A DNA stretch of 64,000 bases from Mobula birostris. Lineage: Eukaryota. Below, piece after piece: positions 1 to 64,000 of this stretch. Position 1 is the stretch's first letter, and every line of letters begins with the position of its first letter. The position numbers and the translations under genes are program-made. Location of the stretch: positions 186,032,638-186,096,637 of the forward strand of contig NC_092374.1 of assembly GCF_030028105.1 (NCBI RefSeq), read 5' to 3'. The notes beneath the pieces are model-generated. The model worked only from the letters and a program-made list of their open reading frames with translations, made no database searches and was not told the DNA's origin.

Positions 1-139
1 TCACCCACCCGTCGATCGGCCACAAGAAAGAAAATGCCGAAAACTGAAGGAGGTCGATATAATGTGCAGTCCAATGATGTAAATCTCACAACATCAAACA
101 GACCTTCCGTGACTCGGAACGCACGCCTGATCCATATGG

Positions 140-350
140 GGGCCTCCAATGGGAGCGACTGTTGACCCTCTGGCCTCCACTGGGAGTGATTGCTTACCCT
201 CTGGCCTCCACTGGGAGCAATCACTGACCCTCCGGCCTCCATTGGGTTTGATCCCTGACCAGGTCCCAACGCTGTTGTCCCAGCGGCCTCTGTCCAGAGC
301 AATCACTGACCAGGTCCTGGCACTGTTGTTCCAGTGGCCTCTGTCCATAG
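140..350. repeat. Imperfect tandem repeats (~30-nt units, then ~47-nt units)
   Basis: Recurring accctctggcctccactgggag (x3) and tgaccaggtcc...tgttgt..cagyggcctctgtcca (x2). Confidence 0.6.
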
Positions 351-1057
351 CACTTGCTTCAATCTTGCTCACCACTTCGAGATGGAGTCGTTCATAACCC
401 TACGTCCTGTCCTTGGTTCTCTTCATGAGTCAGCTTGTATTCTCGGTCCTTTTCGAGTTTTTGTCTCTGATGTCCACGAGGCAGCTCTCCCGACAAAGCA
501 CAGCACTGCATCCTTCGATTGAGATTCAAACTGTACACCACAGGCACCAACAGTCTCCCTAACACAACCAATACAAAAAGTACACAAGCAAACGTGAAAT
601 AATTTTAAAGATTTGCTATCTGAAAGATGTCACCCGAGGAATTGTTCGCTTTTCTGATTCCTTATCTCTTGGTCTCAGTTGTATGAGGTGATAGCATTCA
701 AGTCCTTTCTTGGCTGATTTTTAGCAGTAAGTTGCCATCATAAACAGCTGCATTATTATTGGAACATTTATCTAAACATTGGTTGGAGAAGAGCTAAATC
801 AGCTGTAATCCTTTTCCCTTTATTTTCAGGAACACAGTCCCTCTCTACCTAAACTTAATGGGACAGCCTGTTCTATATTTCATGTGCGGAGAATGATTAC
901 ACACTTCAAATATTTACTCAGCAAATGCTCTGACTCCCAGACAGTCATACAATCCCTATCTGAGTCCCCTTGTACAACCACACCCCACCCCTTCTCTTTG
1001 TATTTATTGGCCGCAATGGTCCCCTAGTATGATAAGTTGGACTCTTCAACTCACAAT

Positions 1058-1640
1058 CAGACAATAAGATATTGGAGCAGAATTAGGCTACTTGGCCCAT
1101 CGAGCAGCCAACTTAGACCTGTGGCCATGAATTCCACAGATTCACCACTCTCTGGCTAAAGAAATTCTTACTCATCTCTGTTCTAATTTGATGTCCCTCT
1201 ATTCTGAGGCTGTATCCTCTCGTCTTTGACTCCCCAACCATAGGACACATCCTCTCCAAATCTACTCTATCAAGGCTTTTCAACATTCGATAGGTTTCAA
1301 AGAACTCGCCCCTTACTCTTCTGAATTCCAGTGAGTAGAGGCCCAGAGCCATCAAATGCTCCTCGTATGATAAGCCTTTCAATTCCAGGATCATTTTTGA
1401 GAGTCACCTTTGAACCCTGTCCAATGTCAGCACACTTTCTTAGATAAGGAGGCCAAAACTGCCTGCTACACTCCAAGTGAGGCCTCAGCAGACCTTAAAA
1501 AGCTTTAACATTACATCCTTGATTTTATATTCTAATCCTCTTGAAATGCTAATATTGCATTTGCCTTCCTCACCACTGACACAACCTACAAATTAACTTT
1601 TCGGGAATCCTGCACGAGGACTCCCAAGTCCCGGCGAGGG
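1058..1640 (-). mobile_element. CR1-type LINE 3' fragment
   Basis: ORF 1113..1394: [12 protein letters not shown]...[12 protein letters not shown]. Confidence 0.85.
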
Positions 1641-2929
1641 GGAGAGGGGTCACAATCTTCCTCATTATAGCCTTGACACTTATTTTCTGCCTGCCCTGCA
1701 CTTTCTCTGAAGCTGTAACACTTTATTCTACATTCTGTTGCAGGTTTGCCTTCTGCTCCCTCTGTTGAAATGAAATGATCTGTATGGATGGCATATCACA
1801 CATTTTTATCCTTTCTCTGTGAGAGGCCTGAAACAATTTACCAATTAAATTACTAGTGCTGTGCTGAGCACAGTGTTGCAGAGGCCCCAGTCATCACACT
1901 GACCTGCTCCACCATCAGCCCATCCATACACAGGAAGTGCAGATGCCAGTCAACTGAGCTTTGGGACAATAGATCAGCTCATGGTGAAGTGGTGGAGCAG
2001 ACTCGATGGGCCGAATGGCCTACTTCTGCTCCTTTGTCTTGTGATCTTTGCCCATCGGAATCTCCGGTATTTGAGGCCTAAGGTACTTCCCTTAATCTTG
2101 GTTTGCTATTTTATATATCTACAGGGAGAAACTCTGACACAATGTAACCATGGAAACATTTGGCTTTCTGCCAAGTCTGACAATTTAACAAGCAGCACAG
2201 GGCTCCACTTCCAAAGAGTTCATGATTCAAAGTTCAAAGTAAATTTATTACCAATGAGCATATATGTCACCATATACAACCCTGAGATTCATTTTCTTGC
2301 GGGCATTTACAGTAGAACAATGAAATACGATAGAATCAATGAAAAGCTACACACAAAGGGCGTAAAGGACAATCTGTGTAAATACAAAATAATAACTGAA
2401 CAAATAAATAGACAGATAATATTGCTAACATGAATTGTAGTGTCCATGACAGGGAGTCGATAGGTTGTGGGTCAGAGGTATCCACACTAGTTCAGGAACC
2501 TGATGGTTGAGGGGTAACAACTCTTGCTGAACCTGGTGTAAAGCTCCTCTACCTCCTACCCAATGGCAGCAGCGAGAAGAGAGCGTGGCCTGGATGGTGA
2601 GCACCGACCGAGCTGGAGATCCAGGATTTTGTTGAATGAGGCAACTGGGACATGGAGGAAGGGAATTCCGTCCTGGTTCTTTTTTTCCAACAATACGACA
2701 GGCTCGATGGGACACCTCATTCATATTATGCGTACGTTCTGCACCAGTGGAAACTCCAGAGCATCATTTGTCTTCCAGACACCCATGTTTGCAGGGAACG
2801 TTGTCAGCTATAGGCCCCAGGCTCTGGGTTTTGGGAGTCCAGGCAACACTGAAGAGTGTTAGTGCAAGGCCTGCATCTATACTGTATTATGAGGTACAGC
2901 CAGATCCAAGTCTCAGGGAATGACCAGGC

Positions 2930-3372
2930 AGACAATAGACAATAGGTGCAGGAGTAGGCCATTCGGCCCTTCGAGCCAGCACCGCCATTCACTGTGATCA
3001 TGGCTGATCATCCAAAATCAATACCCCGTTCCTGCCTTTTCCCCATATGCCTTGATTCCGCTATCTTTAAGAGCTCTATCTAACTCTTTCTTGAAGGTAT
3101 CCAGAGAATTGGCCTCCTCCACTGCCTTCTGAGGCAAAGCATTCCACAGATCCACAACCCTCTGTGTGAAAAAGTTTTTCCTCAACTCCATTCTAAATGG
3201 TCTACCCCTTATTCTTAAACTGTGGCCTCTGGTTCTGGACTCCCCCAACATCGGGAACATGTTTCCCACCTCTAGCGTGTCAATCCCTTAATAATCTTAT
3301 ATGTTTCAATCAGATCCCTCTCATCCTTCTAAATTCCAGTGTATACAAGCCCAGTCGCTCCAATCTTCCAAC
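2930..3372 (-). mobile_element. CR1-type LINE 3' end
   Basis: ORF 3018..3269 ([19 protein letters not shown]) plus the 3' tail cctactcctgcacctattgtctattgtc. Confidence 0.9.
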
Positions 3373-4082
3373 GATAGGGAAACATTGACAAGGGGACAGA
3401 CAGATGTTGCCTCCCTGGTGCCAGGGTCAAGGATATCATGAATTGCTTAAAGAACCTTCTGGAGGGAGGGAGTCAGGGGCAGCGGCCTCTGATAGTGGTC
3501 CATATTGTAATAGCCAAAGATAGGGATGAAATACCACAGGTATCTCATGCAGCCTGACTGGTTTCATTGCATCCTGGTATGGAAACACCAATGGCCAGGA
3601 ATGGAAAAGCCTATTAAAAAGTTGTTGATATGGGTCAGTCAGTCACAGGAAAAGCCCTATCCACTTTTGAGCACATCTACATGGAGTGCTGTCACAGGAA
3701 AGCATCAAAACTCCAAACCACCCAGACCATGCTTTCCTCTTGCTATTACCATAGGGCAAGAGGTACAGGAGCTTTAAATCCTATGCCACCAGGTTTAGGA
3801 ACAATTATTACCAATCAGCCATCGGCTCAGATAAATCCACTCACCTCAACACTGAACTGATTTCACAAACTATGGGCACAATCTCAAAGACTCTACAGTT
3901 CATGTTCTCAATTTTATTTATGATTTGCATTTGCACAGTTTGTCTTCATTTGCACATTGGCTGTTTGACCATCTTTGTTTCTGTATAGTCTTTCATTGAT
4001 TTTATCGTATTTCTTTGTATCTACTGTGAATACCCACAAGAAATTGAATCTCAGGGTTATGTATGGTGACATTTACATTTAT

Positions 4083-5713
4083 GAGCTGAAGGAAATTTAT
4101 ATTAGGCAGGAAATGGTGTTGGATAGACTGTTGGGTCTGAAGGCTGATAAGTCCCCGGGACCTGATGGTCTGCATCCCAGGGTACTTAAGGAGGTGGCTT
4201 TAGAAATCGTGGACGCATTGGTAATCATTTTCCAATGTTCTATAGATTCAGGATCAGTTCCTGTGGATTGGAGGGTGGCTAATGTTATCCCACTTTTCAA
4301 GAAAGGAGGGAGAGAGAAAACAGGGAATTATAGACCGGTTAGCCTGATGTCAGTGGTGGGAAAGATGCTGGAATCAATTATAAACGATGAAATAACGACA
4401 CATTTGGATAGCAGTAACAGGATAGGTCCCAGTCAGCATAGATTTATGAAGGGGAAATCGTACTTGACTAATCCTCTGGAATTTTTTGAGGATGTAACTA
4501 GGATGTAATGGAGAAGGGAGAGCCAGTGGATGTCGTGTACCTGGACTTTCAGAAAGCCTTTGATAAAGTCCCACATAGGAGATTAGTGGGCAAAATTAGG
4601 GCACATGGTATCGGGGGCAGAGTACTGAAATGGATTGAAAATTGGCTGGCTGACAGGAAACAAAGAGTAGCGATTAACAGGTCCCTTTCAGAATGGCAGG
4701 TGGTGACCAGTGGGGTACTGCAGGGTTCAGTGCTGGGACCGCAGCTGTTTACAATATGTATTAATGATTTAGATGAAGGGATTAAAAGTAACATTAGCAA
4801 ATTTGCAGATGACACAAAGCTGGGTGGCAGTGTGAAATGTGAGGAGGATATTATGAGAATGCAGGGTGACTTGGACGGGCTGGGTGCGTGGGCGGATGCA
4901 TGGGAGATGCAGTTTGATGTGGATAAATGTGAGGTTGTCCACTTTGGTGGTAAGAACGGGAAGGCAGATTATTATCTATATGGAGTCAATTTAGGAAAAG
5001 GGGAAGTACAACGAGATCTAGGTGTTCTTGTACATCAGTCACTTAAAGCAAGCAAGTAAGTACAGCAAGTAGTGAAGAAAACTAATGGCATGCTGGCCTT
5101 CATAACAAGGGGAATTGAGTATAAGAGCAAAGAGGTCCTTCTGCAGCTGTACAGGGCCCTGGTGAGACCACACCTGGAGTATTGTGCGCAGTTTTGGTCT
5201 CCAAATTCGAGGAAGGACATTCTTGCTATTGAGGGAGTGCAGCTTAGGTTCACAAGGTTAATTCTCGGGATGGCGAGACTGTCATATGTTGAAAGATTGG
5301 AGTGACTGGGCTTGTATACACTGGAATTTAGAAGGCTGAGAGGGGATCTGATTGAAACATATAAGATTATTAAGGGATTGGACACGCTGGAGGCAGGAAG
5401 CATGTTCCCACTGATGGGTGAGTCCAGAACCAGAGGTCACAGTTTAAGAATTAGGGGTAGGCCATTTAGAGCAGAGTTGAGGAAAAACTTTTTCACCCAG
5501 AGAGTGGTGGATATGTGGAATGCTCTGCTCCAGAAGGCTGTGGAGGCCAATTCTCTGGATTCTTTTAAGAAAGAGTTAGATAGAGCTCTTAAAGATAGCG
5601 GAGTCAAGGCATATGGGGAAAAGGCAGGAACTGGATACTAATTGTGAATGATCACAGTGAATGGCGGTGCTGGCTCGAAGGGCTGAATGGCCTACTCCTG
5701 CCCCTATTGTCTA
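4083..5713 (+). mobile_element. 5'-truncated CR1 LINE, RT domain with stops/frameshifts
   Basis: [44 protein letters not shown]; 3' tail at ~5690-5713. Confidence 0.95.
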
Positions 5714-5899
5714 CTTACACTATAAATTTACTTTGAACTTTATGTTGAGAAGGGAGGGTGATGAGTATGAGACAGGATCCTAACAACAGCAATGTCCAAT
5801 TCCTCCCACTGCCGGCTCCGGTGAGAGGAGCTTGGGAAATGTTGTAGGGTGGGGGTGGGTGGATTCCTGGGGCACTGGGACCGATTCTGGGAAAAATAG

Positions 5900-6525
5900 A
5901 ACCCACACATCCCGGATGGATTGCACCTCATTACCTGGACGTCTTCACACGGACGTAGGAGAGGACCTACCCTCCGTCCGCCAGAAGAAGCAGGAATGCC
6001 TATTGGCATCCATTTTAATTCCACTTTGCATTCCCATTCCGATATGTCAAGCCATGGCTTCCTCTACTGTACGATGAGGCCACACTCAGGTGGAGGATCA
6101 ACATCTTATATTCCGTCTGGGTAGCCTCCAACCTGATGGCATGAACATCAATTTCTTGAACTTCTAGTAATGTCCCATACCTTCCTCACCATTCCCCATC
6201 CCCCTTACCCTCTCTCACCTTATCTCCTTGCCTGCCCATCTCTGGTGCTCTTTCCCCCCCCCCCCTTTTCTTTCATCCATCTGTCCTTCTGTCTTCTATC
6301 TGATTCCCCCTTCTCTTTCACTCATCAACCTCCCAGCTCCTTAGTTCAACTCCCCCCCCGTTTCATCTGTCATTTTGTTTCTCTCTCCCCTCCCCCACCT
6401 TTCAAATCTACTCCTCTTTTTCTTTCTCTCCAGTCCTGCCAAAGGGTCTCGCACGAAACGTCGGCTGTACTTTTTTCCACAGCTGATGCCTGGCCTGCGG
6501 ACTTCCTCCGGCATTCTGTGTGTGT
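5900..6525 (+). mobile_element. Penelope-like element 3' fragment with terminal repeat
   Basis: Same GIY-YIG-end and pyrimidine-rich 3' sequence as 9165-11705; degenerate hammerhead motif at ~6432-6467. Confidence 0.8.
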
Positions 6526-6769
6526 CGCGGGGATTTCACTTCGCTCGGTAGAGAATAGGACGAACTGAGCGTAAATTCGGAATTGTGGAGGGGTCAATCA
6601 GGGAAGGAATTTGCTTCACAAATGCAGACCGATGCAACTATCAGGAGCTGCTGGAAAATGATCAGCTGGATGAAAGTAGTACTCTGGTTTGCGTGGGATA
6701 CCAGTACAGATCTGTATTAGTCAATAAAGTATGACTGATACTGTTCTGTTGGAGGGTAGAAGTGAACAC

Positions 6770-7540
6770 AGCCGGCAGAGAGACCGCCGCTGAAAAGGGC
6801 GCCAAACTATCTTCACAAGCAGGGGGAAACCCGCTGGTGGGAAGGGTGTGAATATGCACCCCCGGGGAGGCGAGAACGGGAAGGGTTTAAAGCAGGCTGC
6901 GTGGAGTACTGTTCTGTCTCGGGTGTAAGTGAACGCATCCGTATACGTCACAGCCCCGCCCCCCCCCGCCCAGGGCCGCATACCAAGGGAGTGCTTTCAT
7001 GAGTATTATCATTTTAGATGAGTTTGGTTGCTTGTCAGCGGGGTTTCAGTTTTGTATCTGTTTATTTTGGTTAACAGCTGGTTTCTGGCCCCGCGGTGTG
7101 AGAAGAGTTCGAGGTCCCCGGGCTTTGAAGGGTCCCTGACTTCACTTTAGGTTTGGGGCAGCAGCGGTCCCGGAGTTTAATCGGCTGCCGGAGATGTGGA
7201 CGATCGCTTGCCTTTTGCTGCTGTCCCTGCATGGAGTGTGCAATAACGAAGGTAAGGAGCCTCCATGTCGGCTTTGCAAACGCATGGTCACGTTGAATTG
7301 CATCCGGTCGGCGGCATGACTTTTAAATCCGCCTCACGTTTTCCGCGTGGGATTTCAGCCGGGTGTGTTCATCCCCGACAAATAAGTTCCAAGGGCCCCG
7401 ATTTCAGACTTTCTGTGTGTAACTTCCCTGATAGTTACGTGAGAGGTCTGCTTGTATCTTGTTCAGTGAATCTCGGGGAAAGTTGTCTCGTCTTTCCAGC
7501 GTGTTTGTAAACAGCGAGGAGAAAGCGTCTGACTTCGGAC
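6770..7540 (+). promoter_or_regulatory. CpG-rich promoter/5' region of the Ig-5TM gene
   Basis: Visibly CpG-dense against an AT-rich background, with GC boxes (ccccgccc near 6955-6972). Possible non-coding exon donor gtaagt at 6925 and acceptor ttcactttag at 7150. Confidence 0.55.
7194..7251 (+). CDS. Coding exon 1, signal peptide [19 protein letters not shown]
   Basis: ATG at 7194 in gagATGt, hydrophobic core, donor GAAG|gtaagg, phase 1; lies in a CpG-rich region. Confidence 0.8.
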
Positions 7541-10500
7541 AGAGAGTAATCGGTGGAATGTGCCAATAAGTGGTGGATGAGATTTAATATAGAATAGATA
7601 ACGAGGAAAGAGAACAAAATTTTTTGAGGGCGTTAAATATAGAACATAGAATAGTACAGCACAGTACAGGCCCTTCGGCCCACACTGTTGTGCCGACCCT
7701 CAAACCCTGCCTCCCATATAAGCCCCCACGTTAGATTCCTCAATATACCTGTCTAGTAGTCTCTTAAACTTTACTAGTGTATCTGCCTCCACCACTGACT
7801 CAGGCAGTGCATTCCACGCACCAACCACACTCTGAGTAAAAAACCTTCCTCTAATAGCCCCCTTGAACTTCCCACCCCTTACCTTAAAGCCATGTCCTCT
7901 TGTATTGAGCAGTGGTGCCCTGGGGAAGAGGTGCTGGCTATCCACTCTATCTATTCCTCTTATTATCTTGGACACCTCTATCATGTCTCCTCTCATCCTC
8001 CTTCTCTCCAAAGAATAAAGCCCTAGCTCCCTTAACCTCTGATCATAATGCATATATTAATGACTTAGATGAGGGAATTAAATGCAGCATCTCCAAGTTT
8101 GTAGATGACACGAAGCTGGGCGGCAGTGTTAGTTGTGAGGAGGATGCTAAGAGGATGCAGGGTGACTTGGATAGGTTAGGTGAGTGGGCAAATTCATGGC
8201 AGATGCAATTTAATGTGGATAAATGTGGCAAAAACAGGAAAGCAGATTATTATCTGAATGGTGGCCGATTAGGAAAAGGGGAGGTGCAACGAGACCTGGG
8301 TGTCATTATACACCAGTCATTGAAAGTGGGCATGCAGGTACAGCAGGCAGTGAAAAAGGCAAATGGTATGCTGGCATTCATAGCAAGAGGATTCGAGTAC
8401 AGGAGCAGGGAGGTACTACTGCAGTTGTACAAGGCCTTGGTGAGACCACACCTGGAGTACTGTGTGCAATTTTGGTCCCCTAATCTGAGGAAAGACATTC
8501 TTGCCATAGAGGGAGTACAAAGAAGGTTCACCAGATTGATTCCTGGGATGGCAGGGCTTTCATATGATATAAGACTGTATCGACCAGGCTTATACTGTCT
8601 GGAATTTAGAAGATTGAGGGAGGGGATCTTATTGAAACATATAAAATGCTAAAGGGATTGGACAGGCTAGATGCAGGAAGATTGTTCCCGATGTTGGGGA
8701 AGTCCAGAATGAGGCATCACAGTTTGAGGATAAAGGGGAAGCCTTTTAGGACCGAGATTAGGAAAGACTTCTTCACACAGAGAGTGGTGAATCTGTGGAA
8801 TTCTTTGCCACAGGAAACAGTTGAGGTCAGTTCATTGGCTATATTTAAGAGGGAGTTAGATATGACCCTTGTGGCTAAAGGGATCGGGGGTATGGAGAGA
8901 AGGCTGGTACAGGGTTCTGAATTGGATGATCAGCCATGATCACACTGAATGGCGGTGCAGGCTCGAAGGGCTGAATGGCCTATTCCTGCACCTATTTTCT
9001 ATGTTTTCTATGTTTCTATTACACAGCTGATTGGTGTTGAAAGGTGATTGCATAGCAGATTGGATTGAAGGGTGGACATTGCCATTGTATAGAAGCACAG
9101 CTTTCAGGCTGAGCACTGAAGAATAAACAGCAAAGGCTCAATTGGGTTGTTTGGTTTTGGGTCTGCGGAGACTCCATCTTCCTCTCACCCCACTATTTCT
9201 GAACACCCTAAACCGCCCTTTTCCTCAGACATTTCCACCCCCCCAAACCGATCCCAGCTCTCATCCATCCTGGGCCTTCCCCGTTCCCTCTGATCTTCTC
9301 CTATCTGAGGCAGAACGTTCTGTACCCAGTAAGGGCCTCGCATTTGTCCCCCTGTAACCACACCTCAGTGAGTTCCACACCTACCATGACGCTGAATTCT
9401 TCTGCTGCCTTCGTTTCCCAGCCTATTTCTTTGATAAGGACGCTCCATCCCGCACCAGTGTCACCTTCTCCCATCTTCAACCCTCCTCCTCTTCCTGGAA
9501 TTCTGCTTGCCAATTGCCGACGGAACATTAACCATCTGGACTTTAACACTCTGCACTCCAATTCCAAACTCACTCCTTCTGAATCCTTTGCTCTCCACTC
9601 CCTCCACACTAATCCTAACCTCACCATCAAACCCGCAGATAGGGGGCTGCTGTAGTTGTCTGGAGAACTGGCCTTTACCTTGCTGAGGCCCAGTGACATC
9701 TCTCAGACACCTCCTCTTACTTACCCCTCAATCAGGATCCCACTAAGGAAAACCAGGCACTATCTCCCACACCATCACCAACCTTATTGACTCTGGGGAT
9801 CTTCCATCCACCATCACCAAACCCATAGTGGCTGCACCCCACACCTCCCACTTCTACCTCCTACCCAAGATCCACAAACCTGCTTGTCCAGGTAGACCCA
9901 TTGTTTCAGCTTGTTCCTGCCCCACTGAACTCATATGGGCAGACCTCCACTCTGTCTTATCCCCCCTAGTTCAGTCCCTTCTTACCTACATCTGTGACAC
10001 TTCACACGCTCTGGATCTTTTCAATGATTTCAGGTTCCCTGACCCCCATCATCTTATCTTTACTATGGATGTCCAGTCCCTATACACCTCCCTCTCCCAC
10101 CAGGAAGGCCTCAATTCTGTTCGTTTCTTTGTGCACACCAGATGCAACCCTTACACCACCACTCTCCTCCACCTAGTGGAACTTATCCTCATTCTAAACA
10201 ATTTCTCCTTTGGCTCCCCCACTTCCTTCAAACAAAAGGCGTAGCCATGGGGACTCGCATGGGTTCCAGCTATGCCTACCTTTTTGTCAGCTACATGGAA
10301 CAGTCTATTTTCCAAGCCTACATTGGTCACCACCCCACACTTTTCCTATGCTACATCGACAAGTGCATTGGTGCTGCTCCCTGCACCTGTGCTGAACTCG
10401 TCGACTTCATCCACTCTGCCATCAATTTCCACCCTGCCCTCAACCATTTCTGACATCTCCCTCCCCTTTCTCGATCTCTCTGTCTCCATCTCTGGAGACA

Positions 10501-13500
10501 GCTTATCTACTGAAGTCTGTTACAAACCCACAGCTAGCTGGACTATACCTCATCCCACCCTGTTACTTGTAAAAATGCCAACTCTTCTGTCAATTCCTCC
10601 ATCTCCTCCGCATCTGCTCTCAGGATGAGACTTTTCATTCCAGAATGAAAGAGATGTCCTCCTTCTTCAAAGAAAGGGGCATCCCTTCCTCCACCATCAA
10701 CAGTGCCCTCAACTGTATCTCTTCTATTTCACCCACGTCTGCACTCATCCCAATCTCCTGCCACCCTACAAGGGATAGGGTTCTTCTTGTCCTCAGCTAC
10801 CACACCACCAGCCTCCACATCCAGCACGTAATTCTTGAAACTTCCACCATCTCCAATGAGATCCCACCACCAAACGTATCTTTCCTCTCCTCCGCCCGCC
10901 CGACCAATTTCTGCTTTCAGCAGGGATTATTCCCTATGTGACTCCCTTGTACATTTATCCCTCCCCACTGATCTTCCTCCTGGCACTTACCCTTGCAAGC
11001 GGAACAAGTGCTACACCTGCCCCTACACCTCCTCCCTCACTACCATTCAGGGCCCCAAACAGTCCTTCCAGTTGAGGCGACACTTCACCTGTGAGTCTGT
11101 TGGGGTTATATACTGTGTCCAGTGCTCCCGATGTGGCTTCCTGTATATTGGTGAGACCTGACGTAGATTGGGAGACCGCTTCACCGAGCATCTACGGTCC
11201 ATCTACCAGAAAAAGTGGGCTGACCCATTGGCCACCCATTTTAATTCCACTTCCCATCACATTCCAACATGTCTATCCATGGCTCGCTCCACTGTCGTGA
11301 TGAGACCACACTCAGGTTGGAGGAACAACACATTATATTCTGTCTGGGTAGCCTCCAACCTGATGGCATGAACATTGATTTCTTGAACTTCTGGTAATGC
11401 CACACACCCCCTCCCCCCTTCACTATTCCCCCTCCCCTTTTCCCTCTCTCACCTTATCTCCTTGCCTGCCCATTGCCTCCCTCTGGTGCTCCTCCACCCT
11501 TTACTTTCTTCCCTGGCCATCTGTCCTCTTCTGTCAGACTCCCTCCTTCTCCACCCCTGTATGTCTTTCACCAATCAACTTCCCAGTTCTTTACCTCATC
11601 CTATCACCTCGTGTTTCTCTCTCCTCTCCCCTCCACCCACCTTTTAAATCCACTCCTCAGCTTTTTTTCTCCAGTCCTGACAGAGGGTCTCAGCCTGAAA
11701 TGTGGCCTGTCTGATGACACAAAGGTTGGGGGTGTTGTGTGGAGGGTTGTCAGAAGTTACAGCGGGACATCGATAGGATGCAGAGCTGGGCTGAGAAGTG
11801 GCAGATGGAGTTCAACCCAGATAAGCGTGAAGTGGTTCATTTTGGTAGGTCAAATTTGAAAGCAGAACACGGTATAAATGGCAAGGCTCTTGGCAGTGTG
11901 GAAGATCCGAGATATCTTGGGGTCTGTGTCCATAGGACACTCAAAGCAGGTTGACAGTGTTGTTAAGAAGGCATATAGTGTGTTGGCGTGGGATTGAGTT
12001 CAAGAGCTGTGAGGTAATGTTACAGCTATATAAGACTTGGTGAGACCCCTCTTGGAGTACTGTGTTCAGTTCTGGTCACCTCACTACAGGAAGGATGTGG
12101 GTACTATAGAGAGAGTACAGAGGAAATTTACAAGGATGTTGCCTGGATTGGAGGGTGTATCTTATGGGAATAGGTTAAGTGGACTTAGCCTTTTCTCCTT
12201 GGAGCGATGTAGAATGAGAGGTGACCTGATAGAGGTGTATAAGATGATGAGAGGCATTGATCGTGTGGATAGCCAGGGTTTTTTCCCCCAGGGCTGAAAT
12301 GGCTAACACAAGGGGGCATAGTTTTAAGGTGTTTGGAAGTAGGTACCGAGGGGATGCCAGGGGTATGTTTTTCACACAGAGGGTGGTGGGTGTGTGGAAT
12401 GCATTGCCGGCGGTGGTGGAAGCGGATACAGTAGGGTCTTTTAAGAGCCTCTTAGATGGATACATGGAGCTTAGAAAAATAGAGGGCTATGCACTAGGGA
12501 AATTCTAGGCAGTTTCTAGAGTAGGTTACATGGCCAGCACAACATTATGGGCCGAAGTGCCTGTAATGTACTGTAGATTTCTATGTTCTATGTTCTGTGT
12601 TCCACTTTTTGCTGTAGATGCTGCCTGTTCTGCTGAGTTCCTGTAGCATTTTTTGTGTGTTGCTTGGATTTCGAACATCTGCGGATTTTCTCTTGCTTTC
12701 CATTGTTGTGGGTCATGTTGGCAACCCAATGTATGCCCATGCTTGGGCAAGATAGAAAACTTTTTAACTTACATTGTGGGCAACATTTTAAATGACTTGA
12801 ATTATAAATTGAAATATCATCTATAGATGATTCCAAAATATGGTACATCATAGGGAAATCTCAAGGTGATTTTCATGATCACTAGCCCAGAATCCACAAG
12901 ATAAACCCAACCATATTCGGGAAGCATAATCTTTGTTGTCCAGTGTAATCATTCGATCACGATGCTGCATGATGGTATCTCCAAACAAGACACAGTCCAT
13001 CACAATGCATTTCAAATCATAGTCAGAGACTTCAACCTGACTTTTTTGAAGATAACCCTGCCCAATTACCACCTACATATAACCTGTAGCACCAGAGGTC
13101 CCAACACATCAAAGCACTGTTATACTCGGATAAGGAATGTTCCATGCCCAGACCACATCTCGGTAAATTCGATCGCTTGACTGTCATTCTGCCTGCATTG
13201 AGGCAGAGTCTAAAGAGCAAAGCTCCAGAGATTAGGACAACAAAGCAGCGGTTGCAGGAGACAGAGCAGCGGCTAAGGGATTGCTTTGAGTCATTAGACT
13301 AGGTTGTGTTTGAGGACTTAAAGAAACATAGAAAACCTACAGCACAATACAGGCCATTCGACCCACAAAACTGCCGAACATGTTCTTACCTTAGAAATTA
13401 CCTAGGGTTACCCATCACCCTCTATTTTTCTGAGCTGCATGTACCTGTCACTCATCTGGGCATCTGAATGAATACACCATGAAATGGACTTAAAACAGCT

Positions 13501-16500
13501 GTAGATGAGAGTGTCCTCACAAAATCATTCAGTTTTCCCCAAGCTGAAGCCCTGGATGAAACATGAGATTCAAAATCTGTTGACGGCCAAGAAAATTGCA
13601 AAAGGTCCACATAGGATCTCCAGAAAGCCATCTCACTGGAGAACTGGCAGTTTTGGACTACACAGGAATCAACGAAGAATGCTCAACAGGGCTTGAATAC
13701 TGTCACCGCTTACAAAGTTAAATCAGGTGACATAGGCAAGAACAGGGCTTTGCTTCCAGATGAACTAGTCAGAGTGATCAGCAGCACTGGGGCTCCACAG
13801 GGGACTGTCTTGTCTCCCTTTCTCTTCACCATTTACACCTGGGACTTCAACTACTGTACAGAGTCTTGTCATCTTCAGAAGTTTTCTGATGACTCTGCCA
13901 TAGTTGGATGCATCAGCGAGGGAGATGAGGCTGAGTGCAGGGCTACGGTAGGAAACTTTGTCACATGGTTTGAGCAGAATTATCTGCAGCTCAATGTGAA
14001 AAAGACTAAGGAGTTGGTGGTAGACCTGAGGAAAGCTAAGGTACCGGTGACCCCTGTTTCCATCCAGGGGGTCAGGGTGGACATGGTGGAGGATTACAAA
14101 TACCTGGGGATACGAATTGACAATAAACTGGACTGGTCAAAGAACACTGAGGCTGTCTACAAGAAGGGTCAGAGCCGTCTCTATTTCCTGAGGAAACTGA
14201 GGTCCTTTAACATCTGCCGGACGATGCTGAGGATGTTCTACGAGTCTGTGGTGGCCAGTGCTATCATGTTTGCTGTTGAGTGCTGGGGCAGCAGGCTGAA
14301 GGTAGCAGACACCAACAGAATCAACAAACTCATTCGTAAGGCCAGTGGTGTTGTGGGGATGCAACTGGTTTCTCTGACAGTGGTGTCTGAAAAGAGGATG
14401 CTGTCCAAGTTGCATGCCATCTTGGACAATGTCTCCCATCCACTATATAATGTACTGGTTGGGCACAGGAGTACATTCAGCCAGAGACTCATTCCACCGA
14501 GATGCAGCACAGAGCATCATAGGAAGTCATTCCTGCCTGTGGCCATCAAACTTCACAACTCCTCCCTTGGAGGGTCAGACACCGTGAGCCAATAGGCTGG
14601 TCCTGGACTTATTTCATAATTTACTGGCATAATTTACATATTACTATTTTACTATTTATGGTGTTATTACTATTTATTATTTATGGAGCAACTGTAACGA
14701 AAACCAATTTCCCCTGGGATCAATAAAGTATGACTATGACTACGTCCTTCTAAGCTCACTTTGACCATCAAAACATGGAGGAACCACCACAAACTCCTAC
14801 AGTCCCTGATGATCCTGTGATTCCAATCTCTTGGGATTGATGTGCGAGCAGCCTTCGGGAGTGTGAACCCATGAAAAGCTTCTCGCCAAGTACTAAAGAC
14901 CTGCACTGGAGTGTTTGCGGAGATCTTTAACCTCTGACTTTGTCAGTCTGAGGTACCCACCAGCTTCAAGCAGCCGTCAACTATACCAGTATTTTGCACT
15001 TGGATTTTCAGAAGGCCTTTGACAGGAGGCTGCTAAACAAAATAAGAGCCTTGAGAATTACAGGAAAGATACTAACAGGCACAGAGCATTGACAGATTGG
15101 CAGGAGGTGACGTATGGGAATAAAGGGATCTTTTTAAGTCTGGCTGCCAGTGACTAGTGCTGTTCCAAAGGAGTCTGTGTTGAGACTACTTCTTTTTCGT
15201 TGTATGTTGACAATCTGGATGATGACGTTGATGACGTTGATGACCTTGTGGCCAAGTTTGTGGATGCTACAAAGATAGAACATAGAACTGTACATCACAG
15301 GAACAGGCCAATGTTGGGCCGAAGGAGCTAAAAAGTACCCAAACACTAATCCCCCCTACCGAGACCATGCCAATATCCCTCCATCCTCCTTGTATCCATG
15401 TGCCTAACCAATCATCCCTTAAAAACCTCCAATGTATTTGCCTCTACCACCATACCAGGCAGTGCATTCCAGGCATCCACCACTCTCTGAGTAAAAAGAC
15501 TTGCCCCTCACATCCCCCTTGCACCTTCAATGTCCGCCCTCTGGTATTAGATATTACAACCCTCGAAACAGATACTCCTTGTCCATTCTATCTAAGCCTC
15601 TCCTAATCGTTTAAACCTCAATTTGATCTCCCCTCAGCCTCTGCCACCCAAGAGAAAACAACCCAAGTTTATCCAGCCTCACATGATAGCACATGCCCTC
15701 TAATTGAGGCAGCATCCTGATAAACCTCTTTTGCACCCTCTCCAAAGCCTCAACATCCTTCCTTTCATTCCTTCAACATTCTCTCAACATTCCTTCCAGG
15801 GCTCACCAGGGCCCTGGTGAGACCACACCTGGAGTACTGTGTGCAGTTTTGGTCTCCAAATTTGAGGAAGGACATTCTTGCTATTGAGGGAGTGCAGCGT
15901 AGGTGCACAAGGTTAATTCCCGGGATGGCGGGACTGTCATATGTCGAAAGATTGGAGCAACTGGGCTTGTATATTCTGGAATTTAGAAGGCTGAGAGGGG
16001 ATTTTATTGAAACATATAAGATTATTAAGGGATTGGACATGCTGCAGGCAGGAAGCATGTTTCCACTGATGGGTGAGTCCAGAACCAGAGGCCACAGTTT
16101 AAGAATTAGGGGTAGGCCATTTAGAACGGAGTTGCGGAAAAACTTTTTCACCCAGAGAGTGGTGGATATATGGAATGCTCTGCCCCAGAAGGCTGTGGAG
16201 GCCAAGTCTCTGGATGCTCTCACAAAAGAGATGGATAGAGCTCTTTAAAGATAGTGGAATCAAAGGTTATGGGGATAAGGCAGGAACTGGATACTGATAG
16301 TGGATGATCAGCCATGATCACAGAGAATGGCGGTGCTGGCTCGAAGGGCCGAATGGCCTACTCCTGCAGCTACTGTCTATTGTTTAGTGGGGCGACCAGG
16401 ACGCACTTGGAGTATTGCAACCATTTTGGGCCGCATATCTCGGGAAGAGTCCAGATGAGGTTCACAAGGATGGTTCCAGAACTGAAGGAGTTAACGTCTG

Positions 16501-19500
16501 AGGGGCATTTGGCAGCTTTGAGTCTGTACTCTCTGGAATTTAGAAGAATGCTAGGGGATCTATTTGAAACACTGAATGTTGGAAGGACTAGATAGGGTAA
16601 ATGTGGAGTGGGTAGTTTAGAGGAAGTAGAGAGGCTACAGTGGAACTTAGATAGATTCAGAGAATGGTCAAAGAAATGGCAGATGAAATACTGTGTCGAG
16701 AAGTGTATGGTCCTGCACTTTGGTAGAAGTAGTAAAAGAATGGACTATTTTCTAGATGGAGAGAAATTCAAAAATCCGAAGTGTAAAGTGATTTGGGAGT
16801 CCTCATGCAGGATTCTCTGATGGTTAATTTGCAGGTTGAATTGGTGGTGAGGAAGGTGAATATAGTGTTAGCATTCATCTCAGGAGGACAGGAATATAAA
16901 AGCAAGGATGTAATGCTGCGGATATATAAGGCACATGAGGCCTCACGGACTATTGTGTGCAGCTTTGGGCCCCTTATTTAAGAAAGGATTTGCTGACATA
17001 GGACAGGGTTCAGAGGAGCTTCACAAGAATGATTTTGGCAATTAAATAGTTATCATCTGAGCAGCAATTATATGCTCTGGGCCTGTTCTCACAGGAAATT
17101 AGAAGAATGTGGGAGTGTTCTCATTGAAACTTATTGAATGTTGAAAGAATGTTGAATGTTTTCAGTTCTGGTCACCTCATTATAGGAAGGATGTGGAATC
17201 TATGGGGGGTGCAGAGGAGATTTACCAGGATGTTGCCTGGATTGGAAAACAAGTCTTATGAGGCAAGGTTAGCAGAGCTGGGACTTTTCTCTTTGGAGCA
17301 TAGAAGGATGAGAGGGGAATTGATAGAGGTCTACAATATTATGAGAGGCATAGATAGGGTGGATAGCCAGTACCCGTTTCCCAGGGCATGAATAGCAAAC
17401 ACCAGAGGGCATATGTACAAAGTTAAGGGAGGGAAGTTTAGGGGAGATATCAGGGGTATGTTTTTTACACAGAGGGTTGTGGGTGCCTGGAATGACTTGC
17501 CAGGGATGGTGGTGGAGGCTAAAACATTAGGGGTATTTAAGAACCTCTTGGACAGGCACGTGGATGAAAGAAAAATAGAGGGTTACGGTGTAGTGTGGGT
17601 TTAGTATGTTTCTTTTTTAAGGAATACATGGGTCGGCACAACATCGAGGGCTGAAGGGCTTGTACTGTGCTGTAGTATTCTAGTGTCTATATAGAGTGGG
17701 TGTGAAGAGAATGTTTCCTACAGTGGAGGAGTTTTGGACAAGAGAGTACAGCTTCAAACTAGAGGGACTCCATCTGAAAGCCCTTAACTCTGGGTGGAGT
17801 CATCGGACTCCGTTTTTTTAGCAGGCTTTCTTATTTTTATGAGGTTGAGTTGCTCGCTCAACGCTCAACCCAGCATAGGTGGAAAGCGTGCAAGGGAGCT
17901 GGCTGGATTCGAACTCGGGAGCCTTCACTCCGAAGTCCGGCATTGATGCCACTACACCACCAGCCGGCCGTTTGGAATAGAGCTGAGGAGGAATTTCTTT
18001 AGCCAGAGGGTGCTAAATCTGTGGAATTCATTGACACAGATGGCTGAGGAGGCCAGTTCTTTGGATGTACTTAAGGCAGAGATTCATAGGTTCTCGATTA
18101 GTCAGGATGTGAAAGTTTATGAGGAGAAGGCAGGAGAATGGGATTAAGAGGGAATGGGATCAACCATGATGAAATGGCGGATCAGGCGTGATGGGCCAAA
18201 TGGCCTAATTCTGCTCTTATGTCTTGTGGTCTCAGCTGAGGTTGATAGGTTGGCATGAAGAAGGGTCGTCAAATGTGTTTACATTTGGCAGAGGTAGACT
18301 GGGCAAACTGAATTATTAAGTTGTATTTTATTTCATCCTCGCAGCCAAAGCTACAATCCATTTGGTTTAAGTCTCATGCACCCAAGCTGCCTTCTCCTTT
18401 GCAATATTTTGACAGTTTAGCCTAGATTGAGTTAACATTGGAGAGTTAATTTTGTGTAAATTGGCTACCAGAACCAGGTTCTAAACTGTGGTGAATGGTC
18501 TTGTATCTGCTAATGTAATAGGTGCTCAATTTTGGTCATACAACCATAAGACACTGGAGCAAAATTAGGCCATTTAGCCCATTGAGTCTGATCTGCCATT
18601 TCATCACAGCAGATTTAAGATCCCTCCCAACCCATTTTTCTGCTTTCTCTCCGTAACCTTCGACACCCTTACTAATCAAGAACCCATCAACCTTCGCTTG
18701 AAATATACTCAATGACTTGGCCTCCAAAGCCATTTCATCGCAATGAATTCCACAGATTCTCCACTCTGGCTGAAGAAATCCCTCTTCATTTCTGAGGCTG
18801 CGGCTCTCCGTGTCCACTCCATCTTTGCCTTTCAATATTGAATGTGTTTCAGTAAGGTTCTCTTCCTCCCCATGCTGCCCCCATGACCACCTTCTTCTAA
18901 ACTCCAGCAAGTAGAGGCCTGGACCCAACAAACGCTCCTCGTACGCTGACCCTCTGTCACCCGGTTCCAGTGTTTCACCACTGTCTTCCCAGATTTAACA
19001 AGTTACATTTTCTTTTCTTGCCCTCATCAGTCAACAGAGAAGATGCCGTTGCAATGCTTGGTTCATCAGTTTTACTGGATTCGGAAGTCGAAGTTAACCC
19101 GCAGATGCAAGAGATCATTTGGACATTCATGAGCAGCCACAACAGCCCTGTCACCATTTTACATCACATCCCGAATTACAAGAAGTGGGCAGAGCCCAGT
19201 GAACAGTTCAAGTTGCGCCTGGGTTTTATTCTTTCCAATGGTTCTTTGATGATAAATGGATTAAAAGTCGAGGACCAAGGAGATTACAGTTTGGAGGTAG
19301 ATGACCGTGAACTGAAAATAATACATTTGTCCCTCTTCGGTGAGTACATGAATAACTGATTCAAGGTTGAAGTTTATTTAACACGTGTACAGTACTGTGC
19401 AAAAGTCTTAGGCACATAAATGTATACAGTAGCCAGGGTGCCTAAGACTTTGTGCAGTTTGATATATTATGTCTTTCCAGTTGCCAAATACTATTAGCTC

Positions 19501-22500
19501 AGTAGTATTAAGTGTTACTTGGTAACTGGAAAGACATAATATTCAGTACTCGGGCACCCTAGCTATATATATGTACTTCAGACTTTGGCACAATATTATA
19601 CATGTGGGTTTATCAACATTGGGACTGGCTCTTTAGACTATTATCTTCCTCTCAGTCAGAGACATAGATGACAACTGAAACAGGCCTTTCAGCCCACGAA
19701 TATTTTTGTTAGCCCTGACATAGCCCTTGTTATTGCTGTTCCTCACTTTGCCCTGACACCTTATTAATTGGTCATCCGTCCCATTCCTGGTACGGCTGAG
19801 GGCATATCCCAGCTTGGAACGTGAGCCACACAGACACGTGGCTGAAAGGCAAGCTCTCCCTTTCCCACACATTTGATGAAAGGTGGGAGCCACAGCAGCC
19901 GTAGTAGTTTGACGCTATGCCATCGGAGTTCAGAGTTCAATTCCGGCGCTGTCTGTGAATGTTTTTACGTCCTTCCTGTGAACACGCGGGTTTCTTCACA
20001 GTGCTCCGGTTTCCTCCCACTGTCCAAAGGCGTACTGGTTAGTGGGTTAACTGGTGATTGTAAATTGTCCCACCATTAGGCTTGGGTTAAACAGGTGGGT
20101 TGCTGGGCAGTGTGGCTCGTTGGGCTGGAAGGGTTGGTTCTGCACCGTATCCCGAAATAAATGTCATGCAGTGAGGTTTCATTGCAAGTCATCAGTTCAT
20201 AATATGTGGCATTGACTAACTGGACTCTGGAAACTCACACTCGTTCCTCAAAAACACTTTATTTACTTGTGCACAGGGAGAACTGCATGACCCCTGTCAC
20301 CGCACTGTTCTGAAGTCTGAACAGAGAAAATGCCACTGTCAGAACAAATTGAATTGCTTTACAGATATTGACCAGCTGGTACATGTTCAAGTTCCTGACT
20401 TGCAAAATTAATTGTCATTCAGGATAGTTGTTGCCTGATCCTGGAATCCTTATCTGATCTCCCTGTGCCAAATAGCTCCAGTCCCCTGCTGTGCTATGTT
20501 CTCCAAAGGCCTTCCCTAGTGACCTATCTTGGCTGCACTGACTGCACACTATCTGCATTCTGTGCTTGCCAGGACATTATCGTGACCCTTGCCTTGCTGC
20601 CCCTTCCACAGTAGCACAGTGCTTATCACATTCGCCTTACAGCGCCAGTTGTCACTGACTGCAGCTCAATTCCCGTCACCGTCCGTAGGCATTTTGTATG
20701 TTCTCCCTGTGACCGTGCGTGTTTCCTCACACATTCCGAACTGTACGGATGGTGAAAAAGGATCTAGTGCTTTCCTGGCGTATGTGATGAATAAACTGTT
20801 CTCAGACTCCCAGCCGGCTGTAGGTATCGATTTTAACCAATGTTTCAATGACAAGGTCTGCCATCTGCATCGGGAATGATGTCTGGGCATGTCTAGTCTG
20901 GTGGTATTTATACCCCTGTTGTCCCTCTCTCCTGAATGGTTAGTCCTCATCCAATCCGGTTTCCACTGAAACCCATATCAAGGAGCACAGGCAATGTATC
21001 CGTTTGGGTTACCTGGAGAAATTGGCAGTGGCAGAACATTGTGTTCACAATGGCCATAGGATTGACTTCGACGGCACAAAACTGTGCCACACCAATGGCT
21101 TTTCGGACCACCTAGTGAAGGAAGCATTTGAAATAAAACTAGAGGTAAAGAATTTTATCCAAGGCAAAGGTCTTCCTCTAGCTAAGAACTGGAATTTAGT
21201 TGTAAGCAAGGTGGGACGGCAGAAACCTGATTGGATGAGGACTAACCATTCAGGAGAGGTGGAATACAGGGGTGTAAATACCACTGGACTAGACATGCCC
21301 AGGCATCGTTCCTGATGAAGATGGCAGAGTTTGTCATCGGAACGTCAGTTAAATTCAATACCTGCACCTGGCTTGAAACCCAAGAGTTTATTCATGTACG
21401 GTTAGGGTTAGTGAGTTGTGTTTATGCTATGTTAGCGTGTCAACACGTCTGGACTGCACAATCACAAAACAACACATTTAACGATACGTTTTTGAAATAC
21501 AAATAAAGCTAGTCTTTCTGCCCTTTAGATAACCTGTTGGAAGCTAAGATATTGACCAGCTCCTCCTTCCCTGCTTCTGTTATCTGGCTCATCTGCAACG
21601 TCAGTGGAGATCCTCAGAAGTATCAATGGTGGAAAAATGGAGCGGAAATCTCCCAGTTTCACCAACTTATCGATGGCAATCGGACTCTAATGATCATGAA
21701 TGCCTCAAGACATGACTGTGGAATTTATACCTGCGCGGCAACCAATCCAGTCAGCTTCATCCAGGCTAACCACACCCTATTCATTTCTGGTGAGTTTCGT
21801 TTGTAAATCTTATTCTGAGAGTAAATTTGACATCATCGTTTAGTGGCCAGCTTTGGAAATCAATCTGTCAGCACTGGAAGTGTTAAAGTTCATAGAAATT
21901 TTGCAATCGGCAAAGAGGACATTGGGTCCTTCTTGTCTGTGCTACCTCTGAGTAATCCACCTACTCCCTTTTCCTGCTCCACAATTAAATCTGTCTCGAT
22001 TACAACAATTGTTGAGGCAAAATTCGACAACATACCCTGACCAGCTTGGATTCTTTCGCTAATCATTGTCCTTCTACATCCTCCACTTCTCAACCTCTCT
22101 GGTTTCAAATAACTCTATCAGATCTTCTCACGTCCTCCCCTATTCCACAGAGAATGGCTTCAGTCTCTTCAGTCCGCCCACACGGCTCTCAATCAAGGGC
22201 TTACCCATAGCCCTCTATTTTTCTAAGCTCCATGTACCTATCCAGGAGTCTGTTAAAAGACCCTATCGTTTTCACCTCCACCACCGCTGCCGGCAGCCCA
22301 TTCCACACACTCGCCACTCTCTGCGTAAAAACCTTACACCGCCATCTCCTCTGTACCTACTTCCAAGCACCTTAAAACTGTGTCCTCTCATGATATCCAT
22401 TTCAGTTCTGGGGAAAAAGCCTCTGACTATCCACACAATCAGTGCCTCTCATTATCTTGTACACCTCTATCAGGTCACCTCTCATCCTCTGTCACTCCAA

Positions 22501-25500
22501 ATAGAAAAGGCCGAATTCACTCAACCTATTCACATAAAGCATGCTCCCCAATCCAGGCAACATCCTTGTAAATCTCCTCTGCACCCTTTCTATGGTTTCC
22601 ACATCCGTCCTGTAGTGAGGCGACCAGAATTGAGCACAGTCATCCAAGTGGGGTCTGACCAGGGTCCTGTATAGCTGTAACATTACCTCTCGGCTCCTAA
22701 ACTCAGTCCCATGATTGATGAAGGCCAATGCAGCGTATGCCTTAACCACAGAGTCAACCTGTGTCGCAGCTTTGAATGTCCTATGGACTCGGACCCCAGG
22801 ATCTCTCTAATCCTCCACACTGCCAAGAGCCTTACCATTAATGCTATATTCTGCCATCATATTTGACCTACCAAGATGTACCACCTCACACTTATCTGGG
22901 TTGGACTCCATCTGCCACTTCTCAGCCCAGTTTTGCATCCTATCAATGTCCCACTGTAATCTCTGACAGCCCTCCACACTATCCACAATACCCCCAACCT
23001 TTGCGTCATTAGCAAATTTACTAACTCATCCCTCCACTTCCTCATCTAGGTCATTTATAAAAATCGCAATGAGTGGGGGTCCCAGAACAGATCCCTGAGG
23101 CACACCACTGGTAACTGACCTCCATGCAGAATATGACCCATTTACAACCACTCTTTGCCTTCTGTGGGCAAGCCAGTTCTAGATCCACAAAGCAAGTTTC
23201 CCTTGGACCCCATGCCTCTTTACTTTCTCAATAAGCCTTGCATGGGGTACCTTATCAAATGCCTTGCTGAAATTCATATACACTACATCTACCGCTCTAC
23301 CATCATCAATATGTTTAGTCACATCCTCAAAAAATTCGATCAGGCTTGTGAGGCACGACCTGATTTGACAAAGTCATGCTGACTATTCCTAATCATATTA
23401 TGCCTCTCCAAATGTTCATAAATCCTACCTGTCAGGATTTCGTCCATCAACTTACCAACCACTGAATTAAGACTCACTGGTCTATAATTTCCTGGGCTAT
23501 CTCTACTCCCTTTCTTGAATAAGGGAACAACATCCGCAACCCTGCAATCTTCCGGAACCTCTCCTGTCCTCACTGATGATGCAAAGATCATTGCCAGAGG
23601 CTCAGCGATCTCCTCCCTCGCTTCACACAGTAGCCTAGTGTATATCCCATCTGATCCCGGTGATTTATCCAACCTGATGCTTTCCAAACACTCCAGCACA
23701 TCCTCTTCCTTAATATCTACATTTTTAGTCCACTGCAAGTCAACCCTACAATGGCCAAGCTCCTTTTCAGTAGTGAATGCTGAAGCAAAGTATTCATTAA
23801 GTACCTTTGCTTCCTCCTCCGGTTCCATACACACTTTTCCACTGTCACACTTCTCCCACATCTTATCCTCTTGATCATCACATACTTGTAGAATGCGTTG
23901 GGGTTTTCCTTAATCCTGTCTGCCAAGGCCTTCTCCTGGCCCCTTCTGGCTCTCCTAATTTCATTCTTAAGCTCCTTCCTGCTAGCATAATTTTCCAGAT
24001 CTCTATCATTACCTAGTTTTTTGAACATTTCGTAAGCCCTTCTTTTCTCCTTGACTAGATTTATTACAGCCTTTGTACACCACGGTTTCTGTACCTTGCC
24101 ATCCTTTCCTGTCTCATTGGAACTTACCTATGCAGAACCCCACGCAAATATCCCCTGAACATTTGCCACATTTCTTCCCTACGTTTCCCTGAGAAGATCT
24201 GTTGCCAATTTATGCTTCCAAGTACCTGCCTGATAGCCTCATATTTCCCCTTACTCCAATTAAACGTTTCCCTGACTTGTCTGTTCCCGTCCCTCTCCAA
24301 TGCTATGGTAAAGGAGATAGAATTGTGATCTCTGTCTCCAAAATGCTCTCCCACTGAGAGACCCAACACCTGACCAGGTTCATTTCCCAATACCAGATTA
24401 AGTACAGCCTCTCCTCTTGTACGCTCATCTACATATTGTGACAAGAAACCTTCCTCAGCACACCTAACAAACTCCACCCCATCTAAACCCCTCACTCTAG
24501 GGAGATGCCAATCAATATTTGGGAAATTAAAATCTCCCACAACAACCCTGTTATTATTACACCCCTGCAGAATCTGTCTCCATATCTGCTCCTCACAAAC
24601 TCTCCCCAATAGGCTTAGCAAACCTCCCTGCCAGGATATTGGTCCCCCTGGGATTCACGTGCAACCTGTCCTTTTTGTACAGGTCACACCTGCTCAAAAA
24701 GGTCCCAATGATCCAGAAATCTGAATCCCTGCCCCCTGCTTCAATCCCTCAGCCACACATTTATCCTCCATCTGATTCTATTCCTGTACTCACTGTCACG
24801 TGGCACAGGCAGTAATCCCGAGATTACCATCTTTGTGGTCCTGCTTCTCAGCTTCCTTCCTAACTCCCTATAGTCTGTTTTCAGAACCTCCTTCCTTTTC
24901 CTGCCTATGTCGTTGGTACCGATATGTACCACGACCTCTGGCTCTTCTCTTACCCACTTCAGGATATCGTGGATGCGATCAGGAACATCCTACACCCTGG
25001 CACCTGTTAGGCAAACTACCATCCGCGTTTCTTTCCTGCATCCACAGAATCACCTGTCTGATCCCCTAACAATGGAGTCCCCTATCAATACTGCCAGCCT
25101 CTTCCTTTCCCTACCCTTCTGAGCCACAGGGCCAGACTCTGTGTCAGAGGCATGACCACTGTTGCTTCCCGCAGGTAGGCCATCTCCCCCAACAGTATTC
25201 AAACAGGAGTACTTATTGTTAAGGGAGACAGCCACTGGGGTACTCTCTAGCATCTGCGTGTTGCCCTTCCCTCTCCTGATTGTTGTCCACTTGCCTGTCT
25301 CCCGTGGCCCTGGTGTGACCACCTGCTTATATCTCCTCTCTGTCACATCCTCACTCTCCCTGACCAGACGAAGGTCATTGAGCTGCATGTCCAGTTCCCT
25401 AATGCAGTCCTAAAGGAGCTGTAGCTCGATGCACTTGGCACAGATATGGCCGTCCGGGAGGCTGGGAGTCTCCAGGACCTCCCACATCTGACACCGAGCA

Positions 25501-28500
25501 CAGAAAACCAGCCTCACACACATACTTTCTGTCTGTATTCTATGCAGATAACCTACATCACCTTGACCCATTATCGCCGAAGCCCCGTTGAGCCAAAGCC
25601 TTCCTACTCTAGCTCCCTGTACTCTGACACCCACTTCTCCGATGACCGCTGTATAAATGTCTTCTTTTTAAACTCATCGCACTGTTCTCACTGGCTGACG
25701 TCCACGCAATTGCGCAGTCGTGCCCCGTTCAAAAGGCTGAAGACATTTTTTTTCCTCCTGATTCAGTGGACAATGAGCAAAGAGTAGTGGTTAGAAATTG
25801 AAATAATGTATTGTCATCTACCATAATCCTTGGACCGTTCTATTTTGCTGATGAGTAGCCACTTTCTGTGGATGGTAGCCATGGTAACAGTTGGTAATCT
25901 GTTTCCCTAAAAATAACCACACTAAGCCATGATATGTGCTCCTTTTAATTTGTTATTTATTTATGAGATACAGTGTGGAATATGCCCTTCGAGCCGTGCC
26001 GCCCAGCAATCCCTCGATTTAGTTCTTGCCTCATCATGGGACAATTTGCAACGATCAATTGACCTCCCAGCCAGTATGCCTTTGGACTGTGGGAGGAAAC
26101 CCTTGCAGTCAAGGGGAGAATGTACAAACTCTTTACTGGCTGCAGTGGGAATTGAACCTGGGACGCTGGTACTGTAAAGCGTTGTGCTAACCACTACACT
26201 ACCGTGTGGTCCCATGGTAACGTAGCTCTTCTACGACTTGCATCTTAATCCCTGGTCAGGTGACTTGCTGAGGAGCCGGGGTTAGCAACGTGTCTTCTGG
26301 GCCTGGGGAAAGAATATCCATCACGCCCCAAGTTTTGCATCTTCTGTCAGTTTGGAATGTTACTCAAAGTTGTTCATTCTTGGCTGGCACAGCAAGTTGC
26401 TGTCTAGTAAGTGCTCCTGAGAGGGCATGTAGAGCACGTTGGTACAGGCGTGAAGTCACAGGCTGGTGAAACGGGGCAGGGGCTGGCGCTTTCCCATCCC
26501 TGCAGGAGATGAAGGGAACAGTAGGCTTGTTGCAATTCATAGCAAATCCCTTTGTCATCTCTGTGTAACATTGTTCAAAGTTATTTTTTAATTGCAGGTT
26601 TTCATCAAGAGGACGTTGCAATAATTGTTCTGTCGGTGATCTCTTCAGTGCTTTCTATTTTGCAGTGCTCGCAGTGCTTGCTGCTGAAGACAGACAGAGG
26701 TATTTATCACTGTGTCCCAAATAAATGAAAGGAATCCTGGTTATTTTCTCGAGTTAATTTTTGTTCTTTAAGAATTGTCTCAAATAAGTGGCTGCCCTGA
26801 TTAACCGATGGCCCAGTTAACTGGAATCCACTGCACGTACTGTAGAGCTCACCATATACTAAGTGGAGTTTCATTTTCTTGCAGGCCTTTACAGGAAAGT
26901 AAAGAAATACATTCGAATTTATGAAAAACCTTTACATAAAGACTCTCGAACAGCCAATGTGCAAAAGAAAACAAATTGTGCAAATAATTTAAATAAATAA
27001 TATTGAGAACATGAGTGGTAGAGTCCTTAAAAGTGAGTCTGTAGGTTGTGGAATCAGTTTAGAGTTGAGACGAGTGAGTGAGGGGGCTAAGCACACAAAC
27101 TGTGCTGATGGTAATTGTGGAGGAGATGTCGTTGCCAATCTGAACTGACTGGGATCTGCAAGTGAGGAAATCAAGGAGGGATTGATTACAATTGTTGACT
27201 TACACAGGGAGGTATTGGGGCATTCAAATTTCAGGGCTGGAATTTGAAGGGTCACACATAGCCTCTCTCTCTCTCCCCCTCTCTCACGCATGCCCTTCTC
27301 TCGTGCACAGCACTCGCACACTCAGCTCCCTCCCTCCTTCTCTGATACGCATAAGCTCTTCAAATCCCAGTTGAGCAGCACTTCTTGGAGAGTAACGGAG
27401 GGTCCCGATAGATGCTGGACCAACCAGCAAAACCCCAATGAATTAAAAGCACCAGGGGAAGGAGAGGTGTCCCTCGGACCACATGCTGGAAGATCCCTCA
27501 AAACTGGTTCATCAGTTGCCAGTGGGCTCCCTGGACAAACACCACTTGTTCACTGCTTAGTGTCTCTGCATTCAGGCATTTTGGCCTGCAGCCCCATTTG
27601 GGGAACAGTTTCCACCCTGGACTAGAACACTGTCTAGTGCCCGAGAGCATCCGGGTACAGTGATGACCCAGTCCTCGGTCTCGCAGCAGAGTTCAGGGTG
27701 AAACTGCAACTTCTGGGCTGCTGTAGGTTAATGCTACCCCAGCTCCCATAATCATTGGGATGATGCACACATGATTCACATTGCGTCCTTTCCTCCTCCA
27801 CTGGGCTCACACACAGGGAGACTGCATTCTATCTGTCTTTTCGGTATTCAGCCCATGGATAATCAGATGGCATACTACGAGATGAGCTGTTTTCTGGTGC
27901 TTTTTGCTCCTCTCTGCTGTCTCCTCTTTGCTGCCAGTGTCCGTCAGCTCTGAGACTCCTCCAGTGCTCTGGTGGCTACTCCACCCCCGGGCTGGTATTT
28001 GAGTTGAGTGCCACCAGCAGCCTGACTCATCCCGAGTCCCACCTCCGTTACCGCGAGCTCGCTCTCTGATTCCTGTGTCCAGCCATTTATGTAGGTCTCA
28101 CATTTGGACTGTTCTGGATTTTTCTTGATTGCAGCTGTGAGGCGGGTCAAATGCTTGAGGCAGTTCCTGGGTATCTGTACCTTCATGACCTACGTCACGA
28201 CCCTCATGACCTGTGTCGCAACCCTCACCAAACTTATCCCCACGAAAGGTACGTGTGTGATGTTCTGCATGTGCATTGTTCTGATCAGTGTGGGATTCAG
28301 CACACCCCTCCACCTTCACGTCCAGCACCCAAGGACAGGCAGGGTGGGTATCTGGACTCCAGAAGGCATGTGAAGGAACTGGTAAATTAAAGGCATAATT
28401 ATAAAGCTTGGAAAACAGTTGTTGGTTCAGTGCGGGGAGCCAGTGTGTAGGGGTAACCTGCAGGGGCTGAAGTTGGTGGGATTTGGGTCATGGTGCTGTA

Positions 28501-31500
28501 CAGGAATGTGTGGTGGGCCTTTTGGAGGAAGGAGGTGGAATCTTTCGCAAGGTGATTTCCCAGGATGCTGCCTGGACTAGAGCTGGTCTCCTAGGACAGG
28601 TTGAGCGAGCTAGGTCTTTCTCATCAGTGGAAAGGGGGATGAGGGGTGACTTGAGAGAATTATACAAGGTAAGAAGCGTAGATCGAGTAAATAGCCAGAG
28701 ACTTCTTCCCCAGGGCTGAAACAAGGAGGCACAATTTTAAGATAGGTATAGAAGAGATGTTAGAGGCAGTTTTGTTTAATACACAGAGATTGGTGGGTGT
28801 GTGGAATACCCTGCCAGGGGTGGTGAAAGAGGTAGATACATTAGGGGCATATGAGAAACTCTTGGGCACTTGGAGGAGAGAAAAAATGCAAAGCTATGTA
28901 GGATGAGAGGAAAATGGAGAGTGATGAAGGAGGGATGGGTTCGATTGATCTTAGACTAGGTTAAGAGGTGGACACAACACCATCTGACAAGGGCTCTACT
29001 GTTCTGTAGAGTGCTATGCAACTGGTCCTTGGATTGACTGGGCTGATGATGTGAAATGCGACTTTACCAAGTTGGTCAAGTTTGACCGGAGAGGTGACAT
29101 TGTGAACTAACCCCCCGCCTTGTCTTTCTCCCCGGGCCTCCTGCCCCATGATCCTCTCATAATCCCTTTGCCTATCACCTGTCCAGTTCTTGGCTCCATC
29201 CCTCCCCCTCCTGTCTTCTCCTATCATTTCGGATCTCCACCTCCCCCTCCCACTTTCAAATCTCTTACTAACTCTACCTTCAGTTAGTCCTGACCAAGGG
29301 ACTCGGCCTGAAGCGTCGACTGTACCTCTTCCTAGAGATGCTGCCTGGCCTGCTGCATTACCAGCAACTTTGATGTGTGTTGGTTGGGGCATCTGGGACC
29401 AGGAGACCTGGGGCCAGGGTCAATTGCATAGTACTGTTCTGTTTGTTTTAATATTAGGAATCGCTTTTCCCCAGAGTGAAAAGAAGTAATGTTCTGTCTG
29501 GAAATTCAATGGGGCACGAGGGCATCAGTCACTTTTGCTTGGCCGGTGATGTCATTCCCTGTATGACAATTTCCGGTAGGGGAACTGCAAGTTAATTGGA
29601 CCATGCTGTCCTGGGAGTTCCCACCACTGGGCAGTCCCAGGGCCATTCTCTTTCATCACTGCAGCTCCAAACTCTAGGATGCCTTCCAGATGTTAGTCAC
29701 TGAACTTCATCCACGGGGACTTCAGAGTGTCCTGGCTTTTCTCCACCCACACCTCTGCACACCTGCTTGAATTGTTCACGTAAACATGTTTGCAACATTC
29801 AAGGTCAGGCAGCGTCTCTGTAGTGAGAGGTGGACAGTGAAATGCTGTCTACCCCCCCCCCCCACACTGTTTGCAACGACGTACCTCTTTGCACCAGTGG
29901 TGAACCCAGTGATGATTCTCCCATCATCTGAGTCGGTCTGGAGAGCCGGTGGTTCAGGTCTGTCACCGTCAGGTGGAGTGAGGTTAGAAATCTGTGTTTC
30001 CTTTTGCAGAGATGGGTGAAGGGCTGAGCTGAAGAAAGTGAACTGTGTGGAGGGGCGGAGACCAGGAGAGCCTCTCGAGTGTCTCACCCTGGTCTGGTCT
30101 ACCCACAGCTGGTGAGAGTGCAGTTCAGGGGAACAAATGCTAAGGGGTGTAACGAAAAGGAATAAAGAGAAATAAAAGAAAGAATGGCACTTCTGAACAA
30201 TCTATCACTTCTATAGATAAGATGAAGGAAATTCCTTAGTGATAATTTAGTCAATAGGCTACATAATTAAAACAATTACATCACATGGGTAATACTTGTT
30301 AAAAAGTACAAATTTTATAAAAAGTATTATTTTTAAAAAAGTGGTTTCCAACAAGAGGTTTCACCCTCAGGTGAAGCAGGTGAAAAGCAGATCCAGCATT
30401 GCCCCCTCTACAGGAACAGTATATAAAGCACAGTTCTGGGGAAGTTACAGAATGGAAATCCTGCGTCTTGTTGTTTAATTTCCCGTTTATTACTGAGTGA
30501 ACCGCTGACCATTGCTGTGGGGTCTTTGCTCCCCAGGTTCGGACCCTGTCGTAGTAGCGGTTTATTGCACAGTGTCCCTTCAGCTTCTGACTTTGGGTCT
30601 GCTGCTCGTTGTCCAGAGGCTGGACTGTTTCAGAAAGAGGGCAGGTAAGAGACTGGGTCATTCATTGTACAACCTCTCAGTGAAGGAAAGGAATGGAGGG
30701 TTATGGGCTGAGTGCAGGTCGGTGGGACTAGATGAGAGTAAGAGTTCGGCACAGACTAGAAGGGCCAGGATGGCCTATTTCCGTGCTGCAATTGTTATAT
30801 AGTTATATGGTTAATGCACTGTAATTGTCACACTTTGTATTTAACAGCTATTTGGGAAAGGACCGTAGCTGGACTTCATGTCATCGTGATCATCACTTCA
30901 GTCGTTTTTTTAGCATTATTAAGTCATCCAGACTGTGAGTTTGCCTAGAGCTCTTCATCATTGTTTATGGCAATGCATGGTTTTGATCATTTTCTTTGTT
31001 ATATACACACACACACACAGTTGGTTTATTGATCACTGCAGAGTGGTTCTCTGCTGCTTCCTGCTTCCTCCTCTCTCCTTTCCCCAACCACGATGCCCCT
31101 CTCCCTGACCCCTTCCCACTCTCAGTCCACAGTAGAGACCCATTTCAGATTCAGGTTTATCATCATTCACAAATGGCATGAAATCTGTTTAACTTTGTTT
31201 CCAGCAGCAATACATAAACTTACTACTGTACTGTCTCAAAGTGTTAGGCACCCAAGCAAGACTGTACTTAGGAGACAGAAGGGATGAACTTGGAAAAGTT
31301 AATAATTATGAAAGGCAGAGATGAGCTGGACAGTCTTTTCCCCAGGGTCGGGAAGTTGAAAACACGAGGGCATAGATTTAGGTTGAGAGGGGAAAGATCT
31401 GAAACAGACCTGAAGGACAGTTTCTTTTAAAACAGAGTGTGATCAGGGTATGGAACAATTTAACAGAGGAACAGGTTGAGACAGGTACAATACCAGAAGC

Positions 31501-33295
31501 TCTGGGAAGTGTTTAACACCTGGACAGGTACATGGAGGGACGGGCCATGCACCATCCTGTCTTTGCCATTGCTCTGTGAGTTTGCTGTGGAAGGTGCATT
31601 GGATGTTTATTGTATTGTGGATGTGGGCACTTGGTGTCAGTTTACTCAGTTTCATCATGTTGCACATTTTCAGATCAAGGCTGTGAAAGCAGCTTTATTG
31701 TCTGGATGGTATTCTTTGGAGCAGTGATCGTGGGTGCTGTGGTCTTTCTCTTCAACTTCATGGTCGAACACCGTAAGTAAATACCAAACCATTCAGCAGC
31801 TGCTGTATCGCTTCCCAGAGTAAAGACCTTCCCCCGATCTCACAGCCGCTTCAGCTCCTACGAGGGTTTCCCGGGCTCTGCTTGAGTTCCCTCACGGAGC
31901 TGCTGGCCGTGCAGGTGGGGTTTTGGACTCCTGCTGGGACGTAGAAGTGAACAACTTCCCAGCTGAACTCCAGTGATACCCCACTGGGCTCCGTGGAGAC
32001 TGATGGAGAGGTCTGACAGAGCGCAGAATAGGCCCCTCGAGCCGTGCCGTCCAGCAAACCTCAATTTAATCCGAACTTAATCACAGGACAGTTTGCAGTG
32101 GTACGTCTCTGGACTGTGGGAGGAAACCCACACGGCCATGGCGAGAGCGTACAAACTCCTTACAGGCAGTGGCGGGAATTGGACCCAGGTTGCTGGTACA
32201 GTAAAGCATTGTGCTGACCACTACATTACTGCGAAATCTGTAAAGGATCGATTTCTTAGATGGAATCAAAGATGCAAATAAAGGCATCAACACTGAAGAA
32301 ACAGCACCAGATATTTTGTTAAAATAGATTCCTACTGTTTGTCAAAATTTCATTTTATGTGTTTAGAAATTGACTAATTTACACCTAAAAATTAATACAT
32401 TGTGTGTTCATAATGCTGCTCTCTCTTGGACACTGATTCACCCAGCCCAGAGAATCTGGGGTACATACTGTGACCTCACTGTAGCACAGGGGGGCTCACC
32501 GGATCCAGAACCCATGTCTTACAGAAATTGCCCCATAACTTAAGAAAGAATTTTTTTCAGGTTTGCAATAATGAAATGTTTACAATAGTACAAGATACAG
32601 TGTGTGTTCTGAGTTAATTATGGTTGTGTTAGAGTAAATGTTGGAAATTATCATTAAAATGAAAGGACAAGGTGTTAAGGTTTATGTTGAGAATTCAGGA
32701 GAATGGTTTTGAGAGGGAAAATAAGTCAGCCATGATGGAATAGTGGAGCAGACTCGATGGGCCAAATGGTCTAGTTCTGCCCCTATGTCTTATTGTTTTA
32801 GAGGATGTGTAGGCAGGGCGATGTGATGTGGGTAGCTACAGGAAAGAGATGTTCCTGCTTTACATAAAGATTAGTTTACAAACAGCTCTTGGGAACTGAA
32901 GTCTTGTGTAACACCGGGTCTATCTGTATACAGTTACTCTTGAAGTTATAGAACTACTTTGTCTATTCACATTCCCCAGTTAACTTGTAGAGATTGCCTG
33001 TTATTGAAATATTCTCTGTGAGTTGGTACCTGGATTCCTCAGTCTGCCGCAGTCTCTGTAGGCATGTCCTTCTCTGCCTGTCACCCTTCCCCTTGGTGTG
33101 ATGCTTCTGTTGATTGACTGGGATTCACCTACTTCCTGTAACAAATGCACTTTTGTCATTTTAGTATCCTGCAGAAAGGAAAATTCTGAAATGGACCCAC
33201 CAGATCCCACAGCTTCTGATGAACTTCTGATGTCTGATTTAAAAAGCGTACATCAGTCTTCATTTTCAGACGACATTCCCAGTTCGAAGCCTTAA
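7194..33295 (+). CDS. Spliced gene model, 9 coding exons, 422 aa: signal peptide-IgV-IgC2-5TM-acidic tail (CD2/CEACAM-like ectodomain on a CD47-like pentaspan module)
   Basis: join(7194..7251,19031..19339,21529..21789,26598..26699,28135..28248,30537..30644,30848..30934,31674..31772,33165..33295). All introns are GT-AG and phase 1, and the frame is open throughout (1269 nt). Basic loops follow TM1 (KTDRAVRRVK) and TM3 (RLDCFRKR), consistent with N-out/C-in topology. The last exon is less certain. Confidence 0.8.
7637..9017. mobile_element. Two adjacent CR1 fragments in opposite orientation (7637-8052 minus; 8053-9017 plus)
   Basis: ORF 7700..8053 (minus) and ORFs 7912..8652 / 8646..8939 (plus, [16 protein letters not shown]). 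Confidence 0.9.
9165..11705 (+). mobile_element. Penelope-like retroelement (degenerate RT + GIY-YIG endonuclease + terminal repeat)
   Basis: [40 protein letters not shown] (RT); [27 protein letters not shown] (GIY-YIG). Confidence 0.92.
11712..12585 (+). mobile_element. CR1 LINE 3' fragment (second subfamily)
   Basis: ORFs 11739..11954, 12037..12297, 12257..12508. Confidence 0.9.
12950..14742 (+). mobile_element. Rex1/Babar-type non-LTR retrotransposon, internally deleted; RT C-terminal half is an open ~300-aa frame
   Basis: [44 protein letters not shown]; 3' end gggatcaataaag(tatgac)n; APE remnants upstream. Confidence 0.88.
15790..18232 (+). mobile_element. Cluster of CR1 3' fragments
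   Basis: ORFs 15817..16248, 16608..16820, 17134..17391, 17413..17604 and repeated CR1 tails. Confidence 0.85.
17768..17969 (-). mobile_element. tRNA-derived SINE inserted in a CR1 fragment
   Basis: Minus-strand head GGCCGGCTGGTGGTGTAGTGG (A box)...CTTCGGA...GAGTTCGAATCC (B box). Confidence 0.65.
18545..18960 (-). mobile_element. CR1 3' fragment just upstream of the IgV exon
   Basis: ORF 18536..18931. Confidence 0.8.
19031..19339 (+). CDS. Exon 2, V-set Ig domain without cysteines (CD2/SLAM/CEACAM N-domain type)
   Basis: Acceptor ttttcttttcttgccctcatcag|, donor TTCG|gtgagt. Motifs [34 protein letters not shown]. Confidence 0.92.
19880..20160 (+). mobile_element. Abundant SINE-like repeat (further copies ~20600-20760 +, 25960-26215 -, 32030-32232 -, 50375-50560 -, 60870-61140 +)
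   Basis: Shared core gttcaattcc...ctgtaagga gtttgtacgttct...ccggtttcctcccaca..caaag recurs in the window. Confidence 0.65.
20787..21395. mobile_element. Second-family Penelope-like fragment: GIY-YIG C-terminus with inverted terminal repeats (20787-20963 minus, 21222-21395 plus)
   Basis: [24 protein letters not shown]; the two ~175-nt arms align as reverse complements. Confidence 0.75.
21529..21789 (+). CDS. Exon 3, C2/I-set Ig domain
   Basis: Acceptor tctttctgccctttag|, donor TCTG|gtgagt. [34 protein letters not shown]; four N-glycosylation sequons (NVS, NRT, NAS, NHT). Confidence 0.92.
22170..25740 (-). mobile_element. Near full-length degenerate CR1 LINE: ORF1 (zinc finger + SGNH esterase) and ORF2 (APE + RT), antisense in intron 3
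   Basis: [32 protein letters not shown] (ORF1); VVVGDFNFP (APE); [20 protein letters not shown] (RT). Confidence 0.92.
26598..26699 (+). CDS. Exon 4, TM1 ([34 protein letters not shown])
   Basis: Acceptor ttattttttaattgcag|, donor AGAG|gtattt; 102 nt, phase 1-1; hydrophobic stretch. Confidence 0.82.
28135..28248 (+). CDS. Exon 5, TM2 ([38 protein letters not shown])
   Basis: Acceptor tttttcttgattgcag|, donor AAAG|gtacgt; 114 nt, phase 1-1. Confidence 0.82.
29120..29385 (+). mobile_element. Penelope terminal-repeat fragment
   Basis: Matches the shared repeat; degenerate hammerhead at 29286-29321. Confidence 0.8.
30537..30644 (+). CDS. Exon 6, TM3 ([36 protein letters not shown])
   Basis: Acceptor tctttgctccccag|, donor GCAG|gtaaga; 108 nt, phase 1-1. 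Confidence 0.87.
30848..30934 (+). CDS. Exon 7, TM4 ([29 protein letters not shown])
   Basis: Acceptor ctttgtatttaacag|, donor GACT|gtgagt; 87 nt, phase 1-1. Confidence 0.87.
31674..31772 (+). CDS. Exon 8, TM5 ([33 protein letters not shown])
   Basis: Acceptor ttgcacattttcag|, donor CACC|gtaagt; 99 nt, phase 1-1. Confidence 0.88.
33165..33295 (+). CDS. Putative terminal exon, acidic cytoplasmic tail ([43 protein letters not shown])
   Basis: Acceptor cttttgtcattttag| is phase-compatible and the other two frames stop early. An alternative phase-2 acceptor exists at 33174/33175. Confidence 0.55.
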
Positions 33296-33517
33296 CAGTC
33301 TGAACTCAGTCTTGATGACACCTTGGTTTCCCAGCCAAATGCTGAGTCACAGGATCTTGTGTACTGGAGAACGAAGAGAAGAGCTGTGCAGTTGAAAACG
33401 AAAGCCTGGATACGAACAACTTGGAGTCATAGAAAACTACAACACATCTCGTCCGTGCTGAACCATTTCAATTGCCTAGTCCATCGACCTGCACCCCAAA
33501 CATCCAGAGGTTCATAG

Positions 33518-34521
33518 TGTCACGAACCCCGTGACCGGAATGAAGAACCAGCAGAGATGGAAAACACTTTGGAGTCTAGTATTGCTATAAACTAATAATA
33601 TTTATTCCTAACTATGCAATACAGTAAGATAAATGTAGATGAATCAAACCGGTTAGCAACGATTATTGTTACATGCGCAAGAAGATCTGTTTTTTTTTGT
33701 GAGAATGATGTAATGGTCTTTTGGAGGTCACCTGATGTGATTTTCCCGCCGATGTGAGGTCACGTGATGACACGTGCACCATGAGTATATAAGGGTCGAC
33801 CCAGGTGACGCAGTTGGTTTTTAGTTTGTAGATTTCCAGGTAGAACGTGCTGTATCTCCGTTTCTGTTGCGTGTTTGTTTTTGTGACGCAGTTTCATTTT
33901 TAAAACGGAGTGTTGCGTTCGGTTGCAAGATACCATATTATTGGACTGGAAATTTTTGCTGGATGTGTCGATTTACTCAATTCCAACAGTAGAAGGGAGA
34001 GTGAAGAATTTATCGAAGTACAGGATCGAGAGGAGTCGGCATCTTTTGGCAGTTTAATAAAGGATCGAACTTATTGAGTCTTCGTTAGAGGAGTACGACC
34101 TGCATCGAGGATAACTCTTGCCAAACAGAGCAAGGAGTTCATGCAAAAAGGTGCTCTCTCTCTCTAAAGGAATTTAAGGTCAGTCGATTTAAACTGTTTA
34201 TTTTCGGCATCGTGAATCCTGTGGACAGAACCAGCAGGAAAGTTTCATCTGTGAAGAAACCCTTCTCCAGAGAAGTCTCTCCCAATTGAACGTGTAAATG
34301 TGTTGGACTTTCGAAGTTATCGCTTTAAGAACTGTTTTCGCATTTAACGCTTTTAAGAACCAGAGCTGAGTGATGGGTTGCTGAACGGCTGCGTACCTGT
34401 TAACTTCCAGTTAAAGTTTTCGTTTGTTTTTTTCCTTATCGTTTATCCGTGTTTAATAAATGCTTGGTTGTTTTTATATAACCTGTCTCGGTTGATATTC
34501 ATTGTTGCCAGTTACGTAACA
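33518..34521 (+). repeat. 5' LTR of a Gypsy element (~1.0 kb)
   Basis: TGTCACGAAC...GTTACGTAACA termini, TATA-like tatataa at ~33786, aataaa at ~34455; followed by PBS TGGGGGCTCGT (34529-34539, complementary to the tRNA-Pro 3' end). Confidence 0.9.
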
Positions 34522-36460
34522 TAAACTGTGGGGGCTCGTGGGAAATGTTCTGATTTTGAGTTTAAGTGCTGGTAATTGCCATTTTGGTTTGGATAAGGGA
34601 AATACCCAATTTTTTGTTTTTGGTTTGATTGGTGTGTGTGTTGTATTCGGCATCAATGGATATTGACGGGTTTTTGAAGACGCCTGACTCGGGATCTTTA
34701 GAGAATGCGAGAAAACCTGAGGTATTGGAGATTGCTAGGAAGTTGGATATTAAAGGAATTACCAGGAATTCCACCAAGGCTTTCACACAAAGAAAAACTG
34801 CTGAACATTATATTAATTTGGAATTGTTTGATGAGGAGGTATTAGATAAGTTTCCAGTGAGTAATCTGGAAATGCAGTTACATCTTGAACAAATAAAGTT
34901 AAAGCAATTAGAAGCTGATTTGGAAAAGAGTCGGTTAGAAGCTGTAAATAAACAGAAAGAATTCGAGGCTATGGAGGTTATTAAGTTAAGGGAATTTAAA
35001 GAAAGAGAAGCTGATAACCAGAGGAAATTCGAGCTAGAGATGCAGAAATTAAAGTCTGGGAGTCATTCTTCTGGTTCTACAAAACAGTTTATTGCTAGTC
35101 GTGAGGTTATTTTAGCTCTTCCATTTAGTGAAGGTGATGTGGACACATATTTCCAACATTTCGAAACAGTTGCTCTGAGTTTAAAGTGGCTGAAAGACCA
35201 ATGGCCAGTGATGTTACAAAGTGTAATTAAAGGCAAGGCACAACAAGTTTATACAGCTTTAAATGCTGAACAAGCACTGGATTATGATATTGTTAAGCAG
35301 CACATAAGCAGGCATATGAGATGGTTCCAGAAGCGTATAGAGAAAGATTTAGAGGTTTGAAGAAATCGGTGGAAAAAACTTATGTGGAATTTGCCTATGA
35401 GAAATCTGTGTGTTTTGAGAGATGGGTTTCCTCTAAAGATGTGAATGGGGAGTATAATAAATTAAAAGAGCTGATTTTGCAGGAGGAATTCAAAAGAAGC
35501 ATTCCTTTTGAAGGGAGAACATACTTAAATGAACGGGACACTGCAACATTGCAGGAGATTGCTAAATTGGCTGATGAGTATGTTTTAATTCACAAGAATA
35601 AATTTTCTCCAGGTAAAATTTTTAAAAGGAAAAACAGCACAGAGAGTCAAGGTGAATCAGAAATTAAATCTTAAGTTAGTGAGAAAAGTAAGGATGAAGG
35701 GAGACATGTGAAGGAAAGACATTTTGGTATTATTTGTAATTATTGTAAGAAACCTGGACATGTAGTAGCTAATTGCTTCCGATTAAAAAGGGAAGAGAAA
35801 GAAGTGGCCCCAGATGCTTGTGTGCAGCATATTGAAAAAACCTGTAAAACCACAGGGTTTAGAAAATATTAATGAAGATGTTGTCAGAGTCTGACCAAGT
35901 TAAGAAGGGATATGAAGCTTTTATAACAAAGGATTTGTATCCTTGAAAGAAGGATCCAATTCAATACCAATAAGGATACTTAGAGATACTGGAGCTTCGC
36001 AATCACTAATATTAGATAGTGTGTTAAGGTTTAGTGATGAGTGTGACATTGCTGAGGTAAATTATATAAGAGGAGTAGGGAGTGCGCTTATGCTAGTACA
36101 TTTACATAGGGTAAACTTAAGGTCAGGATTAGTTACAGGGGTTGTTAAAGTAGGACTACAATCCCGTTTACCTGTGAATGATATTTCTCTTTTGTTAGGG
36201 AATGATTTAGCAGGTGGACAAGTTTTTCCTGAAGTGCATTTGACAATAAATTCAAATTCTGAGGAACCACAGAGGGATTCTAACACAGGTTCTTCCTGTG
36301 TTGTAACAAGAGCTATGGCTAAAAAGACTGATGTAAAGGATGAGGTTGTCACCCATGACAGTTGTTTTTTTTCCTTCTCGTTTATCCGTGTTTAATAAAT
36401 GTTTGGTTGTTTTTCTATAACCTGTCTCGGTTGATATTCATTGTTGTCTGTTACATAACA
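33518..36460 (+). mobile_element. Gypsy LTR retrotransposon deletion derivative: gag (SCAN-like, CCHC knuckle) + protease; RT/RH/IN and most of the 3' LTR are lost
   Basis: ORFs 34629..35360 and 35321..35674 (VPEAYRERFR); CNYCKKPGHVVANC at ~35730-35775; LRDTGASQS protease; 36361-36460 repeats only the last ~100 nt of the LTR. Confidence 0.9.
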
Positions 36461-36589
36461 TTATATATATATATAAGTAAGTAGGTCAGTAAATGTGGAA
36501 ATACATGTATGATAAACCAAGCTTCTTTAAGTCTTGGGGTAAAAAGATACAGTCTTACGATGATGAGTAAGTTTCAGTTCAGTTCAGTT

Positions 36590-37275
36590 CGTGTAGCACT
36601 TGTTCCGCTTACAAGGATAAGTGACAGGAGGGAGATCGGTGGGGAGGGATGGGGGGGACGAATGGACAAGGGAGTTGCATAGGGAGCGATCCCTGCGGAA
36701 AGCGGGGGGGGGGGGAGGGAAAGATGTGCTTAGTGGTGGGATTCCCATTCTGATATGTCTATTCACGGCCTCCTCTACTGTCAAGATGAAGCCACACTCA
36801 GGTTGATGGAACAACACCTTATATTCCGTCTGGGTAGCCTCCAACCTGATGGCATGAACATTGACTTCTCAAACTTCCGCTAATGCCCCACCTCCCCCTC
36901 GTACCCCATCCGTCCCTCTGTCTCTCTCACTATACCCCTTGCCCATCCTCTAGGCTTCCCCCCTCCCCCTTTTCTTTCTCCCTAGGCCTCCTGTCCCATG
37001 ATCCTCTCATATCTCTTTTGCTAATCAACTGTCCAGCTCTTGGCTCCATCCCTCCCCCTCCTGTCTTCTCCTATCCTTTTGGATCTCCCCCTCCCGCTCC
37101 CACTTTCAAATCTCTTACTAGCTCTTCTTTCAGTTAGTCCTGACAAAGGGTCTTGGCCTGAAACGTGGACTGCACCTCTTCCTAGAGATGCTGCCTGGCC
37201 TGCTGCGTTCACCAGCAACTTTTATGTGTGTTGCTTGAAATTCCAGCATCTGCAGATTTCCTCGTTTTTGCATTT
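36590..37275 (+). mobile_element. Penelope-like 3' fragment with terminal repeat (preceded by a short inverted piece)
   Basis: Similarity to 10900-11705; hammerhead variant at 37136-37171. Confidence 0.8.
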
Positions 37276-37419
37276 GAAAAATAAATGTGCTAGGTTTTCT
37301 AAAATTGACTCCCTCTACCTTAGGCCTCGGCCACAAACTTATCAATCACCCCTCGTATTATATCTACAACTTACTGATCACACTGAGCTGTAGATATAAT
37401 AATTTTTTTTTCATCCAAG

Positions 37420-40402
37420 TAGTAAGGTGAAAAGTAAAAGTGGCAGGCAGGCAAATCCAGGGCAAAAATCTAAAAGGGCCACTTTTCAACATAATTGTAT
37501 AAGGGCTAAGAGTGTTGTAAAAGCAAGCCTGAAGGCTTTGAGTGTCAATGCAAGGAGCATTCGTAACAAGGTGGATGAATTGAATATGCAGATAGTTAGT
37601 AATGAATATGATACAGTTGGGATCACAGAGACATGGCTCCAGGGTGACCAGGGATGGGAGCTCAACATTCAGGGATATTCAATATTCAGGAGGGATAGAC
37701 ATGAAAGAAAAGGAGGTGGGGTAGCATTGCTGGTTAGAGAGGAGATTAACGCAATAGACAGGAAGGACACTAGCTGGGAGGATGTGGAATCGATATGGGT
37801 AGAGCTGCATAACACTAAGGGGCAGAAAACGCTGGTCGGAGTTGTGTACAGGCCACTTAACAGTAGTAGTGAGGTTGGGGATGGCATTAAACTGGAAATT
37901 AGAAATGTGTGCAATAAAGGAACAGCAGTTATAATGGGAGACTTCAATCTACATATAGATTGGGTGAACCAAATTGGTAAGGGTGCTGAGGAAGAGGATT
38001 TCTTGGAATGTATGCGGGATGGTTTTTTGAACTAACATGTCGAGGAACCAACCAGAGAGCAGGCCATTCTAAACTGGGTATTGAGCAATGAGGAAAGGTT
38101 AGTTAGGCCCCTTGAGTAAGAGTGACCATAATATGGTGGAATACTTCATTAAGATGGAGAGTGACATAGTTAATTCAGAAACAAAGGTTCTGAACAAAAA
38201 AGGGTAACTTTGAAGGTATGAGACAGGAATTCCTAAGATAGACTGGCAAATGATACTTAAAGGGTTGACGGTGGATATGCAATGGCAAGCATTTAAAGAT
38301 CGCATGGATGAACTACAACAATTGTTCATCCCAGTTTGGTAAAAGAATAAACCAGGGAAGGTAGTGCACCCGTGGCTGACAAGAGAAATTAGGGATAGTA
38401 TCAATTCCAAAGAAGAAACCTACAAATTAGCCAGAAAAAGCGGCACACCTGGGGACTGGGAGAAATTCAGAGTCCAGCAGACTAGGACAAAGGGCTTAAT
38501 TAGGAAAGGAAAAAAAGATTATGAGAGAAATCTGGCAGGGAACATAAAAACTGACTGTAAAAGCTTTTATAGACGTGAAAAGAAAAGGATTGGTTAAGAC
38601 AAATGTAGGTCCCTTACAGTCAGAAACAGGTGAATTGATCATGGGGAACAAGGACATGGCAGGCCAATTGAAAAACTACTTTGGTTCTGTCTTCACTAAG
38701 GAGGACATAAATAATCTTCCGGAAATAGTAGGAGACCAAGGGTCTAGTGAGATGGAGGAACTGAGGGAAATACATGTTAGTAAGGAAGTGGTGTTAGGTA
38801 AATTGAAGGGATTGAAGGCAGATAAATCCCCAGGGCCAGATGGTCTGCATCCCAGAGTGCTTAAGGAAGTAGCTCAAGAAATAGTGTATGCATTAGTGAT
38901 AATTTTTCAAAACTCTTTAGATTCTGGATTAGTTCCTGAGGATTGGAGGGTGGCTAATGTAACCCGCTTTTTAAAAAAGGAGGGAGAGAGAAACCGGGGA
39001 ATTATAGACCGGTAAGCCTGACATCGGTGGTGGGGAAAATGCTAGAGTCAGTTATCAAAGATGTGATAACAGCATATTTGGAAAGCGGTGAAATCATCAG
39101 ACAAAGTCAGCATGGATTTTTGAAAGGAAAATCATGTCTGACGAATCTCATAGAATTTTTTGAGGATGTAACTAGTAGAGTGGATAGGGGAGAACCAGTG
39201 GATGTTGTATATTTGGATTTTCAAAAGGCTTTTGACAAAGTCCCACACAGGAGATTAGTGTGCAAACTTAAAGCACACGGTATCGGGGGTATGGTATTGA
39301 TGTGGATAGAGAATTGGTTGGCAGACAGGAAGCAAAGAGTGGGAATAAACGGGACCTTTTCAGAATGGCAGGCAGTGACTATTGGGGTACCGCAAGGCTC
39401 AGTGCTGGGACCCCAGTTGTTTACAATATATATTAATGACTTAGATGAGGGAATTAAATACAGCATCTCCAAGTTTGCGGATGACACGAAACTGGGTGGC
39501 AGTGTTAGCTGTGAAGAGGATGCTAAGAGGATGCAGAGTGACTTGGACAGGTTGGGTGAGTGGGCAAATATATGGCAGATGCAATTTAATGTGGATAAAT
39601 GTGAGGTTATCCACCTTGGTGGCAAGAACAGGAAAACAGATTCTTATTTGAATGGTGGTCGATTAGGAAAAGGGGAGGTGCAATGAGACCTGGGTGTCAT
39701 TGTACACCAGTCATTGAAAGTGGGCATGCAGGTACAGCAGGCAGTGAAAAAGGCGAATGGTATGCTGGCATTTATAGCGAGAGGATTCGAGTACAGGAGC
39801 AGGGAGGTACTACTGCAGTTGTACAAGGCCTTGGTGAGACCACACCTGAAGTATTGTGTGCAGTTCTTGTCCCCTAATCTGAGGAAAGACATCCTTGCCA
39901 TAGAGAGAGTACAAAGAAGGTTCAGCAGATTGATTCCTGGGATGGCAGGACTTTCATATGATGAAAGACTGGATCGACTAGGCTTATACTCGCTGGAATT
40001 TAGAAGATTGAGGGGGGATCTGATTGAAACGTATAAAATCCTAAAGGGATTGGACAGGCTAGATGCAGGGAGATTGTTCCCGATGTTGGGCAAGTCCAGA
40101 ACAAGGGGTCACAGTTTAAGGATAAAGGGGAAGCCTTTTAGGACCGAGATTAGGAAAAACTTCTTCACGCAGAGAGTGGTGAATCTGTGGAATTCCCTGC
40201 CACAGGAAACAGTTGAGGCCAGTTCATTGGCTATATTTAAGAGGGAGTTAGATATGGCCCTTGTGGCTATGGGGATCAGGGGGTATGGAGAGAAGGCTGG
40301 GGCGGGGTTCTGAGTTGGATGACCAGCCATGATCATAATAAATGGCGATGCAGGCTCGAAGGGCCGAATGGCCTACTCCTGCACCTATTTTCTATGTTTC
40401 TA
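37420..40402 (+). mobile_element. CR1 LINE, near-complete ORF2 (APE + RT) with several stops/frameshifts
   Basis: VNARSIRNK, GITETWL, MGDFNL (APE); [24 protein letters not shown]; intact 3' tail. Confidence 0.95.
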
Positions 40403-40444
40403 AGTCTATTGCTGATCTAGAATCAGTGTGATGAAATTGAACTA

Positions 40445-42222
40445 GAATGAAACATATAACTCCACTCAACAAACACAAAATGTTGGTGGAACACAGCAGG
40501 CCAGGCAGCATCTCCAGGAAGAAGTACAGTCGACGTTTTGGGCCAGGACCCTTCGTCAGGACTAACTGAAGGAAGAGTGAGTAAGAGATTTGAAAGTGGG
40601 AGGGGGAGGGGGAGATCCAAAATGATGGGAGAAAACAGGAGGGGGAGGGATGGAGCCAAGAACTGGGCAGTTGATTGGCAAAAGGGATATGAGAGGATCA
40701 TGGGACAGGAGGTCTAGGGAGAAAGAAAGGGGGGAGGGGGGAAGCCCAGAGGATGGGCAAGGGGTATAGTGAGTGGGACAGAGGGAGAGAAAGGAGACAG
40801 AAAAAAAATGAATAATAATAAATAAATAAATAAATAAATAGCTGATGGGGTGGGGGGGGGGGCATTAGCAGAAGTTAGAGAAGTCAATGTTCATGCCATC
40901 AGGTTGGAGGCTACCCAGACCGAATACAAGGTGTTGTTCCTCCAACCTGAGTGTGGCTTCATCTTGACAGCAGAGAAGGCCGTGGATAGACATGTCAGAA
41001 TGGGAATGGGATGTGGAATTAAAATGTGTGGCCACTGGGAGATCCTGCTTTCTCTGGCGGACAGAGCGTAGGTGTTCAGCGAAATAGTCTCCCACTCTGC
41101 GTCGGGTCTCACCAATATATAGAAGGCCGCATCAGGAGCACCGGATGCAGTATATCACCCCGGCCAACTCACAGGTGAATTGTCGTCTCACCTGGAAGGA
41201 CTGTCTGGGGCCCTGAATGGTGGTAAGGGAGGAAGTGTAAGGGCATGTGTAGCACTTGTTCCGCTTCGAGGAATAAGTGCCAGGAGGGAGATCAGTGGGA
41301 AAGGATGGGGGGGACGAATGGACAAGGGAGTTGCGTAGGGAGCGATCCCTGCGGAAAGTGGGGTGGAGGGAGGGAAAGATGTGCTTAGTGGTGGGATCCT
41401 GTTGGAGTTGGCGGATGTTACAGAGAATTATATGTTGGACCCGGAGGCTGGTGGGGTGGTAGGTGAGCAGATGTGCGTGAAATGGGAGAGATGCATTGGA
41501 GAGCAGAGTTGATGATGGAGGAAGGGAAGCCCCTTTCTTTAAAAAAAGGAGGACATCTCCTTTGTTCTCCGCAATTCTCCATAACTTCTGTTATCTCCAA
41601 TGGGATCCTACCACTAAGCACATCTTTCCCTCCCCCCCTCTCTGCTTTCCACAGGGATCGCTCCCTACATGACTCCCTTGTCCGTTCGTCCCCCCATCCC
41701 TCCCCACTGATCTCTCTCCCAGCACTTATCCTTGTACGCGGAACAAGTGCTACACATGCCCTTGACTTCTCTAACTTCCATTATTGCCCCACCTCCCCAT
41801 CTTACCCCATCCGTTATTTATTTTTTTTTTTTTTCCTCTCTGTTCTTTTTCTCCTTCTGTCCCTCTCACTATACCCCTTGCCCATCTTCTCGGCTACCCC
41901 GCCTCCCCCTTTCTTTCTCCCTAGGCCTTCCATCCCATGATCCTCTCCCTTCTCCAGCCTTGTACCCCTTTTGCCAATCAACTTTCCAGCTCTTGGCTCC
42001 ATCCCTCCCCCTCCTGTCTTCTATTATTTCGGATCTCCCTCTTCCCCTCCCACTTTCAAATCTCTTACAAGCTCTTCTTTCAGTTAGTCCTGATGAAGGG
42101 TCTCGGCCCGTAACGTCGACTGTACCTCTTCGTATAGATGCTGCCTGGCCTGCTGCGTTCAGTAGCATTTTGTGTGTGTTGCTTGAAATTCCAGCATCTG
42201 CAGATTTCCTCGTGTTTGCATA
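40445..42222. mobile_element. Divergently oriented pair of Penelope-like 3' segments (40445-~41575 minus; ~41590-42222 plus)
   Basis: GIY-YIG region on minus; both arms end in the hammerhead-bearing terminal repeat (40528-40563, 42086-42121). Confidence 0.85.
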
Positions 42223-43539
42223 TTACTCCACTTATGGGTAATGTAAAGCACTTGGTACAGGATTAACTGCCCAGTGTTCAGCTCACTGGGACTGAAGGTT
42301 AAAACAAATTCTCAGACCTGTTCATGGAAGTATAGGAGCTTGGGATAAGTTACACACACAAACTGCTGGAGGAACTTGGCAGATCAGGCAGCATCTATGG
42401 GGGAATAAACAGGAGAAATGTCACCAGTTTATTTCCAGCAACTGCAGAGCCTCTTAAGTTTGAGATAAGTTAATTGTTGATCTTGGAACAATCTGTTCTA
42501 ATTGTTTCCTTTCTGTACGTGTAAGGACAACACCATGTTGTCAACAGATTGAGAGCTGCGCAGCACAGAAACGGGCCGTTTCGCCCACCCCATTGCACCC
42601 ATCTGCCTTATTCCATTTACATCGACAGGTATTCCAGCCTTCAACTGAAACTCGATACACTGTCCCAATAGGCTTTGACCTGGGCAAAGAGGTACTGCAG
42701 TTCCGTAGGGCTCAACGGGAGTGATCCAAATTGAAGATCTTTGGAAGGCGATTAGTGGTTTTGTGGGTATTCCATAAAATTGAATCAATTACCAACTTGT
42801 CCATCAACCTTGGATTTTTCAGACTTGTGCTGGGGGTTTTCCCAGACACCGCAAGGTGTATTGTTTCCATAGAAACCGATAGAAATTAAAATACACGTGG
42901 TAGCACTTGCGTGAATGGCCTTTAATGCTCAGAAGCCCAAGTGAAACTCCATTCTGATGCAACTGAAAACGGGGAATTAAGGAGAAATATTGTACAGAGA
43001 TATGCAAACACTAAGGAATGTTAGGTTCCCCATCCCAGGCAGACAGTGAGAAGCCATTGCGTCATTTGCTTATGGATGTGTCTATTCATGCACTGAGAGA
43101 CAGTCAGCATTAAGGAGCAGGCTGAGGAATGTCAAGTACTATTTACAGCACAGAAGTATCTGCTTTTGACCTTGCCCATAGTACAGCAACCTATCCTCGA
43201 TTTTTTATAAAAGAAACAGCATTAAAAAACTCAGAACATGGTATTACTGCAGCTTAATGAAACGTTGACAAAGTGCCAATTTTTATGTATTATTCAAAAT
43301 ATCAAAACATCCAAACTCATAAAAAGAAAATTTTCTTTGGTTCAGATGCATCTCTGAGCAGAGCGACAGAAGTCTGAAGTGCAGTCCCATAAAGAGACCT
43401 ACCCATGGGCTCGGCTGAGGGCGAATCCGGTTGGTCCCCAGCACGACCCCTTCACCCTGTCCAGATAGTGCGGTTTGCGGTCCTTGCCCGCACTAACTGG
43501 GAACTACCTCTAGTGGGAGCCGAATAGGTTGCTGTAATT

Positions 43540-46500
43540 GAGAACTGGATGCCAGTTGCGCTGGATCTGGCAGAGCAATCGTGAGTGGACTGACCACAGG
43601 GCTGGGGGGCATCTCAACCTGATGGAGGTTGAGATGTTTCTGCCAACCCGGTCTGAGTGCATGGGCGGCACTAAGGTGGTGCTAGCTGGGGCTACAGCCC
43701 CAGCAGAAATTGCAATAGCCCCACCATAGCACCATCAAGAAATTAATTGCAGCTGCTTTGCTTTCTCTGTATAGTTTTGAATACAACTTGTTTCTCCAGT
43801 TGATCTAGTGAAACAGCATCCCCAATTACCATAGCACCCACGCAGCAATAAAGTTATAAACTCTGTCAGATCCACTCTACAGTTCTGCTTATTCATTCGT
43901 TGTCAATATCTTGCCGTTGCTGTCCTCAGATCAGTCAGGCTGATCTAAGATCACTTAAGGTGGTGATGTCACTCACTTCCACTCACGCGAGAGATTGATA
44001 GTATACATCCAGGCGCAGATCCGTGGTCTCGCGAGACTAACGGATGCCACACGCGCACATTGTGCTTTTACAAACTAGTGTCGACCTGTGACGTGCATTA
44101 TTTTGGCCGGTGTGAAAAATGGATCGATTTTTAGTGAGAAAACGACCTCATCCAGAGGAATCAGTCATGTCTCAGCCTGAGCATGTCTTAATTGAAAGTG
44201 ACATGCAGAAAGAAGTAAGTGGGGATGAGGACGACAGCAGTTCATCGAAGGAGTGTGAGGGCAAAGTAGAGGAACAAGAAATGGAGCGGGATTCGGAAGA
44301 GAACGTGGATGAAGCTGCTCTTAGTGCCAGTGGGAATACTGTCAGCGACGTTAGCCAGCAGCCTGAGGAAGGACACCGTCGGCCAGCATTGAAAAAGTAC
44401 CCTTCGCAACAGTTTGGCAATCAGCAAAGCAGTTTTATTCGTGGCTGGTTTGACTGACTGGAATATTCAATCACGAAAGATACTATGTTCTGCTTCGCAT
44501 GCAGGCATTTCCTGTGTGGAGAACATGGGTTCCATTCTGAGTCTACCTTCACTGTCACCGGTTACCGCAACTGGCGGTAAGCTACAATAGCTTTCAAAAC
44601 CCACCATGTAAGTGCAGCTCATAAATTTGCGATGGAGGCACGGGCCAGATTAAGATTGAGAAAACAAGACGGTTCAAGATTGGGAAATATGCTTGACAAA
44701 GGACATGCAAAGATTGTCCAAGAAAATTGTGAGTATATGAGAGCAGTGGTTGAGTCTGTACACTATACTGCGTGCCAAGGCATTGCCCAGCGAGGACACC
44801 GGGAGAATGATGGATCTGGCAATAGGGGAAACTTTGTTGAGTTGCTCAATGTAATTGGGAAGTTTGATAAGACTAGCTAAAAAAAAAAGAGCACAATCCT
44901 GGAAATGCAAAAATCACCCATCACGATATCCAAAATGAAATTATGGGTATTATGGCAGATATAGTCAGACGTCAAATAAGTGCAGAAATCAAGGAGGCTG
45001 GATATTTTGCCATCATGGTGGATGAAAGTGAAGACTTGAGTAAAAAGGGGCAAATATCAGTGGTGGTGCGGTATTTGAATAACAAAACAGTGCTTGAAGA
45101 ATTCTTGCACTTCACTCCAGCAGAAGGGTTGGACGCAAAGTCGCTTCTTAAAAGCATTGAACAGACACTCGCCCGGTGTGTTATTGATAAGAACGCGTGT
45201 ATGGGTCAGTGTAGGTCCTCATGCAAACGGAGTTTCTCTAGCCTCAGACGCGTCCAAAACTACCTAAGGAATAGCAGCGGCGATGCTCGGAACAGCAACT
45301 TGGTCCTGTTGGCCATAAACAGCCGGAGGACCAGGCACTTGACATCCAGAAAATCATTGATTCTTTCGCCACCAATCACAACAACAGACGGATTGTGCTT
45401 CTCTGAAAACATTAATGGTGAGTGCAAACAACAGGAATTCTGCAGATGGTGGAAATTCAAGCAACACACATAAAAGTTTCTGGTGAACGCAGCAGGCCAG
45501 GCAGCATCTCTAGGAAGAGGTACAGTCGACGTTTCAGACCGAGACCCTTCGTCAGGTGAGTGCAGTTGATTTTTTTAAAAATTTGGGCCAAGACTAATGC
45601 TGATTATTGTTATTATTATTTTGTGGTGGATACCCCATAGTCGTTATGTTTCCTGCAAATCCTAAAATATTACATTTACTGCTATTAAGCCTACTGGTTT
45701 TGCTTAGACTTCCAAGCGGTGATTCTGTTTATTTTTTTGTTTTAAATTCAATTAACTGAGGTATTGCATGGTCAGAGTATGATTTGTCCAACTCCAGGTA
45801 AAGCCTTGCATCTGTCGTTTGCCTTATTTGACTTTAATAACGGCGTATCTTTTGGCATTGCTGTCTGTGTAATGCGAATAGCAGTGGGTTAGTTTTGTGT
45901 TTTTTTAGTTGAAAAGCACGCATTTGACGCTGACTGCGGGATTGGCGCGTGATTCACGTTGTCCGCTGTTGCTCGGATGCTCTGTTTGTTTTTTTTTGTT
46001 ATTTATGCTCCGTGTAGCCCAGGTTGTCTCCGATGCCGTTGACACTGAAACAGTTCACTTCTATATTAGATCTATCGATTGCTGTTGCTTGTGAATCAAC
46101 AGAGGCGTTTTTAGTAGGTACATAATGCTTGAAACTGACTTTTTAACGCCTCGCGTCTGGCCTTGCGAATACATATTACCATACAGTGCATCCCTCAGCA
46201 CCATCACTGAATCATTTTGTCCCTCCGTAGCACCAGCAAGAAAAAATCTCTGGCGCCGCCACTGTCTGAGTGCCCAAGATCCGATTACAGAGAAGGGTGT
46301 TGAATCCCAACGAGAACAGTCTAGCTACTAGTCTCTGAGGGATGATCTCGTTAAGCGCCGAGCCGAAGTCGATGAACAACATCCTGGCATCGCTTTCGAG
46401 GTGGGACAGGACGGACTGGGCTGCGGCAATGCCATCATCAGTGGAACGGTTTGAGTGGTAGGTGAACTGGGAAGGGCCCAATGTCGCTGAAAGGTGGGAT

Positions 46501-47070
46501 TTCATACGATCCATTACCAGCTGCTCAAAGCACTTCATGATCTATCGTTGAGCGCAGGATGGACTTGTAATCAGTGATGGTTTAAAAACCTTGCCCCATG
46601 CGCCGCCTGTCCCTGGTGTCACAAACGATGTCCATGGATTTTCTCTGCGTACTCACACTTTGGCCATCCTGATATCACGGGTCTTGCTGACCTTATGTTG
46701 TCCAGTCTCCCGATCTAAAGGCAGCGCCCCGATCCCTAAGCAGTGCACGAACCTCCCTCCGCAGTCAGAGATGGTATCTGGTTTGCCCTGGCGTTACCCG
46801 TTTGATCTCGGGAAAGTCCTTAATGCATTTTCCCGTGTAGCCGGTCACCGATCCCGCATATTCAATGCCGATGTGATGATCGTAGGTAGCCGCATTCCTG
46901 GATATGTTGCAGAACATATTTTCAAAGCAACTGTGCAGCACCTTCTGGCCAGGTCCTGATCTCCCTGTGAGCGGGTTTGACTCCTAACCAGTGCTCTGTA
47001 TGCAGGGATTAGCAAAAGGGATTGTGGTTTGCGTATGCGAGGTGATGGCGGGATATGACCTTCACGAGCA
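43540..47070 (-). mobile_element. Degenerate Rex1/Babar-type LINE, split by the hAT insertion
   Basis: MKCFEQLV..QFTY..RSTDD..MLFIDF (46270-46538) continues across the TSD into VGRNISTSI (43600-43659). Confidence 0.75.
43660..46264 (+). mobile_element. hAT DNA transposon (ZMYM1/DUF4371-type transposase), internally deleted, non-autonomous
   Basis: Perfect 8-bp TSD TCTGAGTG (43652-43659 and 46265-46272). Imperfect TIRs CATGGGCGGC / GCCGCCACTG. TTF zinc finger FCFACRHF, NRGNFVELL, AIMVDES, and dimerisation remnant SCKRSFSSLRR. Confidence 0.93.
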
Positions 47071-47829
47071 TTTGTGTAAACATGTCTAATATATTACAAA
47101 CAGAGAATATCTGCAGATGCTGGAAACCGAAGTAATAAGCACAAAATGCTGGAGGAACTCGGCAGGCCAGGCAGTATCAACGGAAAAGAGTAACCAGTCG
47201 ACTTTTCGGGCCGCGACCCTTCATAAAGACTGATATCTTCTCTCCCCGGTTGCGAAGCTGACATGTTTGTAGAACCATTGCAGGACTGTCAACTTCTTAC
47301 TCGGACTCCTCATCTTTTTTCCCCCTTCAGTCCCGATGAAAGGTCGAATGTACTCGTTTCCATAGATACTGCCCGGCCTTCTGAGTTATTCCATCCAGCA
47401 TTGTGTGTATTGCTTGGGTTTCCAGCGTCTGCAGATTTTCTCCTGTCTGTTTTGAAGTTGAAACGATTGAAGTCCCCAGCAACACCATAGCAGACATCCC
47501 ACTCTGCAAAAACTGATCTCAGGGAGGTAGCATCATCAATTTGCGGGAGACTCCTGGAACTTCCGGGAGAGGTGGGATGTCTGCAATAGAGTAGCTCCTT
47601 AGAAGCTAGCCAGCTAGTTTAAATAACATTAGCAAAGCCAATGAACGAATGACACCTGTTAAACTCACCTCAATATGTCTTTTACAGTCTTACCCACCAT
47701 GGGCAATAGAAAAGTCACTGTTGCAAACAGTGCAGCAGCAACACTGTCATTATTTTTGACCCCTATTAGGCAGGGGTGCACTTTAGTGTAGTCTGTGGTG
47801 AGGTACGTTTCATATTTTCTTTTTTTGGA

Positions 47830-48032
47830 ACACTCTCACTCTTGCTCTCGCTCTCTCTCTTGCTCTCTCGTGGTTGCTCACTCGCTCTCGCTCCCCCTGC
47901 GCTTGCTTTCTTGCTATTGCGCGCTCTCTCTCTCGCTCGTGGTCGCTCTCACTCGTGCTCGCTCTCTTGCGCTTGCTTTCTCGCTCTTGCTCTCACTCTC
48001 TCGCGCTTGCTTTCTCTCTCTCTCTCTCTCTC
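47830..48032. repeat. Degenerate (CT)/(CTCG)-rich microsatellite
   Basis: Direct reading of the sequence. Confidence 0.85.
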
Positions 48033-48784
48033 ACTGTCTAGGAATTTCAGTTTGAGTTCATTGAAAGTGGTGTCACAGGTAGACAGGGTGGTGAAAAGAA
48101 CACATAGCATGCTGACCATCTTCAGTCAGGACACTGAGTAGAGGAGATGGGCTTGGTTTCCCTGGAGTGAAGGCAGCTGAGGAGAGACCTTTATAAGTAT
48201 AAAGGGTTGTGAGAGGCATAGATGGGGTAGAGAGTGAAAATCATTTCCCATGGTATGGCAGCGGTATCAAAAACAACTTTTGGGTTTAAGCTGAGAGGAA
48301 GAAGTTTTGAGGGAGATCTGTGAGATTAGTTTTTAAAACAGAGAGTGACTGACATCTGGAACACACTGACAGATGAGGTCGTGTCATGTTTAATAATACA
48401 AGAATGATTTAGAAAGGCATTTAAATAGACAGGGTACCGTTGCTGGTACCGTAAAGCGTTGTGCTAACCACTACACCACCGTGCCATCCCTTACACCACA
48501 GTAACCTCCTGAGAGAGGCTGTTCTGGCTTCATCAGCTCCAGACCACATCACAAACTTGCTCCAAAGTCAGTCCAAAGAGCTGAATTTGAGAGGGGAGAT
48601 GAGAGTGACGGCCCTTATCATCAAAGCAACATTTCACTGAGTGTGGAACTGAGGAGCCTTAAAATAGGTAAGTCAGAGAGATATAACTACAGAAAATGCT
48701 CAGCAGTTCAGGCAGTATCTGTGGAAAGAGAGACAGAATTAATGTTTCAGGTTGAGGACGTCAGAAGTGGGAAAGATTGACAAC

Positions 48785-49570
48785 AGCAAACAACAGGAAT
48801 TCTGCAGATGCTGGAAATTCAAGCAACACACATAAAAGTTGCTGGTGAACGCAGCAGGCCAAGCAGCATCTGTAGGAAGAGGTACAGTCAACGTTTCAGG
48901 CCGAGACCCTTCGTCAGGACTAACTGAAGGAAGAGTGAGTAAGGGATTTGAAAGTGGGAGGGGGAGGGGGAGGGGGAGATCCAAAATGATAGGAGAAGAC
49001 AGGAGGGGGAGGGATGGAGCCAAGAGCTGGACAGGTGATTGGCAAAAGGGATATGAGAGGATCATGGGACAGGAGGTCCGGGAAGAAGGGAAAGGTGGGG
49101 GGGAACCCAGAGGATGGGCAAGAGGTATATTAAGAGGGACAGAGGGAAAAAAAGGAGAGTGAGAGAAAGAATGTGTGTATAAAAATAAGTAACAGATGGG
49201 GTACGAGGGGGAGGTGGGGCATTAGCGAAAGTTAGAGAAGTCGATGTTCATGCCATCAGGTTGGAGGCTACCCAGACAGAATATAAAGTGTTGTTCCTCC
49301 AACCTGAGTGTGGCTTCATCTTTACAGTAGAGGAGGCCGTGGATAGACATGTCAGAATGGGAATGGGATGTGGAATTAAACTGTGTGGCCACTGGGAGAT
49401 CCTGCTTTCTCTGGCGGACAGAGCTAGGTGTTCAGCAAAGCGGTCTCCCAGTCTGCGTCGGGTCTCGCCAATATATAGAGGGCCACATCGGGAGCACCGG
49501 ACGCAGTATATCACCCCAGCCAACTAACAGGTGAATTGTCGCCTCACCTGGAAGGACTGTTTGGGGCCCT
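48785..49570 (-). mobile_element. Penelope-like 3' fragment (GIY-YIG + terminal repeat)
   Basis: VIYCVRCSRCGPLYIGETRRRLGDRFAEH. Confidence 0.9.
48886..48921 (-). ncRNA. Minimal type I hammerhead ribozyme motif (best-preserved copy)
   Basis: AGUC-CUGACGA-AGGGUCUCGGCCU-GAA-ACGU-U^GACU: intact core, helix I AGUC/GACU, palindromic helix III. Confidence 0.7.
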
Positions 49571-50719
49571 GACTGGTTGAGTCTCTGTTGGTCAGGAAAC
49601 CAATGTGATGAGAGTTTAATAGTCCTCAGTAAAGTGAAACGTAATCTCCAGAACACTGACCCGTGCACTGGGTGGCAATGTGGGTATTTACAGTGAATGT
49701 CAGGGGCTGAAGCAGCAGAGGGTGAAGTGAGTCTGTGATACTTGCTGTCAAGCCTCATGAGAATGGAATGTGAAAGTGTAGCCTCTGGCGATGTGTTGCA
49801 CTATTGAAGGGTTAACAAGCTGATTCAGGGCAAGAGGGAGAAGGCCGGCTGGGAGGATTCACTGGTAGTTGCAGTTTGATGGAGTATTTGTGATGGGAGC
49901 TAATCTCGGTGATGAAAAGCCACACTGATGGTGAGATAATGTGTCCCTCAGTGAGAGTGAACCCCCACTGGGATCATGTTTGTGTCCCGGGGATCAGGGG
50001 ACGGGTGTAATCCTGTTGGTGAGTGAGAGACTGGGGCAGCTTGAGTGATCGGGACAGAGTTATGTTTCAGGTCAAAGACTCTTCATCTGATAAGTATTTA
50101 CAACATTTCTATTTTAGAGTTCCACTGTCTGTGGCTTTATTTTAAACACAAGAGATTCTGCAGATGCTGGAAATCCAGAGCAAAACACAAAATGCTTGAG
50201 GAGCTCAGCAGGTCAGGCAGCGTCTATGAAAGTGAACAACCAGTCCTGAAGAAAGGTCTTGGCCCAAAACGTGAACAATTTGTTCATTTCCATCAATACT
50301 GCCTGACTGTTGAGTTCCTCCAGCAGTTTTTATTTTATTTATTTTTAAATTTATTGAGATAGGATGCGGAACAGGCCCTTCTGGCCCTTTGATCAGCGAT
50401 GCCCAGCAACACCCCAGTTTAATCCCCACCCAGTCGCAGGACAATGTAGAATGACCAATTAGCCTATCAACCAGTCCGTCTTTGGACTGTGGGAGGATAC
50501 TGGAGCACCCAGAGGAAACCCACGCTGTCACAGGGTGAAGGTACAAACTCCTTATAGATAGCAGTGGGTGTGTGTTGCTGTGGCTTTATTTATTGATTTC
50601 CTCAAACAAGACTTGTTCACTGCCTCTGATCGATGGGTTTGAGGGTCAGTGCCATTGTGTCGGAAAAGGAAAGGACACGGGTGTTCCAGCGGTGACCAGC
50701 AGAGGGAGTCCCAGGACAA

Positions 50720-51190
50720 TGTAGACTCTACTCCGAAGGGAGATATGCGGTCTGTACAGGGTACCGGTGAGGCTGCACCTGGAGAGTTGCGCATAGTTCA
50801 GGTGTTCTTACCTGTGGAAGGATATACTGCTTTGGAGGCGGTGCAGACGAGGTTCACCAGGTTGATTCCAGATATGAAGGGTTTAGACTGTGAGGCGCCT
50901 GGGACTGTACTGGCTGGAATTCAGAAGAATGAGAGGAGATCTTATAGAAACATATAAAATTACCAAAGGGATAGATAAGATAGAGGCAGGAAAGTTGTTT
51001 CCACTGGTAGGTGAGACTAGGACTAGGGGATATAGCCTATTCAGGGCAGTAGATTTAGGACGGAGATGAGGAGGAACTGCTTTACCCAGAGTGTAGTAAA
51101 TCTGTGGAATTCTGTCCAATGAAGCAGTGGAAGCTACCTCAGTAAATATAATTAAGACAAGGTTGGATAGATTTTTGCATAATAGGGGAA
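50720..51190 (+). mobile_element. CR1 3' fragment
   Basis: VQTRFTRLIP; antisense ORF 50883..51119. Confidence 0.8.
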
Positions 51191-51268
51191 TACAAGAAAC
51201 ACAACAGAGTCACCCAACAGGACAAACAAATAATTCATGCGCAAAAGACAACAAATTCTTCAAATGCA

Positions 51269-51307
<39 letters not shown>
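51269..51307. repeat. (AG)n microsatellite
   Basis: Direct reading of the sequence. Confidence 0.9.
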
Positions 51308-51309
<2 letters not shown>

Positions 51310-51569
51310 TAGATAGATATTGGGAACATGAGGTACTCTCCACCATATACCTATAGAAGTTTGTTAAAGTTTTAGATGCCACACTGAATCTTCACATACT
51401 TCTAAGGAAGTAGAGGCACTGCCGTGCTTTCTTCATAATTTCACTTACATACTGGGCCTAGGACAGGTTCTCTGAGATGATAACACTGAGGAATTTAAAG
51501 TAGCTGTCCCTCTCCACCTCTGAGGATTGGCTCATGGACCTCTGGTTTCCTCCTCCTGAAGTCACCAGT

Positions 51570-54110
51570 CATCTCCTTGATCTTGCAAACATTGGTTCCA
51601 AAATGTGCTGGCACCTGCGCTCAGGTAATAAGGGGCAGTTGGCACCAATAATGACAGAAAATGCTGACGTGTCACCACCAGCACTGGAGCCACAGCCAGG
51701 GCTGAAACCAGACTGACACTGAGGAAAGAGTGACCACCTCAATCTCCCACCCTCTCCCCCGGACAAAACCGATGACACAGGCAGAGGAAGTGCCAAACAG
51801 GGGAGGTTAAATTGGAAGGGAACCAACAGCAGATACGGATGAGGAAGGAATTCTGCTGAATGCCTCTGCCTCATGAGATTGGGGGCAGACAGATGCCATA
51901 ACCACCCTGCTCCAGTAGAGTGTGAACAACACAGTGTCCAATACATACCAGCGTTGGGAAACCGGGAGTTGTATAAAGGCCAGTAGACCCCCATCCACAC
52001 CCAGCTCCTGGAGTCCGGGAGCAGAAAGGCAGCCGGCGCGCCCCAGTTCAGTGAGGTGGAGGGTGTGGGTCAACTGGAGCAGGATGTTGGAGGAGGAACA
52101 GTGACCAATCTCCCCCCAGACACACCACAACATCCCTCACACATTGGAGGACCATCTGCAGTACCTCAGGCTGTTTACCAAGGTTGTAGGCATGACAGTT
52201 CAGACTGAGTGACAAGTGGATGAGACCTGTGATTCCAGATCTCAAGCATGGAGATACCAACAGGCTCTTTGGACATGCACAGGGAGAAGAAAACTGTGTG
52301 ATGTGTGTTGCCAAGGTCAAGGCTGATGTGACTTTGCCACAAGAGTGTGGTCTACTACATCTCCACAACCACTGCAGGGGGTCACAATGGTGTCCCCATG
52401 GTTTGTTTAAGTGGTTGGGTGAAGAGGTTCTTTGTCTGCAAAGGGGTTCAGAGAGCAAGACAGGATCAGAGGGACCTGTGCAAACTCCAGACAGAGTTGG
52501 ATCAACTTCTCCTGCTGCAGTCAAAGGGGATGGGTGTGAGGGGAGGAGTTACAACAGGTGAAAGACAGGCAACTCCAGCTCTCCCTGCTGAATCCTCCAA
52601 GATCACCTTCCAACCCAGGCCCACACTATGGAACAGGATGGGGAATGCTCACACTTGTTCTAAAAGGCTCACAGTGGGTACCTGTGACCCTCAGTTCTAA
52701 GGAAGAGGGTGTCTCAGTAGCATCCTCACAAATGGACATGTCGAGGATCTGCAGATCCTTCTGTGCCAGTCGTTACGACAGAGCAGTCACGGACAGCACA
52801 GCCTCCCAGAACTTCCTATCCTCAACCAGAAGCAGTAAACGGGAGAGTCTGGACTAACCACTGACCGGGAGAAGCTGACTGGCTCCATCCACTCCTTCCA
52901 CTCAGATAAAATTCCCAGGTGGGTTATACTTGGCTCTGTGGGACTGAAAGGGACCATGCCTGCTGGAAGTGTACAACACTATGCTTCTGGCTGACAGCAT
53001 GTCAGACTCCACAGGGAAGGGCATCATTACCCTCATCCACAAGTAGAAAGGGAGATGGATGACATCAGGAGTTGGTGGTCCATCTCACTGTTGAATGTAG
53101 ATTACAAGATCATGTCCAAGGCCAGGACAGGGTCATCTCTGCTCTAGGATGGATGATCCACCCAGACCAAACCTATGCTGTACCGACAGGAGGATCTTTG
53201 ACAGCCTTGCCCTTGTTGGACATACCATGCCTACGTGTAGGATCAGGGGGAGTGGATGCCTGCCTGATCATTTTGGACCTGGAGAAAGCTGTCCTCAGAA
53301 AATCCAATGCATAAGTGATGGATGTACTCTCCAAAATAAACTTTGAGATGGGATTCAGGAACTGTTCTATACAGATGTATGCAGTACAGTACAAATCAAT
53401 GGGTGGGAAGAAGAGGCAGGGAACAAGTGTGGAGTCAGACTGGTTTTCCATTCCCCCCTCTCTTGTGTGCTGTATAGAACCCATTGCCAAAGTAATCAGG
53501 GTGGATGAGAGCAGAAGAGGGGGTCGTTGCTGGGCAGTAGAGGGATTCAGGTAACAACCTTGTCCATAGGCAATGTCAGCATCTTCTGCTTGGATCCAAG
53601 GTTAGTTCTCAGACTGATCAGCATCTGCTACCAGCTGAAGTTGGCATCAGGGGCCAGGGTTCAACCACATGAAGGGTGAGGCCATGCTCTTCAGCAACTG
53701 GCCCGGCTGATCCAGTGTCCCTTTCACCATTGAGTTCGAATACGTGAATGTGCTCGGGATCTGGTTCGTAGGGGCCACAGTGTAAACAAGAAATGTCTGG
53801 AGTGGATTGGGAAGGTCAACCAGAAATTGGGACTGTGTGGAGGTCGCTCCCTGTCAATAACTGGGAAGAACCTGGTCATCAGGTGTGAGGTGCTCTTGGG
53901 GTTGCTGTACTTGGCACAGAAGTAGGCCACTTCTCCCTACCAGACCCCAACCTCAAACCCCCCACAACCCCTCTTCTCCAACTTGGGAATTACCTGAAAA
54001 ATCTCCAGGTTCCTCTGGGGATCCAAGAAGATGTGGGCCAGATGGGTCGCAATGCAAAAATCACTTTATAACAGGGCCAAAAACGTTCACAATGTCACTC
54101 TCATCCTGAT
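51570..54110 (+). mobile_element. Highly degenerate Tx1-like (L1 clade) LINE
   Basis: W.PISLLNVDYKIMSK (~53075-53120), HPDQTYAVP, ILDLEKA; APE remnant KADVTLPQEC. Confidence 0.7.
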
Positions 54111-54499
54111 TACCACCTTCCCGTGTAGCTACTTCAGGGTGTGTGTGGAAATTAGGCGAAATTTGGTCTGCTGGAAACCTGTTGGTCTCCCGGCAGAGTG
54201 AGAGGTCCCTGAGGGAATGCTGATGACGGACACTCTGAAGTTCGGTGCAGTGTTAAGACTCTGTGGGGAAGGATCTCAGTCTAGGTTCTTTCTGCTACAG
54301 GACAGGAAGGAGCTAAATGGGGTGGATAATCCCCGGAGAGGAAGACCTGCTGCGCTCCTCCAGCATTTTGTGTGTGTTCATGTCAATCTCTTGCTCCTCC
54401 CCTTCTCAAAATATCGTCACGGAGGAACTTTAAAACCCGGATAAGAAATTAATAATTTTTACCAAAAAGGCTAAATGTTATGTATTCACTTGGGATAGT

Positions 54500-54830
54500 T
54501 TAGCCAGTGTTGAGTCTTTGTTGATGCCGAACCGTGCCCCAGCTCCGTGACCGGGCGTGCAGACACTGCTCTCCGTGTGATAGTGAATGGGGCAGTCTCC
54601 CAGAGCAGGTCCGGCACCGAGCGGTCGGGAACGGGCATGGGTCGGGTGAGTGCCAGAACCGGAAAACTTCATTCCCGGGTTGAGAGGCCTGGCTCACCCC
54701 TCAGCCTCTGAATATTTTTACTCGTTCAACTTTTCTGGCTTCTGCTCCAGCCTGGTGTGATCGGTGCCGAAGGTAAGGGAATGAATTCATGTGTGAATGC
54801 AAGAGCCGCAGTCTCCATTTCCGTGCTCGG
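54500..54830 (+). promoter_or_regulatory. CpG-rich patch around the second leader exon
   Basis: Locally high CpG density around an ATG and a splice donor. Confidence 0.4.
54637..54772 (+). pseudogene. Leader (signal-peptide) exon of a probable second paralog, with in-frame TGA at 54709-54711
   Basis: gggcATGG Kozak; MGRVSARTGKLHSRVERPGSPLSL*IFLLVQLFWLLLQPGVIGAE; phase-1 donor GAAG|gtaagg identical to gene 1 exon 1. Confidence 0.5.
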
Positions 54831-55544
54831 AGACTGTGGTGTCACAACAGATTGCTGACTGAACGAGCTTTGCGAGCTGAAGTTTGATGTCCAAGGCATA
54901 AGTATGTATAAATAAATGACGCGACTATTAGCTTTTTTAACAGCACAGTACATTAAAAACATGACAAATATCATTAACTTTGTTCACGTGACTGAAATTA
55001 TACACAATTTACATGAACAAATAAATACAACACATTGGTGCCAGCTGAGTGAGAGAAAGAGGTAATGTTCGGGGTTTTCAGTTCAATTCCAGAGCCTGAC
55101 TGTAATAGTAAATTGGAGGGACATGTAAGACTCTTGTTTTGCATGTCATACAGAACTACTGCGACATCAGTACATTGAGGCGGTACAAGGGACTGTGTAC
55201 AACAATGGAATGAGGTATGAAGTGTTACAGTTCCCCAGAAAGCTCAGTGCAAGCAGACTGTGAGGTGAAAGGGCATGATGAGGTCAATTGTGAGGTCAAG
55301 TCTCCATCTCATCGTACTAGGGAACCATTCGAGGATCCATGAACACATTTATTTGCCATAAATATTAATATGTATTTGGAATTTGCTGTAAACACGAGAG
55401 GTCCTGATGAAGGGTCTCAGCCCAAAACGTCTATTGCTCATTAATTTCTGTAGCTGCTGCCTTACTTGCTGAGTTCCTCCACCATTTTGTGTGTGTTGCT
55501 GCAAATTTGCTGTTTCTGTGCTGGCCTGACATGAACGTTGTCCT

Positions 55545-57845
55545 TCAGAGATCAAAGTATTGAGTACAGGAGTTGGGATTTTATGTTGAAGTTGTGTTGA
55601 AGTTGAAGTTATCAGGCCTAATTCGGAGTATTGTGTGCAAGTTTTTGTCACCTACCACAGGAAGGTTGTAGAAGATTGAAAGAGAAAATTTATAAGGATG
55701 TTGTTGGGACTGGAGGACCTGAGTTATAAGGAAAGATTGAATAGGTTAGAACTTTATTCCCTAGAACGTAGAAGACTGAGGGGAGATTTGATAGAGGTAT
55801 ACAAAATTATGAGGGGTATAGATGGGGTAAATGCAAGCAGGCTTTTTCTACTGAGGTTGAGTGGGACTACAACTGAAGGTCATGAGATGAAGGTGAAAGG
55901 TGAAATGTTTAAGGGGAACATGAGGGGATCTTCTTCACCCGGGGGTGGTGAGGGTGTGGAATGAGCGGCCAGTGCAAGTGATTTCAATTTCAGTGTTCAA
56001 GAGAAATTTGGATAGGTACATAGATGGGAGTGGTGTGGAGGGCTATGGTTTGGGTGGAGGTCAATGAAACTAGAAGGTTTAAATGGTTCAGTATGGACAG
56101 GATGGGCCGAAGAGCCTGCTTCTGAGCTGTAGTTTTCTAGGAATATGACTTTAAAAGAAAAGTATTCAATCATTTAAAATAATGAATGATATAAAAGTAA
56201 ACTCATTGGTTAAAGTACAGATATGGAACATAATGTGTATCAATGCATAAATTCCAGCCTCTGTTCACAATGTAAACAATTTTATAAAAAGTGGTTTACA
56301 GTGCAGTCCAGTGACTGAGGTAATAGATGGAGGTGGGGCTAACTCAGATAATTGGTCTGATTAACTACCTGGTGAAGAAACTTTTAAGATATGAAGTTTT
56401 TGTTTCAATAGTCTCATAATAGGTGGGTAGGAATTGTCCTTGAGCCTGGTGGGACGAGCTTTCAGGCTTTTGTATCTACTGCCCGATGGGAGAGCGGAGA
56501 AGAGAGAGTGTCCGGGGTGGATGGGTCTTTGATTGTGCTGACTGCTTTCCTGAGGCAGCGAGGAGTGTCAACAGAGTCCAGAAACTGTCTCCGAGCTCCT
56601 ATACCTCTTGCCTGATGCCAGCATCAAGATGAAGACATGTCTGGGACAGTCAACGTCGTTGATTATGGAATTCTCAGAAGTTTCGTTTTGACTTTTTATG
56701 CAGGTGGAATTAAGATTTTAAGACCATGAGATATAGGAACAGAATTAGGCCATTTGGCCCAATGAGTCTGCTCCACCATTCAATCATTGTTAATCCAGTT
56801 TCCTTGTCAGCCCCAAACTGCTGCCTCCACCCCACCCATGTCCCTCCATGCCCTGATTAATGAAGGATCTCTCAGCCACTGCCTTAAATATACCAAATGA
56901 CTTGGCCTCCAAAGCAGCAATGAATTCTACAAAGTCACTCCTCTCTGGCTGAGGAAATTCCTCCCCATCTCCATTGTAAAGTTATGCCCCTCTATTCTGA
57001 GGCTGTGTCCTCAGTCTCAGACTCCCCCACCTTAGGAATCATCCTATGACAGTGTGCAGTCAGACTGTCAGGAAGGGCAGCCGGATAATAGGACAAAATT
57101 ACAGCCAGCAGGACGAATATCAGTGCATTAGGGATGCAGAATCAAAAAGGCTGGCAGAAACAGTAGTCAGAGTGTTATATCTCAATGTATGGAGTACTGT
57201 ACAAGAAATAAGGTAAATGAACTTGTTCCACTTTTACAGATTGTTGGGTATGATGTTGTGGCCATCACTGAATCGTGGCTGAAGGATGGTTGTACGGTAG
57301 ATGGAAACTGAATGTCCAGGGTCACACATTGTAACGGAGGGATAGGAAGGTAGGCAAAGGGATTGGCGTAGCTCTGCTGTTTCAGAAAAATGGCATCAAA
57401 TCATCAGAAAGGTGTGATATAGGATTGGAAGATGTTGAATCCTTGTGGGTTGAGTTATGAAACTGCAAGGGTAAAAGGACCCTGATGGCATTTATATACA
57501 GGTCTCTCACAGTGGATCACAGATTACAAAGGGAAATAGCAAAGGCGTGTCAAAGGGTTAATGTTATGATAGTCATGGGAGATTTTAACATGCAGGCAGA
57601 TTGGGAAAATCAGGTTGGTAATGGATCCCAAGAGAGTGAAATTGTCAAATGCCTACGAGATGGCTTTTTAGAACAATTTGTCGTTAAGCCTACTAGATGA
57701 TCGGCTATACTAGATTGAGTGTTATATAATGAACCTGCGGCAATTAGGGAGCTTAAGGTAAAGGAAGCAATAGGAGAAAGTGATCATAATATGATCGAGT
57801 TCAACTTGAAATTTGATAGGGAGAAAGTAAAGCCTGACACAGCAA
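55545..57845. mobile_element. CR1 fragments (55545-56140 plus RT end; 56718-57050 minus; 57050-57845 plus APE region)
   Basis: ORF 55698..55964 and ORF 57485..57700 (VMGDFNMQ..CLRDGFLEQ). Confidence 0.8.
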
Positions 57846-57854
57846 TATTTCATT

Positions 57855-59987
57855 CTTTTTCAATCTTATTAATTTTCAAATTTATAAATATATCAACAAT
57901 ATTAGTACACAAAGATTGGGATTACATTCTTGATAAATAACATTTGCAAATATAAACTGCAGATAATACAGGTATAATAGGTCTCCCAAACTCTTAATAT
58001 AATTAAGCATGATAAAAGGATAAATAAAAAAAACGAAGAGAAAAAAAAAACCCGAATTAGAAAAAAAAAACTAAATTAAACTAAACTAAACAAAGCTGGG
58101 CTAACATATTACATCGAATACAATCATTAATGTAATTAACTCCACTCCTCTGTCCATATACTTTAGGTTAATAAAAAGGATTCGGAAAAGTTCAAGCCAC
58201 ATCATGTGAAAGTGTTGAATAAATGGCCTCCAAGTCTCTTCAAATTTAACCGAAGGATCAGAGGTGTCACTTCTTATTTTCTCTAAATTTAAACATGATA
58301 TAGTTTGGGAAAACCATTGTAATATAGTAGCAGGATTGATCTCTTTCCAATTCAATAAGATAAATCTTCTAGCCGTTAACGTAAGAAATGCAATCATCCG
58401 ACAAGCTGAAGAGGATAAATAGCTACGTTCCATCATTGGTAAACCAAAAATTGCAGTAATAGGATGAGGTTGTAAATCAACACGCAAAACTGTTGAAAGA
58501 CTATCAAAGATATCTTTCCAATATTTATCCAAAAAAGGTCAAGACCAGAACATATGAGTCAAAGAAGCCACCTCAGAATGATATCTGTCACAGACAGGAC
58601 TTATATGAGAGTAAAAACGAGCTAGTTTATCATTAGACATGTGGGCCCTAAGCACCTCCTTAAATTGTATCAATGTATGTTTAGCACATAGAGAGGAAAG
58701 AACTAATTGAAAAATTTTCTCCCATTTTTCTATAGGTAACTGCAGTTGAAGTTCTCTTTCCCATTCAATCATAATTTTATCAGATATACCTGGGTGTATT
58801 TTCATAATCAAATCATAAATGGTTGCAATTAAACCCTTCTGATCAGGGTTTAAACGTAAAATTCTTTCCGTAGTATCAGTTGGATATGAAGTTGGAAAAG
58901 TAGGTAACATAGTATTTAAAAAATTTCTAATTTGTAAGTGCCTAAAAAAATGGGATCTAGGCAAACTATATTTATTAGATAGCTGTTCAAAAGACATGAA
59001 ACAGTTATCCAAGAATAAATCAGAAAAACATATTATACCCTTCATTTTCCACTCCAAATAAGCTTGATCCATAACAGAGGATTGGAAAAAAAATTAGATG
59101 TAATAGGGCTTGATAAAATAAATTGGTTCAAACCAAAAAATTTATGAAGTTGAAACCATATTCGTAGTGTATGTTTAATTACAGTATTGGATTAACCAAT
59201 TTTTTTATTCAATTTAGAAAGAGCAAAGAGAAGGGAAGTCCCTAAAACAGAAACAAAAGAAAACTCTTGTACAGATTTACATTCATGGTTTACCCATGTG
59301 GACCTGAAGTTATATCCAAATCTTGTGTCCAAAATATTAAATATCAAATATTAATTGCCCAGTAATAAAACCTAAAATTCGTCAATGCCAAACCACCATC
59401 TTTTTTAGACTTCTGTAAATATTTTTAACTTAATCTAGGATTTTTTTTCTGCCATATGTATGAAGAAATTTTAGAGTCTCAAGTATCAAAAAAGGATTTA
59501 GAAATAAAAATTGGTAACGCTTGAAAGAGATATAAAAATTTAGGTAAAATAATCATCTTAATAGCATTAATTCGACCAAACAGTGATAAAGACAACGGGG
59601 ACCATTTAGAAAACATTTGTTTAACCTGATTAATTAAAGGTAAAAAATTGTGCTTAAATAAATCCTTATGCTTTTTAGTAATGTTAACACCCAGATATGT
59701 AAATAGTCAGTAACCAATCTGAATGGTGAACGTCTACAAATTGGAAGCTGCATATTTATAGGGAAGAGTTCACTCTTATTAAGATTCAGTTTGTAACCAA
59801 AAAAGTTATTAAACTGAGCAAGCAGGGATATTACTGCCGGAATGGATTTCTCAGGGATAGAAATATATAGTGACAAATCATCAGCATATAGTGATAGCTT
59901 ACGTATTTCATTCCCACAGATAATGCCAAATATATTAGGTGAGTCACGAATAGCAATAGCTAAAGGTTCCAAGGCGATGGGATACTT
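57855..59987 (-). mobile_element. 5'-truncated L1-type LINE (fish L1-like): RT C-terminal part, zinc-knuckle region and 3' UTR
   Basis: SLYADD, LNLNKSE, PVCDRY..SLTHMFWS, KFEETWRPF; AT-rich 3' end on the left. Confidence 0.88.
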
Positions 59988-60485
59988 CCACACACCAACC
60001 AATCTCTGAGTAAAAAACCTTACTCTAATAACCCCCTTGAACTTCCCACCCCTTACCTTAAAGCCATGTCCTCTTGTATTGAGCTGTGGTGCCCTGGGGA
60101 AGAGGTGCTGGCTGTCCACTCTATCCATTCCTCTTAATATCTTGTATACCTCTATCATGTCTCCTCTCATCCTCCTTCTCTCCAAAGAGTAAAGCCCTAG
60201 CTCCCTTAATCTAAGGGTACCCGTTTAAAACAGAGATGAAGAGAAATTTTTTTAGCCAGAGGGGCGTGGATTTATGGAATTCGTTGCCACATACAGCTGT
60301 GGAGGCCCGATCATTCAGGGTGTTTAAGGAGGAGATTGATAGGTATCTAATTAGTCAGGGTATCAAGGGATATGGGGAAAAAGCCGGAAACTGGAACTAG
60401 ATGGGAGAATAGTTTAGCTCATGATGGAGTGGCGAAGCAGACTCGATGGGCCGAATGGCCTACTTCTGTTCCTTTGTCTTGTGAT
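59988..60485. mobile_element. Two CR1 3' fragments in opposite orientation
   Basis: [10 protein letters not shown] on minus (59988-60215); CR1 tail on plus (60216-60485). Confidence 0.8.
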
Positions 60486-63400
60486 CTATATTTATTATTA
60501 TTATTACTATTTATTTTTTGCTTTTGTTTTCTATTTGCGTAGTTTGATACTTTTTCTGCACACTGGTTGTTGTCCATTCTGTTGGGTGCAGTCTTTCATT
60601 GACTCTGTTGTGTTTTTTTGTATTTACTGTGATTGCCCACAAGTAAGTGAATCTCAGGGTCGTATACGGTGACATATATGTACTTTGATCATAAATTTAC
60701 TTTGAGCTTTGAAGGTCATGTGCAAAGTAGAGAATACATTAACTCCACATTGAATTCAATGTATTTTGTCGTATCTGGTGATGCTGCTGTATTCAGACAT
60801 CCTGACGAGGATAAGGACATTTTCTGTCAATTGGGTGTCCCAGTGAAGCCATGAGTGGAGCCACTACTTCACTGCTCCAGTGACCCAGATTCAATGCACT
60901 CTCCTCTCTGTGGAGTTTGCACGTTCTCCCTGTGACTATGGTATTCTCCCAGGCGCTATGGTTTCCTCTCGCATCCCAAGCTTGGTTGATAAGTTAACTG
61001 GAACTGGTGTATGGCTGAGGGGTGGGATCTTGGAGTTGCTGGGAATGTAGGGAGAACAAAACCAATCTAGGATTAGTGTTAGATGGATGGTCAGCACGGA
61101 CTCAATGGGATGAAGGGCCTATTCCCCTGCTGTATCTCCCTCTGACTTGAATTTGTTTTGATCAATCACTCACTCTATCTGACCGTCTCAGTGTTTATCT
61201 GTCTACCTTACTCTGTCTAAATATAATCAACTCCAAGGAGGTGGTTGTGAAAAACGTACAGGAATAAATGAGACAAACTGTGTAAGAAGTGCAAGGCTAA
61301 ACAATGTTTTATTCATTCTAGAAAGAAATGTTTGTATGAGCAGGAAATCAAAGGATCAGGACTACGGCAGGTAATGAATTGTTTTTAGTTGAATGTTGTG
61401 GGTTTTTAACTGCTGGTCTAACATTGAATTAATATGAGCTGAGAACCACACTGGTGGACAGATCAATCCAGAGTACACTTTTACGCTGTGTTAATAATCT
61501 CACAGACAATTGTCTACAACTTATTACACATGTTATTTCTTGTGTTTGTGATTTGCTGTCTAAATCGATATTGTTCCCGTGGGGGTATCCAGTTACTCTA
61601 TGTTACAAGTGAATTATATTTCTTTCAGAAACAGAAACTTTCAACCCGGAGAAGACTCAAAGATGGATCATGTTCTGTCATTGCTCTCAGAAGAGTCATA
61701 ATCTCTCGATGTGATGATCTTTGCTGTCACTCAGCTGTGTCAGGTAGACCTTCAACCAATAGTCCCCCCCCCCTTTATCTTTCCCCATATTGGTTTTTCA
61801 CCTGGAACCCACCAGCCTTCTCCTTCCCACCCTTCCCCCACCTTCTTTATAGGGCCTCTGCCCCTTCCCTCTTCAGTCCTGACGAAGGTTTCCAGCCCGA
61901 AATGTTGACTGATCGTTTCGACAGATGCTGCCCGACCTGCTGAGTTCCTCCAGCGTGTTGTGAGTGCTTATCCTGATGCTGTTTGCTATGGGCTGTATTA
62001 TGACATAATAGAGTTCATTGGGTGACTGTGATGGTAACAGAGGGGATATTGGAGTGACGGGGGGAGAGCATCAGGGTATAAAAGTGATTTGGGAGGTGGG
62101 GGGAGAGGCGTGAGAGGGTGGTTTGCGAAGATGATTACATCTGATTAGATTATGAGGACACTCAGTCCTCATTTATTGTCATTTAGAATTGCATGCATTA
62201 AGAAATGATGCAATGTTCCTCCAGAGTGATATCACAAAAAAAGCAGGACAAACGAAAGACTAACACTAACAAGACCACATAATTATAACATATAGTTACA
62301 ACAGTTCAAAGCAATACCGTAATTTGATAATGAGCAGACAATACGTACGGTAAATAAAAGTCTCAAAGTTCCGATTGACTCCCGATAGTCCCGATAGCAG
62401 GCGGCAAAAGGGAGAGACTCTCCCTGCCATAAACCTCCAGGCACCGACAACTGCCGATGCATTGGAAGCACCCGACCACAGCCGACTCTGAGTCCGTGCG
62501 AAAACTTCGAGCCTACAATCTGCCCTCCAACGCCGAGCACCACCTCTGCCGAGTGCTTCAACCCCACCCTGGCCACCGAGCAAGAAGCAAAGCCGAGGAC
62601 TCAGGGCTTTCCCCTCCGGAGATTCTGGATCATACAGTAGCAGTGGCAGCGAAGAAGGCATTTCAGAAGTTTCTCCAGATGTTCCTCCATGCTCTCACGT
62701 CTGTCTCCATCAAATCAGGATTGTGCACGGCACCCTACTTGACAGATAACAGATATCATTTCACCGGAGTGGCCGCTGTGCGCTGCATCACACTGCCATC
62801 TTCTCTTCCCTGATATCAGGACACCTGGCTAATGTCTGTGGAAATACGGCTCAGATCACTTTGCAACTTCCATAAACTACCCATAATAGTTGGTAATTGG
62901 TTTATCATTGTCACATACATTGAGATGGAGTGAGAATCTTCCAGTTCTGCATTCTAGATGAACAGATTACTCTACACAGAAGTACTGATAGGAAAAGAGG
63001 CAATAAATGAATGCAGAACATATTGGTACAGGAAGTACAGTGCAGATGGACAAACAAGGTGCAGAGGCAACAACGAAGTAGACCGTGAGATTGTGTTTGC
63101 CTTAATCATTCAAGTGCTCTGTTCACAAGTCTGAATACAGCAGGTTAAAATCTATACGTAATACCAGAGGTGTGCATACCCGAGTGTTTCTGTCTTCTGC
63201 TGGAAGAGAGTTTGGAGATGAGAGAAAGGCCAGATTGGGAATGGTGTGTGATTATAAGACCAAAAGACACGGTAGCAGAATTAGGCCATTCAGCCCATTG
63301 AGCCTGCTCTGCCATTGCATCATGAGTGATTTATTTTCCCTCTCTACACCATTCTCTTGTCTTGAGGGCCGTAGTAATGGAAAAAAAATCAACCTGTTGT

Positions 63401-63911
63401 TAAGTATACCAAATGGCCGCCACAGCCACCTGTGGCATTAAATTTCACACATTCACCACCAAAACCACTAAAGAAATTCCTCCTCATACCCGTTCTAAAG
63501 AGACATCCTTTCACTCTGAGGTTGTGCCCTCGGGTCTGAGTCTCTCCCCTATTAGGAACATTAGGTTAGAGTTCAAGTTTATTGTCGTCTGACTGTACAT
63601 AGATACAAAAACGAAACAATGCTCCTGTAGTCAATGGTGCACCCACAAAACATACAACACACAGCACATCAATCAAAATATTACCATAAATAAGTTAATA
63701 AATTAGAAATCAAAATCATGCAGCACAGGTAAAGAGTAAACAGTAGAATATACAGTAAACCACACACTGACCCTGGTGATGAGACCTCAGTGGTGTCAGG
63801 GTATTCATTAGTTTCACAGTCTGAGGGAAGAAGGTGTTCCCCAGTCTGGCATCCTAGAACTGATGCTTCTGTACCTCCTTCCAGATGATAGTGGGTCAAA
63901 GAGATTTTCTT

Positions 63912-64000
63912 CATGTACACCTCGCTCTGTTCTTCTGCCTGCTCTGGATTCTTCATGGACACCCCGCTCTGGTCTTCTGCCTGCTCTGGATTCTTCATGG
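63912..64000. repeat. 42-bp tandem repeat, at least 2 copies, runs off the window end
   Basis: catgtacacctcgctctgttcttctgcctgctctggattctt | catggacaccccgctctggtcttctgcctgctctggattctt | catgg. Confidence 0.85.

Follow-up and report, generated by a model that had tools for sequence, protein, structure and literature searches.

The window (the whole stretch of DNA that was analysed, 64,000 nucleotides from Mobula birostris) contains a nine-exon gene on its plus strand, with a coding region that runs from 7194 to 33295. We rebuilt the gene from the sequence; when joined, the exons comprise 1269 nt and encode 422 amino acids followed by a TAA stop codon, in agreement with the first-pass annotation, which had spliced nine GT-AG exons into a single open frame of this length. 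The introns are GT..AG and in phase 1 without exception, and the sizes of the internal exons (309, 261, 102, 114, 108, 87, and 99 nt) are each divisible by 3. The joined translation is identical, with no residue different, to XP_072115176.1 (P0176), which is listed in RefSeq as "uncharacterized protein isoform X1" of Mobula birostris. As had been suggested, the gene has no functional name. The further suggestion that it is hidden and easy to miss was overstated, since the NCBI pipeline already predicts the exact protein, along with an isoform that skips the TM4 exon. An Rfam search of the whole window returned zero RNA families.

Exon 1 (7194..7251, +) provides the start codon and signal peptide; it encodes residues 1–19 and contributes one base, the first, to codon 20. 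It ends at the donor AAG/gtaagg, and its leader is 100% identical to that of the paralogue P0168 (tblastn) and is kept in the Hemitrygon and Hypanus orthologues. Exon 2 (19031..19339, +) encodes an IgV domain (residues 20–122) with zero cysteines and one N-glycosylation sequon, and exon 3 (21529..21789, +) an IgC2 domain (residues 123–209) with four sequons, the canonical Cys145–Cys191 pair, and an extra cysteine, Cys186, within the motif D-C-G-x-Y-x-C. The membrane part follows from a run of short exons: exon 4 (26598..26699, +) encodes TM1 and the beginning of a basic cytoplasmic loop; exon 5 (28135..28248, +) the remainder of that loop and TM2; exon 6 (30537..30644, +) TM3 and a second basic cytoplasmic loop; exon 7 (30848..30934, +), a cassette exon, TM4; and exon 8 (31674..31772, +) the extracellular TM4–TM5 loop with Cys350 (Y-Q-G-C-E-S-S), followed by TM5. 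The coding part of exon 9 (33165..33295, +) encodes an acidic, Ser-rich cytoplasmic tail of 43 amino acids that contains no tyrosine and is conserved in orthologues, with the TAA at 33293–33295. We placed the acceptor of this exon at 33165 (ttttag/TATCC) because the frame requires it; splicing to the neighbouring acceptor at 33179 would break the frame. The 3′UTR reaches to at least about 33571.

Beyond the stop codon, the frame continues as the remnant of a longer tail (33296..33355, +), which on read-through of the stop is translated as Q-S-E-L-S-L-D-D-T-L-V-S-Q-P-N-A-E-S-Q. It matches the longer tails that the proteins of Mobula hypostoma, Hemitrygon, and Hypanus carry, in which a glutamine occupies the place of the TAA found here.

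Most of this structure can be read directly from assembled sequencing contigs. Single contigs from four runs (X1–X4), which are only presumed to be RNA and of which one is flagged "probably DNA", span the IgV, IgC2, and TM1–TM4 exons with 0 mismatches, and a further contig joins TM4 to TM5. Six of the eight junctions, those from exon 2 to exon 8, are thus present in contigs. Junction 19339/21529 occurs in all four runs (0 mismatches); junctions 26699/28135 and 28248/30537 are found in the X1–X4 contigs; and junctions 30644/30848 and 30934/31674 are seen with 0 mismatches, the latter in X1–X4. Junction 21789/26598 was read from adjacent record positions (X3 position 575 corresponds to 21789, and 576 to 26598), so that the contigs run from IgC2 through TM1 and onward, and exon 3 is linked to the TM exons as first proposed. 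The two terminal junctions, 1/2 and 8/9, have indirect support rather than direct reads, namely the RefSeq model and the conservation of the leader and the tail, respectively, in the Hemitrygon and Hypanus orthologues. At the 3′ end, the X4 contig extends for 407 nt beyond exon 8 with no match to 31773–32499, and sampled words of 33165–33571 are 100% present in X1 and X3. We take the spliced contigs to be transcripts; a processed retrocopy would yield identical joins and is formally still conceivable as their source. The contigs also settle the identity of the TM2 exon. An alternative at 27817–27936, which gives an open 388-amino acid model with four helices, was dropped, as the contigs use 28135–28248 and 30537–30644 instead, and the original choice of exon was correct.

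The TM4 exon is skipped in RefSeq isoform X2 and in one minor contig. The skipping junction, 30644/31674, is found in X3 only, at a depth of 8.5 compared to 12.3 for inclusion, and the model minus the TM4 exon corresponds to P0169. Such skipping of a TM exon in annotated isoforms raises doubt as to whether the five-pass topology is fixed.

For the full-length form, five helices were found by both hydropathy and AlphaFold, as had been expected. The hydropathy profile has five peaks (residues 216–234, 254–272, 286–304, 324–342, and 354–372), and the full-length AlphaFold model (pLDDT 76) has helices at 213–238, 245–281, 285–309, 311–342, and 353–387. The TM1–2 and TM3–4 loops contain 6 and 5 lysines plus arginines, the TM2–3 and TM4–5 loops 2 and 0, and all five N-glycosylation sequons lie within the ectodomain. 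Based on hydropathy, the AlphaFold model, and the positive-inside rule, the protein is predicted to cross the membrane five times, with its N-terminus outside and its tail inside. The earlier description of a signal peptide, IgV, IgC2, five helices, and an acidic tail is borne out.

The ectodomain is of the CD2/SLAM/CEACAM type, as the first-pass annotation had suggested. The cysteine-free V exon matches Pfam V-set (E 2.5e-07), with Receptor_2B4 at 20.2 bits, close to its 21-bit cut-off, and the C2 exon matches Ig_3 (2e-11) and I-set (6.7e-11). In Foldseek, the top target TM-scores were those of CD58 (0.78), CD2 (0.76), CD48 (0.74), and NTB-A (SLAMF6; 0.73), with CEACAM1 also among the best matches. 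In common with the CD2/SLAM family, the manta protein has a V domain that lacks the canonical disulfide and precedes a C2 domain, and it belongs to a family arranged in tandem gene clusters. However, CD2/SLAM members are single-pass or GPI-anchored, whereas the manta protein has five spans and three cysteines in its C2 domain; SLAM receptors also bear ITSM tyrosines, whereas the manta tail has no tyrosine, and the ITSM motif (T-x-Y-x-x-V/I) was absent from the 12 family tails examined. CEACAM and HEPACAM proteins likewise combine a disulfide-less N-terminal V-like domain with C2-type domains, CEACAM1b, CEACAM15, HEPACAM, and HEPACAM2 were all matched in Foldseek, and CEACAMs have undergone rapid lineage-specific expansion like that of the manta family, whose members are often labelled with CEACAM or HEPACAM names by automatic annotation. 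They too are single-pass or GPI-anchored, unlike the manta protein, and an identity of 18–26% in the Ig part does not imply orthology. The mouse SKINT proteins (Skint1–11) are also encoded by a multigene cluster and place IgV and IgC domains on a multi-pass region. Skint7 aligns along the entire manta model (Foldseek rank 30), but with a TM-score of only 0.34–0.36, and SKINTs have three spans and a B7/butyrophilin-type IgV-IgC ectodomain with canonical disulfides, in contrast to the five spans and disulfide-less V domain found here. To our knowledge, nearly all IgSF surface proteins cross the membrane once or are held by a lipid anchor, CD47 being the textbook exception.

The gene is a member of a large, unstudied family of sharks, rays, and chimaeras. 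Relatives with the V-C2-multi-pass arrangement were found in Mobula, Hemitrygon, Hypanus, Pristis, Amblyraja, Rhinoraja, at least nine shark genera, and Callorhinchus, whose P0260 has the same layout as the manta protein. There are many per genome and, among those whose source can be named, all are chondrichthyan and all are unnamed or misnamed, with automatic names that include "uncharacterized protein", "HEPACAM-like", "CD48-like", "hepatocyte cell adhesion molecule-like", and "HEPACAM family member 2-like". Since every multi-pass relative of nameable source is chondrichthyan, the proposal that the family is lineage specific holds. When the Callorhinchus TM module was used in a word-based search, the query alone was matched, a result that says nothing about bony vertebrates. 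Within this unnamed V-C2-5TM family, similarity is collinear over the full length, including the multi-pass module and a G-C-[ED] loop motif, and the family profile recovers shark and ray members at E values of 1e-100 to 1e-200. M. birostris has at least four near-identical paralogues, this gene included; the manta model is 92–96% identical to the other three, and 69–75% identical to the Hemitrygon and Hypanus orthologues. In a tree, these four genes cluster in a single clade, and batoid and shark members fall into separate starred groups. Limited literature searches (CD47/IgSF in sharks, CEACAM in Callorhinchus, SLAM/CD2 in sharks) returned no paper on the family.

Differences between paralogues are unevenly distributed. 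The paralogue P0177 differs from the protein encoded here at 11 of 103 residues in the IgV domain, and at 1 of 213 in the TM region plus tail. The slow change in the TM region could reflect gene conversion rather than constraint.

The cysteine in the TM4–TM5 loop is conserved across the family, and the extra C2 cysteine tends to accompany it. The two occur together in 45 of the 60 proteins scored as five-pass, and the C2 cysteine is rare (4/37) in single-pass or soluble relatives, with the provisos that these counts are not phylogenetically independent and that in the larger proteins loops are detected only crudely. Both cysteines are lost in P0034 and P0038, and P0022 keeps the loop cysteine but has no C2 cysteine. 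By analogy with CD47, in which the Ig domain is bonded to the TM4–TM5 loop, we infer that a putative Cys186–Cys350 disulfide may pin the C2 domain to the helix bundle.

Taken together, these results show the exon structure, transcripts, domain folds, five helices, and distribution of the family, and we consider it likely that the locus is an intact, transcribed giant manta ray gene for a glycosylated V-C2-five-helix surface protein of a chondrichthyan family, which probably serves as a recognition ligand or co-receptor and may be held together by a Cys186–Cys350 tether. Its layout comprises a signal peptide, a disulfide-less V domain, a C2 domain, a five-helix bundle, and a tail that is short, acidic, rich in Ser, and free of tyrosine motifs. 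The distal V domain changes far more quickly from one paralogue to the next than the remainder of the protein does, and would for that reason be the ligand-binding face. Because the tail carries no signalling motif, the protein appears, judging from its sequence, most likely to be a cell–cell recognition ligand or co-receptor; any signalling would then proceed through lateral contacts of the helix bundle. It may thus act in the manner of CD47 or CD48, with no demonstrable relation to CD47; the self-marker or adhesion function proposed at first pass is a possible role.

The resemblance to CD47 nevertheless deserves scrutiny, given that the first-pass annotation described a "CD47-like membrane module". 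The description is apt for the architecture. CD47 genes are generally described as comprising a leader exon, an Ig exon, and one short exon per helix, and in the manta gene a leader exon and Ig exons are likewise followed by one short exon per helix, all in phase 1. In CD47 and its poxviral homologues, the Ig domain sits directly on five helices with a short tail devoid of tyrosine motifs, as it does here. The constant exons of CD47 encode the ectodomain and membrane domain, with exons 8–13 reserved for the tail, and a Cys33–Cys263 bond connects its IgV and membrane domains (PMC10902115); the sites of this bond, in the Ig domain and the TM4–TM5 loop, are those at which the co-varying cysteine pair of the manta family is found. 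One could therefore envisage the family as a very divergent but true homologue of CD47, its sister group or co-orthologue, in which the membrane-proximal Ig domain and five helices share an ancestor with the IgV and multiple-membrane-spanning domains of CD47, and which would supply "self" ligands for SIRP-like inhibitory receptors.

The searches for similarity do not bear this out. PF04549 does not occur among the 25 Pfam families listed for 25 isolated TM modules (E≤10), nor among the matches listed for eight full-length members (E≤5), and a TM profile matched no PDB chain at E≤10. CD47 was absent from the best 50 PDB, best 30 Swiss-Prot-AFDB, and best 50 BFVD matches in Foldseek, and from both VIA-align lists; in VIA-wide, the chain that stands for CD47 at 40% identity may comprise its IgV domain alone. 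The listed structural matches of the TM module are all at noise level for helical bundles, and the highest-scoring of them (Z 14.7), an artificial gp41 five-helix bundle, points to a generic up-and-down bundle. Pfam searches with single TM exons and the tail gave no matches, and for the TM region the ESM Atlas feature search gave no usable match and the Atlas shape search only generic helical bundles. V-set_CD47 (PF08204) gave sub-threshold matches (E 0.013–0.059; 13.6–15.7 bits vs. a 21-bit cut-off), and these fell on the membrane-proximal Ig, which is a C2/I-set rather than a V-set domain. Moreover, CD47 has a single N-terminal IgV of the V-set_CD47 type, whereas the manta protein has two Ig domains, a distal V without a disulfide and a proximal C2, and comes from a multigene family of which each genome carries many copies. 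Set against this, the batoid TM profile barely detects even shark members (best E 5e-07, many >0.1), and with a module that evolves so fast, a missed CD47 signal is weak counter-evidence. On balance, we regard homology to CD47 as rather unlikely: the resemblance is one of build only, with no shared ancestry detectable in sequence or among the listed fold matches.

A more specific version traces both the V-C2-5TM family and CD47 to a single ancestral gene for an "Ig on five helices", of which cartilaginous fishes would have retained a two-Ig form and expanded it into diversified self-markers or paired ligands; this seems to us distinctly unlikely. If true, it would provide the first cellular relatives of CD47, none being known so far, and a route to the origin of the "don't-eat-me" system.

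Automatic NCBI names of relatives (among them "hepatocyte cell adhesion molecule-like" and "HEPACAM family member 2-like"), and the presence of HEPACAM, HEPACAM2, CLMP, CAR, and JAM among the good Foldseek matches, would fit a non-immune junctional molecule of that kind, engaged in homophilic tissue adhesion, for which the five-pass module is simply an unusual anchor. Junctional IgSF adhesion genes, however, tend to exist as conserved single copies, whereas in this family each genome has many tandem paralogues, the clades are lineage-specific, and the V domain changes fast. That domain also lacks the canonical disulfide, as in CD2, SLAM, and CEACAM proteins, and the single-pass relative P0025 has ITSM-like and ITIM-like tyrosine motifs. 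We therefore think a junctional role very unlikely. It is extremely improbable that the gene is a decaying copy, with a frame and transcripts left over from a recent duplication and a protein that is not made or used, for despite the recency of the paralogues (92–96% identity), the stop codon that shortens the tail relative to sister species, and the frustrated topology that a TM4-skipped product would have, the 422-codon frame is intact over nine exons with consensus splice sites, the early stop is common to four of four M. birostris paralogues and hence a shared, tolerated state, and the full-length form is found in all four runs compared to one for the skipped form.

Cartilaginous fishes possess an expanded family in which a CD2/SLAM-type two-domain ectodomain is set on a five-helix bundle. 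The split between chimaeras and rays is conventionally dated to more than 400 million years ago, and conservation from chimaeras to manta rays implies that the family is at least that old. Its members are candidates for recognition molecules in the most ancient immune systems of jawed vertebrates. They also offer a natural experiment for asking why an Ig domain should be fastened to several membrane helices, and a concrete case in which to examine how CD47 arose. As regards annotation, "HEPACAM-like", "CD48-like", and "contactin-like" are misleading names for genes of this family.

The window contains no N and is vertebrate DNA rich in repeats. The raw sequence and a list of its ORFs were used to reconstruct a nine-exon gene on the plus strand, comprising a leader exon (7194-7251), an IgV exon (19031-19339), an IgC2 exon (21529-21789), five exons that each encode a single hydrophobic helix (26598-26699, 28135-28248, 30537-30644, 30848-30934, and 31674-31772), and an exon for the tail and TAA stop (33165-33295). 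All eight introns are bounded by GT..AG and lie in phase 1, and the lengths of the internal exons are all multiples of three. The 422-residue product has exactly the sequence of XP_072115176.1, annotated as "uncharacterized protein isoform X1 [Mobula birostris]". The first-pass annotation had described the same nine exons and 422 residues, and every detail was borne out by the rebuilt model, the transcripts, and the RefSeq identity. Its description of the gene as unnamed is also apt; however, RefSeq predicts the same protein, so the gene had not been missed by annotation. Our literature search found no published description of it, and we regard this RefSeq-predicted but uncharacterized gene as a new architectural variant among known IgSF surface proteins. 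Searching the window by tblastn revealed no further exons of the family.

Spliced contigs with zero mismatches to the window were present in four sequencing runs from one study of the same organism. These runs were guessed to be RNA, and one carries the flag "probably DNA". We read the contigs as transcripts; their origin from a processed retrocopy is a formal alternative. Five junctions were seen directly (19339|21529, 26699|28135, 28248|30537, 30644|30848, and 30934|31674). The spliced connection between the third exon and the helix exons, on which the first-pass annotation had staked its model, was found as well: positions 21789 and 26598 are adjacent in one contig (for example, one of 899 nt at a depth of 26.5 in run X3, recognized as the same contig by run, length, and depth), so that Ig and TM exons are physically joined. 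The joins of exons 1|2 and 8|9 are supported indirectly, as orthologues have conserved leaders and tails. In addition, one contig extends 407 nt past exon 8 with no match to the window up to 32499, and all sampled words of 33165-33571 are present in runs X1 and X3. An alternative TM2 exon at 27817-27936, in a model lacking 30537-30644, was ruled out by the transcript data.

The TM4 exon (30848-30934) is a cassette. A minor X3 contig joins 30644|31674 and omits it (depth 8.5, versus 12.3 with the exon included), and the skipped form is identical to RefSeq isoform X2 (XP_072115177.1). Every TM exon is in phase 1 with a length divisible by three, so skipping preserves the frame; the product would be left with four helices and have a frustrated topology. 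Single TM exons are likewise missing from Gnomon isoforms of other species, e.g., the related proteins P0010 of Pristis and P0173 of Hemitrygon.

Pfam recognized a V-set followed by an Ig_3/I-set domain, with no match on the membrane part. An AlphaFold model built from the family alignment (pLDDT 76) comprises two β-sandwich domains and five long helices, which coincide with five hydropathy peaks. The IgV exon contains no cysteine, whilst the C2 exon encodes the canonical Cys145-Cys191 pair and an extra Cys186. The Foldseek neighbours of the ectodomain (CD58, CD2, CD48, NTB-A/SLAMF6, CEACAM1b, 2B4, SLAM, and HEPACAM), together with the cysteine-free V exon, uphold its earlier assignment to the CD2/CEACAM type. 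The loops following TM1 and TM3 contain 6 and 5 Lys/Arg residues, compared to 2 and 0 after TM2 and TM4, and all five N-glycosylation sequons are located in the ectodomain; these features fit an extracellular N-terminus and a cytoplasmic tail. That tail is acidic, serine-rich, and devoid of tyrosine motifs. Its TAA stop (33293-33295) occupies a Gln position of the Mobula hypostoma, Hemitrygon, and Hypanus orthologues, whose tails are ~37-48 residues longer, and homologous tail sequence persists in frame past the stop (to 33355). All four M. birostris paralogues stop at the same place, and the truncation is therefore shared within the species.

The membrane module had been called CD47-like. The architecture justifies this: the five helices, one per exon, directly follow an Ig domain, the tail is short, and a cysteine of the proximal Ig domain has a counterpart in the TM4-TM5 loop. 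In CD47, the Cys33-Cys263 bond joins the IgV to the membrane domain and is required for normal ligand binding and signalling (PMC10902115). Across the family, the two cysteines tend to occur together: of 60 proteins that scored as five-pass, 45 carry both, and P0034 and P0038 have lost the pair. Among single-pass or soluble relatives, few (4/37) have the extra C2 cysteine. These counts are not independent in phylogenetic terms. In contrast, shared ancestry with CD47 gave no detectable signal. PF04549, the CD47 membrane-spanning family, matched neither 8 full-length family proteins (E<=5) nor 25 isolated TM modules (E<=10); a PDB search with the TM profile returned no chain at E<=10; and a TM-only model (pLDDT 76, pTM 0.66) gave noise-level matches only in Foldseek PDB, Swiss-Prot-AFDB, BFVD, ESM Atlas, and VIA-align. 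Its best match was an artificial five-helix bundle, and CD47 and its poxviral homologues were absent among the matches listed. V-set_CD47 matches on the proximal Ig domain were weak, sub-threshold, and carry little weight. The batoid TM profile hardly detects shark members, and distant homology to CD47 is possible, because the module evolves so fast. The likeness is architectural only, and the earlier interpretation is supported in part.

With the IgV exon as query, a search of 1.84 billion representatives yielded 175 matches, 13 of them below 1e-30. All nameable relatives with the multi-pass module are from cartilaginous fishes (six batoid genera, at least nine shark genera, and Callorhinchus milii), so the family is lineage-specific, as proposed. 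Runs of consecutive LOC numbers indicate many copies in each genome. In a maximum-likelihood tree of 39 members, batoid genes were separated from shark genes with starred support, and orthologous subfamilies spanned ray genera. The four M. birostris genes formed one clade, apart from those of M. hypostoma, and hence point to recent duplication or gene conversion. A single-pass relative from Hemitrygon akajei, P0025, combines a V-C2 ectodomain of similar type with a third Ig-like domain, and its tail contains T-P-Y-A-E-L and V-E-Y-A-T-V (ITSM-like and ITIM-like). Given these motifs, the wider family may include signalling receptor-type members beside the five-pass forms.

At least three additional M. 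birostris genes encode proteins that are 92-96% identical. Compared to the nearest, P0177, differences occur at 11/103 IgV, 3/87 C2, and 1/213 TM-region and tail residues. A diversifying binding face in the V domain would be expected to produce this V-biased divergence, and gene conversion homogenizing the 3′ half would look the same. We infer that the protein is most likely a glycosylated cell-surface recognition molecule. It would engage a partner in trans through its distal V domain, a disulfide would hold the C2 domain against the helix bundle, and any signalling would run through lateral associations of the bundle, because the tail is without motifs. Such an action would be functionally analogous to that of CD47 and CD48, and the pattern of expansion makes an immune role plausible.

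Downstream of the gene, ORFs at 34629-36395 and 44119-45473 resemble retroelement gag/protease remnants, for which Pfam gave no match, and a transposase, with DUF4371 at a sub-threshold 23 bits (cut-off 32.1 bits). The gene is indeed hidden among repeats: LINE fragments lie on both strands in introns 1 and 3 (7700-18900 and 22000-25700) and at 37400-40300. They include a reverse-transcriptase ORF (RVT_1, 13693-14592), a minus-strand endonuclease fragment (24127-24621), and a better-preserved reverse transcriptase (39027-39683, E 4.5e-27). In the RNA runs, the summed contig depth was very high over intronic repeat copies at 22100-24900, 29100-29500, 30500-30900, and 32100-32300, reaching ~128,000 at 29300-29499. 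These copies are probably abundant transcribed interspersed repeats, separate from the gene; further copies of the element at 29111-29359, of repeat family D3, lie at 36961 and 41911.

Follow-up and report, generated by a model that had tools for sequence, protein, structure and literature searches.

CD47, the human "don't-eat-me" protein and a major drug target, carries an Ig ectodomain on a five-pass membrane domain. A long-range disulfide connects the Ig domain to the TM4-TM5 loop, and signalling through lateral partners of the helix bundle has been proposed. To our knowledge, no relatives of this five-pass membrane domain have been identified, and its function is not settled. Poxvirus CD47-like proteins also comprise an Ig domain and five membrane helices, as does the elasmobranch family described here; unlike that family, they are encoded by intronless viral genes and are recognisably related to CD47.

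The receptors of the CD2/SLAM and CEACAM/HEPACAM types are the second relevant group. In these receptors, as in the elasmobranch family, an N-terminal V domain without a disulfide is followed by a C2 domain, the exons are phase 1-1, and the genes form tandem clusters with many isoforms. They have one membrane helix and tyrosine-based motifs in the tail, whereas the elasmobranch family has five helices and the tail of the gene analyzed here contains no tyrosine.

According to a review, human CD47 has 13 exons, of which exon 2 encodes the IgV domain, exons 8-13 provide alternative tails, and the constant exons specify the ectodomain together with the membrane domain; these are exon counts, given without phases or positions. 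The counts are consistent with five exons for five helices.

We analyzed a stretch of 64,000 nucleotides of Mobula birostris DNA (hereafter, the window). It contains a gene of nine exons and eight introns, which encodes a signal peptide, an IgV domain, an IgC2 domain, five membrane helices, and a tail (Table 1). The gene model was obtained by mapping an annotated protein, P0153 (XP_072115177.1, "isoform X2", 393 aa), residue for residue onto the window. The upstream IgV exon served as the query against a representative protein library, and a subsequent region search recovered P0153 and other annotated ray proteins. A direct scan for the signal-peptide exon yielded only false candidates, and exon 1 was placed instead by the mapping of P0153. 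All eight introns are in phase 1 according to this mapping. Thus, the symmetry extends across the entire gene rather than being confined to the membrane block. Besides XP_072115177.1, the closely similar annotated proteins include paralogues of 422 and 426 aa. A pseudogene or an annotation artefact was ruled out, as the reading frame is unbroken, the splice sites are of the canonical type, and four RNA runs contain spliced contigs.

Table 1 Exons of the five-pass Ig gene of Mobula birostris (positions in the window).
Feature	Position	Strand	Length, phase, and evidence
Exon 1, start codon and signal peptide	7194..7251	+	58 coding nt, ends in phase 1; ATG at 7194; GT donor after 7251; exact P0153 mapping
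Exon 2, IgV without the canonical cysteine pair, apparently CD2/SLAM-like	19031..19339	+	309 nt, phase 1-1; AG/GT borders; Pfam V-set; exact P0153 match
Exon 3, IgC2	21529..21789	+	261 nt, phase 1-1; Pfam Ig_3 and I-set; borders read and mapped
Exon 4, membrane helix 1 and start of cytoplasmic loop 1	26598..26699	+	102 nt, phase 1-1; RNA joint 26699|28135
Exon 5, membrane helix 2	28135..28248	+	114 nt, phase 1-1; RNA joint 28248|30537
Exon 6, membrane helix 3 and basic cytoplasmic loop 3	30537..30644	+	108 nt, phase 1-1; RNA joint 30644|30848
Exon 7, membrane helix 4, cassette exon	30848..30934	+	87 nt, phase 1-1; missing from annotated isoform X2
Exon 8, outer loop 4 with conserved Cys and membrane helix 5	31674..31772	+	99 nt, phase 1-1; RNA joint 30934|31674
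Exon 9, cytoplasmic tail without tyrosine	33165..33295	+	stop TAA at 33293-33295; AG acceptor before 33165; exact P0153 residues 352-393

The initial annotation of this DNA had described five consecutive phase-1 exons, each encoding one membrane helix. This description proved correct: the coordinates of the five exons are exact, they are flanked by AG and GT, and one helix is predicted per exon. Each of the five exons contains one hydrophobic stretch, and when joined they are open in a single frame only, namely the frame that places every flanking intron in phase 1. Pfam scans of each helix exon on its own returned nothing meaningful. RNA evidence came from transcript-like contigs of four public runs belonging to one study. 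The GT-AG joints between the helix exons (Table 1) were exact in all four runs, and the transcripts represented by these contigs mostly join all five helix exons.

We compared the exon borders with an AlphaFold model of the membrane domain of P0151, the closest intact paralogue (92% identical over the region), which was built from a 30-sequence alignment (pLDDT 78.5, pTM 0.75). The model contains helices at residues 8-36, 40-72, 80-107, 109-137, and 146-179, and the exons span residues 6-38, 39-77, 78-112, 113-142, and 143-174. Of the four introns internal to the membrane domain, three are therefore predicted to fall in loops between helices, and the remaining one, TM3/TM4, would lie about four residues into helix 4. 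The last base of exon 5 opens the split codon of a conserved glycine in the outer loop, and a Gly-Cys motif in the TM4-TM5 outer loop is conserved in the family alignment A2. Loop 1, loop 3, and the segment following helix 5 are, as read from the sequence, rich in basic residues, a pattern that would fit an extracellular N-terminus and a cytoplasmic C-terminus.

Proteins similar to the window gene over all five helices were identified in the rays Mobula, Hemitrygon, Hypanus, Pristis, and Amblyraja (BLASTP of the five-helix domain, E 1e-104 to 1e-8). Profile and iterative searches added the sharks Rhincodon, Cetorhinus, Carcharodon, Mustelus, Scyliorhinus, Hemiscyllium, Pristiophorus, Heptranchias, and Chiloscyllium, with all five helices covered in shark members. 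No member outside the elasmobranchs appeared in our searches, of which the word-indexed ones are insensitive. The proteins form a multigene family, which is known to date from sharks and rays alone. Several members are named 'HEPACAM-like' by NCBI, and we found no published description of an elasmobranch two-Ig, five-pass family in the literature searched.

The gene plan was compared among the window gene and three fetched genomic loci, of Amblyraja (skate), Pristis (sawfish), and Rhincodon (whale shark), onto which the proteins were mapped exactly. The exons for TM1 to TM5 measure 114, 102, 123, 84, and 99 nt in Pristis and 117, 147, 96, 96, and 101 nt in Rhincodon, and neither of these genes nor the Mobula gene has an extra exon. 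In Amblyraja, an extra exon of 54 nt stands between the TM1 exon (117 nt) and the TM2 exon (90 nt), followed by exons of 105, 87, and 93 nt for TM3, TM4, and TM5. The introns from the signal exon through the TM4/TM5 boundary are all in phase 1 in the genes of all four species, and in each of them the codon of one and the same conserved glycine is interrupted by the TM2/TM3 intron. As the one-helix-per-exon, phase-1 plan is present in sawfish, skate, and whale shark, it is older than the shark-ray split. The extra exon of Amblyraja radiata (L001, 34863-34916) is itself phase 1-1 and lengthens cytoplasmic loop 1 between TM1 and TM2.

Several differences were seen among close relatives. P0154, a Mobula birostris paralogue, differs from the window gene by one residue in the membrane region and has a distinct N-terminus; the near-identity suggests that the cluster very recently underwent duplication or gene conversion. 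The orthologues of Mobula hypostoma, Hemitrygon, and Hypanus (P0004, P0152, and P0155) have tails that extend about 30-40 residues past the end of the Mobula birostris models (P0151 and P0153), which suggests an alternative donor inside the last exon. P0157 (a Mobula paralogue) and P0152 (the Hemitrygon orthologue) contain four to five extra residues immediately preceding helix 4, where the TM4 exon begins (acceptor 30848 in the window), and this looks like the use of a different acceptor site.

The ectodomain was examined using Pfam. The exon 2 domain matched V-set (31.3 bits) and, just below the cut-off of 21, Receptor_2B4 (20.2 bits); the SLAM model reached no better than E 0.014 to 0.035, in two relatives. 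The exon 3 domain matched Ig_3 (44.7 bits) and I-set (42.5 bits). Within the family, the ectodomain occurs as V-V, V-V-C2, a single V, or a single C2 (P0176, P0167, P0188, P0175, and P0179). This variation arises from Ig exons that are duplicated or skipped, and the loss of an Ig exon in annotated isoforms leaves one IgV domain on five helices (about 322-332 aa). Several alternative tails are annotated in many genes of the family.

The membrane helices are also subject to alternative splicing. The proposal that symmetric exons permit in-frame skipping was supported by annotated isoforms and by one RNA joint, each of which omits a single TM exon. In run X3, one contig joins 30644|31674 and thereby omits the TM4 exon; as the evidence is a single contig whose shorter side spans only 27 nt, the joint is weak on its own. 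It has the same structure as annotated isoform X2, in which P0153 lacks those 29 codons and has an Asp at the new junction. Annotated isoforms lacking TM4 were found for the window gene, a Mobula paralogue, the Hemitrygon orthologue, and Amblyraja. A Pristis gene has an isoform without TM2, P0010 lacks TM3, and TM1 is missing from isoforms of Scyliorhinus and Mustelus and from P0026. The further suggestion that helices would be skipped in even numbers, which would keep the tail cytoplasmic, was not borne out: the observed skips remove single helices and not pairs, and no isoform without two helices was seen among the aligned annotated isoforms. Loss of one helix would invert the topology of the downstream part or leave a helix uninserted. 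Single-helix-skip isoforms are therefore more likely to be non-functional or regulatory by-products than alternative receptors. We know of no report of membrane-helix skipping for CD47, and the removal of membrane helices by splicing is one respect in which the elasmobranch family differs from CD47.

The introns and flanks of the gene contain LINE-type reverse transcriptase/endonuclease reading frames at 3969-5056, 13615-14592, and 38548-40310 on the forward strand. Another, at 23343-24654, is encoded on the reverse strand within the intron that separates the IgC2 exon from the TM1 exon. Downstream of the gene, open frames at 44581-45470 on the forward strand match DUF4371, a transposase-related domain. 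Two intronic stretches, 29087-29484 and 30679-30877, showed very high contig depth (tens of thousands) in each of the four RNA runs; they most likely represent expressed repeat copies from elsewhere in the genome.

We interpret the five exons as the five-pass anchor of an elasmobranch family of Ig surface proteins built entirely of phase-1 modules, with a likeness to CD47 that is architectural only, and we consider this the probable explanation. The initial annotation had instead proposed that the cassette is homologous to the CD47 membrane domain. This proposal found no support, as Pfam, solved-chain profile, and fold searches all failed to return CD47. The Pfam query set consisted of 40 family sequences, namely 10 full-length proteins and 30 membrane domains, which partly overlap. 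The CD47 membrane model PF04549 gave no match to the 10 full-length members at E up to 1, and for the 30 isolated membrane domains, which matched 57 families at E up to 10, it is absent from the 25 families with the most matches, a listing in which a lone weak match could be missed. The CD47 V-set model PF08204 stayed below its cut-off of 21 bits, scoring only 13.6 to 15.7 bits, and these scores lay on the IgC2 domain and not on the IgV domain. Family profiles of 16 and 30 sequences, searched against 177,635 distinct solved-chain sequences, did not detect CD47 at E up to 10, and a profile search with alignment A2 returned two further family members only and no CD47.

Similarity to CD47 was also sought at the level of structure. 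Two AlphaFold models were used in seven fold searches. Both models were compared with the PDB and AlphaFold Swiss-Prot using Foldseek and with 48,161 representative chains using VIA-align; the better model was additionally subjected to a second look at the Foldseek top 1000 using VIA-align and to an ESM Atlas search. CD47 was absent from every list returned for either model, all matches were at background level, and the ESM Atlas search gave no CD47 signal. These negative results fall short of proving convergence, because the sequences of membrane helices change rapidly and fold searches discriminate poorly among helical bundles. For now, the resemblance is an architectural parallel, and membership of the membrane module in the CD47 family cannot be demonstrated.

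The leading alternative is shared ancestry with the CD47 membrane domain, in which a block of five phase-1 exons was moved or retained behind different Ig ectodomains while its sequence diverged past detection. The overall architecture and helix count speak for it: both proteins carry an Ig ectodomain on five membrane helices with a short cytoplasmic tail varied by splicing, and alternative tails are common in the elasmobranch family. In both, the membrane domain is encoded by several small exons, with one helix per phase-1 exon in the ray gene and, according to the review, five constant exons between the IgV exon and the tail exons in CD47, where exons 1-7 are constant for the ectodomain and membrane domain and exon 2 is the IgV exon. 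A cysteine in the TM4-TM5 outer loop is likewise common to the two and is conserved in the elasmobranch family. Some family isoforms consist of a single IgV domain and five helices, and at about 327 aa these forms have a size and layout close to those of CD47. However, PF04549 was not listed as a match for any of the 40 family sequences, and the profile and fold searches described above also count against common descent. The main form of the ray protein has two Ig domains, and its V domain, which lacks the cysteine pair, appears CD2/SLAM-like rather than CD47-like. Furthermore, CD47 is a single conserved gene, whereas the elasmobranch proteins are encoded by many tandem genes, a large family confined to sharks and rays. 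Intron phase alone is weak evidence for ancestry, because every intron of this gene is in phase 1 and this phase is typical of Ig-superfamily genes. Taken together, we regard a true common origin with CD47 as unlikely, though it retains an appreciable share of the probability.

A broader version of that history can be offered tentatively. CD47 might be the sole bony-vertebrate survivor of an old Ig-superfamily group that shared a five-exon, five-helix cassette, which sharks and rays would have kept and expanded behind CD2/SLAM-like ectodomains; the symmetric phase-1 exons would allow both shuffling and the splicing-out of single helices, with a change of topology. We consider this scenario doubtful.

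Serial duplication, within the lineage, of the single phase-1 membrane exon of a one-pass Ig-superfamily gene would make the likeness to CD47 convergent. The exons are all symmetric (phase 1-1) and similar in size (87 to 114 nt), and exon number varies in the family, as seen in the extra 54-nt exon of the skate and the duplicated Ig exons of some members. However, profile comparisons among the five exon sub-alignments using hhalign detected no internal repeat (probability ≤5.5%), a test with little power either way at about 30 hydrophobic residues per helix. We judge this origin very improbable. In the least probable of the explanations, which is suggested only by structural matches at background level, the module would be a fusion between an ancestral one-pass anchor (now TM1) and a four-helix bundle resembling the MS4A/Fc-epsilon-RI-beta, sarcospan, or tetraspanin type.

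Returning to the favored explanation, an anchor of phase-1 modules particular to the elasmobranch family, every Ig domain and every helix is carried by its own symmetric phase-1 exon. In a gene composed wholly of such modules, the loss, gain, or duplication of an Ig or helix exon therefore leaves the frame intact. As the tail lacks a tyrosine motif, signalling, if any, may proceed via lateral partners of the helix bundle, by analogy with what has been proposed for CD47.

Whether related to CD47 or convergent with it, a second large natural family in which Ig domains are mounted on five membrane helices provides a comparison set for CD47. Its conserved polar residues, loop cysteine, and bundle partners could reveal what a five-helix anchor does. 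In addition, the one-helix-per-exon organization, together with single-helix skipping that is annotated and RNA-supported, constitutes a natural test case, which could show how the cell handles membrane proteins whose helix count, and hence topology, is changed by splicing.
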